Part shown: positions 1 through 64,000 of the stretch, one piece after another | Position numbering within the stretch: position 1 is the stretch's first letter | Layout of the letters: the number at the start of each line of letters is the position of its first letter | Assembly: GCF_963921235.1 (NCBI RefSeq) | Contig: NC_086101.1 | Span: forward strand, 15,748,001-15,812,000 | Length of the DNA stretch: 64,000 bases | Reading direction: 5' to 3' | Source of the DNA: Mobula hypostoma | Taxonomy: Eukaryota | Program-made: the position numbers and the translations under genes | Notes under the pieces: generated by a model | The model's input: the letters and a program-made list of their open reading frames with translations, nothing else | Databases searched by the model: none | What the model was told of the DNA's origin: nothing

Positions 1-1670
1 GTGAGTACAGACCCAGAGCCATCAAAAGTTTCTCGCATGATAACCCTTTCAGTCCTGGAATCATCCTTGTGAACTGTCTCTGAACCCTCTCCAAGGCCAG
101 CACATCTTTTCTCAAATGAAGGGCCCAAAACTGTAGACAATACTCAAGGTGAGGCCGCAGTAGTGCCTTATAAAGCTTCAGCATCACATCTCCGCTGCTG
201 TATTCTAGACTTCTTGAAAATGCCAACCTTGCATTTGCCTTCCTCACCACTGACTCCATCTGCAAATTAACCTTTAGGGTGTTCTGCACAAGGACTCCCA
301 AGTCCCTTTGCATCTCAGATTTTTGGATTTTTTTCCCCCATTCAGAAAATAGTCTGCACATTTATTTCTTCTACCAAACTGCATGACCATGCATTTTCCA
401 ACATTATATTTCATTCGCCGCTTTCTTGCCTAATCTCCTAATCTGTCTAAGTCCTTCTGCAGCCTACCTGTTTCTTCAACATTAGCTGCCTCTCCACCAG
501 TCTTCGTATCATCTGAAAACTTGGCAACAAAGCCATCTATTCCCTCATCTAAATCATTGATATACAGCATAAACAGAAGCGGTCCCAACACTGAACCCTG
601 TGGAACCCTGGCAGCCAAACCAGAAAAGGGTCCTTTTATATCCACTCACTGCCTCCTGCCAATTAGACAATGCTTGAACCATGTCAGTGACATTCCTCTA
701 ATGCCACTTGGTAAGCAGCCTCGTGTGGAACCTCGGCAAAGGCCTTCTGAAAGTCCAAGCATACAACATCTACTGCATTCATTTATCTATCCTACTTGTA
801 ATCTCCTCAAAGAATTCTAAAAGGTTTGTCAAACAAGATTTTCCCTTAAGGAAACCATGCTGACTTGGTGCTATCCTGCGTTGTGTCACCATCACCACAT
901 TATTAGCAATTGACTCCAACATCTTCCCAACCACTGAGGTCAGGTTAACTGGTCTATAATTTCCTTTCTGCTCCCTTCCTCATTTCTTACAAAATGGAGT
1001 GGCGTCGGCAATTTTCCAGTCCTCTGGCACCATGCCAAAGTCCAATATTTTTTGTAAGATCATTTCTAATGCCTCCACAATCTCTATCACTAGCTCTTTC
1101 AGCAGCCTAGGGTGCAGTTCATCTGGTCCGGGTGAATTACGTACCCTTAGGTCTTTCAGCTTTTTGAGCACCTTCTCCCTTGTAATAGTAACTGCACTCA
1201 ATTCCCTCCCCTCACAACCTTCAATATCTGGCACGTGACTATTGTCTTCCGCAGTGAAGGCTGATGCAATATATTCATTTAATTTACCTGCCATCTCCTT
1301 GTCCCCCATTATTATTTCGCTGACCTCATTTTCTAGCAGTTCTCTATCCACTCTCACGTTTTACATACTTGAAAATGCTTTTACTATCCACTTTCATATT
1401 GTTTGCAAGCTTGCTTTCATATTTCATCTTTTCCCTCTGAATGACTCTTTTAGTTGCTTTCTTTTGGATTTTAAACGCTTCCTAATCATCAGTATTGCCA
1501 GTATTTTTTGCTTTGTTGTATGCCCACTCTTTAGCTTTTAAATTAGCTTTGACTTCCTTGGTCAGCCATGGTTATATTATTTTGCCTTTTGAGTACTTCT
1601 TTCTTTTTGGAATACATCTATCCTGCATCTTCCTTAATTTCCCCAGAAACCAGTGCTGTTGCTGCTCTGC
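1..1670 (-). mobile_element. CR1 LINE fragment (RT region, frameshifted)
   Basis: ORFs 430..645 (VPQGSVLGPLLF, FSDDTK) and 980..1357 (SPGPDELHPRLLKEL). Confidence 0.9.
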
Positions 1671-2172
1671 TGTCACAGTGTCATCCACTGCCCCACCCAT
1701 CCTGGAGGGTGAGGGGACACTGTGCGACCCACTGCCCCACTGTATCCCGGGGGGGGGGAGGCGAGTGTGTGACCCACTTCACCACCATTCCCAAAGGGGA
1801 AGAGGACAGCTTCTGACACACTGACCCACTTAGAACCAGAGTGATAGAGGAAAGTGGGTGACCCACTGCCCCGCCGAGTCCCAGAGGGGAGTGTGTGACC
1901 CACTGCCACTGTTCTATAATCTGCACACTGAGCCAATCATTGTTGATGGGTTGATAAGTGTGTGATCTCCAGCCAGTAACCCGAATGTAATTCTTGTTAT
2001 CTTTAGTCTTTCATCTACATTCAGCAATGGTCAGCCAGTCCCGTTGGTGATGACACTGGAAGTGAAGGCAGGAAACCGGACAGGGCTCCACGAATAGAAA
2101 GTTGATGGGGGAGTGTGGGTTTCGGTAGATGGTAATAAGCTCAGTATTGTGTCAGGCTGGGGAACCACTCAC

Positions 2173-2502
2173 GTGTGTGACTCACTGTCAGCCATACACC
2201 TTCTCCGATTTCCTCGCCAATCCCATTTATCTGTACTTTGCAGAAGTACATTCCAGAATCGCTCTCCCTCACATCCACCAGCTTAATGGAAGCTTTGAAG
2301 GAATCCTCCTGGTCAGGCCCAAGGACGCGCCCTGCAAACTCTGCTGTCCCGCTGGAGACTTCGGATGTGTTCCTGTACCAGCTGTAGAACACGGTGTCTC
2401 CAGAGTGATTGGCATTATGGCTACAGACCATGAGGACCGTTTCACCCTCACCTGCAAATATACTGGACTGGCCTTGCGTAACCGTGAAGCTCTTGCTTTT
2501 TC
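2173..2502 (-). CDS. NCR3: NCR3-like V exon, duplicated copy V1
   Basis: 330 nt, phase 1-1, EVSSGTAEFAGRV and DSGMYFCKVQINGIGEEIGEGVWLTV; lies inside ORF 2141..2527. Confidence 0.88.
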
Positions 2503-2749
2503 CTGCAATGGGAAAGGAGAAAGTCAATGCTTCCCGTTTGAAAGATGGCCACTGAGGTGAGAATTAAGGCCCAGTGTTAAAGACTGTACAGATTCAACAT
2601 TTGAGATTGTTTGTTGTCAATCGTCAGTACAAGAGTTTAAAGGAGGATGAAATCATTGTTTCTGCAGTTCTGATGCAACATTAAAAAGAGACAATAAGCG
2701 TAAAAACATAAAAAAAATACACCCATCCTATAAATCACAATGTACAAGT

Positions 2750-3385
2750 AACTGTAAAGTGGCGGTGCATGGGAAGGGTGCTGAGGGGATGTGGAGAGGA
2801 GTGGCTGATGTGGATGTAGTGCTGCTGGGGTGCGTTAATGGTAGAGGTGTTGATCAACCTGATAACACTGGGGGAAGTAACTGACTTTCTGTCTATTCGT
2901 CCTGGTATGGTGATGCATAGCCTCTTCCCTGATGGAAGCAGGACAAACAGTCCATGAGTAAGGTGGGTGGGATCTTTCATTGATTACTGGCCTTTTCCTT
3001 GCACCTTTCTGAACGTATGTCCTTGATGGCAGGTGGATGAAGCTGGGGATGTGTTGGGCAGGTTTATCCAGCCATTGTGGAGTCTCTGTGTCTGCCGCAG
3101 TGCAGATCCATACCACGCAGAGATGCAGTATGTTAGGATGCTCTCTACTGCAGTGGTGTTATAGCAACAACCTTGAACTCAACAACGGTTACACTAATAG
3201 ACTGATTGTGGACTTCAGGAAGGGGAAATCAAGGGAGGATAGACCAGTCCGCATTCAGGGATTGGAAATGGAAGGTGTGAGAAATTTCAGTTTCCAGTGG
3301 ATCTATTCTGAGATCAACCTATTGATGCAATTCCAAAGAAGGCACAACAGCGGCTATAGTTCATTTGGAGTTTCATAAAATTTGT
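2750..3385. mobile_element. Rex1/Babar-like LINE 3' fragments, duplicated with each unit (also about 5960-6620, 8130-8456, 15830-16010)
   Basis: HTRT..KNSYFPQ-like and WC..NNLELN..KT..L.VDFRK-like translations, typical of the Rex1-clade ORF2 C-terminus. Confidence 0.7.
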
Positions 3386-4089
3386 TATGTCACTAAAGAC
3401 AATGTGCATTGTCCAGGTCTCTGCACAGGTCACAGGTCCCTGTGAAATGGAGATCCCAGTGAGGGAGTATTACACTCTCTCTCTGAGTTGCATGGAGTAT
3501 CTTTCCTGTATCTGGGATGTCATCCCAGGGTGCAGTCTTCACAAAGGGGCTGGCCATTCAGGACAGATGGGATGTGTCTTTATCCCGGGGCTGGAGTGCC
3601 TTGGTAGGGTTGGGTGAGACGGAAGGATACCTTATTGATCCCAAAGGAAATTACTGTGTCACAGCAGCATTACAAGTAAACAGATATAAATATTGGAAGA
3701 GAGGTCGTAAGAATAAAAATAAGTTACCAGAAACGATCTAACAGGAGGACACCATCACGTCTGCTGCTATATATAGGTTGACTCATCAGAGAGTCTAACG
3801 GCCGAGGGTAAGAATGACCTGATGTCGCACTCTTTGGGGAAAACATGAGCTCTAATAGGCCATTTGGCTCTTCCAGACTGGTGAAGCATGCAATGACATG
3901 GCAGCTGACCTGAAAGTCTTTCATCCCACTGGTGAAATCATTCCTGTCTCTGAAATACACCCCCTTTTCCCAATTCTAGGACAGGGAGCACAGGGAAGTT
4001 GCTCTTCCAATAATTGTATAGGATGACCGAGAGGTGATAAAGTCATTGATCTTTGAATAATATTTATATGTCCCACACTAATCCCATTT

Positions 4090-4195
4090 GAACTTTCAAA
4101 GCCAAGATTGGACTCATAAGTCACTTGAGAGCCCATAAGTAGATCAACAGAATGAAGACCATCACCCTTGACCTCGAGGGATAGCCACGACGATG
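4090..4195 (+). mobile_element. 106-bp 5'-truncated non-LTR retroposon fragment with 13-bp TSD
   Basis: actaatcccattt at 4077-4089 and 4196-4208; single copy (empty site) in the paralogous unit near 6829-6841; ends in an acgacgatg tail. Confidence 0.7.
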
Positions 4196-4209
4196 ACTAA
4201 TCCCATTTA

Positions 4210-4400
4210 TTTTCCCTTTAATTCTCCTGTTAACCGTTCCACCTCCCTCTTTCAAATCCACCCAACTACTACCACTTCCCCAAACACGAGAGCAATTTTC
4301 AGCAATCAATTAAGCCACCAACCCACACGTCTTTGTGATGTGAGAGGAAGCCAGAGCACCCAGCTTTAGGGGTTGGCCACACCATCACAAGGAGAATCCA
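4210..4400 (-). mobile_element. V-SINE/HE1-like SINE fragment (paralogous copy about 6845-7040; another about 34140-34300)
   Basis: Minus strand gggtgctctggcttcctctcacatcacaaagacgtgtgggtt resembles the conserved V-SINE core. Confidence 0.6.
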
Positions 4401-4412
4401 TTAAGATTAGGA

Positions 4413-5125
4413 TAGGACAGTGTGTGACACACTGCCCCACCGGGTCCCAGAGGGGGAAGAGGATAGTGTGTGACACACTACCCCACAGTGTCCCAGAGGG
4501 GGAAGAGGATAGTGTGTGACACACTGCCCCACAGGGTCCCAGCGGGGGAAGAGGATAGTGTGTGACACACTGCCCCACTGGGTCCCAGAGGGGGAAGAGG
4601 ATAATGTGTGACACACTGCCTCACCGGGTCCCAGAGGGGGAAGAGGATAGTGTGTGACACACTGCCCCACTGGGTCCCAGAGGGGGAAGAGGATAGTGTG
4701 TGACACACTGCCCCACTGGGTCCCAGAGGGGGAAGAGGATAGTGTGTGACACACTGCCCCACTGGGTCCCAGCCTGAGAGAGGACAGTGTGTGACCTACA
4801 CCCCACAAGGTCCCAGAAGGAGGAAAAGGACAGTGTGTTACACACTGCCCCATTGGGTCCAGGAGGGGAAGAGGGTAGTGTGTGCCTGACTGCACCACCT
4901 CGACCCAAAGGGGGAGAGAACAGCTTGTGACACACTCTCCCACCTGGTCCCAACATGAGAGAGGAGGGTGTGTGACTCACTGGCCCACCTAGTCTCAGAG
5001 GTAGGGAGGAGAGTGCGTGACCCTCTGCCCCACGGGGTCCCAGATGGGGGAAGAGGACTGTGTGACACACAGTCTCACCTGATCCCAGCGTGAGAGAGGA
5101 CAATGTGTGACCCAGTGCTACTGTT
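4413..5125. repeat. 46-bp minisatellite (aggatagtgtgtgacacactgccccactgggtcccagagggggaag), about 8 near-perfect plus about 7 degenerate copies
   Basis: Units recur at 4459, 4505, 4551, 4597, 4643, 4689 and 4735. Shorter degenerate arrays lie at about 1680-1915, 7047-7300 and 14735-14995. Confidence 0.92.
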
Positions 5126-5383
5126 CTATAATCTGCACATTGAGCCAGTCATTGTCATGGGTTGATAAGTGTGTGATCTCCAGCCAGTAACCCCAATGTA
5201 ATTCTTCTTATCTGTAGTCTCCCATCTACATTCAACAATGGTCATCCGGTCCCATTGGTGACAACACTGGAAGTGAAGGCAGGAAAGCAGACAGGGCTCC
5301 ACGAGTAGAAAGTTGATGGGGGTGGGTGGGTGTTAGTGGGTGGTAATAAGCTCAGTATTGTGTCGTGCTGGGGAACCACTCAC

Positions 5384-5713
5384 CTGTGTGACTCACTGTC
5401 AGCCGTACTCCTTCTCCGATTTCCTCGCCAATCCCGCCTATCCGTACTTTGCAGTAATACATTCCGGAATCGCTCTCCCTCACATCCACCAGCTTCATGG
5501 AAACTTTGAAGGAATCCTCCTGGTCAGGCCCAAGGATGCGCCCTGCATACTCTGCCGTCCCGTTGGAGACTTCGGATGTGTTCCTGTACCAGCTGTAGTA
5601 CACGGTGTCTCTGGAGTGATTGGCATTATGGCTACAGACCATGAGGACCGTTTCACCCTCATCTACAAATATACTGGCCTGGCCTTGCGTAACCGTGAAG
5701 CTCTTGCTTTTTC
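5384..5713 (-). CDS. NCR3: NCR3-like V exon, duplicated copy V2
   Basis: 330 nt, phase 1-1, donor CAG|gtgagt, intact V-set motifs; lies inside ORF 5352..5738. Confidence 0.88.
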
Positions 5714-7559
5714 CTGCAATGGGAAAGGAGAAAGTCAATGCTTCCCGTTTGGAAGTTGGCCATTGGGGTGAGAACTAAGACCCAGTGTTAAAGACTGGAC
5801 ACATTCAACATCTGAGATTGTTTGTTGTCAATTGTGAGTACAAGAGTTTAAAGGAGGATGAAATCATTGTTTCTCCAGTTCTGACGCAGCAGTAAAAAGA
5901 GATAATAGACATAAAACAAATAAATATATAAATATACGCCCATCCTATAAATCACAATGTACAAGTAACTGTAAAGTGACAGGACATGGGAAGGGTGCTG
6001 AGGGGGTGTGGAGAGGAGTGGCTGATGTGGATGTAGTGGTGGTGGGGTGGGTTAATGGTGGAGGTGTTCGGGAACCTGGTAACATTGGGGGAAGTAACTG
6101 TTTTTCAGTCTAGTCATCCTGGTATGGTGATGCATAGCCTCTTCCCTGATGGAAGCAGGACAAACAGTCCATGAGTAAGGTGGGTGGGATCTTTCATTGA
6201 TTACCGGCCTTTTCCCTGCACCTTTCTGAACGTATGTCCTTGATGGCAGGTGGATGATGCTGGGGATGTGTTGGGCAGGTTTATCCAGCCATTGTGGAGT
6301 CTCTGTGTCTGCCGCAGTGCAGATCCGTACCACGCAGTGATGCAGCATGTTAGGATGCTCTCTACTGCAGTGGTGTTACAGCAACAACCTTGAACTCAAC
6401 AACGGTTACACTAGGAGACTGACTGTGGACTTCAGGAAGGGGAAATCAAGGGAGGATAGACCAGTTCGCATTCAGGGATTGGAAATGGAAGGTGTGAGAA
6501 ATTTCAATTTCCTGGGTGTCAACATCACTGTGGATCTATTCTGGGCTCAACATTTTGATGCAATTCCAAAGAAGGCACAACAGCGGCTATAGTTCATTCG
6601 GAGTTTGAGGAGATTTGTTATGTCACTAAAGACAATGTGCATTGTCCAGGTCTCTGCAGCTTCCCTGTGAAATGGAGATCCCACTGAGGGAGCATTACAC
6701 TCTCTCTCTGAGTTGCATGGAGTATCTTTCCCGTATCTGGGATGTCATCCCAGGGTGCAGTCTTCACAAAGGGGCTGGCCATTCAGGACAGATGGGATGT
6801 GTCTTCGAATAATATTTATATGTCCTACACTAATCCCATTTATTTTCCCTTTAATTTTACTGATAAACGTTCCTCTCTCATCTTTCAAATCCACCCAATT
6901 TCTGCCACTTCCCAAAACGCTGGAGCAATATTCAGCAACCGATTAAGCCACCAACCCACGCGTCTCTGAGATGGGGGAGGAAGCCAGTGCACCCAGGGGT
7001 GGGGGTTGGCCACACCACCACAGGGAGAATTCATTAAGATTAGGATAGGACAGTGTGTTACACACTGCCCCACAGGGTCCCAGTGGTGAAGAGGGTAGTT
7101 TGTGACCGACTGCTCCACCTCAACCCAAAGGGGGAGAGAACAGCTTGTGACCCACTGCCCCTCCCGGTCCCAGAGGGAGAGAGGATAATAAGTGACCCTC
7201 TGTCCCACAGGTTCCCAGATGGGGGAAGAGGACTGTGTGTGACCCACTGTCTCACCTGATGCCAGCGTGAGAGAGGACTGTGTATGACCCACTGACACTG
7301 TTCTATAATCTGCACACTGAGCCAATCATTGTTGTTGGGTTGATCAGTGTGTGCTCTCCAGCCAGTCACCCCAATGTAATTGTTGTTATCTTTAGTCTCT
7401 CATCTACATTCAGCGATGGTCAGCCGGTCCCGTTGGTGACGATACTGGAGTGAAGGTAGGAAACCGGACAGGGCTCCACAAATAGAAAGTTGATGGGGGA
7501 GGGAGGGTGATGGTGGTGGTAATAAGCTCAGTGTTGTCTCAGGATGGGGAACCACTCAC

Positions 7560-7889
7560 GTGTGTGACTCACGGTCAGCCGTACTCCTTCTCCGATTTCC
7601 TCGCCAATCCCGCCTATCCGTACTTTGCAGTAATACATTCCGGAATCGCTCTCCCTCACATCCACCAGCTTCATGGAAACTTTGAAGGAATCCTCCTGGT
7701 CAGGCCCAAGGATGCGCCCTGCATACTCTGCCGTCCCGTTGGAGACTTCGGATGTGTTCCTGTACCAGCTGTAGTACACGGTGTCTCTGGAGTGATTGGC
7801 ATTATGGCTACAGACCATGAGGACCGTTTCACCCTCACCTGCAAATATACTGGACTGGCCTTGCGTAACCGTGAAGCTCTTGCTTTTTC
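7560..7889 (-). CDS. NCR3: NCR3-like V exon, duplicated copy V3
   Basis: 330 nt, phase 1-1, intact V-set motifs; lies inside ORF 7528..7914. Confidence 0.88.
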
Positions 7890-9711
7890 CTGCAATGGGA
7901 AAGGAGAAAGTCAATGCTTCCCGTTTGGAAGTTGGCCATTGGGGTGAGAATTAAGGCCCAGTGTTAAAGATTGGACACATTCAACATCTGAGATTGTTTG
8001 TTGTCAATCGTCAGTACAAGAGTTTAAAGGAGGATTAAATCATTGTTTCTCCAGTTCTGACGCAGCATTAAAAAGAGACAATAGGTGTAAAACACATATG
8101 TATAAACCCATGCTATAAAACACAATGTACAAGTAACTGTAAAGTGACAGTGCATGGGAAGGGTGCTGAGGGCTGTGGAGAGGAGTGGCTGATGTGGATG
8201 TAGTGGTGGTGGGGTGGGTTAATGGTGGAGGTATTGATCAACCCGATAACATTGGGGTTAGTAACTGTTTTTCAGTTTAGTTGTCCTGGTATGGATGCTG
8301 CATATCCTCTTCCCTCATGGGAGGTGGACAACCAGTCCATGAGCAAGGTGGGTGTGGTCCATCACTGATCTTACTGGCCTTTTCCCTGCACCTTTCTGAA
8401 CATATGTCTTTGATGGCGGGTGGCTAAAGCTGAGGATGTATTTTGCATGTTTATCCTGTTACAAGGTGGGCATTGATGGTGGACCCAAATGCAAGACATA
8501 GACATTGAGTTACTAGGAACAGGACTAGGTTTGTCAAGAAAGCAAGGGAAGAAACGATACTTGACATTGACACAGGCCCTGGACGGAACTAAGATTCAGG
8601 GCCTGGGCTATGACTTGGGCTAGAAGCACTGGACCCGGACGTGGAACTAGGAAGAAGGAGCCTGGACTAGGAACTCAGAACTCTGGAACCAGAGTCTGGA
8701 CAAGGACCTGGAACTCGGGTCTTGGTTGGGACCTGGAACCTGGGTCTTGACCTGGAACCGGAACTCGGGTCCAGGTTAGGACCCTGGACTAGGATCTTGG
8801 CAAGGACAGGACAGGACAAGTTACTCCAGCACAGGACGAGGTAGGCCAGCACCGGGCTGGGCGAAGAACTCCTGGGTTGGGCGAGCCACCAGAACTAGAT
8901 GAAGACACGAAGCTCAGATTTGGATGGGGCTGGAACACGGCGCCTGGACTTGGTCTTAGAACTCAGGAACACAGAGCCTTGGACGTGGACTGGACGCTCA
9001 GAGCCTTGGACATGGACTGGACATTCAGAGCCTTGGACATGGACTGGACGAGGTACTCCAGGGCAGGGCGAGGTACCCTAGGGCAGGACGTGGTTCTTGG
9101 ATGGGGTTTGGCTTGGCTCTTGGACTCGGCTTGGGTTAGGCTCTTGGATACGGAGCCGGGACTCCTTCTTGGAGTGCAGGGCCGGGACACCTTCTAGGAC
9201 GCAGGGCCAGGATGACTGCCGAGGTAAACTGCTGAGGATTCCGATGGGGACGATCCAGCACAGGACGAGAAATCTCCAGCACAGGACGAGAAATCTCCAG
9301 CACCGGGCTGGGTGAGGTACTCCTGGGCTGGAAGAGGCACATGGACTGGAATAGGACACGAAGCTCAGACTTGGACAGGGCTGGAACGCGGCGCCTGGAC
9401 TTGGTCTTGGAACACAGGAACCTAGGAACACAGAGCCTTGGACTTGAGCACAGGACCACAGAGCACAGAGCCGGGACCCCTCCCTGGGGTTAGGACATAG
9501 GGCCGGGACTCGTACACGGAACACAGAGCCAGGACCCCTCCTTGGGAACAGGACTTAGGGCCTGAGGTCCACATGAAACACAGAGTCAGGACCCTTCCTT
9601 GAGAACAGGACCCAGGGCCGGGACTCTTCTTTGACACGGACACTAAACACAGGGCCACAAAGAGACAGTTTCAAACTCAATGATAGATAGTTCCTTATCT
9701 TGGCGTGGCTA

Positions 9712-12700
9712 GAACATAGAACAGTACAGCACAGTACAGGCTGTATGGCCCACAATGTTGTGCCGACCCTTAAACTCTGCCTCTCATATAACCCCCCACC
9801 TTAAATTCCTCCATATACCTGTCTAGTAGTCTCTGAAATTTCACTAGTGCATCTGCCTCCACCACTGACTCAGGCAGTGCATTCCACACACCAACCAATC
9901 TCTGTGTCACAATGGAGGCTTTGGGAATGGACCTAAATGCAAGACACAGACACTGAAGTACAAGGAACAGGACTTGACTAGAGTAGGGACGTGACAGGAT
10001 TCAGACCAGGAGCAGGGACAAGAAAACAGGCTTGGGCTAGGACATGGACTAGACACAGGGAACCCGGACAAGGAATTGTGAACTAGGAGCCTGGGCTAGG
10101 ACTCCAAGCCAGAGACTGGACAAGGACCCAGGACCTGGGTCTTGCCTCGGGCTCGGACCCCAGAACCAGGCAGGGACATGACATGGCTACTGGACAGGAC
10201 GTGGCTGGGGTCTTGGCTCTTGAACTTGGAGACAGGCTGGGGTCTTGGGGCTTGAGGCTTGGAGACAGGCCTGGGGTCTTGGGGCTTGAGGCTTGGAGAC
10301 AGGCCTGGGGTCTTGGGGCTTGAGGCTTGGAGGCTGAGGTCTTGGGTCTCGAGGCTTGGAGGCTGGGGTCTTGGGTTTCGAGGCTTGCAGGCTGGGGTCT
10401 CGGGTCTTGAGGCTACAGGCTGGGAGCTGGGGTCTTGGAATGCGAAGGCTGATAACTCAGACGCTGGAGCTCGGAGACAGACTGGGAACTGTACATCAAT
10501 AGAGAGCTGGGACTTATCCTTAGAAAAGCCAGGAGTCATCTTTAACTCGACACTAACTTGAGACTGGACTGTACATAGACATAGAGCCGGGACTCATCCA
10601 TAGACAAGCCGGGACTCAACTTTATCTCCACACCAAGGTGGGACAGGTCAACCTGCTGGGTAACGGCAGAACGGCCGGACTTACCCAACAGAGGCGAGGA
10701 CAAGACAAGACAGATCCCCCGCAGGGCAACGGCATAACCTCCTGACTTACCCCATGGAGGCAAGGACAAGACAAGACAGGACCCCCTGCAGGGCAACGCC
10801 AGGATGGCCTGACTTACCCCACGGAGGCGAGAACAAGAAGAGACATACACCAAAGAATGACAGACAGTTCCATCTCTGCTTCGGGGTTGCTCTGAGTCGC
10901 AGTTTCAGCCAGCAACCTCAGCTGGCGACGGAAACAGCCGGATCCCTACCTAGCTCGGAGTGGCTGGCAGCCACTCAGCTGGCCTGGGAAACAGACGAAT
11001 CCATACCGCAAAGACGGCCCCGACTACCGTTAGCAAGGTTCCATGAAGCGATGGTCTCCAACAAGGCCTAAAGATGACAAGTGGCCGCTCTAGCCTTCCA
11101 CCGGCAGGTTGCTCCCAGGGGATCCTGACAAGACAAACCAGCAGCCCACACTCAACCCCAAGGCTACTTGTATTCCAAGCCCCAAGATGGGAATCAGGTG
11201 CCTATGATTAACTCAAACAAAACAAGGGACAGCTGGAAGACCCGGAGTCCTGAGTCCACGGACTGGACCGTGAACCGGAACGTGACACTCTGAGTGAAAA
11301 GCCTTCCTCTAATATCCCCCTTGAACTTCCCACCCCTTACCTTAAAGCATGTTTTCTTGTCTTGAGCAGTGGTGCCCTGGGGAAGAGGCACTGTCTGTTC
11401 ACTCTATCTATTCCTCTTAATATCTTGTATACCTCTATCATTTCTCCTGTCATCCCCCTCCTCTTCAGAGAGTAAAGCCCGAGCTCCCTTAATCTTTGAT
11501 CATAATGCATACTCTCTATACCAGGCAGCGTCCTGGTAAATCTCCTCTGTACCCTTTCCAATGCTTCAACATCCTTCCTATAGTGAGGCAACCAGAACTG
11601 GACACAGTACTCCAAGTATGGCCTAACCAGGGTTTTATAGAGCTGCATCATTACATCGCGACTCTTAAACTCTATCCCTCGACTTATGAAAGCTAACACT
11701 CCACAAGCTTTCTTAACTACCCTATCCACCTGTGAGGCAACTTTCAGGGATCTGTGAACATGTACCCCCAGATCCCTCTGCTCCTCCACACTTCTGAGTA
11801 TCCTGCCATTTACTTCGAACTTTGCTTTGGAGTTTGTCCTTCCAAAGTGTACCACCTCACACTTCTCCAGATTGAACTCCATCTGCCACTTCTCAGCCCA
11901 CTTCTGCATCCTATCAATGTCTCTCTGCAATCCTCAACAATCCTCTACACTATCCATAACACCACCAACCTTTGTGTTGTCTGCAAACTTGCCCACCCAC
12001 CCTTCTACCCCCACATCCAGGTCGTTAATAAAACTCACAAAAAGTAGAAGTCCCAGAACCGATCCTTGTGGGACACCTCTAGTCACAACCCTCTAATCCG
12101 AATGTACTCCCTCCACTATGACCCTCTGCCTTCTGCAGGCAAGCCAATTCTGAATCCACCTGGCCAAACATCCCTGGATCCCATGCCTTCTGACTTTCTG
12201 AATAAGCCTACCATATGGAACCTTGTCAAATGCCTTACTAAAATCCATGCAGATAACATCCACAGCACTACCCTCATCTAGATGCCTGGTCACCTCCTCA
12301 AAGAACTCTATCAGGCTTGTTAGACATGATCTGCCCTTCACAAAGCCATGCTGACTGTCCCTGATCAGATCATGATTCTCTAAGTGCCCATAGATCCTAT
12401 CTCTAAGAATCTTTTCGAACAGCTTTCCCATCACAGACGTAAGGCTCACTGGTCTATAATTACCTGGACTCTCCCTACTACCTTTTTTGAACAAGGGGAC
12501 AACATTTGCCTCCCTCCAATCCTCCAGTACCATTCGCGTAGACAACGAGGACATAAAGAACCTATCCAGAGGCTCAGCAATCTCTTCCCTCGCCTCATGG
12601 AGCAGCTAGGGGAATACTCTGTCAGGCCCCGGGGACTTATCCGTTCTAATGCATTTTAATAACTCCAACACCTTCTCTGCCTTAATATCAACATGCTCCA

Positions 12701-13470
12701 GAATATCAACCTCACTCATATTGTCCTCACCATCATCAAGTTCCCTCTCATTGGTGAATACCAAAGAGAAATATTTATTGACAACCTCGCTCACTTCCGC
12801 AGGCTCCAGGCACATCTTCCCACCTTTATCTCTAATCGGTCCTATCTTCACTCCTGTCATCCTTTTGTTCTTCACATCATCGAAGAATGCCTTGGGGATT
12901 TCCTTTACCCTACTCGCCAAGGCCTTCTCATGCCCCCTTCTGGCTCTCAGCCCCTTCTTAAGCTCCTTTCTTGCTACCCTATATTCCTCAATAGACCCAT
13001 CTGATCCTTTCTTCCTAAACCTCATGTATGCTGCCTTCTTCCACCTGACTAGATTCTCCAGCTCACTTGTCAACCATGGTTCCTTCATCCTACCATTCTT
13101 TATCTTCCTCACCGGGACAAATTTATCCCTAACATCCTGCAAGAGATCCCTAAACATCGACCACATGTCCATAGTACATTTCCCTGCAAAAACATCATCC
13201 CAATTCACACCCGCAAGATATAGTCTTATAGCCTCATAATTTTCCATTCCCTAATTAAAAATTTCCTGTTCTCTCTGATTCTATCCTTTTCCATGATACT
13301 GCTAAAGGCCAGGGAGCGGTGGTCACTGTCCCCCAGATGCTCACCCACTGAGAGATCTGTGACCTGACTCGGTTCGTTACCTAATACTAGATCTAGTATG
13401 GCATCACCCCCAGTCGGTCAGTCAACATACTGTGACAAGAATCCATCCTGGACACACTTAACAAACTCTG
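9712..13470 (-). mobile_element. CR1 LINE (about 2.4 kb of ORF2 3' part, split by the solo LTR)
   Basis: ORFs 11337..11930, 12093..12554 and 12606..13247 with CR1 RT motifs (SQHGF.KGRSCLT.L, DFSKAFDKV); aacatagaac tail near 9712. Confidence 0.9.
9905..11287 (-). mobile_element. Solo LTR of the same Gypsy-like family
   Basis: TGTCA...TGACA termini; 5-bp TSD ctctg at 9900-9904 and 11288-11292; flanks rejoin into continuous CR1 3' sequence. Confidence 0.8.
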
Positions 13471-15254
13471 CCCCGTCTAAACCATTGGAACTAATCAGGT
13501 GCCAATCAATATTAGGGAATAAGGCTCCTGTTTCACTTCGGCGGTTGAATTTGACGAGAATGCAGGTGAAGCTTCAGAAGGAAGGAGAAGGGAAGAGTCC
13601 AGCAAAAAACAATCCCTGGTTTTCAGATGTCTTTATGTGCCAGACCGAAATGAGAATCAGGTGCATCAATTAAGGCACCCAACAGAACAAGGGAGAAAAC
13701 TGGAAAACCCAGAACAAGGATCGATGGACCGGACCGTGAACCAGAATGCGGATTTCACGGACCGGATCATGACAGTACCCCGCCCACCCCATCAATGGGA
13801 GCCTCCTTGCGAACCAAAAGGCTATGGACTACACGGGCGGGTGGTTGGGGGCATTCAACAGGATGGAACCCAGGATTTTGAGAGTAAAATGACAGTGTCT
13901 GTGTCCCTGGGTCCATGCTTGACTGGACTATTCTGTCATAAGGGGGTGGGCGTTGATGGTGGACCCAAATGCAAGACACAGACACTGAAGTACCAGGAAC
14001 AGGACAAGGTGTATCAAGAAAGCAAGGGGTGTCAGGAAGAAACAACGCTGGACATGGACACAGGACCTGGATGAGACAGGGACACCAGGCCTGGTCTAGG
14101 ACTAAGACTGGAAACATGGGACCCGGACGTGGAACTAGGATCAAAGAGCCTGGGCTAGGACTGCAAGCCAGAGACTGGACAGGGACCCGGAACCTGGGTC
14201 TTGCCTTGGGCTCAGACCCAGGATCTAGGTGAGGACGAGACGTGGCTACAGGACTGGACGTGGCACTCCTGCACAGGACGAGTCAAATGGACAGGACGAG
14301 AACACAAAGCCTTGACTTGGACAGGACGAGGTTCTTGGACATGGCTTGGACAGGACAAGGTTCTTGGACGTAGCTTGGACAGGATGAGAGACTCCTGGAC
14401 AGGATGAGGGAACTCCAGCACTGGGCTGGGCGAGGAATCTCCAGCACAGGATGAGGAATCTCCAGCACAGGACGAGGAATCTCCAGCACAGGACATGGCT
14501 CTTGAACTAGATTTGGCTCTGCTCTTGCACTCGGCTTGGTTAGGCTTTTGGGTATGGCGCCGGGACTTCTCCTTGGATGCAGGGCCGGGACACTTTCTAG
14601 GACGCAAGGCCAGGACGACTGCCGAGGATTTGGATGGGGGCGATCCAGCACAGGACGAGGAATCTCCAGCACCGGGCTGGGCGAGGTACTCCTGGTCTGG
14701 GCGAGGTACTCCCAGGCGTGTCTGGTCCCATTGTGAGAGAGGACAGTCTGTGACCCACTGCCCCACAGGGTCCCAAAGAGGGAAGAGGATAATGTGTGAC
14801 CCACTGCCCAATTGGGTCCCAGAGGTGAAGAGAATAGTGTGTGACCCACTACCCCACCCGGTCCCAGAGGGAGAGAGGATAATAAGTGACCCTCTGTCCC
14901 ACAGGGTCCCAGATGGGGGAAGAGGACTGTGTGTGACCCACTGTCTCACCTGATGCCAGCGTGAGAGAGGACTGTGTATGACCCACGGCCACTCTTCTAT
15001 AATCTGCACACTGAGCCAGTCATTGTTCATGGGTTGATAAGTGTGTGATCTCCAGCCAGTCACCCCAATGTAATTGTTGTTATCTTTAGTCTCCCATCTA
15101 AATTTGGTGATGGTCAGCGGTCCCGTTGGTGATGACACTGGAACTGAAGGTAGGAAACCAGACAGGGCTCCACGAATAGAAAGTTGATGGGGAAGGCTGG
15201 GTATTAGTGGGTGGTAATAAGCTCAGTATTGTCTCGGGCTGGGGAACCACTCAC

Positions 15255-15584
15255 CTGTGTGACTAACGGTTAGCCGTACTCCTTCTCCGATTTCCTCACC
15301 AATCCCGTCTATCTGTACTTTGCAGTAGTACATTCCAGAATCGCTCTCCCTCACATCCACCAGCTTAATGGAAACTTTGAAGGAATCCTCCTGGTCAGGC
15401 CCAAGGACGCGACCTGCATACTCTGCCATCCCGTTGGAGACTTCGGATGTGTTCCTGTACCAGCTGTAGAACACGGTGTCTCCAGAGTGATTGGCATTAT
15501 GGCTACAGACCATGAGGACCGTTTCACCCTCACCTGCAAATATACTGGACTGGCCTTGCATAACCGTGAAGCTCTTGCTTTTTC
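15255..15584 (-). CDS. NCR3: NCR3-like V exon, duplicated copy V4
   Basis: 330 nt, ttgcag|GA ... CAG|gtgagt, open frame GKSKSFTVMQ...VCSH...SWY...EVSNGMAEYAGRV...DSGMYYCKVQIDGIGEEIGEGVRLTVSHT. Confidence 0.88.
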
Positions 15585-16029
15585 CTGCAATGGAAAAAGG
15601 AGAAAGTCAATGCTTCCCGTTTGGAAGTTGGCCATTGGAGTGAGAATTAAGACCCAGTGTTAAAGACTGAACACATTCAACATTTGAAATTGTTTGTTGT
15701 CAATCGTCAGTACAAGAGTTTAAAGGAGGATGAAATCATTCTTTCTCCAGTTCAGACGCAGCATTAAAAAGAGACAATAAGCATAAAAACAAATAAATAT
15801 ATAAATATACACCCATCCTATAAAACACAACCTACAAGTAACTGTAAAGTGACAGTGCATGGGAAGGGTGCTGAGGGCTGTGGAGAGGAGTGGCTGATGT
15901 GGATGTAGTGGTGGTGGGGTGGGTTAATGGTGGAGGTGTTGATCAACCTGATAACATTGGGGGAAGTATCTGTTTTTGAGTCTGGTCCTTGATGGTGGAT
16001 AAGCCGATACCGAGGATGTGTTCTGCATT

Positions 16030-16310
16030 TTGAAGGGCTCATATAACAAGCTCTTCATTGGTTTGTCATATGAAGAGTGTTTGATGGCTCTGGACCTGTA
16101 TTCACTAGAATTCAGAACAAGGGGTGACCTCATTGAAACCTATCGAACAGTGAAAGGCCTTGATAGAGTGGATGTGGAGAGGATGCTTTCTATGGTAGGA
16201 GAGTCTAAAACCAGAGGACACAGCCTCAGAATAGAGGGGCGTCCTTTTTGAATGGAGAGAGGAGGAATTTCTTTGGGCTGTAAGTGGTGAATCTGTGGAA
16301 TTTTGAGATT
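16030..16310 (+). mobile_element. CR1 3' fragment
   Basis: ORF 16018..16251: LSYEE.L..L.LYSLE.R..RGDLIETY...GLDRVD...TRGHSL. Confidence 0.85.
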
Positions 16311-16679
16311 CCTCTAGTTTGTGATGATGTTCTGCTAGTTTGCATTTGAGCTCACCCTGACAGTGAGAAAGCTGAAGATAAATGTGTTGGTATGGAAATG
16401 GGGAGTGGAAATGAAATGGGTAGCAACTGGGAATGGGGAACATCATCCACACAAGCTTTCGTGGACGTGTGTCAGTTACCATGGAAGCAATAACTTGCTT
16501 GAAGTGTTGAGTGCAAATTCCTCATTTGAGATAATTCATTTCTCTCTTTGAACGATCCTGGCAAGATATCTGGGCTCCTCTGAAAGTAGCTGCCCAGTTC
16601 AAGGGCCAAGGAGGGGGATAGAGTCACCCCACATGGTGGGTAATCTGGGGTACTTCAGAAAGGGTATGATCGGAAATTG

Positions 16680-17400
16680 ATAGAGTGAGCAATATTAAGT
16701 TCCTGGGTGTTAATGTCTTTGAGGATCTAACCTGGCCCCATCATATCGATGCAGCTATAGCGAAGGAAGGTAAGACAGCAGACATGTTTCTTCAGGAGTT
16801 TGGGGAGATTTGACTTGCATCTGAAACTCTCGAAAATTTCTACAGATGTTCCATGGAAATCATTCTAAAAGGCTGTACCACTGTCTGGTTTTGGGCGGGT
16901 GGGGGTGGGGGTGCTACTGTACAGGATTGAAAGAAGGTACAGAAAGTTGTAAAATTAGCCAGCTCCATCTTGGGTACCAGCCTCTACAGTATCCAAGACA
17001 TTTTCAAGGAGTGGTGCCTCAGAAAGATGGCGTTCATCATGAAGGACCCCCATCACCCAGGACATGCCCTCTTCTCATTGTTACCATCGGGAAAGAGGTG
17101 CAGAAGCCTGGAGGCTCACACACTCTGCGATTCAGGAAATGCTTCTTCCCCTCTGCCATCCGACTCTTAAGTGGATTTTGAACCCAAGAACACTACCTCA
17201 CATTTTCTTATTATTTCTGTTCTTGCACGATTTTTAAATTTTACTATTTAATATACATATCTATATATATACTTACTGTAATTGATCCATTTATTATTTT
17301 TCTATATATTGCTGCTTAAGTTAACAAATTTCACAACATTTGCCGGTGATATTAGACCTGATTCTGATACTGATTCTGTTCCTGGTTCTGATCCTGCCAT
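16680..17400 (+). mobile_element. Rex1-like LINE 3' fragment
   Basis: LYSIQDIFKEWCLRK...KDPHHPGHALFSLLPSGKR.RSL (ORF 16970..17170). Confidence 0.75.
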
Positions 17401-19079
17401 CAGTCAGAGTTGGCATTGGGGGTAGAAACTTTGAAAACATGAGAAGAATGAGGTGGTAAAACATGAGCAGAAATGTTTTAACGAAGAGAGTGGTTGGGCT
17501 ATGGACTGGACAGTTCGGTGGTTACTATTTTAAAAACATTAGACAATACTATACAGGAATGGGCCTTTCGGTAAACAATGTTGTGCCAAACTAATTGGTG
17601 ACCAGATGTCCAATTAAACTAACCCTTCCCAACATAATGTCCGTATCCCTCATTTCCTGCACATCCATGTGCCTGTTTAAGAGCCTGTTCAATGCCCTAT
17701 TGTATCTGCCTCTACCTTCACCACCACCAGTGCATTCCAGACATCCACCATTCTCTGTGTACAACAATTGCCAACACATCTCCTTTGAACATACCCCCTC
17801 TCACTTTAAATGCATTCACCCTGGTACTAGACACTTTCCCCTGTGAAAATTATATCAGCTGTCTGCTCTGTCTGTGTCTCTTATCAATTATAAACCTCTA
17901 CCAGGCCTCTGCTCAGCTTCTGCTGCTCCAGAGAAAACAACCCACATTTGTCCAACCTTCCTTATAGAACCTGCCCTCTAATCCAGACAGACTGTTGCAG
18001 ACCTCTTCTGCACCTTCTCCAAAATCCCACCCTCCTTCTTACAATGGGGTGAACAGAACTGAATTCACTACACCAGATGCAAACTAAATAATTATATAAA
18101 ACTGCAATGCAACTTCCCAACTCTTGATCTCATTTCTTTGGATAATAAAGGCAAAGATGCCATATGTCTTCTTTCCCTCCCTATCAACCTATGTGCCACT
18201 TTCAGAGAGCTCTGGACTTGGAACACCAGATCCTTATGCTCATCAACACTGTTAAGGGTCTTGCCACTAACGTCACACTCTGTGTATGCGTCTGAATAAT
18301 TTCAGTTTTCAAGAGGGAACTGGGCAGCATTTGACTGGGAAGAGGTTGTGAGGCTCTGGAGAAAAGCTGGAGTGTGGAATTGTTGCATGGACTCAGTACA
18401 GACAGAATGAGCAGAGTGTCCCCTTTCGAAAGGTCAACTCTCAATCTCCCTCCCTAGATTCTGCCTGAATTACGAGTTCCTCCAGCATTGTGTTTCCTTC
18501 ATTCCAGGTTCCGGCATCTGCAGCCTCTTTGGAATTGGTTTTGCTTTATTATTGTACCATATACTGACATTCAGTGAAAAACTTGTCTTGCATACTGTTC
18601 ATTCAGATCTATTCATTACATGGCACAAGGAGGTAGTACCAGGTAAATTAGTAGCACAATAAAGTGTAACAGCTACAGGGGAAGTGCAGTGCAGGTAGGC
18701 AGTGTCATAACAAGCAAAGTTGTGAGGTCAAGAGCCCATCCGATCATACGAGGGAACCAGTTAATAGTCTCATGACCGTGGGATAGAAACTGTCCTCTTG
18801 CCTGGTGGTTCGTGCTTTCAGGCTTTTGTACCTTCTTCCCATTGAGAGAGGGGAGAAGAGAGAATGTTCCAGGTGGGTGTGGTGTTTGATTATGTTGGCT
18901 GTTCTACTGAGGCCGCAACAAGTCAGTAGACAGAGTCCATGGAGGCAAGGTTTGATTTGTGACCACCCTCTCCCCTTTTTCTGTGCTGAATCTCTTTTGT
19001 TATTCTCCTTTTGGTAAAATTCTAACAATGAAAATTAAAAGCCTGCAGATGCTGGAAAACTGAGGTAAAAATCTGAGGA

Positions 19080-19640
19080 TCCGGGATTTCGCGGCTCTGG
19101 AGGCGGGTGGATTCGAGGCTAGTGCCGCCACAGAAAACTAGTGTGTGGTGGGAGACAGAAGATTGAAAACAGCGAGCTGGCTGCAGGCTGTGTGTCCAGA
19201 GACCTGAGCTCTTTGGGTACGGAGCTCAGAAAAAGTGGCGCAACAGATTTTTAACATCGTAAATCAGCAAGTTGTTATATATCCCCTCTTGCTGTGAAAT
19301 GGGGACATCTCTTTTTCCCTTATCATGGAGAGAGAGAGCCTGCAGTATGTCGAATTACCAGGTGACCGAGTAGTCCTTGGGGTCTTTATTGATGCTTTGC
19401 TGCATGCTTGATTCCTCAGTGGGGGATGATGCATTTTTTGCTGGTGGGGGGGAGGTCGTTACTTTGCAGCTGTTTATGTATGGGTGGGGGGAGCTGGGGG
19501 ACTTTGGGCGTTCTAGCATTGAACTGTCCGTTATTCTTTTGGGCACTCCTCTGTTTTCATGGAATTTTGTGAAGAAAAAGAATTTCAGGATGTATATTGT
19601 ATACATTTCTCTGACATTAAATGTACCTATTGAAATACTG
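19080..19640 (+). mobile_element. Interspersed repeat (LINE-tail-like), with copies at about 57980-58580 and partially 21440-21670
   Basis: Shared blocks gagacctgag.tctttggg and aagaatttcaggatgta...tttctctgacattaaatgtacc.attga in both main copies. Confidence 0.65.
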
Positions 19641-19861
19641 GAAATACTCAGCATGTTGGGCAGCATCTGCAGGAAGCGAAACAAAGTTAATTCTTGGAGG
19701 GGAAGATCTTTCCTCAGAACGGGGCAAAAAAAAGTTGTTTGCAAGATTCTTCTGTTCTCTTGCTTACCTCCTTTCCCTGCTCTGAGGATGGTCTTGGACC
19801 ATTGGTCTTGGGAGTTGGGTCTGATTCGCACTGACAAGGAGATACTTGATGGTTGACTTAC

Positions 19862-20200
19862 CTGTCACTGTGAGATTCGTCCCCACCCCATATATTTCCC
19901 ATTCCTTAGTCTTTAACTTGCAGAAGTACATCGCAGAATCACTCAGCCGCACGTACTTCAGTCTCAGGGAAACATCTGTGCTGTTAGTGGAGGGATCATC
20001 CCCTTGAGGTCTCAAGAAGCGGTCTCTGTACTCTGCTGTTTCATTGGTCACTTCTGTTCCATTTTGGGCTCCCTTGACCCAGTGGTACGACCATACCTTA
20101 TTCGTGACATTGTGACTGCATGGAATAACCACTGTCTCCCCTTCTGTGGCAACAATGCTGGACTTGTCCTGACTGACCACAAACTTCTCAGCACCAATGC
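19862..20200 (-). CDS. NCR3: Divergent NCR3-like VJ-type Ig V-set exon (GIGAEKFVVSQ...IPCSH...SYHW...EVTNETAEYRDRF...DSAMYFC...YGVGTNLTVT)
   Basis: Acceptor ccctgctttcag|GC, donor ACAG|gtaagt, 339 nt phase 1-1. Both Ig cysteines, the C-strand Trp, DxAxYxC and a J-like GxGTxLTV motif are present. Confidence 0.9.
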
Positions 20201-21669
20201 CTGAAAGCAGGGAGCAAACTTTTAAAATGGTAAATTGGTTTATTATTGTCACATATACTGAGGTACAGTAAAAAACTACGTTTTGTTTGCCATTCATACA
20301 AATCATTTCATCACAGTTTTTCAATGAGTTAGTGCAAAGGAGGAACAATAGCAGAATGCAGAATAAAATGTTACAGTTACAGAGAAAGTGCAATGCAGGC
20401 AGAGAATAACACGCAAGGTAGATTGTGAAGTCCAGAATCCACCTGATCATACTAAGGGTCTGTTATGTCTTCTAACCCTGGAAAAGAGGGGCATGAGGGC
20501 TAGGAGTATGAGGGTGTAGCTCATTGAAAGCAGCATGGTGAAGAAGATTTTTAGCATGCTGACCATCAGTCAGTGCTTTGAGGATAGGAGTCTAAAAGTT
20601 ATGCATCACTTTTACAAGTCATTGGTGAGGCTGCACTTGGAATATTTTGTAGAGTATTGGCTACCGATGATGATGATGATGATGATGCAGGAAAAAGTAC
20701 CTGGATGTCGCCTGAATTTGGGGGTCTGAGTTACAAGGAGTAGTCGCATAGACCCGGATTTTATTCTCTGGAATGTAGGAGATTGCGGGGTGACCTGATG
20801 TAACACAATAAGGGGCATAGATAGTCTGAAAGCACAATTTTTCCATGGGGGGGGGGTGTGTTGCTAAAAGCAAGAGGACATAGTTTAAGATCAGAGGAGA
20901 CAGTTTTAAAAGGGACATAAGGCACACCAATGGTGTTGCATGGTTGAAATGAGCTGACAGAAATGGCGGCCGCGGCGAGCTAATAACAAGCATTTTAAAG
21001 CCTTCTAGATAAGCAGATGAATAGGGGAGGTTTAGGGGGCAGTGGGCCAAACGTGGGCAGACGGGACTAGTTCGCTGAGCAACACGATTGGCATGGGCGA
21101 TATGGGCCGAATGGCCCGTTTCCTTGCTATGAGTCTACAATCACTGAGGCAGAAATTGTACACAATACAGTATTCCAAGTGCGGCTTTACAATCTGTAAC
21201 AAAACCTCCCAACTCCCACGCTCAAGAGATTCTGCAGATGCAGGAAATCACAAATCATTCATGCTGGATGAACTCATTAAGTCAGGCAGCAGTTGTGGAG
21301 GGGCATAACCAGTTGACGTTTCGGGCTGAGACCCTTCATCACGATTGGAAAGGAAGGAAGGAGAAACGAGAAGTCTGCACCCTCAGTGTTCGACCTGGAA
21401 TTCAGACACCCCCCCCCCCGCCCGCCTGTCGGCTAGACAGGGGGTTGATTTCGGAAGCCTGGAGACTAGAAGCCCGGACGTTGTTCTTGGAATTGGTGGA
21501 CTGTCCGTGTGTGCATGTGGAAGGGAGGAAAGGGGCTTGTTTTGTTGTGTTCTGTGTTGTTCTGCCAACATTATGGACATTAATGTTGGCGCCAGAATGT
21601 GTGGCGACCCTCGCGAGTTGCCCACGGTCCATCCGTGGGTGTGTTGGTTGTTAATGAATGTTTTAAGTA

Positions 21670-24600
21670 TAAAAAGGTCATGGCGGAGTTATATAACAAA
21701 GGCTATAAACCTTCACTAAATTACCTTGCTCGCCTCAGGATCATTTTGGAAAATGAATCGCCTAAGTGGTTTCGTTCGATTGAGGAAGTGCAATTTCTTG
21801 AGGCCAAATCAAGTCCAGAAGACTAATTGTTTAATACTATATCATATAAATTACGCTTCCTTAGCTTGATCGATCTTTGTTGTTGGAAGTTTGCAATCTA
21901 ATAGTTTAGTACGTCTTTTTTTTTGAACAATTCTTTCTTCTATTCTCGTATACTCTTATAATTAGTTTCTGTTCTTATCGTATTTTCTTTGCTGAGTTAT
22001 TTTTTTTAACATGATGTTTTGAACTCTTCTTTAGCTCTTTTGAATAATATTTAGTCCATCAACTCCAAAAGTTTAAAATGTTTATTTCGGCTTCATATAA
22101 CCTTGTCCCCTCAGTTTGACTGATCAATTGTGCAGTTTATTTGATTATTACTTTTTTATTTGAACAATTTTTTCCCGATATATTTAAATAAATAATACTT
22201 CTTTTTCTTCTCGCTTTTTATTCTTTCTGTTTTGGAAATTAATAAACTTAACTTCAGTAAGTTTTCTTTGAAATTATTTTTTGCAAACATTATGTTTTGA
22301 TTCATTTTTAGCTCTTTTGAAGGTTATTTAGTCTAGGATGGAATTCATTCTGTACTAACCTTTTCTTCTCTTGGAGCTCTGCCAGTAGAATGTCGGGGGT
22401 GGGATTTATCAGTAGGTCAGCTTTCACTCACTCTTGGGTGATTTTTTTTCTTTGGGAGGGGGAGGACGGGAATGGGCTGTTTTTTTTTTCTTTTTCCTTT
22501 TTATCAGCTGTTTGGTTATCCCTGCCTCATATATTGCTTGGTTAAGTATTTTGAATTTTAAGGTTTGGATTTTTGGTAGATTACCGTGATTTATATGTTT
22601 AAGCTCTGTTTTAAACATATTTAAATGGTATACAATATTAATTTTCTTAGTTTAAATGTTAAAGGTTTAAACCACTCTGTGAAACGCAATAATATTTTTA
22701 CCTATATTAAGAAATTGAATGCCTCAATTATTTTTTTACAAGAGACACATGTTCGCAGAACTGACTGTGGGTGTTTGTTCAAACATTGGAATGGTCTAGC
22801 TTTTCATTCTTCCTCTCAAGTCAAGGCCAGAGGTACTTCGATTTTGATTGATAATTCAGTTGCTTTTGTTCAACATGATGTAATATCTGACCCCAATGGG
22901 CGGTTCGTTATAGTCTCAGGGAAATTAGACAACTAACTAATGGTTTTTGCTAATCTCTATGCTCCGAATATAGATGATCTTGGCTTTTTTGAACTTTTTT
23001 TTCTTTTTTACCAGACTTAAATTTATACTCTTTAATCTTGGGAGGGGATTTTAATTGCTGTCTTGACCCTGTTTTAAACTGTTCATCTTCGAAACGATTG
23101 AATATTAGTAGATCTGCCTTCTATGTTCAATCTTTTCTAATGAAATGTGACATTATTGACGTTTGGTGTTTTTTATACTCAACAAGTAGAGAATATTCCT
23201 TTTTTTTCTCCTGTTCATCATACCTATTCCAGGATTGACTATTTTTTTTTGTCGATAGTCATTTGATACCCTCTGTTCGATCCTGTGATTATAAAGAAAT
23301 TGCCGTTTCAGATCATGCCCACGTTTTTCTTTCACCTTTAAATCTTCCGGGTGTTTCTGGAGCAAACAGATTTTGGCATTTTAATCCAATTTTACTATCG
23401 GATAAGGCTTTTTTTTTTACAATTTTTGGAGAACCAAATTACTTTTTTCTTTGAAGAGAATACGCTAGATGACACTTCTAGCCTTATTATTTGGGATGCT
23501 TTCAAGGCTTATATTAGAGGCCAAATTATTTGCTATACAGCAAGTATTAAGAAAAAAGCTAATAAGGAGAGAACTGATTTAGCCAATCAGCTGAAACACT
23601 TAGATCAAAAATATGCTTCCAATCAGGATCCCGTCTTATATAAAAGACGTGTGGAAGTTAAAACTAAATATGATCTGTTCTTAACTTACCCTTTTGAAAC
23701 TCAACTTTTGAAAGATAAATGTCAATTTTATGTTCATGGTGATAAAACGGGCAAAGTTTTGGCCAATGAACTTAAAACCTTTACAGTTAAATGTCAAATT
23801 AAGAAAATCTCCAAAGCGAAGGGTGATAAAACTTCTGTTCAATTATAAATAAATGATAGTTTTAGAGAATTTTACTCTAAATTGTATTGTTCCGATTCCC
23901 CAAAGCCAATTTTGCAATGAATAATTTTCTAGTTCGTTTAAACATTCCCTCACTTTCTGAGGTTAATCAAAATTGGTTAGATCAACTTTTTTCTTCTGAG
24001 GAAATTGCCCGGGTTGTCAAATCTCCGAGTTCGTGGAAGGTTCCCGGTCCTGACGGATTTTCTGGAGAGTTCTACAAGGCTTTTGCTCCTTTGCTTATTC
24101 CTCACTTACTTTCTGTGCTTTTTGACTCTTTTAAATTAGGAAGGTTGCCACAATCTTTTTATGGCGCCTCTATTTCACTTTCTCTCAAAAAGAATAAAGA
24201 TCCAACTGATTACTTTTCCTACAGACCTATTTCTTTACTTAATGTTGACGCTAAAATTTTATCTAAACTTTTGGCTCATAGGATGGAAAACATTCTGCCT
24301 TTATTATCTCTGATGACCAGACCGGATTTATTAAAATCGTTATTCTCATTTTAACATTCGTCGTTTACTGAATGTTATTTATTCTCCCCCTAAAGAAACT
24401 TCGGAATGCGTGATTTCTTTGGATGCTGAGAAAGCCTTTGACCGGGTAGAATGGAATTATTTATTTAAAATATTAGAAAAAATTAATTTTTGGACCAATT
24501 TTATTCAATGGATTAAATTACATTATTCATCTCCCACTACACAGGTTCTTACTAACTCTCAGAGTTCTAAACCATTTAATCTCCAACGTGGGGGATTAGC

Positions 24601-26045
24601 TCCACCCAATTTCAGGTTTCAAAACTGGGCAGTCAACATACGGTACCTTATGTTTTGGTTATACTACATTAATTGTGAAGACCGTCCGATTTGGGTTTCT
24701 TCAGAAGTTAGTTCTGTTAATAAATTTTCTATTATTTCTCTTCTTGGTTCTTCAATTCCTCTATCTTTAAGTAATTTAACTGATAATTATGTAGTTAAAC
24801 ATTCTTTGAGGATTTGGTTACGATTTAGAAAATCCTTTGGGTTATTTGGTTTTTCACTCTCGAGTCCCATTTTTTCTTATATTTTAAACCTTCTCTGACT
24901 GATGTAGTTTTGAAAGAGTGGAATAGTCCAGGTATTAAATGTTTTCAGGATCTGTTTGTTGAAGATAGTCTTTCCTCATGTGATCAACTATCTATTAAAT
25001 ATAATCTTCGTAAAGCTCACATTTTTTTTAGATATTTACAAATTAGAGACTTCTTGCGTTCTCAACTTCATACATCTCCTAAATGTCCAGATAAGAGTTT
25101 AATTGATACAATTTTTACTTTGAAACCTTTTCATAATGGATCTGTTTCTAATATTTGTAGTATGTTGTTGGCAATGAGAAAGATTCCATTAGACAAAATA
25201 AAAAACCTCTGGAAACAAGACCTACAGATTTCAATTGATGAAGATTCTTGGAATTGAAGTTTTAAACTTGTTCACACCTCTTCGTTATGTGCACGTCACT
25301 CTCTTTTGCAATTTAAAGTGGTTCATAGAGTTCTCTTGTTTTTACTCAGATTTTGCTCCATACTGTAATAGGTGTAAGGTCGAAGAGGCCTTTCTAATTC
25401 ATATGTTTTGGACCTGCCCGGGACTTGAAAAATTTTGGAAAGAAGTATTTCAAACTTTCTCGGAGCTTTTTAAAGTAAACTTTAAGCCCAACCTTCTGAC
25501 TGCCTTGTTTGGTATTTGTTAGAGGAAATGATTTTACTCTTAAGCTGAATGACTTGCATATTTTGGCTTTTATTTCTCTTTTGGCTAGAAGAGCTTTGTT
25601 GCTCAAATGGAAAGATGCTGCTCCGCCTACTCATGCCCATTGGTTGATTGATGTTATGTCATGTTTAAATCTAGAGAAAATTAGGTGTTCTATTTCTATA
25701 CCTAGGTAAGATCATTTCACATTATGGGGACATTTTGGAACTACTTTCACAATTTTCGATTTGTTCAGCAATGATGATGGCTATTATATGTTTGCATTTA
25801 AGACTGTATGCCAGAGATCTTTTTTCTTTACTTTTAACCAAACAGTTGTTTTCTCTCTCTCTTTTTTTTTGTTTTGTTATGGGGTTTTGATTTTACTTTA
25901 GATTAGAATAAAATATACCTTTTCAATATTATGGTTAATTTACCATACATAGTTATGGGACACTTCAATCTTGTTTCTGTTTCCATAATATCATAATGTA
26001 TTTTGTATTCGTCTTTGCAAGTAATTAATAAAAAAATTTAAAAAG
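21670..26045 (+). mobile_element. L1-clade LINE, 5'-truncated and degenerate (ORF1 C-terminus, T-rich spacer, APE-RT ORF2, A-rich tail)
   Basis: ORF 22625..22936 (LSLNVKGLN...IIFLQETH...DPNGRFVIV) is an APE endonuclease. RT segments PGPDGFSGEFYK, YRPISLLNVDAKILSK and SLDAEKAFDRVEW; Cys-rich HMFWTCP; A-rich end near 26030. Confidence 0.92.
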
Positions 26046-26249
26046 AAACCTGTGTCCTCTTGTGGCAACCATTTCTGCCCTGGGAAAAAGCCCTTGACTA
26101 TCCACACGATCAATGCCTCTCATCATCTTATACATCACTATCAGATCACCTCTCATCCTCCGTCGCTCTAAGGAGAAAAGGCCGAGTTCACTCAACCTAT
26201 TCTCATAAGGCATGCTCCCCAATCCAGGCAACATCCTTGTAAGCAACAC

Positions 26250-26740
26250 ACACAAAATGTTGGTGGAATGCAGCAGGCCAGGCAGCATCTATAGGAAGAA
26301 GCACAGTCGACGTTTTGCCCCCAGACACTTCATCAGGACTAACTGAAAGAAGAGATAGTAAGAGATTTGAAAGTGGGAGGGGGAGGGGCAGATCTGAAAT
26401 GATAGGAGAAGACAGGAGGGGGAGGAATGAAGCTAGGAGCTGGAAAGTTGATTAGCAAATGCGATACAGAGCAGGAGAAGGAGTAGGATCATGGGACGGG
26501 AAGCCTAGGGAGAATGAAAGGGGCAGGGGAGCCTAGAGAATGATGGAGAGCAGGCAAGTAGTGATTTTGAGAGGGACAGAGAGAGAAAAAAGCTAGAAAA
26601 GGGCAGGGGAGGGAGATAATAAATAAATAAATAAATAAATAAGGGATGGGGTAAGAAGGGAAGGAGGGGTACTTACGGAAGTTAGAGAAATCAATGTTCG
26701 TGCCATCAGGTTGGAGGCTACCCAGACCGAATATAACCAT
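26250..26740. mobile_element. Penelope-like terminal-repeat fragment (related fragments about 21230-21420, 34340-34500, 53170-53460)
   Basis: cagcaggccaggcagcatc motif and GSLQPDG.NIDFSNF C-terminus, matching the GIY-YIG elements elsewhere in the window. Confidence 0.65.
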
Positions 26741-28950
26741 ATACCATATAACTATATAACAATTACAGCACGGAAGCAGGCCATCTTGGCCCTTCTAGTC
26801 CGTGCTGAACTCTTACTCTCACATAGTCCTACCGACCTGCACTCAGCCCATAACCCTCCATTCCTTTCTTGACCATATAGCTATCCAATTTTACTTTAAA
26901 TGACAATATTGAACCTGCCTCTAACACTTCCGCTGGAAGCTCGTTCCACACAGCTACCACTCTCTGAGTAAAGAAGCTCCCCCTCATGTTACTCCTAAAC
27001 TTTAGCCCCCTAACTCTCAACTCATGTCCTCTTGTTTGAATCTCCCCTACTCTCAATGGAAAAAGCCTATCCACATCAACTCTATCTATACCCCTTATAA
27101 TTTGAAATACTCCTATTAAGTACCCCTTCAATCTCCTACGCTTCAAAGAATAAAGACCCAACTTGTTCAAGCTTTCTCTGTAACTTAGGTGCTAGTAAAT
27201 TTTCTCTGTACTCTCTCTATTTTGTTGAAATCTTTCCAATAATTCAATGACCAGAACTGTACAATTTTAACATTACATCTCAACTCCTATACTCAATGCT
27301 CTGATTTATAAAGGTCAGCATACCAACAGCTTTCTTCACCACCCTATCCACATGAGATTCCATCTTCAGGGAACTATGTACCATTATTCCTAGATCCCTC
27401 TGTTCTACAGCATTCTTCAATGCCCTACCATTTACCATGTATGTCCTATTTTGATTAGTCCTACCAAAATGTAGCACCTTGCATTTATCAGCATTAAACT
27501 CCATCTGCCATCTTTCTGCTCACTCTTCTGACTGGCCTAAATCTCTCTGCAAGCTTTGAAAACCTACTTCATTATCCACAATGTCACCTATCTTAGTATC
27601 ATCTACATACTTACTAATCCAATTTACCATCCCATCATCCAGATCATTAATGTATATGACAAACAACAATGGACACAGTACAGATCCCTGAGGCACACCA
27701 CTACACACCGTCCTCCAATCTGACAAACAGTTATCCAACACTGCTCTCTGGCATCTCCCATCCAGCCACTGCTGAATCCATTTCACTACTTCAATATTAA
27801 TGCCTAACGATTGAAGCTTCCTAACTACCCTTCCATGTGGAACCTTGTCAAAGGCCTTACTGAAGTCCACATAGACAACATCCACTGCTTTACTCTCGTC
27901 AACTCTATTAATAACCTCTTCGAAAAATTCAGTAAGATTTGTCAAACATGACCTTCCACGCACAAATCAGACTACAAATCTGTTCCTAATTAGACCCTGT
28001 CTATCCAGATAATTATATATACCATCTCTAAGAATACTTTCCATCAATTTACCCACCACTGACGTCAAATTCACAGGCCGATAATTGCTAGGTTTACTCT
28101 TAGAACCCTTTTTAAACAATGGAAAAACATGAGTAATTTGCCAATCCTCCGGCACCATCCCTGTTTCTAATGACATTTGAAATATTTCTGTCAGAGCCCC
28201 TACTATTTTCACACTAACTTCCCTCAAGGTCCTAGGGAATATCCTGTCAGGACCCGGAGACTTATGCACTTTTATTTTCCTTAAAAGCGCCAGTACTTCC
28301 TCTTCTTTAATCATCATAGTTTCCATAACTTCCCTACCTTTTTCCTTACCTTACACGATTCAAAGTCCTTCTCCTTAGTGAATACCGAAGAAAAGAAATT
28401 GTTCAAAATCTCCTCCATCTCTTTTGGTTCTGCACATAGCTGTCCACTCTGATTCTCTAAGGGACCAATTTTATCCCTCACTATCCTTTTGCTATTAATA
28501 TAACTGTAGAAACCCTTTGGATGTATTTTCACCTTCCTTGCCAAAGCAACCTCATATCTTCTTTTAGCTTTTCTAATTCCTTTCTTAATATTCTTTTTAC
28601 ATTCTTTATATTCCTTGAGCATCTCATTTACTCCATCCTGCCTATATTTATCGTAGATATCTCTCTTTTCCCGAACCAAGTTTCCTATATCCCTTGAAAA
28701 CCATGGCTCTCTCAAACTTTTAATTTTTCCTTTCAACCTCACAGGAACATAAAGATTCTGTACCCTCAAAATTTCACCTTTAAATTACCTCCATTTCTCT
28801 ATTACATTCTTTCCATAAAACAAATTGTCCCAATCCACTCCTTCTAAATCCTTTCACATCTCCTCAAAGTTAACCTTTCTCCAATCAAAAATCTCAACCC
28901 TGGGTCCAGACCTATCCTTCTCCATAATTATATTGACATTAATGGCATTG
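26740..28950 (-). mobile_element. CR1 LINE ORF2 fragment
   Basis: ORFs 26829..27170, 27280..27504, 27520..27963, 27967..28326 and 28314..28769 with CR1 RT motifs. Confidence 0.9.
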
Positions 28951-29650
28951 TGATATAAGGAGTTGTTCCTCCAACCTGAGTGTGGCTTCATCTTTACAGT
29001 AGAGGAGGCCATGGATAGACATATCAGAATGGGAATGGGACGTGGAATTAAAATGTGTGGCCACTGGGAGATCCTGCTTTCTCTGGTGGACAGAGCGTAG
29101 GTGTTCAGCGAAACGGTCTCCCAGTCTGCGTCGGGTCTCACCAATATATAGAATGCCACACCGGGAGCACTGGACGCAGTATATCACCCCAGCTGACTCA
29201 CAGGTGAAGTGTTGCCTCACCTGGAAGGACTGACTGGGGCCCTGAATGGTGGTGAGGGAGGAAGCGTAAGGGCAGGTCCACTTACAAGGATAAGTGCTGG
29301 GAGGGAGATCGGTGGAAGGGATGTGGGGGGGGGGCGGGCGAATAGACTAGGGAGTCATGTAGGGAGCGTTCCCTGCGGAAAGCAGAGCGGGGAGGGGAGA
29401 AGAAAAGATGTGCTTAGTGGTGGGATCCCGTTGGAGGTGGCGGAAGTTACGGAGAATAATATGTTGGACCCGGAGTCTGGTGGGGTGGTAGGTGAGGACT
29501 AGGGGAACCCTATTCCTAGTGGGGTGGCGGGAGGATGGAGCGTGAGCAGATGTGCGTGAAATGGGGAAGATGCGTTTGAGAGTAGAGTTGATGGTGGAGG
29601 AAGGGAAGCCCCTTTCTTTTAACAAGGAGGACATCTCCCTCGTCCTGGAA
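28950..29650 (-). mobile_element. Penelope-like element, GIY-YIG endonuclease region
   Basis: ORF 28939..29220 (FTCESAGVIYCVQCSRCGILYIGETRRRLGDRFAEH) and 29347..29634 (RVPLVLTYHP...NFRHLQRDPTTKHIF). Confidence 0.9.
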
Positions 29651-30189
29651 TTCCTCGTGTTTACGTCCCCGTGAAAGTATCCTGACTGGTTGCGTCATGG
29701 GCCCACTATGGCAATTGCAACACACAGGAATGCCAGAGGCTGCGGGGAGCTGTGCGTGCGGCTCGGTCCATCACGAACACAGCCTTCCGGCATCTACAGA
29801 AGGCTTGATGAAGGGAAATGCTCTTTCCGTCAATGATGCCTGACCTGCTGAATTCCTTCAGCATTTTGCATTTGTTCATTTACTGAAGCCGCTGCCTCAA
29901 GATTATGGCATCTTTCTTCTATTGTGTCTTTGTTTTCCTTTTGTAGCAAGGTCTTGCTTTTGCACTTGTCTTTTTTCAAATGAATGCTACACTTTTGTGC
30001 CAAATCTATGATTAATTTATATACAGTTTGCTGTCTGTACCTGCGTGCCAGTGATACCGCAGCAAGCATTTCCACTGTGCCTGTACCTCACCGCACTTGC
30101 ACACAACGCGTGACAATAAACTGGAGTTGAAGTCGGTGTCACTTTCTAAAAGTAACTGATGGCCCACTGAAGTCAGAGGCGTTTTTCCT

Positions 30190-30360
30190 TTTTGTAGCTT
30201 GTGGTAGCACTTACGCACTTTTTTTAAAAAACGAGGTCGAGTTGCTAGCTCGACGCTCAACCAGCATGGATGGAAAGCGTGCAAGGAGCTGGCCAGACTC
30301 GAACTCGAAACCATTTGCCTCGAAGTCCGGTGCTGATGCCACGACACCACTGACCTTGGA
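30190..30360 (-). mobile_element. tRNA-derived SINE
   Basis: Minus-strand A-box-like tggtgtcgtgg and B-box-like gagttcgagtc, followed by a non-tRNA body and A-rich tail. Confidence 0.55.
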
Positions 30361-30449
30361 GCCTTCCAAAGCACCCTCTAGGAACGGTGGAGGCAGAGTT
30401 CTTTCATGTTTTTAAGACCGAGGTGCATTGATTCTTGATGAGCAATCGC

Positions 30450-33400
30450 GTGGAATTGAACTTGCAGTCAAACTAAAAATTACTAGACTTACCTCTATTT
30501 TTCTAAGCTGCATGTACCTTTCCAAAAGTCTCTTAAAAGACCCTATCGTATCCGCCTCCACCACCGTTGCCGGCAGGCCATTCCATGCACTCACCACTCT
30601 CTAAGTAAAAAACTTACCCCTGACATTTGCTCTGTACCTACTCTCCAGCACCTTAAACCTGTGTCCTCTTGTGGCAACCATTTCAGCCCTGGGGAAGAGC
30701 CTCTGACTATCCACACAATCAATGCCTCTCATCATCTTATACACCTCTATCAGGTCACCTCTCATCCTCCATCGCTCCAAGGAGAAAAAGCCAAGTTCCC
30801 TCAACCTGTTTTCATAAGGCATGTTCCCCAAATCCAGGCAACATCCTTGTAAATCTCCTCTGCACCCTTTCTATGGTTTCCACATCCTTCCTGCAGTGAG
30901 GCGACCAGAACTGAGCACAGTACTCTAAATGTGGTCTGACCAGGGTCCTATATAGCTGCAACATTACCTCTCGGCTCCTTAATTGAATTCCACGATTGAT
31001 GAAGGGCAATACACTGTACGCCTTCTTAACCACAGACTCAACCTGCACAGCTGCTTTGAGTGGCCTATGGACTCGGACCCCAAGATCCCTCTGATCCTCC
31101 ATACTGCCAAGGGTCTTACCATTAATACTATATTCTGCCATCATATTTGACCTACCAAAATGAACTACTTCACACTTTTCTGGGTTGAACTCCATCTGCC
31201 ACTTCTCAGCCCAGTTTTGCATCCTATCAATGTCCCGCTGTAACATCTGAGAGCCCTCCACACTATCCACAGCACCTCCAATCTTTGTGTTATCAGAAAA
31301 CTTACTAACCCATCCCTCCACTTCCTCATTCAGGTCATTTATAAAAATCAAAAAGAGTAAGGGTCTCAGCACAGATCCCTGAGGCACACCACTGGTGATT
31401 GACCTCCATGTAGAATATGACCTGTCTACAACCACTCTTTGCCTTCTGTGGGCTAGCCAGTTCTGGATCCATAAAACAATGTCCCCTTGGATCCCATGCC
31501 TACTTACTTTCTCAATAAACCTTGCATGGGGTACCTTATCAAATGCCTTGCTGAAATCCATATACACTACATCTACTGCTCTTCCTTCATCAATGTGTTT
31601 AGTCACATCCTCAAAAAATTCAATCAGGCTCGTAAGGCATGGCTTGCCCTTAATAAAGCCATGCTGACTACTGCTAATCATATTATACCTCTCCAAATGT
31701 TCATAAATCCTGCCTCTCATAATCTTTTCCAACAACTTACCAACCACTGAGGTAAGACTCACTGGTCTAAAATTTCCTGGGCTATCTCTACTCTCTTTCT
31801 TGAATAAAGGATCAACATCCGTAACCCTCCAATCCTCTGGAACCTCTCCCGTCCCCATTGATGATGTAAAGACCATCGCCAGAGGCTCAGCAATCTCCTC
31901 CCTTGCCTTCCACATGAGCCTGGGGTACATCTCATCCAGTCCCGGCGACTTATCCAACTTGATGCTTTCCAAAAGCTCCAGCACATCCTCTTTCTTAATA
32001 TCTACATGCTCAAGCTTTTCAGTCTGCTGCAAGTCATCACTACAATCACCAGGATTTCCCACTTTCCCACTTGATAGGTCCTATTCTTTCACGTCTTATC
32101 CTCTTGCTCTTCACATACTTATAGAATGCCTTGGGGTTTTCCTTAATCCTGCCCACCAAGGTCTTCTCATGTCCCCTTCTGGCTTTCCTAATTTCATTCT
32201 GAAACTCCTTCCTATTAGACAATAGACAGTAGACAATAGGTGCAGGAGTAGGCCATTCGGCCCTTCAAGCCAGCACCACCATTCACTGTGATCATGGCTG
32301 ATCATTCATAATCAGTACCCTGTTGCTGACCTCCCCTTATCCCTTGACTCCGCTATCTTTAAGAGCTCTATCTAATTCTTTCTTGAAAGAATCCAGAGAA
32401 ATGGCTTCCACTGGCTTCTGAGGCAGAGCATTCCACAGAACCACAACCCTCTGTGAGAAAATGTTTTTCCTCAACTCCATTCTAAATGGTTTACCCCTCT
32501 GGTTCTGGACTCCCCTAACATCAAGAACATGTTTCCTCCCTCTAGCTATCTAATCCCTTAATAATCATATGTTTCAATCAGATGCCCTCTCATCCTTCTA
32601 AATCCCAGTGTCTACAAGCCCAGTCGCTCCAGTCTTTCAACATATGACAGTCCCGCCATCCCAGGAATTAACCTCATGAACCTACACTGCACTCCCTCCA
32701 TAGAAAGAATGTCCTTTCTCAAATTTGGAGACCAAAACTTCACACAATACTCCAGTTGGGGTCTCACCAGGGCCTTGTACAACTGCAGAAGGACCTCTTT
32801 GCTCCTATACTCAACTCCCCTTGTTATGAAGGCCAACATGACATTAGCTTTCTTCACTGCCTGCTGTACCTGTATGCTTACTATCAGTGACTGATGAACA
32901 AGGACACCCAGATCTCTTTGTACTTCCCCTTTTCCTAACTTGACACCATTCAGATAGTAATCTGCCTTCCTGTTCTTGCCACCAAAGTGGATAACCTCAC
33001 ATTTATCCACATTATACTGCATCTGTCATGCATCTGTCCACTTACACAACCTGTCCAAGTCACCCTGCATTCTCATAACATCCTCCTCACATTTCACACT
33101 GTCACCCAGCTTTGTGTCATCTGCAAATTTGCTAATGTTACTATTAGCCTCATAATTTTCTAGATCTCTAACATTACCCAGCTCTCGGAACCTTTTGTAA
33201 GCTTTTCTTTTCTTGTTGATTAGATTTATTACAGCCTTTGTACACCACGGTTCATGTACCCTACCATAACTTCCCTGTCTCATTGGAACGTACCTATGCA
33301 GAACTCCACACAACTATCCCCTGAATATTTGCCACAGTTCTTCCGTACTTTTCCCTGAGAACATCTGTTTCCAATTTAAGCCTCCAATATCCTGCCTGAT

Positions 33401-33545
33401 AGCCTCATAATTCCCCTTACTCCAATTAAACGCTTTTCTAACTTGTCTGTTTCTGTCTCTCCCCAATGCTACTATAAAGGAGATAGAATTATGATCACTA
33501 TCTCCAAAATGCTCTCTCACTGAGAGATCTGACACCTGACCAGGT
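30450..33545 (-). mobile_element. CR1 LINE with a second CR1 3' fragment (32219-33140) nested inside
   Basis: 416-aa RT ORF 30812..32062; nested ORF 32612..33022; ctattag duplicated at 32212-32218 and 33141-33147. Confidence 0.9.
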
Positions 33546-33617
33546 TCCCGCTTTTCTCGCGCTGCCTATTGCCTTCTCCCCCAAGCTGTAGCCATAAAGG
33601 AACAGAAAGCTACTTAC

Positions 33618-33660
33618 CGGAGGAGACGGTCAGGAGCCACAGAATGGCGCCCACCTCCAT
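33618..33660 (-). CDS. NCR3: Signal-peptide exon MEVGAILWLLTVSS(G) of the NCR3-like gene
   Basis: ATG in strong context (acgATGG), 14 codons + 1 nt, donor CCG|gtaagt, upstream acceptor ctcctctgctttag before 33670. Joined to the 20200 exon it reads MEVGAILWLLTVSSGIGA-EKFVVSQ, a plausible cleavable signal peptide. Confidence 0.8.
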
Positions 33661-34036
33661 CGTTACTCCACTAAAGCAGAGGAGATATTTAGTGTTCGCT
33701 ACTTCTCCCTTCTTACAGCCGAGTTCCCTCCTCGTGCAACCTGTTGGAAAATTGGGAGGGTTTAAGTACTGTCCACTGGATTTTTCCAATTGATTTCCGA
33801 ATCACTGGAACGAGCTGGATACACCATCAGGAGAGTCACAAAGAGATTAGAAGCGGGGGAACCGTGACAGTAAGCGTTTCATTGCTATTAGGGTCGTTCA
33901 GCGATAAGCCACGGCCTCTTCTTGGTACGATCGCCTTTCTGGACTGATTGATTCCAAACACGGAGTCTCACGTTCAGATCCCTCTCCGCGCAGCGCGGAG
34001 GCAGGCTATTCAGCTCACGCTGCACCCTACACTTAC

Positions 34037-34067
34037 CGGCGCTGACTGGGGTAAACACTCTGCCCAT
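34037..34067 (-). other. Putative upstream 5' exon (3' part shown) containing a uATG, MGRVFTPVSA
   Basis: Consensus donor CCG|gtaagt at 34036, about 370 nt upstream of the leader-exon acceptor. The exon start cannot be determined. Confidence 0.45.
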
Positions 34068-35229
34068 CTTCCCTTTCAGTCCTCCCGCAATTCTCACGCA
34101 CACTTGAGACAATTCCCAGATCCAATACACAAATCGTAGGGACGCAGAATGAAGCCGGAGCACCCAGGGGTGGGGGGAGTGTGGGGAGCCTACACGGCTG
34201 GTGCACCCGCAGGGTAACAGGTGGAATATGCAAACTCCACCCACACACTGCACCATAGGTCGTGGTCGAACCCGTGGTCGCAGGAGCTGCGAGAAAACAG
34301 CGCTGACAGTTGCCTTAATGTCTCTACAGATCAGATTGAAGTGGTTAATGTCTCGGCCTGAAACGTCGACTACATTTTTTTTAACAATCGGTGGTGCCCG
34401 GCTTGCCCAGTTCCTCCAACATTTTGTGTGTGCAGTTTGGATTTCCAGCAATTGCAGATTTTCTCTTGTTTGTGTTAGCAAACGGAACTGCCCTATCTTT
34501 AGTAAATAGGTTTCTTGCATTTGACTTCAATCCCCACAACAACGTGTAACTTTAACTGAAGAGGTTAAATATTTGGTAACAAGTCACCTCTGCTGAAGGG
34601 ACTTGTGTCCATTCTGGGACAGCTCAGTTACCTTTGCGTTCCACCGGACGCTCAGCTCTCAACCGTGTCTCCGAGCACCTGTTTGCATGTGACAGCGGGC
34701 ACTCCCCGGTACTCCGCTACGACAGGCGGGCTAAGCCAGGTGAAGGGGGCGAGCGGACCTCATTACCCGGGTGAGATAGGCACGTCCCTGTCTTAGTTTG
34801 CAAACGAAACTCCGCCAGACTGGACAGATGTGATCAACAGTGAGATCCACCAGCCAGGAAGGCGGTTCTGCGACTCTTCGTGGAGAGCGAAGGGCATGGC
34901 AGGGCACTGAAGAAGCCATCCACTGCAACAAAGGAAGACCCCAGTTTGTGACGACAACTTGTGCCACTGAACCCGCACGTCCGAGGGCGAGAGTGTGGAA
35001 TTGTCCCAGTGCAACGGCTTTTCCACGTTAAAAACCCCACACAACCCCAACATTATTGTTACGCCGGACAAACACCAACAAACCAACCTCTGATCGAAAA
35101 GATAAAACAGTTAAGAGAGTATATTGTAGATGTTGGAAATCTGAAATCAAAGCAGAAAGTGCTTTAAAAATCCGGCAGGTCAAGCAGCAAGTGTGCAGTC
35201 TGGTAAATAAAATTGAAGATCTCAGAGCT

Positions 35230-38030
35230 CGACTACTGTCTAAAGCGGACATTAAGACCTCTTGCGTCCTTTGCAGTCAGCAATTCGAATAGACGGGTTC
35301 ACTCTACACCGCCAAGAGAGGTCTGTGGAGTCCCTCTGAAGCTGAGGTGGAGGATATGTTTCATGACCCGTCCCTCCCGGTGTAACACACAGCAGTGATT
35401 TCCCTCTCCTGTTCACCAGACCTGGAATACCTCGCAGTGAAGTGTCGTCCATTTCACCTGTCGTGGGAGATTTCAGCGATCATTCTGGTAGCGGTGTGCA
35501 TTCCACTTCGGGCCAGTGTCAAACAGGTTCTGGCAGAACTGAGCGATGCAATCAATAGACATGAAATCGCTCATCCTGATGCCTTCCCCATCATTTTGGG
35601 GGATTTTATTTGGGCCAGCTAGAAAAATCACTAAATGACTATTATTAACAAATCACAAGTAGTACCAATGGAAATAATACACTGGATCAAGAGTGCTTAC
35701 TGTGCTATTCCGCGTCCACAGTTGGAAAGTCTGATCACCTGGCTATCCTTCTACTCCCCGAGTACAGGGTGAGACTGTAGACCGCAGCACCAGTAGTGAG
35801 GACCAAGAAGGTATGGACAGGAAGCACAGCAGCGCCTACAGGACTGCTTTGAATCGGTGGACTGGACTGTGTCCAGGGATTCACCTTCGAACCTAGATGG
35901 GTGCGGCACAGCTGTCACCATCTTCATTAAAACTTGTGTGGATGAGTGTTTGCCTGCCAAAACTTACTGTACCTTTCTAAACCAAAAGCCGTGGATGAAC
36001 CAGGAGGTTCGTAGTGGGCTGGAGTTGTGACTTTCAAGTCTGGTGACCCAGGCCGTACAAGAAAACAAGCGAGCCAGGTATTGACTTGCGGAGAGCTATT
36101 TTAATAGCGAAAAAAAACTATTCCGAGCGACGTTGGAGGCGTCATCGGATGCTCGTCAACTCAGGCAGGGTTTGCAGGACATTACTTCCTCCAAAGCAAA
36201 ACCTCACATCATGAATAGCAGCGATGTTTGACTACCAGACGAGCTCAATACCTTTAATGGTCGCTTTGAAAGGGAGAATAAAACCTCAGCTATGCGGATC
36301 CTTGCAGCACCGGTGACCCCGTGACCTCTGCGTCGAGGCCGACGCCAAGCTGTCCTTCAAGAGGGTGAGCCATCGCAAGGCGGCAGGCCGCAATGGGGTA
36401 CCTAGTAAGGCTGTGACAACCTGTGCCAACCAACTGGCGGCTGTACTCAAAGACATTTCCAATCTGTCATTGCTGCGGTCCGAAGTTCCCACCAGCTTCA
36501 AAAGGGCAACAATTATTCCAGTGCCCAAGAAGAGCAGCCGCCTTCGCGACCATCAAGTTTCACTCACATCTACGGTAATGAAACGCTTTGAGAAGTTGAT
36601 CAATGCTAAATCAGCATCTGTGTCAGGAAGGACCTGAATCCACTGCCATTTGCTTATCGCCACAATAGGTCCATGGCAGACGCGATCTCAGTGGCTCTCC
36701 ACGCGGCCATGGTTCACCTGGACAGTGTAAGTATCTATATCTATGTTTGTTGACTATAGCTCAGCACTTAATGCCATCATTCCTACAGTCCTGATAGAAA
36801 AGTTTCAGAACATCGGCCTCTGTACCTCCCTCTGCAAATGGATCCTCGACTTCCTAACCAGAAGACCACAATCAGAGCGGATTGCAAACAATACCTCCAC
36901 CTCGCTGACAATCAACACTGGCCCACCTCAGGGATGTGTGGTTAGCCCACTGCTCTACTCTCTCTATACCCATCACCGTGTGGCTTGGCATTGGCAAAAT
37001 GCCATCTACTGTATCAGCTTGCTGGTGTTATTACCATTGTTGGTTCCAAGGTCGTCAAGCCGAGAGGTGGTAGTGAGGACAAGCTCTCACTACCTAAAAG
37101 TGCTCCTCACAGCATGCACCTCAAATAACCCCTGACAACCAAATCCAGCTCCTGGTCTTCTCGTGTGACTTAGCCTCTAAGCCCGGCGGAACTGTTTCTG
37201 CTGATAGGAGAAGGGGCGAAGGAAGGTCCTGGCATCTTAAAACCAGTGCTTTGGGTAGATGGAGCTTGTCATCCTGGGAAGGCAGTCCATCCAAGAGAGG
37301 GAAAACCCTGATTTCAAACCTCTGCTGCCTTGCGGCCAAACCCACTCATGGGAAAGGTGTCGGGAGTAAACCCTGAGGACAAATCTGGAGCTGGAATCCC
37401 TGAGGCAGTCCGACATTGCCTTCAACCTCGTTCTGGCAACTCCTGTGATGTCACTGGTGCCAAGCTGTATCGGCCCTTGCCCTTCCGTTGGACAACATCG
37501 GTGGCGTGGAGAGGGGAGACTTGCTGCTTGGGCAACAGCCGGTCTTCCATACATCCTTGCCTAGGCCTGCGCCCTGGAGAGACTGAAGCAAGACTTTCCA
37601 GGCGCATATCCATGGTCTCGCGAGACTAACAGATGCCATCCAATTACCATTGTTGGCAGAACCTCAGATGGTGATGAAAGGTTGTACAGGAGCAGGATAT
37701 ACCAGCCAGTTGAGTGGTGTCGTAGCAACAACCTGTACTCAACATTAGCAAAACCGAAGAGCTGATTGTGGACTCTCAAAATGGGCAAGACAAGGAAACA
37801 CAAACCCATCCTTATAGAAGGATCAGAAGTGGAGAAAGTTAGCAATTTCAATTTCCTGGGTGTCAATATCTCTGAGGATCTAAGCTGGTTGCAACATAGT
37901 GATGCAGCTATAAAGAAGGCGAGACAGCAGCTATGCTTCATATAGAGTTTGAGCAGATTTGGCTTGTTACCTAAAACCCTTGAAAAATTCTACAGGTGTA
38001 CCACAGAGAGCATGCTGACTGGTATGGGCA
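35230..38030 (+). mobile_element. Rex1/Babar-clade LINE ORF2 (APE-RT), degenerate and split by an insertion
   Basis: LEYLAVKCRPF...IILGDF; KAAG..GVP...CANQLA; FVDYSSA.N.IIP...TG.PQGCV.SPLLYSLYTH. Confidence 0.85.
37044..37642 (+). mobile_element. 599-bp non-coding retroelement with RTE-like 3' tail and 14-bp TSD (partial relative at about 44100-44535)
   Basis: attaccattgttgg at 37030-37043 and 37643-37656; tail ccatggtctcgcgagactaacagatgcc. Confidence 0.7.
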
Positions 38031-38640
38031 GGAGGCAAGGGGAGGTGCTTGTAAACGTTAACTGTTGCCTAGTGCATGGTTTTTCCAGTGCTTTCTGATT
38101 TTATTAGGAGTTAAGAGAGATTCCCTAGTTCATAGCAGTCCCCAATCTATAAATGGAGGGATTACAGAAATTTTCCACAGCCCAAAACAGATACTCCCTG
38201 GATACTAGCCAGAACAGCTAACAATTAATAAAGGTATAATTCTAACTCTATGTTTGTTTTTTATCAGTTAATTTATCTGAAATCTCACATGCGTCTGAAA
38301 TGACTACACCCTGCTGATAAATTCGACTTCCTTGCAGATGTCAACTAACTTTGCATTAGATGTTTACCCCTATCCCACCCTTTCCTGTCTCACAGCACCT
38401 GGTCTTAGGCCGCTTGTAAAAATAGACCCTCAGTGTACGGCCGCTGAGGTAGCGGTCTGAAGAACTGATGCAGGCAAACTACCCGCTCTCTGTTCAACCC
38501 AGTGAGAAGCCGGTCTGACTGACCGCATCACAGAGCTCAGAGACCAGCAAATGAACTGGTTATTTTTATTAACGCAGAGGATGAGGCAATCTGCAGCATA
38601 AACACAAAATAATCTGCAGATGCTGGGGTCAAAGCAACGC

Positions 38641-39397
38641 TCACAACACGCTGGAGGAACTCAGCAGGTCGGGCAGCATCCGTGGAAAAGATTGGTCGTC
38701 GTTTCGGGCCGGAACCCTTCGTCAGGACTGTAGAGGGAAGGGGCAGAGGCCCTATAAAGAAGGTGGGGGGAGGGTGAGAAGGAGAAGGCTGGTAGGTTCC
38801 AGGTGAAAAACCAGTAAGGGGAAAGATAAAAGGGTGGGGGAGGGGAAGCAGGGAGGTGATAGGCAGGAAAGGTGAAGAAAGAATACGGGAAAACACAATG
38901 GGTAGTTGAAGGAAGCGGAACCATGAGGGAGGTGATAGGCAGCTGGGGGAGGGGGCAGAGTGACATAGGGATAGGGGAAGGGAGGGGGAGGGAATTACCG
39001 GAAGTTGGAGAATTCTATGTTCATAATTCTCCAACTTCCGGTAATTCCCTCCCCCTCCTTTCACCTATCCCTCTGTCACTCTGCACCCTCCCCCAGCTGC
39101 CCATCACCTCCTTCATGGTTCCGCCTCCTCCTACTACCCATTGTGTTTTCCCCTATTCTTTCTTCTCTATCCTGCCCATCACCTCCCGGCCTCCCTTCCC
39201 CCACCCCTTTATCTTTCCCCTTACTGGTTTTTCACCTGGAACCTACCAGCCTTCTCCTTCCCACCCTCCCCCCACCTTCTTTATAGGGCCTCTGCCCCTT
39301 CCCCTTACAGTCCTGACGAAGGGTTCCGGCCGGAAACGACGACCAATCTTTTCCACGGATGCTGCCCGACCTGCTGAGTTCCTCCAGCGTGTTGTGA
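38641..39397. repeat. Long inverted repeat of Penelope-like terminal repeats (arms about 374 bp, 10-bp spacer)
   Basis: 38641-39014 is the reverse complement of 39025-39397 at roughly 90% identity by eye. Confidence 0.9.
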
Positions 39398-39479
39398 ATC
39401 TGCAGCGTGATGGTGGTCAGCACAGGAAGGTTGGAGTGGACAGAGTCAGGGTGGGGGTTTTGAGGCTTTAGATCTTTGA

Positions 39480-42400
39480 GGCTTCAGCGAGGAGAGAGCA
39501 GTCAGAGAAGGCAAAGAAAAGCTATAAGTTGACACCTCCCACCCCCGCCACACAGTTTATTGTTCATCCTTCTTTATATTGTTCAGTTAGAACTGTAGAG
39601 ATGCCAGGTGGGATTCTTGCAAGACGTGGGAAGACTGGGAGCCTTTGGAGTGACGGCAACATCTGCAAGAAATGCACCCAGCTGCAGCTTCTATCAATCT
39701 GCGTTAGGAACAGGATTAACTCCTGATCATTTGGGAGGCTGAGGGGGTGATAGACAGGACATATAGAGAGATAGTGCAGGACACAGGAAACTTGGTGACA
39801 GTGAGGAAGGGAAAAGACGTTAAAGAGCCAGTAGAGAGTAACCTTGTGGTGATCCCCCTCAACAGCAGGTCTATCATTTTGGATACTGTTGGGGGATAAC
39901 CTAGAAGAGGAAAGTCTCAGCGGTAGGGATTCTGGTACTGAGTTTGGCTCTGGGAAGGGAGGTAGGAGAAGAAGTGAGCTGTGGTGATAGGAGATTTTTT
40001 TAGTCGGTGGAAACAGAAAGGAGGTTCTGTGAACTAGAAAGAGATTTCCATATGGAATGTTGCCTGCCGGCTTCCAGGGTCTAGGACATCTCGGGCTGAA
40101 TCTTCAACATTCAGAAGTTGGAGGTTGGATTGTAAACAGCCAGAGGTTGTGGTCCATGGATGTACCAATGACATGGGTAGGATGAATGATGCGGGTTGTG
40201 ATATCGGGATTGCTAATTAGGCCAGAAATAGAAAGATTATATAGTTTAACATGTGGATGAAGAGTTGGAGTAGCAGGAAGAGCGTAAGATGTTTGGATAT
40301 CTTACATGGAAGGTGAGACCTGTACAGAAGAGACAGTTTGCACCTGAACTGAAAGGGGACTATTAGCCTAGTGGGAAGGTTTGTTAATGCTGCACGGCGG
40401 GTTTAAACTAGAGTTGCAGGGGGATGGGAACCAGAGTACCAGAACAGATAGTGGAGTGGTTGTGGAGACAGAAATCGTTAAGACATCAGGACAAAGTCTG
40501 GAATCAACAGTTTGAGCATGGTGCGACCAATGTTCTGAGCTGCGTATATTTTATTGCAAGAAGTATCGAGAAAGGGGATGAGCCAGAGGCATGGATTAAC
40601 ACCTGGAATTATGATATTGTAGCCGTTATTGTGTTTTGGAGAGGCAGGACTGGCATCTCAATATTCTGGGGTTGCGTTATTTTTGTGGCAACAGAGGGAC
40701 TAAAGGAGCAGGCTCGACTTACTAGTCAGGGAAAATGTCACAGCAGTGCCCTGTCAAGACAGACTGGAGGACCCAACCAGTGAAGCGTTTTGGGTGGAAC
40801 CAAGAAATAAGAAGGGTGTGACTACTTTAATGGGGTTACCACAAATGGGCTACCCAACAGTCTGAGGTATTTAGAGGAACAAATCTGTAGAGAGATTGCA
40901 AACTATTTCAAGAGACATAAGGTTGTTATAGTGGGAGTCCTTCACAAGTGAAAATTTGGGAGTACAAAGCTTGTGTGTGCCTGTCAGGATAAAAGGTACA
41001 GAAAACAAATGTAGGGAAACTTTATTTTCAAGACGTATAGAGTCCCTGTTTAGGAGAAAAAGAAGGTGCAAAGCAGGTATAGACAGTTAGGAAGAAATGA
41101 GGTGCTTATGGAGTATACAAAATACAGAACACTTAAGGAAGAAATCAGCAGGGATAAAAGAAGACATGAAGTTGCCCAAGCAGGCAAAGTGAATGAGAAT
41201 CCCAAGGGTTTCTACAGATATGCTAAGATCAAAAGGATTACAAGGGACAAAACTGGTCCTCCGAATAATCAGAATGGTAATCCATGTATGGAGCCAAAAC
41301 AGATGGTGGAGATCTTACATATTTTTTTTTTGCATCTATTTTCTCAGGAGACGGACGCATACTATAGAAGTGAGACAAAGTGGCATCAACTTCATGGACC
41401 CTATACAGATCACAGAGGAGGAGCTGTTTGCTGATCTGAGACAAATCAGGGCAGATAAATCTCCAGGGCCTAACAAGGAGTTCCCTCAGACCCTCTGGGA
41501 GCAAGTGTAGAAATTGTCGGGGCCCTAGCAGAGATATTTAAATCATCCTTATTGACAGGAGAGGTAACAGAAGATTGAAGGATAGCCTGCTGTTCTAGAG
41601 AAGCCCTAAAGATAAACTACAAAATTACAGTACCGATACCCTGACATCAGTAGTGGAACATTTATTGGAAGGTATTCTAAGGGAATTATTTGAGTATTTC
41701 GATTGACACGGACTGATTCGATAGTCAGTATGTCTTAATGTGTGGTAGGTGATGTCAAACAAATCTTATATAGGTTTTTGAGGAAGTTACCAGAAAAGCT
41801 GATGAAGGCAAGGGAGTGGATGTTGTGTATATGGACTTCAGCCAGGTATTTGACAATATCCTGCATGGGACAATGGTCAAAAATGTACAGTGACTCGGCA
41901 ATCAAGATGGAGTAGTAAATCATATTTGATATTAGCTTTGTGGGAGAAGCCATAGTGTGGTAGCAGATGGTTGCCTCTCTGACTGGAGGCCTGGGGCTAG
42001 TAGAGTGCTGCAGGGAATGGTGCTGGGCCCGTTGTTATTTGTCATCTACATCAACGATCTAGATGACAATGCATTGAACTGGAGCTGTAAATTTCCTGAT
42101 TACGCCAAAATTGGGAGTGTAGGGGACAGGGAGGAAAGCTATTATGGTCCTGGGTTCTGGACCAGCTGAAAAAAATTGGCTGAAAATGGCAGAAGGAATT
42201 GAATGCAGACAAGTGCAAGATGTTGCACTTTGGTAGGACCAGCCAGGGCAGGTCTTACTCATTGAGCAGTAGGACACTGAGTAATGTGGTAGCACAACGG
42301 GATCTGGAATGCAGGTTCATCATTCATTGAAAGTCATGTCACAGGTAGACAGGGTCGTAAAGAAAGCTTTTTGCACATTTGGCCTTCATAAATCAACATA

Positions 42401-42720
42401 TTGAGTACAGGAGGTGGGATGTTACGTTGAAGTTGTATAAGACATTGGAGAGGCCTAATGTAGAGTTTTCTGTGCAGTTTTGGTCACCTATCTACAGGAA
42501 AGATGTAAATAAAGTTGAAATCGTACAGAGAAAATTCATGAAGAGTTATAAGGAACGATTAAATAAGTTAGTCCTTGGAATTTAGAAGATTAAGTGAAGA
42601 TTTGATCGAGGTAGACAACATTTTAAGGGGTATAGATAGGGTAAACGGAAGCAGGGTTTCCCCACTGAGGTTGGGTGGAACTACAAATATAGGAAACGGA
42701 TTGAGGGTGAAATGTAAAAA
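39480..42720 (+). mobile_element. Old, near full-span CR1 LINE with internal deletions (ORF1-like, APE, RT)
   Basis: Degenerate RT translations (ORFs 41193..41510, 41957..42169, 42379..42585, 42575..43015); ORF1-like segment near 39990-40300. Confidence 0.8.
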
Positions 42721-42744
42721 GTTTACAGGGAACATGAGTGAAGA

Positions 42745-42910
42745 AGTTTCTCTCTCTCTCTCTCCCCTCTCCCCTCTCTCTCTCTTCCCCTGTCTCTTCT
42801 CCCCTCTCTCCCCTTTCCCCTGTCTCTTCTCCCCTCTCTCCCCTCTCCTCTCTCTCTCTCTCTCCCCTCCTCTCCCTCCCCTCCCTCCCACTCTCCCTCA
42901 CTCTCTCACT
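42745..42910. repeat. CT-rich low-complexity repeat; a (CA)n microsatellite lies at about 43290-43337
   Basis: Read directly from the sequence. Confidence 0.95.
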
Positions 42911-43302
42911 CCGAGGATGATTTGCTTCCACTTCAGGTTTTCCGGTTCTGTGGTGGACAATGAGTCCAAAATGCGAACCGCTCACACTTTAATGGAAAGT
43001 ATAGGATGTGCCTGATGTGAGTAAGTTGGTGCGTGTTTGTGAACAGGGATATATAGGTACTAACAGATAGACACATGGTACCCCCCTCTCCCCTCCCCCA
43101 GGATAATGACATAAAAATTGCAGCATGTTCACACAGGCAGGCTTCGCACGTATGATACATGATGCTATTAATATAGATGTATTCACGCTACCAAAAATAA
43201 GTTCAGCTTTGTTATAAAGTCTGCAGAGTCACTTGCATGATCTAAAGCTTTGCAGGTACCGAGTTACAGAGAAATAGTCATGCGCACGCGCACACACACA
43301 TG

Positions 43303-43339
<37 letters not shown>

Positions 43340-43467
43340 GGACCGAGAAACGCGTCCGGCGCACACGCACACATATACAAGCACACAGAGACATGTGCAC
43401 ATAGACACACAATATAATGCAGTATGCTATCGAAATATAATGTTAATGCATATAAGAATAATATGCA

Positions 43468-44060
43468 TATAGAAACATAGAAACATAGAAAATAGGTGCA
43501 GGAGTAGGCCATTCGGCCCTTCGAGCCTGCACCGCCATTTATTATGATCATGGCTGATCATCCAACTCAGAACCCCGCCCCAGCCTTCCCTCCATACCCC
43601 CTGACCCCCGTAGCCACAAGGGCCATATCTAACTCCCTCTTAAATATAGCCAATGAACTGGCCTCAACTGTTTCCTGTGGCAGAGAATTCCACAGATTCA
43701 CCACTCTCTGTGTGAAGAAGTTTTTCCTAATCTCGGTCCTAAAAGGCTTCCCCTCTATCCTCAAACTGTGGCCCCTCGTTCTGGACTTCCCCAACATCGG
43801 GAACAATCTTCCTGCATCTAGCCTGTCCAATCCCTTTAGGATCTTATACATTTCAATCAGATCCCCCCTCAATCTTCTAAATTCCAACGAGTACAAGCCC
43901 AGTTCATCCAGTCTTTCTTCATATGAAAGTCCTGCCATCCCAGGAATCAATCTGGTGAACCTTCTTTGTACTCCCTCTAAGGCAAGGATGTCTTTCCTCA
44001 GATTAGGGGACCAAAACTGCACACAATACTCCATGTGTGGTCTCACCAAGGCCTTGTAAT
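43468..44060 (-). mobile_element. Relatively well-preserved CR1 3' end
   Basis: ORF 43567..44103 (YKALVRPHMEYCVQFWSP...LYSLEFRRLRGDLIE) with atagaaac tail repeats. Confidence 0.92.
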
Positions 44061-44744
44061 ATATAATAATATATAATAATATCATACATATTATTTGCAC
44101 CATTTCTACTGACAGGAGAAGGATAAAGGTGGGTTATTGGCACCTTAAAACCTGTTCCTCTGGGCGGATGGGGCTCGCCAGCCATGGTTGGCAGCTCATC
44201 CAGGAAAAAGTAAAACTCTGATCTCAAACCTCCGCTGCCTTGCAGCTATACCCTCTCATGGGGAAGGCTTTGGGAGTAAACCCAGACGGAAAAATCCAGA
44301 GCTGGAGTCCCTAAGGCAACCCTCCATTGAGCTGACACATTTATTTGAACCAAACTGAGTTCAATGCTGACTGATGCTCTTGCTACGCTTGTGGTATCGA
44401 TCTCTACTGTTCCTTTGGGTTCATCAGATGCATGGAGAGGGGGAACTTGCTCTCCATATAGTACTGCCCTGGCTTGCTTACCTAGACAGCTAGGACGCAA
44501 TATCCATGGTGAACTCTGTCCGACGGAGGCCACAACTCAACCCAACTCAAAGTTCATCCCAAAGGAGGATGCAGAGGGGCAGCTTTCCTCTCATTCAGGT
44601 GGACAATTGGGTACTTCGTAGCAGAGGAATTGTCTCCACCTGAGACGCTGACTGCCCATTTCCCTCCACAGGTTCAACCTGACCCAGTGAGGGGTTCTTC
44701 AGCACCTTTGTGTGGTGTTGGGTTTTCCAGAGCATAGCGCAACA

Positions 44745-44762
44745 TTGCCCCCTGCTGGCCGG
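44745..44762 (-). promoter_or_regulatory. CTCF-like binding motif
   Basis: Minus strand ccGGCCAGCAGGGGGCAA matches the CTCF core CCA(C/G)(C/T)AG(A/G)(G/T)GGC; lies in non-repetitive sequence. Confidence 0.5.
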
Positions 44763-45329
44763 CACCCTTTCACTGCAACTCTGTCCTCTACTGACGGGAG
44801 AGCAGCACTAATGGACCAGAGGGGAGAAAAGCACATCTCACTTTGTCTCTTTTCAAGGTTTAACAGTTCAAAGTAAATTATTATTATCACAGTATATATA
44901 CCATATGCAACCCTGAAATGGAGATTATTGCAGGCAGCCGCAAAACAAGAAAAGCATGGTAGAATACACAATTAAAAAAAACCCTACACAACCAAGACAT
45001 TCAAACGTCCAATGTACGAAAAAAGAACAAATTATGCAAACAATAAAAAGTAAACAAGTAACAGATAGAACATGAACCGCAGAGTCCCCGAAAGTAAGTC
45101 CATGGCCACAGAGCCAGTTTAGTGCTGAGAACCTCACGGAGTAGTGAGCTGAACACTGGTTTGTCCCTTGCACTGGCCTCGACACCTTAATCTTTTTAAT
45201 CAGGTTCGGCGCTTAAATCGGCTAAATATTGTTTTTTCGCTCTTGGGCCTGAATTCTGCTCCAGCCATGGCTGCTGCAATCATACCTGCATTCGATGTCC
45301 AGTTTGCTGAATCCTTCAGGATACCGCAA

Positions 45330-47760
45330 ACATGCTACAGATGGTACAGTGTACAGGAGATAGATACAGCTGCCAGTTGAGTGGTGTCATACCAACAACC
45401 TGGCACTCAAACATCAGTAAGACCAAAGAGCTGACTGTGGACTTCAGGAAGGGTAAAGTGAGGGATCACAAACCAATTCTCATAGAGGGATCGTAAGTGG
45501 GGAGAGTGTAAGTTCCAATGTGTGAAGATGTCAGAAGATCAAACCCAGTCCCGACATATCGATGCAGCTATAAAGAAGGCATGGCAGCGGTTATATTTCA
45601 TTACGAGTTTGAAGAGATTTGGTTTGTCAAGTAAAACACTCGAAAACTTCTATAGATACACTGCGGAGAGTAATCTGACAGGCTGCATCACAGTCTGGTC
45701 TGCAGGGGTGTGGCAGTGACTGCACAGGACTGATGAAGCTTCACAAAGTTGCAAAATTCGTCAGCTCCATCTAGGGCACAAGCTTCCATAGTACACACGA
45801 CATCTTCAGGACATGGTGCCTTAGAAAGCCAACGTCCATTATTCAGGAGCCCCATCACCCAGGGCATGCTCTCTGTCTCATTATTACTGTCAGGAAGGAG
45901 GCACCAAAGCCCAAAGGCATGCACTCAGTGATTCAATAACAGCTTCTCTCCTCTGCCATCTGATTCCTAAATGAACATTGTACCCATGAACACTACCTCC
46001 CTCTTTAAAAATACGTATGATTTCTGTTTTTGCCTTATTTTAATCTCGTCAATATACATTTACTGTATTGAAATTGAATTGACTTGACTTTATTACTTAC
46101 ATGAGGAGTAAAAATCTTTACGTTATGTCTCCGTCTAAGTGTGCAGTGTACAATTTCTGGTCATTTATAATAAATAATATGTACAACAGGACAGTCAATC
46201 TAACACAGAAATTCAATTGTATCAGCATGAATTAATCAGTCTGATGGCCTGGTGGAAGAAGCTGTCGCAAAGCCTGTTGGTCCTGGCTTCACGGAGGGCC
46301 TCACTTGGTCTGTGCACACCAGCTGTGTGGTGAAAGAGGCACAACAATGCCTCTTTCACCTCAGACGGTTGAGGAAGTTTGGTATAGGCCCCTAAATCCT
46401 AAGAAATTTCTAAAGGGGCACAATTGGGAGCATCCTGACTGGCTGCATCATTGCCTGGTATGGGAACTATACCCCCCTTAAACGCAGGTCCCTGCAGAGA
46501 GTGGTGCGGACAGCCCAGCGTATCTGTAGTCGTGAACTTCTCATGATTCAGGACATCTACAGACCAGGTGGGTAAAAAGGGCCTGTAGGATCATTGGTTA
46601 ACCCAAGCCATCCCAACCAGAATCTATTCCAACTGCTACCATCCGGGAAGCGGTACTGCAGCATAAAAGCCAGGAACAACAGGCTCTGGGACAGCTTCTT
46701 CCATCAGAATGATGAACTCACACTGACTTGAGTGTATTCTATATTGCACTGACTGTTCTATTTATTATAAATTACTATGATTGCACATTGTACATTTAGA
46801 TGCAGTTGAAACGTAAAGATGTGTACTACTCATGTATGTGAAGAATGTAAGAAATAAACTCAATTCAATTCAATTTTGTGCTGCAGTGTCGTTTCCCGGA
46901 TGGTAGCAGCTGGAACAGTTTGTGGTTGGGGTGATTCGGGTCCCCAGTGACCCTTTGGGCCCTTTTTACACACTTGTCTTGGTAAATGTTCTGAATAGTG
47001 GGAAGTTCACATCTACAGATGCGCTGGGCTGTCCACACCGCTCTCTGCAGAGTCCTGCGATTGAGGGAGGTACAGTTCCCATACCAGGCAGTGAAGCAGC
47101 CAGTCAGGATGCTCTCAATTGTGCCCCTTTTGAAAGTTCTTAGGATTTGGGGGCGCATACCAAACTTCCTAAACCTCCTGAGTTGAAAGAGGCACTGTTC
47201 TGCCTTTCTTGCCACATAGAGGGTATGTACAGACCATGTGAGATTCTGGGTGATGTTTATGCTGCGGAGTTTAAAGCTGTTCACCCTCTCAATCCCAAAT
47301 CCATTGATGTCAATAGGGATTAGCCTGTCTCCATTCCTCCTTAGTCCACAACCAGCTCCTTTATTTTTGCGACATTGAGGGAGAGGTTGTTTTCTTCACA
47401 CCACTGGGTCAGCGTGATGACTTCTTCACTGTAGACTGCTTAATTATTATTTGAGATAAGGCCAATCAATGTAGTATTATCTACAAATTTAATTGGCAGG
47501 TTGGAACTGTGGGTAGTGACACAGTCATGAATATACAGAAAGTAAAGGAGGTGGCTTAGTACACTGGCATGAGTGGCACCTCTATTGAGGGTCAGAGGGG
47601 AAAGGTGAGGGAGGCCACTTGTACCACATGCTGGCGATCTGACAGGAAGTCCAGGATCCAACAACACAAGGCAGCGTGAAATCTGAGGGTTCTGAACTTC
47701 TTGTCGAGCCTGGAGGGAATTTTGGTGTTGAATGCTGAACTGTAGCCCAAGAACAGCATT
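45330..47760. mobile_element. Cluster of Rex1-like 3' fragments; a plus copy and a minus copy meet tail-to-tail near 46860
   Basis: ORF 46865..47284 (LRRFRKFGM.PQIL..F.RGTIESILTGC.TAWYGNC) and similar plus-strand segments. Confidence 0.8.
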
Positions 47761-47959
47761 TTATTTATGCTACAGTAATTTATTTATTTACTTACTTTTT
47801 CATGTATACTGCTAAGATAACAAATTTCATGACACATGCCAGTGATAATAAACCTGATTCTGATTTAAACACACAGCTTCCAAAAGGAAATTTCAGACTG
47901 CGGAATGCAGTGATTGTCGTCCAGAAAATATATATTTAATAGAATAGTTTTGTTTACAT

Positions 47960-49000
47960 GCAAAAATCTGCAGATGATGGAAATCCAAAGCAACACACAC
48001 AAAATGCTGCAGGAACTCAGCAAGTGAGACAGTATCTATGGAAATGAATAAACTGTTGATGTTTCGGGCCGAAATCCTTCTTCAGGATTGGAATACAATG
48101 GGGAAGACACCAAAATAAGAAGGTGGGTGTAAGGGAAAGAAGCTAGCTCGAAGGTAATAGGTGAAGGCAGGTGGGTTGGAAAGATAAAGGGCTGGAGGAG
48201 AAGGAATCTGATAAGGAGAGGAGGGTGGACCATAGGAGAAAGGGAAGAAGAGGGAAGCCAGGGGGAAGTAATAGGCAGGTGAGAAGAGGTAATAGGCCAG
48301 AGTGGGGAATAGAGAGGAGGGGAGGCGGAGGGATTTTTTCTATTGGAAGGAAAATCAGTACTCATGCCATTTGGCTGGAGGGTACCCAAACAGAATATAA
48401 GGTGTTGCCACTCCACCCAGGGGGTGGCGTCATCGAGGCACAAGAGACCATGGACCAACATGTAGGAATGGGACTGGGTGTGGAATTAAAATGTTTGGCC
48501 ACCGGGAAGTTCCGTTTTTGGTGGATGGAGTGGAGGTGCTCGATAAAGTGGCACCCCTCCCCCAATTTACGACAGGTCTCACCAGTGTAGAGCAGGCCAC
48601 AGAAGAAGAAGTGGACACAATAGACAAACTCAACAGATTTGCAGGTGAAGTCTTCCTCACCTGGAAAGACAGTTTGGGGCCCTGAATCGAGATGAAGGAG
48701 GAGGCGAATAGGCAGGTGTAGCACTTTAGCTGCTAACAGTGATAAGTGCTGGGAGGGAGATTAGTGGTGAGGGATGAATAGACAAGGGAATTGCAGATGG
48801 AGTGATCCCTGTGGAGGTAAAGATATGTTCAGTGATAGAATTCTGTTGGAGATGGCCTATCTGATTAGAGGTAGGGTCCTGTTGGAGATGGCAGATATGT
48901 TCAGTGGTAGGATCCTTTTGGAGGTGGCGGATATGTTCAGTGCTGGGATCACATAGAAGATGCTGGATATGTGTAGTGGTAGGATTCTGATGTAGTTGGT
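47960..49000 (-). mobile_element. Penelope-like element fragment (GIY-YIG)
   Basis: ORF 48362..48724 (FTCKS...VYC...CGLLYTGET.RKL...F.EHL.SI). Confidence 0.8.
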
Positions 49001-49270
49001 GGAAATTAGTTTTGTTTGTTGCTCACAAAATGTATCACCAGTAACATCTTGGAACCTGGGACGGGGCAGACAGGCAGAGAAGGAAGTAGAAAATTGGCTT
49101 TAATATACAAAACACTGCAGGCGCTCATCCGATTAACACAACATGGTGATTTAGATTCAACGAGTCATAGAGGACGATAGGACAGTGCCAGTTCCTAGTA
49201 GGTTCTAGGATCCAGATTCCAAGTTTTCCTATGGAGAGAATGGACTATTAATGTTTCTGGTCAAGACCAT

Positions 49271-49279
49271 TTACAAGAT
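49271..49279 (-). CDS. Putative terminal coding segment IL-stop of the unidentified gene
   Basis: Branch-point-like actaac and polypyrimidine tract ending ctacctttcag|ATC TTG TAA. An alternative strong acceptor at 49055 gives VPRCYW-stop. Confidence 0.3.
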   Translation of the reverse strand: ML

Positions 49280-50364
49280 CTGAAAGGTAGAAGGGAGAAC
49301 GGACGTGTTAGTATATCCCTCCTATCTTTCAGTCTCTGACAAAATTCCCACTCTCTGCCCCACTACCCATTTTTGGTGAATAGTTAACTTGTCGGTCAAA
49401 AGTCACTTCCATTGTGCTGGCCCGTTTTAGGTCTTTCCAATTGGTTGTCTTGTGTGCCATGGCACCAGTCTCCAGTGTCAGGCACCTGGGGTATAAGAAT
49501 AGCTCACATGGGAGGCTTGGTAGCTTTGCTTTTGTCTCCAGAGGGCTTCATATTGAGGTTGCAACCACTGGGAAAGTTTGCTCCAGACCTAGAAAGCCCC
49601 TGTGCACCAGGTTTGTGTTTGCTGAATATTTAGTTTTGTAGTTTGTGTAACTTGGGGACTTAGATGTTTGGTCGAATCTTTTACTGTTTGTAAGTAAATG
49701 ATTAATATGCTTATTTGTAGTTAGTGTCTTCTGCCTGACTCACCAAATCGGTGAACCTGCTTCCACGTTACACTCCCATCTGCCTACCACCCCTCTCACC
49801 TGCCAGCACTTGCTCCATCTTTATACATTTGGCTATCTTCCCTCTAGTTTCCAGTGCAGAGGAAGGGTCTCAACCAGAGACTTTGACTCTCCATTTCCTT
49901 CCACAGATATTTACGGACACACTGAGTTCCTCCAGCATTGTGTGTACTGCTCCGGATTCCAGCCTCGGCTTGAGTATGTGTCTTTGGGGTGGCTATAAAG
50001 AGTATGATTCCCTTCTAGGTTTATTATGCCAGCAATCTGATCTGATCTGGTTAATCTGATCTGAGCCAATACTGGCTCTTGAAAAGCATTCCAGCTTGTC
50101 CCACTGCTCCACTCTCAGCCCATCCACCTTCAGATGCTCTTCCAGCTCCCTCCTGCTTGCTGTGATGGAATCTAACCCCAGGTTCCAATAATTCACTGAG
50201 TGAAAAAGCCCCTCTTGTCTCATGAGGTCAGAGAAAAGGTTCTTTGGCCCATTGTGTCCGTTTCAATGATCAAACTGATCGTACCCTCACCCATTTTACC
50301 CTCTTTGCATGCCTGTCAGCTCCTCCTCCAGCAGACTCTGCCACTCATCTTATTTGTATCCTAT

Positions 50365-50648
50365 TTGTTGGTCTCGTGAGACTATGGATTTGCATCTTGG
50401 AAGGTTTCACTGGCAGTTGCCCATGCTGCAAGTCTCCCCTCTCCACGCCACCGATGTTGTCCAAGGGAAGGGCATTAGGATCCATACAGATTGGCACCCG
50501 TGCCATTGCAGAGCAATGTGTGGTTAAGTGCCTTGCTCAAGGACATTTATTTACGAACAGTAACAGTAAAACACACTGCCTCAGCCAAGGCTCGAACTAG
50601 CGACCTTCAGATCACTAGACGAACACCTTAACCACTTGGTCATGCGCC
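50365..50648 (-). mobile_element. SINE with tRNA-like head and RTE-like tail
   Basis: Head ggcgcatgaccaagtggttaaggtg...agttcgagcc (A/B boxes); tail ccatagtctcacgagacc resembles the tail at 37600-37640. Confidence 0.65.
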
Positions 50649-51130
50649 AACACTCATCTACGCAATTAGATAACTTACAATGGCCGATTATCCTACTGAC
50701 CCAGCCCGCACATGCTGGGGTCTGGGAGGCACAAATCATTGTCCTTATCGATAAGGTGAGCAGTTTCTGAGTCACTTGTGTCAAGTGGCCTCTGATGTAC
50801 ACTCTCCCAGTCGAGAGCAGTTTTAGTTCCCACAGTTGTGCGAGCACTCACGGTCTGGAATTTCTAGTTAATCTAGACTCAAGGGAACACAGGCCTCATC
50901 TACTCAATCTCCCCTCTCACATCTCCAGTTCAGGGACTTATTGGATATAATTCAGCCACAGGGACAGGAAATGAAAAATATACTGAGAGATTTTAACCCA
51001 ATCACCACTTCATTTGATTTCTCAAGCTAAGGGCCAAACACAGCTCAATTTAAGATTTCTCAGCTACATTTTCGAATCTCTCGGGGATCTCCCCACTTCC
51101 CCTGACCTCAGCAAATGCTTGCTTACTTAC

Positions 51131-51168
51131 CTGGTTTGTGGTTTCTTCAGGCTGGAAGCTAGGATTTG
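51131..51168 (-). CDS. Putative small exon, ANPSFQPEETTNQ
   Basis: Acceptor tttgttctttctctaattcacag, donor CAG|gtaagt, 38 nt, phase 1 to 0. Confidence 0.55.
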
Positions 51169-51339
51169 CTGTGAATTAGAGAAAGAACAAATGAGGCATC
51201 TAAAGCATCAGTAAATGTTACTGACAGATGTCAGAGTAGGACACTTGCTCGATCATTTAAGTGGATTGAGGATGATCTGCTAACCTGGTGCCATTTTCTG
51301 GCACCAATCCTATATCCTTTGATGTTTTACCACCACTGC

Positions 51340-52560
51340 CCATTTATCCCAGTCCCCATTTACCCCATTCCTGTTTTAAACCTCAATCCCCATTTTACCC
51401 CATTGTTTAAATCCCCAGTCCCCACTTAACCTTGTCCTGTTTAATCCTCAGTCCCTATTTAGTCCCATTCCTGTTTAAACCCTTCAGTCTCTGTTTAGCT
51501 TCATTCCTGTTTAACCCCCTCAGTCGCCATTTAGCCCCATTCCTATTTAATCCCCTGTCCCCATTTGGCCCCATTCCTGTTTAACCCCCTCAGTGTCTGT
51601 GTAGCCCTATTCCTATTTAACCCCCTCAGTCTCCATTTCGCCCCATTCCTGTTTAACCCCCTCTGTCCCCATTTAACATTATTCCTGTTTAACTTCCTCA
51701 GTCCCCATTTCACCCCATTCCTTTTTAACCCCCTCAGTCTCCACTTAGCACCATTCTTATTTAACCCCCTCAGTTTCTGTTTAGCCTCACTTCTGTTGAA
51801 ATCCCTCAGTCCCCATTTAGTCCCATTCAAGTTTAATCTCCTCAGTTCCTATTTATCCCCATTCTTGTTTAATCCACTCAGTCCTTATTTAGCTCAATTC
51901 CTGTTGGCACCTCTGCCTATTTTAACAAGGTCCCATGGAACCTCTATTCTCATTTTACTCCTCAATCCCTTCTCTAATGACTGTATCCATTTTAGCTACT
52001 CCGTCCCCATTTAACCCCACCTATATATTTACCCCATCCCCATTTTATTCCAGTCCCCATTTAAAATCTGTTGCCATTTTAACCCCACTGACCAGTTTAC
52101 CCCATTCCTATTTAACCCCACTGACTATTTTACCCCAGTCCCTATTTCAACCCCATTGATCATTTTACCCCATTCCCCATTTAACCCCACTATTTTACCC
52201 CAGTTCCCTGAACCCCCATTCACATTTACCTCTGAGTCTTCACTTTAATGACTGTAACAATTTTAACCCCTCAGTCCCCACATTAACCCCAATGACTATC
52301 TTACCCCAGTTCACATTTAACCCCACTATTTTATTCCAGTTCGCATTTAACCCCACTGACCATTTTAGCCCAGTCCCCATTTAACCCCACTGACTATTTT
52401 AGCTCAGTCCCCATTTAACCCCACTGACTATTTTACCCCAGTCCCCATTTTAACCCCACTGAATATTTTACCCCAGTTCCCATTTTAACCCCACTGAATA
52501 TTTTACCCCAGTCCACATTTTAACCCCACTGAATATTTTACCCCAGTACCCAAGCACCCC
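51340..52560. repeat. Compound minisatellite: 36-bp unit (ccccattcctgtttaaccccctcagtctccatttag) grading into a ~35-bp unit (ttttaccccagtccccatttaaccccactgactat)
   Basis: Periodicity is visible directly; the 12-aa periodic ORF 51543..51830 confirms the 36-bp period. Confidence 0.9.
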
Positions 52561-52614
52561 AGAATCCCCTTTGACCCAGTCTCTCCACCATGCTTTGCTA
52601 CCTGTGATACTCAC

Positions 52615-52645
52615 CTGTCATGTTCATCTCGTTGTCGTCGTAGTC
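52615..52645 (-). CDS. Putative small exon, DYDDNEMNMT
   Basis: Acceptor cttcctttggcaggcag (alternative AG 4 nt upstream), donor ACAG|gtgagt. Confidence 0.45.
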
Positions 52646-52960
52646 CTGCCTGCCAAAGGAAGTGGGGGAGGATGAGGTTAATGAAACCAGGACTCCGTGC
52701 TGGTGGCATTTTACCTTTCTGTGGTGACTGGCGTCAGATTTTTACTTTACGAAACTCAGCATCTTCGCTCTGAGAAGCCCAAGCTACACAATCCCAGTGC
52801 TCTTGCCTGCCCTGCTGTTTAATCCCACAAGCAGACTCTGACAAGCCGTGACATGACTTTCTCCTGTTGAAAACCCTCACAATAAGGAGATGGATGTGGT
52901 GACCTCTTGTAGTCGGTGCATTGGGGCAGCCCCACAGTATCTTCCTACTCCCACCATTAC

Positions 52961-53077
52961 CTGCTGTACCCGGTGCACAGTGACACTGGCTGCACTGGAG
53001 CCGGACCTGAGGTGCATTTTGTAAGAGGAATCTATGCAGTGCCCTCTCCCCCAGTACTGTGTTTCTACCCCACTGTT
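52961..53077 (-). CDS. Putative 117-nt exon of an unidentified gene (phase 0: NSGVETQYWGRGHCIDSSYKMHLRSGSSAASVTVHRVQQ)
   Basis: Strong acceptor ttttgctccttttcctgcag, donor CAG|gtaatg. Two frames are open, so the frame is uncertain. Confidence 0.4.
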
Positions 53078-53599
53078 CTGCAGGAAAAGGAGCAAAACTA
53101 CTCAACTCATTCAAGAGGTGAGTGAAGTCCTGAAAAATATGTGTAATTTATGCGTTGCTTGAGAATAATGTCAGTACGATAATCACAGGAGATTCTGCAG
53201 AAGCTGGACATCCAACACAACACAGACAAATGCCACCCAGCTTCCCTCTCACCTGGTCTCACCCATCACCTGCCAGCTTGTATTCCTTACCCCCACCACC
53301 ATTCCCTTCTCATTCCTGCTTCTCTCCTTCTCCCCCCCCACCCCCACCCCACTTCCATTTCAGTCACGATGACGGGTCTCAGCCTGAAACAGAGTGTTTG
53401 TTCCTCTGCATAGATGCTGCCTGACCTGCTGAGTTCCTCCAGCATTTTGTGTGTAACTCTGTTTACGGGATGCTATGCGATGCTGCTGCAATTAGGTGTT
53501 TCATTGCATCCGTGCATATGACAATAAACTCCAGTGTGACTTTTACTCACAGAATTCAACCATGTCAAACGTGACCATTTGGTGTTCTTTTTGGTTATA

Positions 53600-56500
53600 T
53601 ATTAATCCATATTTTATCATTATTTTAATTGCTTGATTATTTCATTAACATTAAAATTGAATAATAAACATCAAATATTAGAGGAAATGCACTTAAAGTG
53701 AGAGGGAGAAAGTTCAGAGGAGATTGTGGAGTACGTATGCATCTCTTAAACTTTGAAATTGATCTCGTGTGGAGCACTTGCATTGGCAGCTCATTCCACA
53801 CTTTCATGACCCTCTGAGTGAAGAAGTTTCTCCTTAAACTTCTCATCTTTCACAACTTAAGACATGACAAATGGTTATATTCCCACCCAACCTCAATGGA
53901 ACAAAGTCTCCTTGCAATCATCCTATCGATCTCCCTCCTAATTCTATAGGTTTCAATGAGATCCCCTTTCATCGTTCTAAATTTCAGGGAGTACAGGCAC
54001 AGAGCCATCAAATGCTCCTCACACCATAACCTGTTAATTCTGGATCATTCTTTTGAACCTCCTCTGGACTGTATCCAGTGCCAACACATCTTTTCTTAGA
54101 TATGGGGCCCAGAACTGCTCTCAATGCTCCACGTGCGGTCTGACCAATGCCTTATAAAGCCTCAGCATCATGGTCTTCCTTTTATACTCTAATCCTCTTG
54201 AAATGAATAATAACTTTTCATTTGCCTTCCTTACCACTGACTCAATCTGTAAGTTCACATTTGGGAATCTTGAACAGGGGCTCCTAAGTCCCACTGCACT
54301 TCTAAGTTTTGAATTTTATCGTCATTTAGAAAGTAGTCTATGCCTTTATAACTTCTACCAAATGCATGACCATACACTTTTATAGACCATATTCCATCTG
54401 CCACTTTACCCATTTTCCCAGTCTGTCAGAGTCCCTGCTTCCTCAACACTACCTGCCCCTCCTTCTATCATTGTATCATCTGCAAACTTGGCCACAACTC
54501 CATAACTTCTGCTATTCAAATTGTTGACATATAACATGAAAAGAAGTGCTCCCAACACTGACCCCTGAGGAACACTACTAGTCACCGGCAGTCAACTAGA
54601 ATTGGCCCCGCTTATTCCAAACTTCCAACCCTCTTGCCAATCAGCCAACCTTCTGTCCACGTTAGCATCTCTCCTGTTATACCATGGGGTCTTATCTTGT
54701 TAATCAGCCTCATGTGTGGCAGCTTTTCAAAGGCCTTCTGAAAATCCACATAAGCAACATCCACATCGGATTCTCCCTTGTCTATCCCGCCTGTTATTTA
54801 CTTTAAGAATTCAAATAGATTTGTCAGGCAATATTTCTCCTTAAGGAATCAATTCTGAATTTGGTCTATTTTATCATGTGCCTACAAGTACCCTGAAACC
54901 TCATTCTTAATAATGGACTCCAACCTCTTCACAACACTGAAGTCAGGCTAACTAGCCTATAATTTCCTCCTTCTCCCTCCCTTCCAGAAGAATGAACTAG
55001 CTTACCTATTTCATCTTTTCTCTCTTTATGGATTTTTAGTTGCCTTCTGTTGGTTTTTAAAAGCTTCCCAATCCTCTAATATTTCACTCTTTTGCTATAT
55101 TATATGCTCCTCTTTTGCTTTTATAGAAATATAGAAACATAGAAAACCTACAGCACAATACAGGCCCTTAGGCCCACAAAGTTGTGCCGACCATGTGCCC
55201 GCCTTAGAAATTACTAGGGTTACCCATAGCCCTCTATTTTTCTAAGCTCCATGTACCTATCCTAAAGTCTCTTAAAAGACCCTATCACATCCGCCTCCAC
55301 CACCGTTGCCGGCAGCCCATTCCACGCACTCACCACTCTCTGCGTAAAAAAACTTACCCGTGACTTCTCCTCTGTACCTGCTCCGGAGCACCTTAAACCT
55401 ATGCCCTCTTGTGGCAGCCATTTCAGCCCAGGGAAAAAGCCTCTGACTATCCACACGATCAATGCCTCTCATCATCTTGTACACCTCTATCAGGTCACCT
55501 CTCATCCTCCATCACTCCAAGGAGAAAAGGCTGAGTTCTCTCAACCTGTTTTCATAAGGCATGTTCCCCAGTTCAGGCAACATCCTTGTAAATCTCCTCA
55601 GCACCCTTCCTATGGTTTCCACCTCCTTCCTGTAGTGAGGCGACCAGAACTGAGCACCACACATCAAAGTTGCTGGTGAACGCAGCAGGCCAGGCGGCCT
55701 CTCTAGGAAGAGGTACAGTTGACGTTTCAGGCCGAGACCCCTCATCAGGACTAACGAAGTCAGAACTGAGCACAGTACTCCAAGTGGGGTCTGACCAGGG
55801 TCCTATATAGCTGCAACATTACCTCTCGGCTCCTAAATTCAATTCCACGATTGATGAAGGGCAATACACTGTATGCCTTCTTAACCACAGAGTCAACCTG
55901 CGCAGATGCTTTGAGAGTCCTATGTACTCGGACCCCAAGATTCCTTTGATCATCCACACGCCAAGAGTCTTACCATTAATACTATATTCTGCCATCATAT
56001 TTGACCTACCAAAATGAACCACTTCACATTTATCTGGGTTGAACTCCATCTGCCACTTCTCAGCCCAGTTTTGCATCCTATCAATGTCCTGCTGCAACCT
56101 CTGACAGCCCTCTACACTATCCACAATGCCCCCAATCATCGTGACATCAGCAAACAACCCATCCCACCACTTCCTCATCCAGGTCATTTATAAAAATCAC
56201 AAAGAGCAAGGGTCTCAGAACAGATCTCTGAGGCACACCACTGGTGAACGACCTCCATGAAGAATATGACCCACCTACAACCACTCTTTGCCTTCTGTGT
56301 GCCAGCTGGTTCTGGATCCACAAAGCAATGTCCCCTTGGAACCCATGCCTCCTTACTTTTTCAATAATCCTTTCATGGGGTACTTTATCAAATGCTTTCC
56401 TGAAATCCATATACGCTACATCTACTGCTCTTCCTTCATCAATTTGTTTAAACACATCCTCAAAAAATTCAACCAGGCTCGTACGGCACGACCTGCCCTT

Positions 56501-57800
56501 GACAAAGCCATGCTGACTATTCCTAATCAGATTATACTTCTCCAAGTATTAATAAATCCTGTCTGCCAGGATCTTCTCCATCAACTTACTAACCACAGAA
56601 GTAAGACTCACTAGTCTATAATTTCCTGGGCTATCTCTACTCCCTTTCTTGAATGAGGGAACAACATCCACAACCCTCCAATCTGCTGGAACCTCTCTGG
56701 TCCCCATTGATGATGCAAAGGTCATCACCAGATGCTCAGCAATCTATTCCCTTGCCTCCCACAGTAGCGTGAGGTAGATCTCATCCGCTCCTGGCGACCT
56801 ATCCAACTTGTTGCTTTCCAACATCTCCAGCACATCCTCTGTCTTAATATCTACATGCTCAAGCTTTTCAGTCCGCTGCAAGTGATCACTACAAACACCA
56901 ATATCCTTTTCCATCGTGAATAGTGAAGTAACGTATTAATTAAGTACCTCTGCTATTTCCTTCGTTTCCAGACACACTTTCCCACTGTCACACTTGATAA
57001 GTCCGATACCTTCACGTCTTATCCTCTTGCTCTTTTCATAGTTGTAGAATACCTTGGGGTTTTCCTTAATCCTGCCCGCCAAGGCCTTCTCCTGGCCCCT
57101 TGCAATCAACTTTGGCCAGCTGCACACTCATGCCTCGGTAACTCCCTTTAATCCACTGTAATACTGATACATCTGAGTTTATATTCCCCCTCTGAAAATA
57201 TAGGGTGAATATATCATATTAAAGTCACTACCTTCCAAAGGTTTCTTTGCTTTAAGGTCCGTTATCAAATCTGGTTCATTACACAACACCCAATCCAGAA
57301 TCGCCTGTCCCCCACTGGGTTCAACCACAAGCTGATCTAAAATGTCATCTTGCAGGAATTCTATGAATTCCCTCTCGGGATCCAGCACCAATCTGATTTT
57401 CCCAATCTACCTGCACATGGAATTCCACCAAGACTATCGTAACATTACCCTTGTTAAATGTCTTTTTGAGTTCCTGTTGAAATCTATAACTCACATCCCA
57501 GCTTCTGTTCAGGAGCCTGTGTATAACTTGCATCAGAGTCTTTTGAGCCTTGCAGTTTCTTAACTTTACCCATAAGAACTCTACATCTTCCAACCCTATG
57601 GCACTGCTTTCTAAGGATTTCATTTCATTTTTTACCAGCAGTGTCACCCCACCCCCCTGCCTACCTGCCTGTCCTATTGGTACAAGGTGTATTCTTGGAT
57701 GTTAAGCTGCCAATTATGATCTTTCTGCAACGTGATGCCCACAATATCACATCTGCCAATCTCTAATTGTGCCAAAGATAATCTAATTTATTCTGTATAA
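53600..57800 (-). mobile_element. Stacked CR1 LINE fragments with a nested Penelope-like fragment (55658-55760)
   Basis: RT ORFs 55272..55505, 55760..55957, 55819..56187 and 56147..56545; 13-bp TSD cagaactgagcac at 55645-55657 and 55761-55773. Confidence 0.88.
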
Positions 57801-59523
57801 CGTGCAATAAATGGCAACTCCTTTGCTTGCATCCTCGGAAACAGCTCTATTTCTATCTTTTTTCCCTTTAAAGGTTCTTCTGAAGACCCTGACCTGGAGT
57901 TACTTTCTAACTTTGTGGGAATGGGACCCACTCTCAGGGTCTCACGGCCAGCTGTTTGTTAATATCCCAAGGACGCGGCCTGGAAGACTAGTGTGCCTTC
58001 AGGTTACCGGATTTTCATGGCTCTGGAGATGAGTTGGTTCAAGGCCAGTGTCCCTGACTGAGGAGTCGCAGGAAAACACAGATCATTGGAAGCTGTGGGC
58101 TAGCTGCTGGCTGTGTGCCCAGAGACCTGAGTTCTTTGGGCAGAGAGCTCGGAAAAAACGCCAAAACAGACTTTTAAAATCCTATTATCAGTGAGTTGTC
58201 TCGCCTTTCATTGTGAAACAGGGACACCTCTTTTTCCCTGATTCAGGAAAGAGAGACGCTGTGGTATGTCAAATTAGTAGTGAATGAGTAGTCTTTGGAG
58301 TACTGCAAGTCTGTGTCTTTATTGATATTTTGCTGTACGTTTGACTGCTTGGTGGAGTGCGCCGATGCTTTTCACTGGTGGGGAAGGGGGGACTCGCTGC
58401 CCTGCTGCTGCTTGTGCGTGGGAGGGGGAGCTGGTAGGGGGTCTTTGGGGTTCAAACGTTTAACTGTCAATCATTCTTTGGGGCACCCCTCTGTTTTCGT
58501 GGATGTTTATTGAGAAAAAGAATTTCAGGATGTATTGTATATATTTCTCTGACATTAAATGTACCCATTGAACCTGTTGAAATATAACATCTGAGTCCCG
58601 TATTCATCACTCTTTTTGATTTTGACTCCATGTTACACTTCAACCCATCCCACTGACTACAATTTTGCACTATCACCTACATAATCTCATGACACAATGC
58701 ATCGACTTGAATACCAACTTCTCCATCCTCAGACCTATCACTAAGGTTCCCATCCCCTTGCCGAATTAGCTTAAACCCTCCCCAACAGTTCGAGCAAACA
58801 GGCCTGGAGTCACGTGTGCACATAGGTCTAGGGTCAGGTGTGAACATGTACCCCTCTGGGTCAGGAATACACACAGGTGCCAGATCAGGTATATACAAGC
58901 TCCAGGTCAGGTGTGTACGCAGACCTGAGCATGTACAGGCTGGGGATAAGTGTGCAAACAAGCTTGTGACATGTGCATGGGCAGACCTGAGAACAGGTAA
59001 TGCAGTAGTCCGAGAGGACAGGCATAGTGTCAGGTGTGTGCATAGGCCTGGCTTGGCTACAGTCACTCTCTCTGATTCAGGTACGTATACATGCAGATGC
59101 ATACATGGGCTCAGGGTCAGGCACATATACAGACAGAGATCAAATATGTAAAAAGACCCAGTGGTCAGGTACAGACACACGCCTAGTGGAATCTTAATGC
59201 AGAAGCCTGAGGTTCGGTTTGTGCACAGCCTGGGATCAGGAGCACAAGCTCAGGTCTGTGCACTGTCCAGATACACCGACCTGTAGTTCACATCCAGAGA
59301 CAGGTTAAAGTTCACACCAGTTATCAGGGACTCTGAGCAAGATAAAACCCCCTTCCCTGGGGAAATCCCACCCTCCCCAATGACACACACCACCCCTCAC
59401 ATTGTACACCGTGACCCTCTCTACCTTATTACTTTCCTACCATGATGTCAGGGCACCAGGCTTCACCGCTTCATCTTGCTAGTCCAGTCTGCTCACTGGA
59501 TGGACAACAAGCTGTACCGTTAC

Positions 59524-59586
59524 CTGATAATGAACTCTCTTCAGCAGAGGGTCAGTTTGCGGATGGCGATCCATCTCCCTGCTTCC
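59524..59586 (-). CDS. Putative small exon of an unidentified gene, GSREMDRHPQTDPLLKRVHYQ
   Basis: Acceptor ctctattcagcag, donor CAG|gtaacg, 63 nt, only phase 0 open, 102-nt intron from the previous exon. Confidence 0.5.
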
Positions 59587-59688
59587 CTGCTGAATAGAGC
59601 ACGCAGACAGCAGTGTAACACTGGACCCTGGGTAATGCTCCATTTGGGCCAAGCCAACTAATCTAGCGGTGGCTGAATCCATACTCAC

Positions 59689-59732
59689 ATTTGCATTGGT
59701 GGGCAGATCAATTCGTCTTCTGGCTGGAACTC
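59689..59732 (-). CDS. Putative small exon of an unidentified gene, (G)VPARRRIDLPTNAN
   Basis: Acceptor ttttccttctttag, donor AAT|gtgagt, 44 nt, phase 1 to 0. Confidence 0.5.
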
Positions 59733-59769
59733 CTAAAGAAGGAAAATTAAGCCATGTCACAGATCATAA

Positions 59770-61260
59770 CACCGTAAGACATAGGAGTATAAGACCCTAG
59801 ACATAGAAGCAGAATTGGGCCATTCAGCCCTTCGAGTCTCCTCTGCCATTCCATTCTGGATGATTCAGGATCCCACTCAACCCCACACACCTGCCTTCTC
59901 GCCATATCCTTTGATGCCCTGACTGATCAGGAAACGATCAACTTCTGCCTTAAATATACTCACGGATTTGGCCTCCACTGCAGTCAGTGGCAGAGCATTC
60001 TACAGATTCATTACTCTCTGCCCCAGAAAAATCATTACTCTGTTTTAAAGGGCGGCCCCTCAAATTTGAGGCTGTGCCCTCTAGTTCTGGATACACCCAC
60101 CCAAGGAAACATGCTCTCGACTTAAACCCTATCTAGTCCTTCCAACATTTGGTAGGTTTCAATGAGAGATCCTCCCACCTCCGCATGCTTCTAAATTCCA
60201 GTGAGTACAGGCCCAAAGCTGCCAAAAGCTCCTCATATGTTAACCCCTTCATTTCTGGAATCATCCTTGTGAACTGCCTCTGGAATCTCTCCAATGACAA
60301 CACATCCTTTCTGAGGTATGGGGCTCAAACCTGTTGACAACTGTTGACAATGCTCCAAGTGTGGCCTGACTAGTGTCTTATAAATGGTCAGCATTATCTC
60401 CTTGCTTTTAGATTCGATTCCCCTTAAAGTGAATGCCAACATTGCATTTGACTTCTTTACCACAGACTCAACCTGTAATTTAACCTTCTGGGAGTCTTGC
60501 ACGAGGACCCCTAGGTCCCTCTGCACCTCTGATGTCTGAATTTTCTCCCCATTTAGATAATAGTCTGCACTATTGTTCATTTTACCAAAATACATTATCA
60601 TTCAGTTCCCAACACAGTATCGCATCTGACACATTTTTGCCCGTTCTTCCAGTTTGTCAAAGCCCTACTGCAATTGCATTGCTTCCTCAGCACTACGTAC
60701 CCCTTCACCTTCTTTACCACAAAGCCATCAATTCAACTATCTAAATCATTGACAAACAATGTGAAAAGTTGCAGACCCAATACTGACCCCTGAGGAACAC
60801 AAGTAGTCATTGGCAGCCAACGAGAAAAGGCCCTCTTTATTCCCACTCACTGTCCCCTGCCTGTCAGCTATTCCTTTATCCATCCATATCTCTTTCCTTT
60901 AATGTCATTGGATTTTATCTTGTTAAGCAGCCTCTTGTGTGGCACCTTATCAATCGCCTTCTGAAAATCTGAATAAATGACATCTACTGCCTTCCCTTTG
61001 TTCACCCTGCTTGTAACTTCCTCAAAGAACTCTACCAGATTTCCCAGGCAAGATTGCCCTTCACAGAAACCATGCTGACTTTGACTTACTTTATCATTAA
61101 CCTCATCTTTAACAATGGGCAACAGTTTCCCAACCACTGGGGTTAGGCTAACTGGCCTATAATTTCCTTTCTTTTGCCTCTGTCTTCTTCAAGAGTGAAG
61201 TGACATTTTCAATCTTCTAGTCCTCTGCGACCATGCCAGAATCAAGTGATTCTTGAAAGA
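59770..61260 (-). mobile_element. CR1 LINE fragment
   Basis: ORFs 60233..60601 and 60868..61137 (SQHGF..G.SCL.NL.EFFEEVT, DFQKA.DKVPH). Confidence 0.88.
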
Positions 61261-61459
61261 TTATGCTCAATGCATGTTTTATTCTATGACATCAAGAGAT
61301 TTTAAAAATTCCAAGGTCAAGTTTATTGTTCGATGCACAAGTACAGTATGTGCATGTACAGGTGCAATGAAAAGCTTCCTTGCAGCAACATCACAGGCAT
61401 CAGCATCAGGTACACAACATTCACAGAAAAATATATGTTAAACATAAAACATACACAAC

Positions 61460-62210
61460 ATAGAAACGTGAGAAAGTCTGCAGATGATGGAAATCCAAAG
61501 TGACACACACAAAGTGCTGGAGGAACTCAGCAGGTCAGGCAGCATCTATGGAAAAGAATAAACTGTCGACGTTTCAGACCGAGGCCCTTCTTCAGGACTC
61601 AGAAGGAAGGGGGAAGATACCAGAATCAAAAGGTGGGGGTGGGGGGTAGAGAATGAGTCTAGTTGGAAGTGTTAGGTGAAGCCAGATAGATGGGAAAGGT
61701 CAAGGACTGGAGAAGGAAGAATCAGATAGGAGAGAAAAGTGTACCAGGGGAGGAAAGGAACCCAGAGGGAAGAAATAGGCAGGTGAGAAGAAGTAAACGG
61801 TCAGAAAGGGGAATAGAGGAAGTTGGGGGGGGGGGGATTTGCTTCCCAGAAGGAGAAATCAATATTCATACCATCAGATTCGAGGGTACTCAGATGGAGT
61901 ATAGGGTGTTACTCCTCCACCCTGAGGTTGGCCTGACCTTGGCACGAGGAAGCCATAGATCAACACGTCAGAATAGTAATGGGATATTGTAATTAACCTG
62001 TTTGGCCACCAGGGAGTCCTGCTTCTTGCGGATGATGAGGAGGTGCTCGACGAAGCAGTCCCCCAATTTACAACATGTCTCACCAATGCAGAGGAGGCCA
62101 TATCAGGAGCACCAGACATAATAGATGTCCCCAGCAGATTCGCACGTGAAGTGTTGCATCATCTGGAAGGACTGTTTGGGGCCCTGAATGGAGGTGAGGG
62201 AGGAGGTCTA
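61460..62210. mobile_element. Penelope-like terminal repeat plus GIY-YIG fragment
   Basis: gctggaggaactcagcaggtcaggcagcatc motif; minus-strand LVRHVVNWGTASSSTS segment parallels the 28950 and 48400 copies. Confidence 0.75.
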
Positions 62211-64000
62211 AGGACAGGTGTTGGGTTGGCATGGACTAGATTAGTCGAAGAATAGAATAGAATTGAACTTTATTGTCATTGCTCAAGACAACGAGATTGT
62301 GGTGCTACTGTACTCCAGTCCGTGCAAAACAGATATTTACAATGCATGTGGCATGGCTTAGTTAAACAAAAACAATACTTACATGCAACAAATGACTTTG
62401 CTAGTCCATAATACTCAAAGGCCATTGTCATTATTAGAAGAACCTGTTTTTGTGTTATAGTGCTCGATGGATCCAATTATTTAAATGAAAACCCAATTAG
62501 AGTGAATATAAAGTCCATTGTTGTGCAAATGTTGTTATACTGAGGTGGTGATTAGGGTTGTGTAGTTTGGCTCAAGAACCAAATGTTTCCTGATCAGACA
62601 AGGAATAATATCCATGAATTATATAAGGAAAGGGGTCCGGCATCTTTTGTGGAGTTAGTGCGATCTCCCTGGGTCAATAGAGGAGGCAGAGATCACTTTA
62701 GGTCAATAACGGTGATCAAGAGAATCGTAGTTACACACAGGACAATGGATAGAATGGAGGGAAGTGAACCATGTACAGGTGGAGGAGATGAGTGTAATTA
62801 GACACCATTAGTTTAATTAGTCCAGCATTAACTGTGGGCTGAAATCTTGTTCCTGTGGTCTACTGTTTGACATTCTATGTCCTATGTCCTTTGTTCCGAG
62901 AACAGCTTCTTCCCCATTGCTGTCAGAGTTTTGAACGATTCGCCTCTTTCATGTCCCTGTCCCGGTGGTCCTGCTGCTTCCCGAACCTTTAATTCTATCT
63001 AATCACTTCAGAGGTCAAATACATTTATTATTGAAGAACATATACTGTTTCCCCCCTTGAGAATAATTTTCTTGCGAGGATTTACAGGAAATTAGAGAAA
63101 TACAACAGAATTTATGACAAACTATGACGAACAAAGGCTGACAAACAACCAGGGTGCAAAAGAAGGCTTATAATAAACAAAAATAAATAAGTGATATTGA
63201 ATTTGTAAGTTCTTGAAAACGAATCTATTGGTTGTGGAGTCAGTTTAGCGCTGAGGTGAGTGAGATTGTTCACACTGGTTCAGGAGCCTGATAGTTGTAG
63301 GGCAGGGTTTGAAACCTGGGATCCACGGACCCCTTGCCTAATAGTATTAGTCCATGGCATAAAAAAAGATTGGGAACCCGTGTTGTAAGGTAATAACTGT
63401 TCCTGAACTGGCAGCATGGGACTTAAGGCTCTCGTACTTCATGCTTTATGTTAGTAGTGAGAAGACAGCATGGCTTGGATGGTGGGATCCTTGATAATGG
63501 ATGCTCCTTTCTTGTGGCAGTGCTCCTTGTAAATAAGGTGAAGCAGAGACTTCCGCAAAAGAGAAAAAACACAGAGATGAGCACTTGAAGCTTTTCTAAG
63601 CAAAATGAACTAGTTATCCACATCCTCCCTCATCGCGAGCAATCCCCACTTATGATATCCAGTCTCTCTCGCTCTCCACGCTTTTATTCTCTCTACCCAT
63701 ACCCTCCTCACAGCAATCCAATCTAAGCTATGTTTTCAATTTTGCCCAGTTCTGTTGAAAACCCACTATTCCAGAACTTTAACTCTGCTTGATTCTCTGG
63801 AGATCCTGTTTAACCTGCTGAATACCCCAGCATTCTTTGATTTTATTTCGGATTTCTAGCATCTGCGGGCTTTTATTTTGCTTTACGACTTACCATCCAA
63901 GGTCCTTCCTCCAATGGGGGTGGAGGTAAATCATCTGTAAAATTAATGATGTGCATATTAATGCAGACACTGGCAGATTTACGACTATCCTCTGCTTTCT

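Follow-up and report, generated by a model that had tools for sequence, protein, structure and literature searches.

Background

NKp30, the product of NCR3, is a conserved natural killer receptor built on a non-rearranging VJ domain that predates the antigen receptors. As a rule the molecule carries only one V domain, along with a stalk, a transmembrane (TM) segment whose basic residue serves in adaptor pairing, and a short tail; NKp30 binds B7H6. In innate receptor families, a varying number of Ig domains is common. A shark NCR3 family was reportedly presented by Kinlein and colleagues in Immunogenetics in 2021 (73:333; cited in PMC10450919), and modular domain immune-type receptors (MDIR) with one to six domains are said to have been described by Cannon and colleagues in 2006. 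NCR3 is an MHC-linked, non-rearranging VJ gene (PMC12227049). The MDIR of skate are germline receptors of cartilaginous fish whose Ig-domain number varies between members and whose domains are related to CD300, TREM and pIgR (PMC3031540). The polymeric immunoglobulin receptor (pIgR) has five V-like domains in a chain behind one signal peptide, plus a TM and a sorting tail, and Dscam-type genes hold tandem arrays of similar Ig-domain exons that are used mutually exclusively.

The locus of Mobula hypostoma described here resembles each of these systems in part. As in human NKp30 (PDB 3NOI, 3PV6, 6YJP), each V domain is of the non-rearranging VJ type and is encoded by one exon, but NKp30 has a single V ectodomain while the model of this gene has five V domains, of which V4 and V3 are co-spliced. 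Our preferred reading, to which we give a probability of about 0.75, is that of one gene whose mRNA carries serial V exons behind one signal peptide, with an array of four near-identical exons produced by tandem duplication.

Gene layout

The window, i.e. the whole 64 kb stretch of contig NC_086101.1 that was analysed, contains one leader exon and five intact V exons, all on the minus strand. (A slash marks the splice point in the motifs below.)

33618..33738, minus strand: leader or signal-peptide exon, with 5' leader sequence and the coding part of the signal peptide
33660-33618, minus strand: signal-peptide coding part, ATG, 14 codons (residues MEVG...TVSS) and one base, then the phase 1 donor G/GTAAGT
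20200-19862, minus strand: V5, A-type VJ-like V exon, 339 nt, phase 1-1, V-set E 6.5e-12
15584-15255, minus strand: V4, B-type V exon copy 1, 330 nt, phase 1-1
7889-7560, minus strand: V3, B-type V exon copy 2, 330 nt, phase 1-1
5713-5384, minus strand: V2, B-type V exon copy 3, 330 nt, phase 1-1
2502-2173, minus strand: V1, B-type V exon copy 4, 330 nt, phase 1-1, donor at 2173 intact

All five V exons have a CAG/G acceptor and a GTGAGT or GTAAGT donor, none contains a stop codon, and all are recognized as Pfam V-set (E 6.5e-12 to 2.5e-13). The introns between them measure 1.8-7.4 kb. As every exon is of phase 1-1, serial splicing of the whole set of copies is possible. Every exon coordinate of the original prediction, which had named a single signal-peptide exon and five intact phase 1-1 V exons, was reproduced, and no sixth V exon was found in the 64 kb window by tblastn.

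It had also been proposed that the repeated units have no leader, promoter copy or TM exon of their own. A scan for an ATG, a hydrophobic core and a phase-1 GT donor gave no second convincing leader, and the exon at 33618..33738 was the sole leader-like exon with a good donor in positions 1-34000. No copy of the leader was found elsewhere in the window by blastn, and a tblastn search that used the TM and tail portions of the paralogues gave no TM exon between 1 and 33600. The proposal therefore stands, and with it the view that the duplication multiplied exons and not whole genes. Separate single-V genes with private leaders were rejected on the leader scan, the TM search and the V4-V3 RNA junction described below. 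An assembly artefact that inflates one V exon to four is contradicted by the 29 positions at which the copies differ and by the letters specific to V4, V3 and V1, each of which occurs in mismatch-free RNA contigs; the junction, which joins two distinct copies, speaks against both ideas. Nothing was found in support of either, and we consider the pair highly improbable.

Domain type and the ray A/B family

The V domains carry the J-like G-x-G-x-x-L-x-V motif along with the canonical Cys-Trp-Cys; in the V-domain alignment C26, W41, C87, G99 and L104 are invariant and G101 nearly so. When the B domain was compared with solved structures by sequence (phmmer), NKp30 came top (9fww/3pv6/3noi, E 6e-8), level with pIgR; by fold (Foldseek), ranks 1-4 were all NKp30, with TM-scores of 0.76-0.81 and 28% identity at the best score of 0.81. 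The top solved-structure sequence matches of the A domain (V5) were antibody and TCR V domains, not NKp30. Together with the NCR3 neighbours in the tree, the B-domain matches bear out the earlier label "NKp30-type" at the domain level.

Relatives of the V domains were collected by an exhaustive HMMER protein search. In the resulting V-domain tree the A and B clades have support of 100/100, V5 falls in the A clade, and the Mobula B copies are separate from the stingray B copies. The same tree holds nurse shark NCR3 and the NCR3-like proteins of Stegostoma and Heterodontus, which are 37-41% identical. A near neighbour is nurse shark QTT61904.1 (NCR3 according to its depositors), 38% identical to the B domain with E 5.9e-9; it is a single-V protein of 170 aa, whereas the A and B types are confined to rays. 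The two types form clades of their own on this tree, and the gene belongs to a branch of the elasmobranch NCR3-like family that is specific to rays. Its closest relatives have the following architectures.

LOC134346462, M. hypostoma paralogue: A-B-TM-tail
LOC134346461, M. hypostoma paralogue: A-A-B-TM-tail
LOC132393824, Hypanus sabinus: A-B
Hemitrygon akajei protein: A-A-B

These paralogues and orthologues share the leader, A and B modules that are 73-92% identical, and the design of one exon per domain in phase 1. However, they have one B domain with TM and tail, as compared with a model here that has four B domains and lacks a TM; where an exon is doubled in them it is A, while here the B exon is multiplied. 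NKp30 differs from both: its TM has a basic residue, the model of this gene has no TM, and the TM of the paralogues is uncharged in its core and followed by a long tail with tyrosine motifs, including the ITIM-like I-x-Y-x-x-I. In its basic plan, the ray branch has a leader, then A and B, a TM without charge, and a tail that carries the tyrosine motifs.

RefSeq names the product of this gene "polymeric immunoglobulin receptor-like". The similarity to pIgR is local, covering 43 residues (query 54-96), and the gene differs from pIgR in its VJ-type, NKp30-like domains and in a model without TM or tail. Judged by sequence relationship, the name reflects domain count and not orthology, and the nearest relatives are NCR3-like. 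The MDIR are set apart by their description, their domains being related to CD300, TREM and pIgR and not to NKp30.

The tandem repeat and divergence of the B copies

The repeated unit is 2.2-3.2 kb long and takes in a V exon with the intron around it as well as a 46-bp minisatellite, one of which lies downstream of every B exon. The unit between V4 and V3 is longer, at 7.7 kb, as other sequence is interposed; part of the excess is due to LINE-like ORFs.

4414..5118, no strand: 46-bp minisatellite belonging to the duplicated unit, in the intron that follows V2
about 1570-1940, 6885-7325 and 14733-14971: shorter versions of the 46-bp minisatellite
11337..13247, minus strand: LINE-like ORFs in the V4-V3 intron, resembling intronic LINE copies

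Three repeat families (D6, D8 and D11) pair 11343-12471 with 30655-31784, and an RVT_1 domain is present in a related element at 30815-32062.

The pairwise identity of V1-V4 is 93.3-98.5%. The V2 and V3 exons are 98.5% identical, compared with 82-90% for their flanking introns, and indels, of which the B exons have none, are present in the flanking introns. The dS among B copies is about equal to the intron divergence, and dN/dS is 0.3-0.46 for most pairs, reaching 0.68-0.85 in some. At a neutral divergence of about 10%, all four copies keep an open frame, the exact length and both splice sites, as well as both Cys, the Trp, the DSGxYxC motif and the J-like G-x-G motif.

A tandem duplication, most likely by unequal crossing-over, brought a unit of 2-3 kb (B exon, intron flanks and 46-bp minisatellite) to four copies. 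This fourfold multiplication probably took place within the Mobula lineage.

RNA evidence

An exon-exon junction of V4 to V3 was found in RNA contigs of two runs, X25 (253 nt) and X13 (148 nt). In them, the final 88-105 nt of V4 run directly into the opening 43-164 nt of the V exon that follows. Both match perfectly, and the join coincides with the predicted splice sites, leading from 15255 to base 1 of a B exon. On the V4 side neither has a mismatch, V4-specific letters included. The identity of the downstream exon comes from X25, whose 164 nt have 0 differences from V3, 5 from V4 and 3 from V2. The joint, which as 15583->15254 "goes back 330", is consequently read from its copy-specific letters as V4 upstream and V3 downstream. 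A back-splice or circular RNA was rejected as its source, the downstream part having the letters of V3 and not of V4. A de Bruijn chimera is unlikely, as the 3' end and the 5' start of the exons share no long common word and the junction occurs in two runs.

Multi-V splicing is directly shown for the V4-V3 pair. Besides the letters of V4 and V3, those of V1 were found in a 146-nt RNA contig that covers 2314-2459 without mismatch. Copy-specific letters thus show transcription of V4, V3 and V1; V2-specific letters did not occur among the RNA contigs listed, nor did a perfect V5 match. The only V5-like contig listed has 6 differences, and its 31-nt tail beyond the donor was not placed on V4. Allelic variation was considered as the source of further B-type letters in these contigs, but the letters fit the paralogues LOC134346461 and LOC134346462 instead. 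Expression is low, with a word depth of about 3-12.

The junctions to be mapped had included 33618>20200, 19862>15584 and 15255>7889. Of these, the last (V4-V3) is present in RNA; the other two are not among the contigs listed. Overall, one of six expected junctions was seen among the contigs listed, with none visible for leader-V5, V5-V4, V3-V2 or V2-V1. We infer these from the RefSeq model and the architecture of the paralogues.

The same contig evidence speaks against a choice of the Dscam type, in which each mRNA would receive exactly one B exon, or one of the five V exons. Such a choice is suggested by the array-like layout behind one leader and by nothing else. V4 and V3 are joined in one RNA contig in two runs, so that a strict choice of one exon per mRNA is refuted for this pair; introns of 1.8-7.4 kb leave no steric block, and the paralogues are constitutively multi-V. 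Neighbouring copies are therefore co-included here in a way that Dscam exons are not. The mutually exclusive V use once proposed for this locus is not supported, and we consider it highly improbable.

A regulated cassette use is a different matter. Here symmetric exons would be skipped variously, giving isoforms of graded length with 2 to 5 V domains. With all exons in phase 1-1 and with near-identical splice sites, any subset would be in frame, and the lack of V2-specific letters and of a perfect V5 match noted above would fit such skipping. Nevertheless, contigs cannot demonstrate the absence of an exon, no exon-skipping junction was found among those listed, RefSeq gives one product without isoforms, and the Heterodontus isoforms of a related 3-V gene vary in the tail alone and not in V content. 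We regard cassette use as rather unlikely, and prefer the single serial mRNA.

The RefSeq model and the ends of the gene

RefSeq protein XP_062903898.1, of 602 aa, comprises the leader followed by V5, V4, V3, V2 and V1. Its five V domains are colinear with the exons of the window, V5 corresponding to residues 52-165. The predicted protein would therefore start with one A-type domain and continue with four near-identical B-type, NKp30-like VJ-type domains, joined by links of about 7 residues. The suggestion that up to five V domains are encoded is upheld by this chain and the V4-V3 junction in two runs. On the RefSeq model, all five V exons would be in the main mRNA.

The 5' end of the model differs from our reading.

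34035..34067, minus strand: upstream ATG with 11 codons, to which the first 11 residues of the RefSeq model map

No canonical GT donor was found that gives the model's junction after this segment, which is probably 5' UTR rather than true coding sequence. The paralogue P0002 starts at the leader Met, and its leader peptide is identical to that of this gene; the true start would be the Met at 33660.

At the 3' end, RefSeq sets the V1 exon to 2502-2186 through an inner donor, ACA/GTGAGT, and the protein ends with "AN", two residues past V1, about 1.1 kb left of the window. The pattern of this last exon (AG/GCN AAY stop) is absent from 1-2186, which places the terminal exon of the model outside the window. 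There is no hydrophobic segment that could serve as TM in the 602 residues. With a model that lacks a TM and ends in "AN" after the inner V1 donor, this end of the gene is uncertain. Within 10 kb no further gene is annotated, and a TM exon left of the window is doubtful, given that the model ends without one. As the model has no TM, a secreted product is most likely; otherwise, exons that the model does not yet include would anchor it.

The missing TM also raises the question of function. The gene could be a transcribed relic, that is, a partial leader-A-B duplicate of a receptor gene nearby, deprived of TM and tail exons and spliced but functionless, its B exon having been amplified neutrally via the minisatellite. 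This fits the absence of a TM from the model and the window, the low expression, the pairs with dN/dS of 0.68-0.85, and the failure to find a further multi-B protein in any of the species searched. However, frame, length, key residues and splice sites are intact in all four copies at about 10% neutral divergence, while the introns have indels; dN/dS is low for most pairs, and the branch lengths of the B copies are no longer than those of the paralogues. Genome-encoded soluble members are moreover known in such families, e.g. LILRA3 and LAIR2 (PMC3031540). A relic is thus improbable in our view. Under the preferred reading of one serial multi-V gene, the product may, by analogy with the paralogues, be an immune-cell receptor or a decoy in which the repeated B domains add reach or avidity.

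Significance

The gene, which has already been modelled publicly, is a genuine but modest variation on a receptor family known before. Since RefSeq models it and innate receptor families commonly differ in their number of Ig domains, the gene does not amount to a novel way of diversification. The misleading public name "pIgR-like" is corrected.

A more far-reaching version is conceivable, though rather unlikely: the B-exon array may be an "accordion", with a copy number that varies between individuals or species via the minisatellite intron and with exons variably included. If true, rays would have an NKp30-like germline molecule, possibly secreted, in graded lengths and valencies. This would amount to recombination-free tuning of avidity, distinct from both single-V NKp30 and the rearranging receptors.

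For the family as such, the ray branch of NKp30/NCR3 is built from A and B modules whose exons are freely duplicated, giving A-B, A-A-B and, here, A-B-B-B-B. The gene illustrates how easily multi-V chains can form from phase-1 VJ exons, and it may be a TM-less, soluble member of the NCR3-like family.

Exon anatomy of the five-V gene

One leader exon and five intact V exons in phase 1-1, as claimed by the original prediction, were reproduced exactly. They are listed below in transcription order; V5 is of type A and V4 to V1 are of type B, the two V-domain types of this ray NCR3-like family.

Exons of the five-V gene
33660-33618, minus strand: leader exon; ATG, 14 codons plus one base, donor G/GTAAGT
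20200-19862, minus strand: V5, 339 nt
15584-15255, minus strand: V4, 330 nt
7889-7560, minus strand: V3, 330 nt
5713-5384, minus strand: V2, 330 nt
2502-2173, minus strand: V1, 330 nt

Each V exon has a ...CAG/G acceptor side, a GTGAGT or GTAAGT donor side and a frame that is open throughout, and the Pfam V-set domain was detected in all five (E 6.5e-12 to 2.5e-13). Identity among V1-V4 is 93.3-98.5%, and V5 shares about 40-45% protein identity with them. It was also claimed that the repeated units carry neither a leader nor a TM exon, and this held: no second leader was found by a scan for leader-like exons and by blastn with the leader, and tblastn gave no TM exon for this gene (queries: TM and tail parts of paralogues) and no sixth V exon in the 64-kb window. 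In the 10 kb flanking the five-V gene on each side, no further gene is annotated. The five-V array is a real feature that was correctly observed, and we regard separate genes, or an assembly artefact, as very improbable sources of it.

We read the locus, with a probability of roughly three in four, as one gene in which serial splicing of the phase-1 V exons gives a chain of five VJ-type domains, A-B-B-B-B. All five V exons would then be present in the main mRNA.

RNA evidence

Four RNA-type runs of Mobula hypostoma holding B-exon words were used as assembled contigs and placed on 15200-20250; the depth is low, about 3-12. Two of these runs, X25 and X13, contain the joint "15583 -> 15254, goes back 330". 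In the X25 contig (253 nt), 88 nt from the end of a B exon run into 164 nt from the start of a B exon; the corresponding lengths in the X13 contig (148 nt) are 105 and 43 nt. In both, the upstream part is V4 with zero mismatch, including the V4-unique positions 15265, 15271 and 15298. The downstream part in X25 has five differences from V4 and three from V2 (5662, 5665, 5678), and its letters together are exactly those of V3. The joint is the predicted splice 15255>7889 at a phase-1 donor, a junction that had been proposed as an RNA check. Because different copies supply the two parts of the contig, a back-splice is ruled out, and a k-mer chimera is unlikely since an exon end and an exon start without a common long word are joined in two runs. 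Dscam-like exclusive choice, in which the V exons would be used one at a time as the original prediction had also suggested, is contradicted by V4 and V3 lying in one contig, and we find it hardly credible.

One 146-nt contig matches V1 perfectly, with V1-specific letters. Among the matches listed, none spans the leader-V5, V5-V4, V3-V2 or V2-V1 junctions, and none has V2-specific letters or matches V5 perfectly; such contigs cannot show absence. Regulated skipping of V exons as cassettes is, in our judgement, unlikely.

Other contigs have letters fitting the B domains of the paralogues LOC134346461 and LOC134346462. The sole V5-like contig listed (X13, 220 nt, 19865-20053) has 97% identity and six differences, the three listed ones being synonymous, and continues past the V5 donor for 31 nt that were not assigned to V4; it may be the A exon of an unlisted paralogue or a divergent allele. 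In a further X13 contig (212 nt, 5385-5487), 103 nt from the end of a B exon are followed by 109 nt of sequence absent from 1-6000. This B exon corresponds to none of the window's four copies, differing from V2 at 4 positions, and the contig is most likely the B-to-TM junction of a paralogue.

The RefSeq model

An exhaustive HMMER search with V4 matched five stretches of XP_062903898.1 (Mobula hypostoma, 602 aa, "polymeric immunoglobulin receptor-like"), which is colinear with the leader, V5, V4, V3, V2 and V1. The five-V chain is thus already present in the automatic annotation. The model uses a start codon at 34067, which puts 37 residues ahead of the signal peptide; this extension maps to 34067-34035 and 33738-33661. 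Since no canonical donor was found for its first junction (after 34035) and the paralogue protein P0002 starts at the leader Met, the true translation start is probably 33660, as originally predicted, from which translation would proceed. We take the extension for a likely annotation artefact; a comparable one is seen in the Hemitrygon model.

At its other end, the model leaves V1 at an inner donor, ACA/GTGAGT (exon end 2186), followed by the two residues "AN" and a stop. This last exon is absent from the window; from the gene span of 35,225 nt, the end lies about 1.1 kb left of it. No hydrophobic segment is found in XP_062903898.1. The locus could be a partial duplicate, spliced and functionless, a reading that we rather doubt; comparable families include gene-encoded soluble members lacking a TM, such as LILRA3 and LAIR2 (PMC3031540). 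In the serial chain that we favor, the product would be secreted, or anchored through exons not yet modelled.

Duplicated units and divergence of the copies

Each B exon sits in a duplicated core of 1.2-1.7 kb, which makes up tandem units with a 46-bp minisatellite of the downstream intron. Two of the units measure 3211 and 2176 nt; the third is extended to 7695 nt by intervening sequence that includes a LINE-like insertion.

Repeats in and around the gene
4414-5118, also about 1570-1940, 6885-7325 and 14733-14971: 46-bp minisatellite, in the intron just 3' of every B exon
22600-25600 (+), 26000-33500 (-) and 430-1360 (-): LINE fragments, filling the 13.4-kb first intron and the left window edge

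The minisatellite reaches 15.5 copies and is a plausible substrate for unequal crossing-over behind the B-exon multiplication. Long spurious minus-strand ORFs also arise from it. The LINE fragments contain RVT_1 at 27523-27963 and 30815-32062 and a weak endonuclease match at 22625-22933; their very high RNA word depth is unrelated to the five-V gene. The V4-V3 intron has GC-rich tandem repeats at 9457-10845 (periods 29-34, 57, 67 and 80 nt).

Between B copies, dS is 0.09-0.12, close to the flanking-intron divergence (6-12%), and dN/dS is 0.29-0.46 in most pairs and 0.68-0.85 in two. The B exons have no indels, and the flanking introns have gaps in every comparison. All copies retain the two Cys, the Trp, DSGMY(Y/F)C and the J-like G-E-G-V-x-L-T-V motif. 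V2 and V3 (5384-5813 and 7560-7989) share 97-100% identity across about 400 nt, a stretch that takes in most of the exon plus about 100 nt of the intron upstream of it; the flanks are at 82-90%. This pattern points to a short gene-conversion tract with the exon at its centre.

Relatives and origin of the array

The domains are NKp30-like, as had been claimed. By sequence, the best solved-structure relatives of the B domain are NKp30 chains (E 6e-8); pIgR scores equally well, but over a local stretch of 43 residues only. For the AlphaFold model of the B domain (pLDDT 90), Foldseek ranks 1-4 are all NKp30, with TM up to 0.81. The A domain (V5) best matches antibody and TCR V domains. NKp30 itself, however, has a single V domain rather than five, and a basic TM and a short tail, both of which the five-V gene lacks. 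Single-V relatives at 37-50% identity include the NCR3 of nurse shark (QTT61904.1) and several shark proteins named "NCR3-like", and the closest relatives are multi-V proteins.

Multi-V relatives
M. hypostoma LOC134346462: A-B-TM-tail, 419 aa, I-x-Y-x-x-I motif in tail
M. hypostoma LOC134346461 (P0154): A-A-B-TM-tail
Hypanus sabinus LOC132393824: A-B
Hemitrygon akajei protein: A-A-B
M. birostris protein, partial: A-A-B
Heterodontus and Scyliorhinus proteins, more distant: three-V and two-V

Four minus-strand micro-exons (63935-63894, 59732-59688, 52648-52616 and 51172-51131) match the cytoplasmic tail of LOC134346461 at 100%, including the DDLPPPPLEE piece; this paralogue therefore ends inside the window, about 17 kb upstream of the five-V leader.

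Variation in Ig-domain number among family members is familiar, for example from skate MDIRs (PMC3031540). No description of multi-V NCR3-like receptors in rays turned up in our literature search, which did not extend to the main paper on shark NCR3. The gene should be named an NCR3-like multi-V receptor, neither NKp30 nor pIgR. A tree of 34 V domains places A and B in two clades made up of rays only (support 100/100), and the Mobula B copies separate from the stingray ones with weaker support. The searches revealed no second protein that carries several B domains. The B-exon array is therefore a young amplification, which probably took place within the Mobula lineage, inside a family with a ground plan of two V domains.
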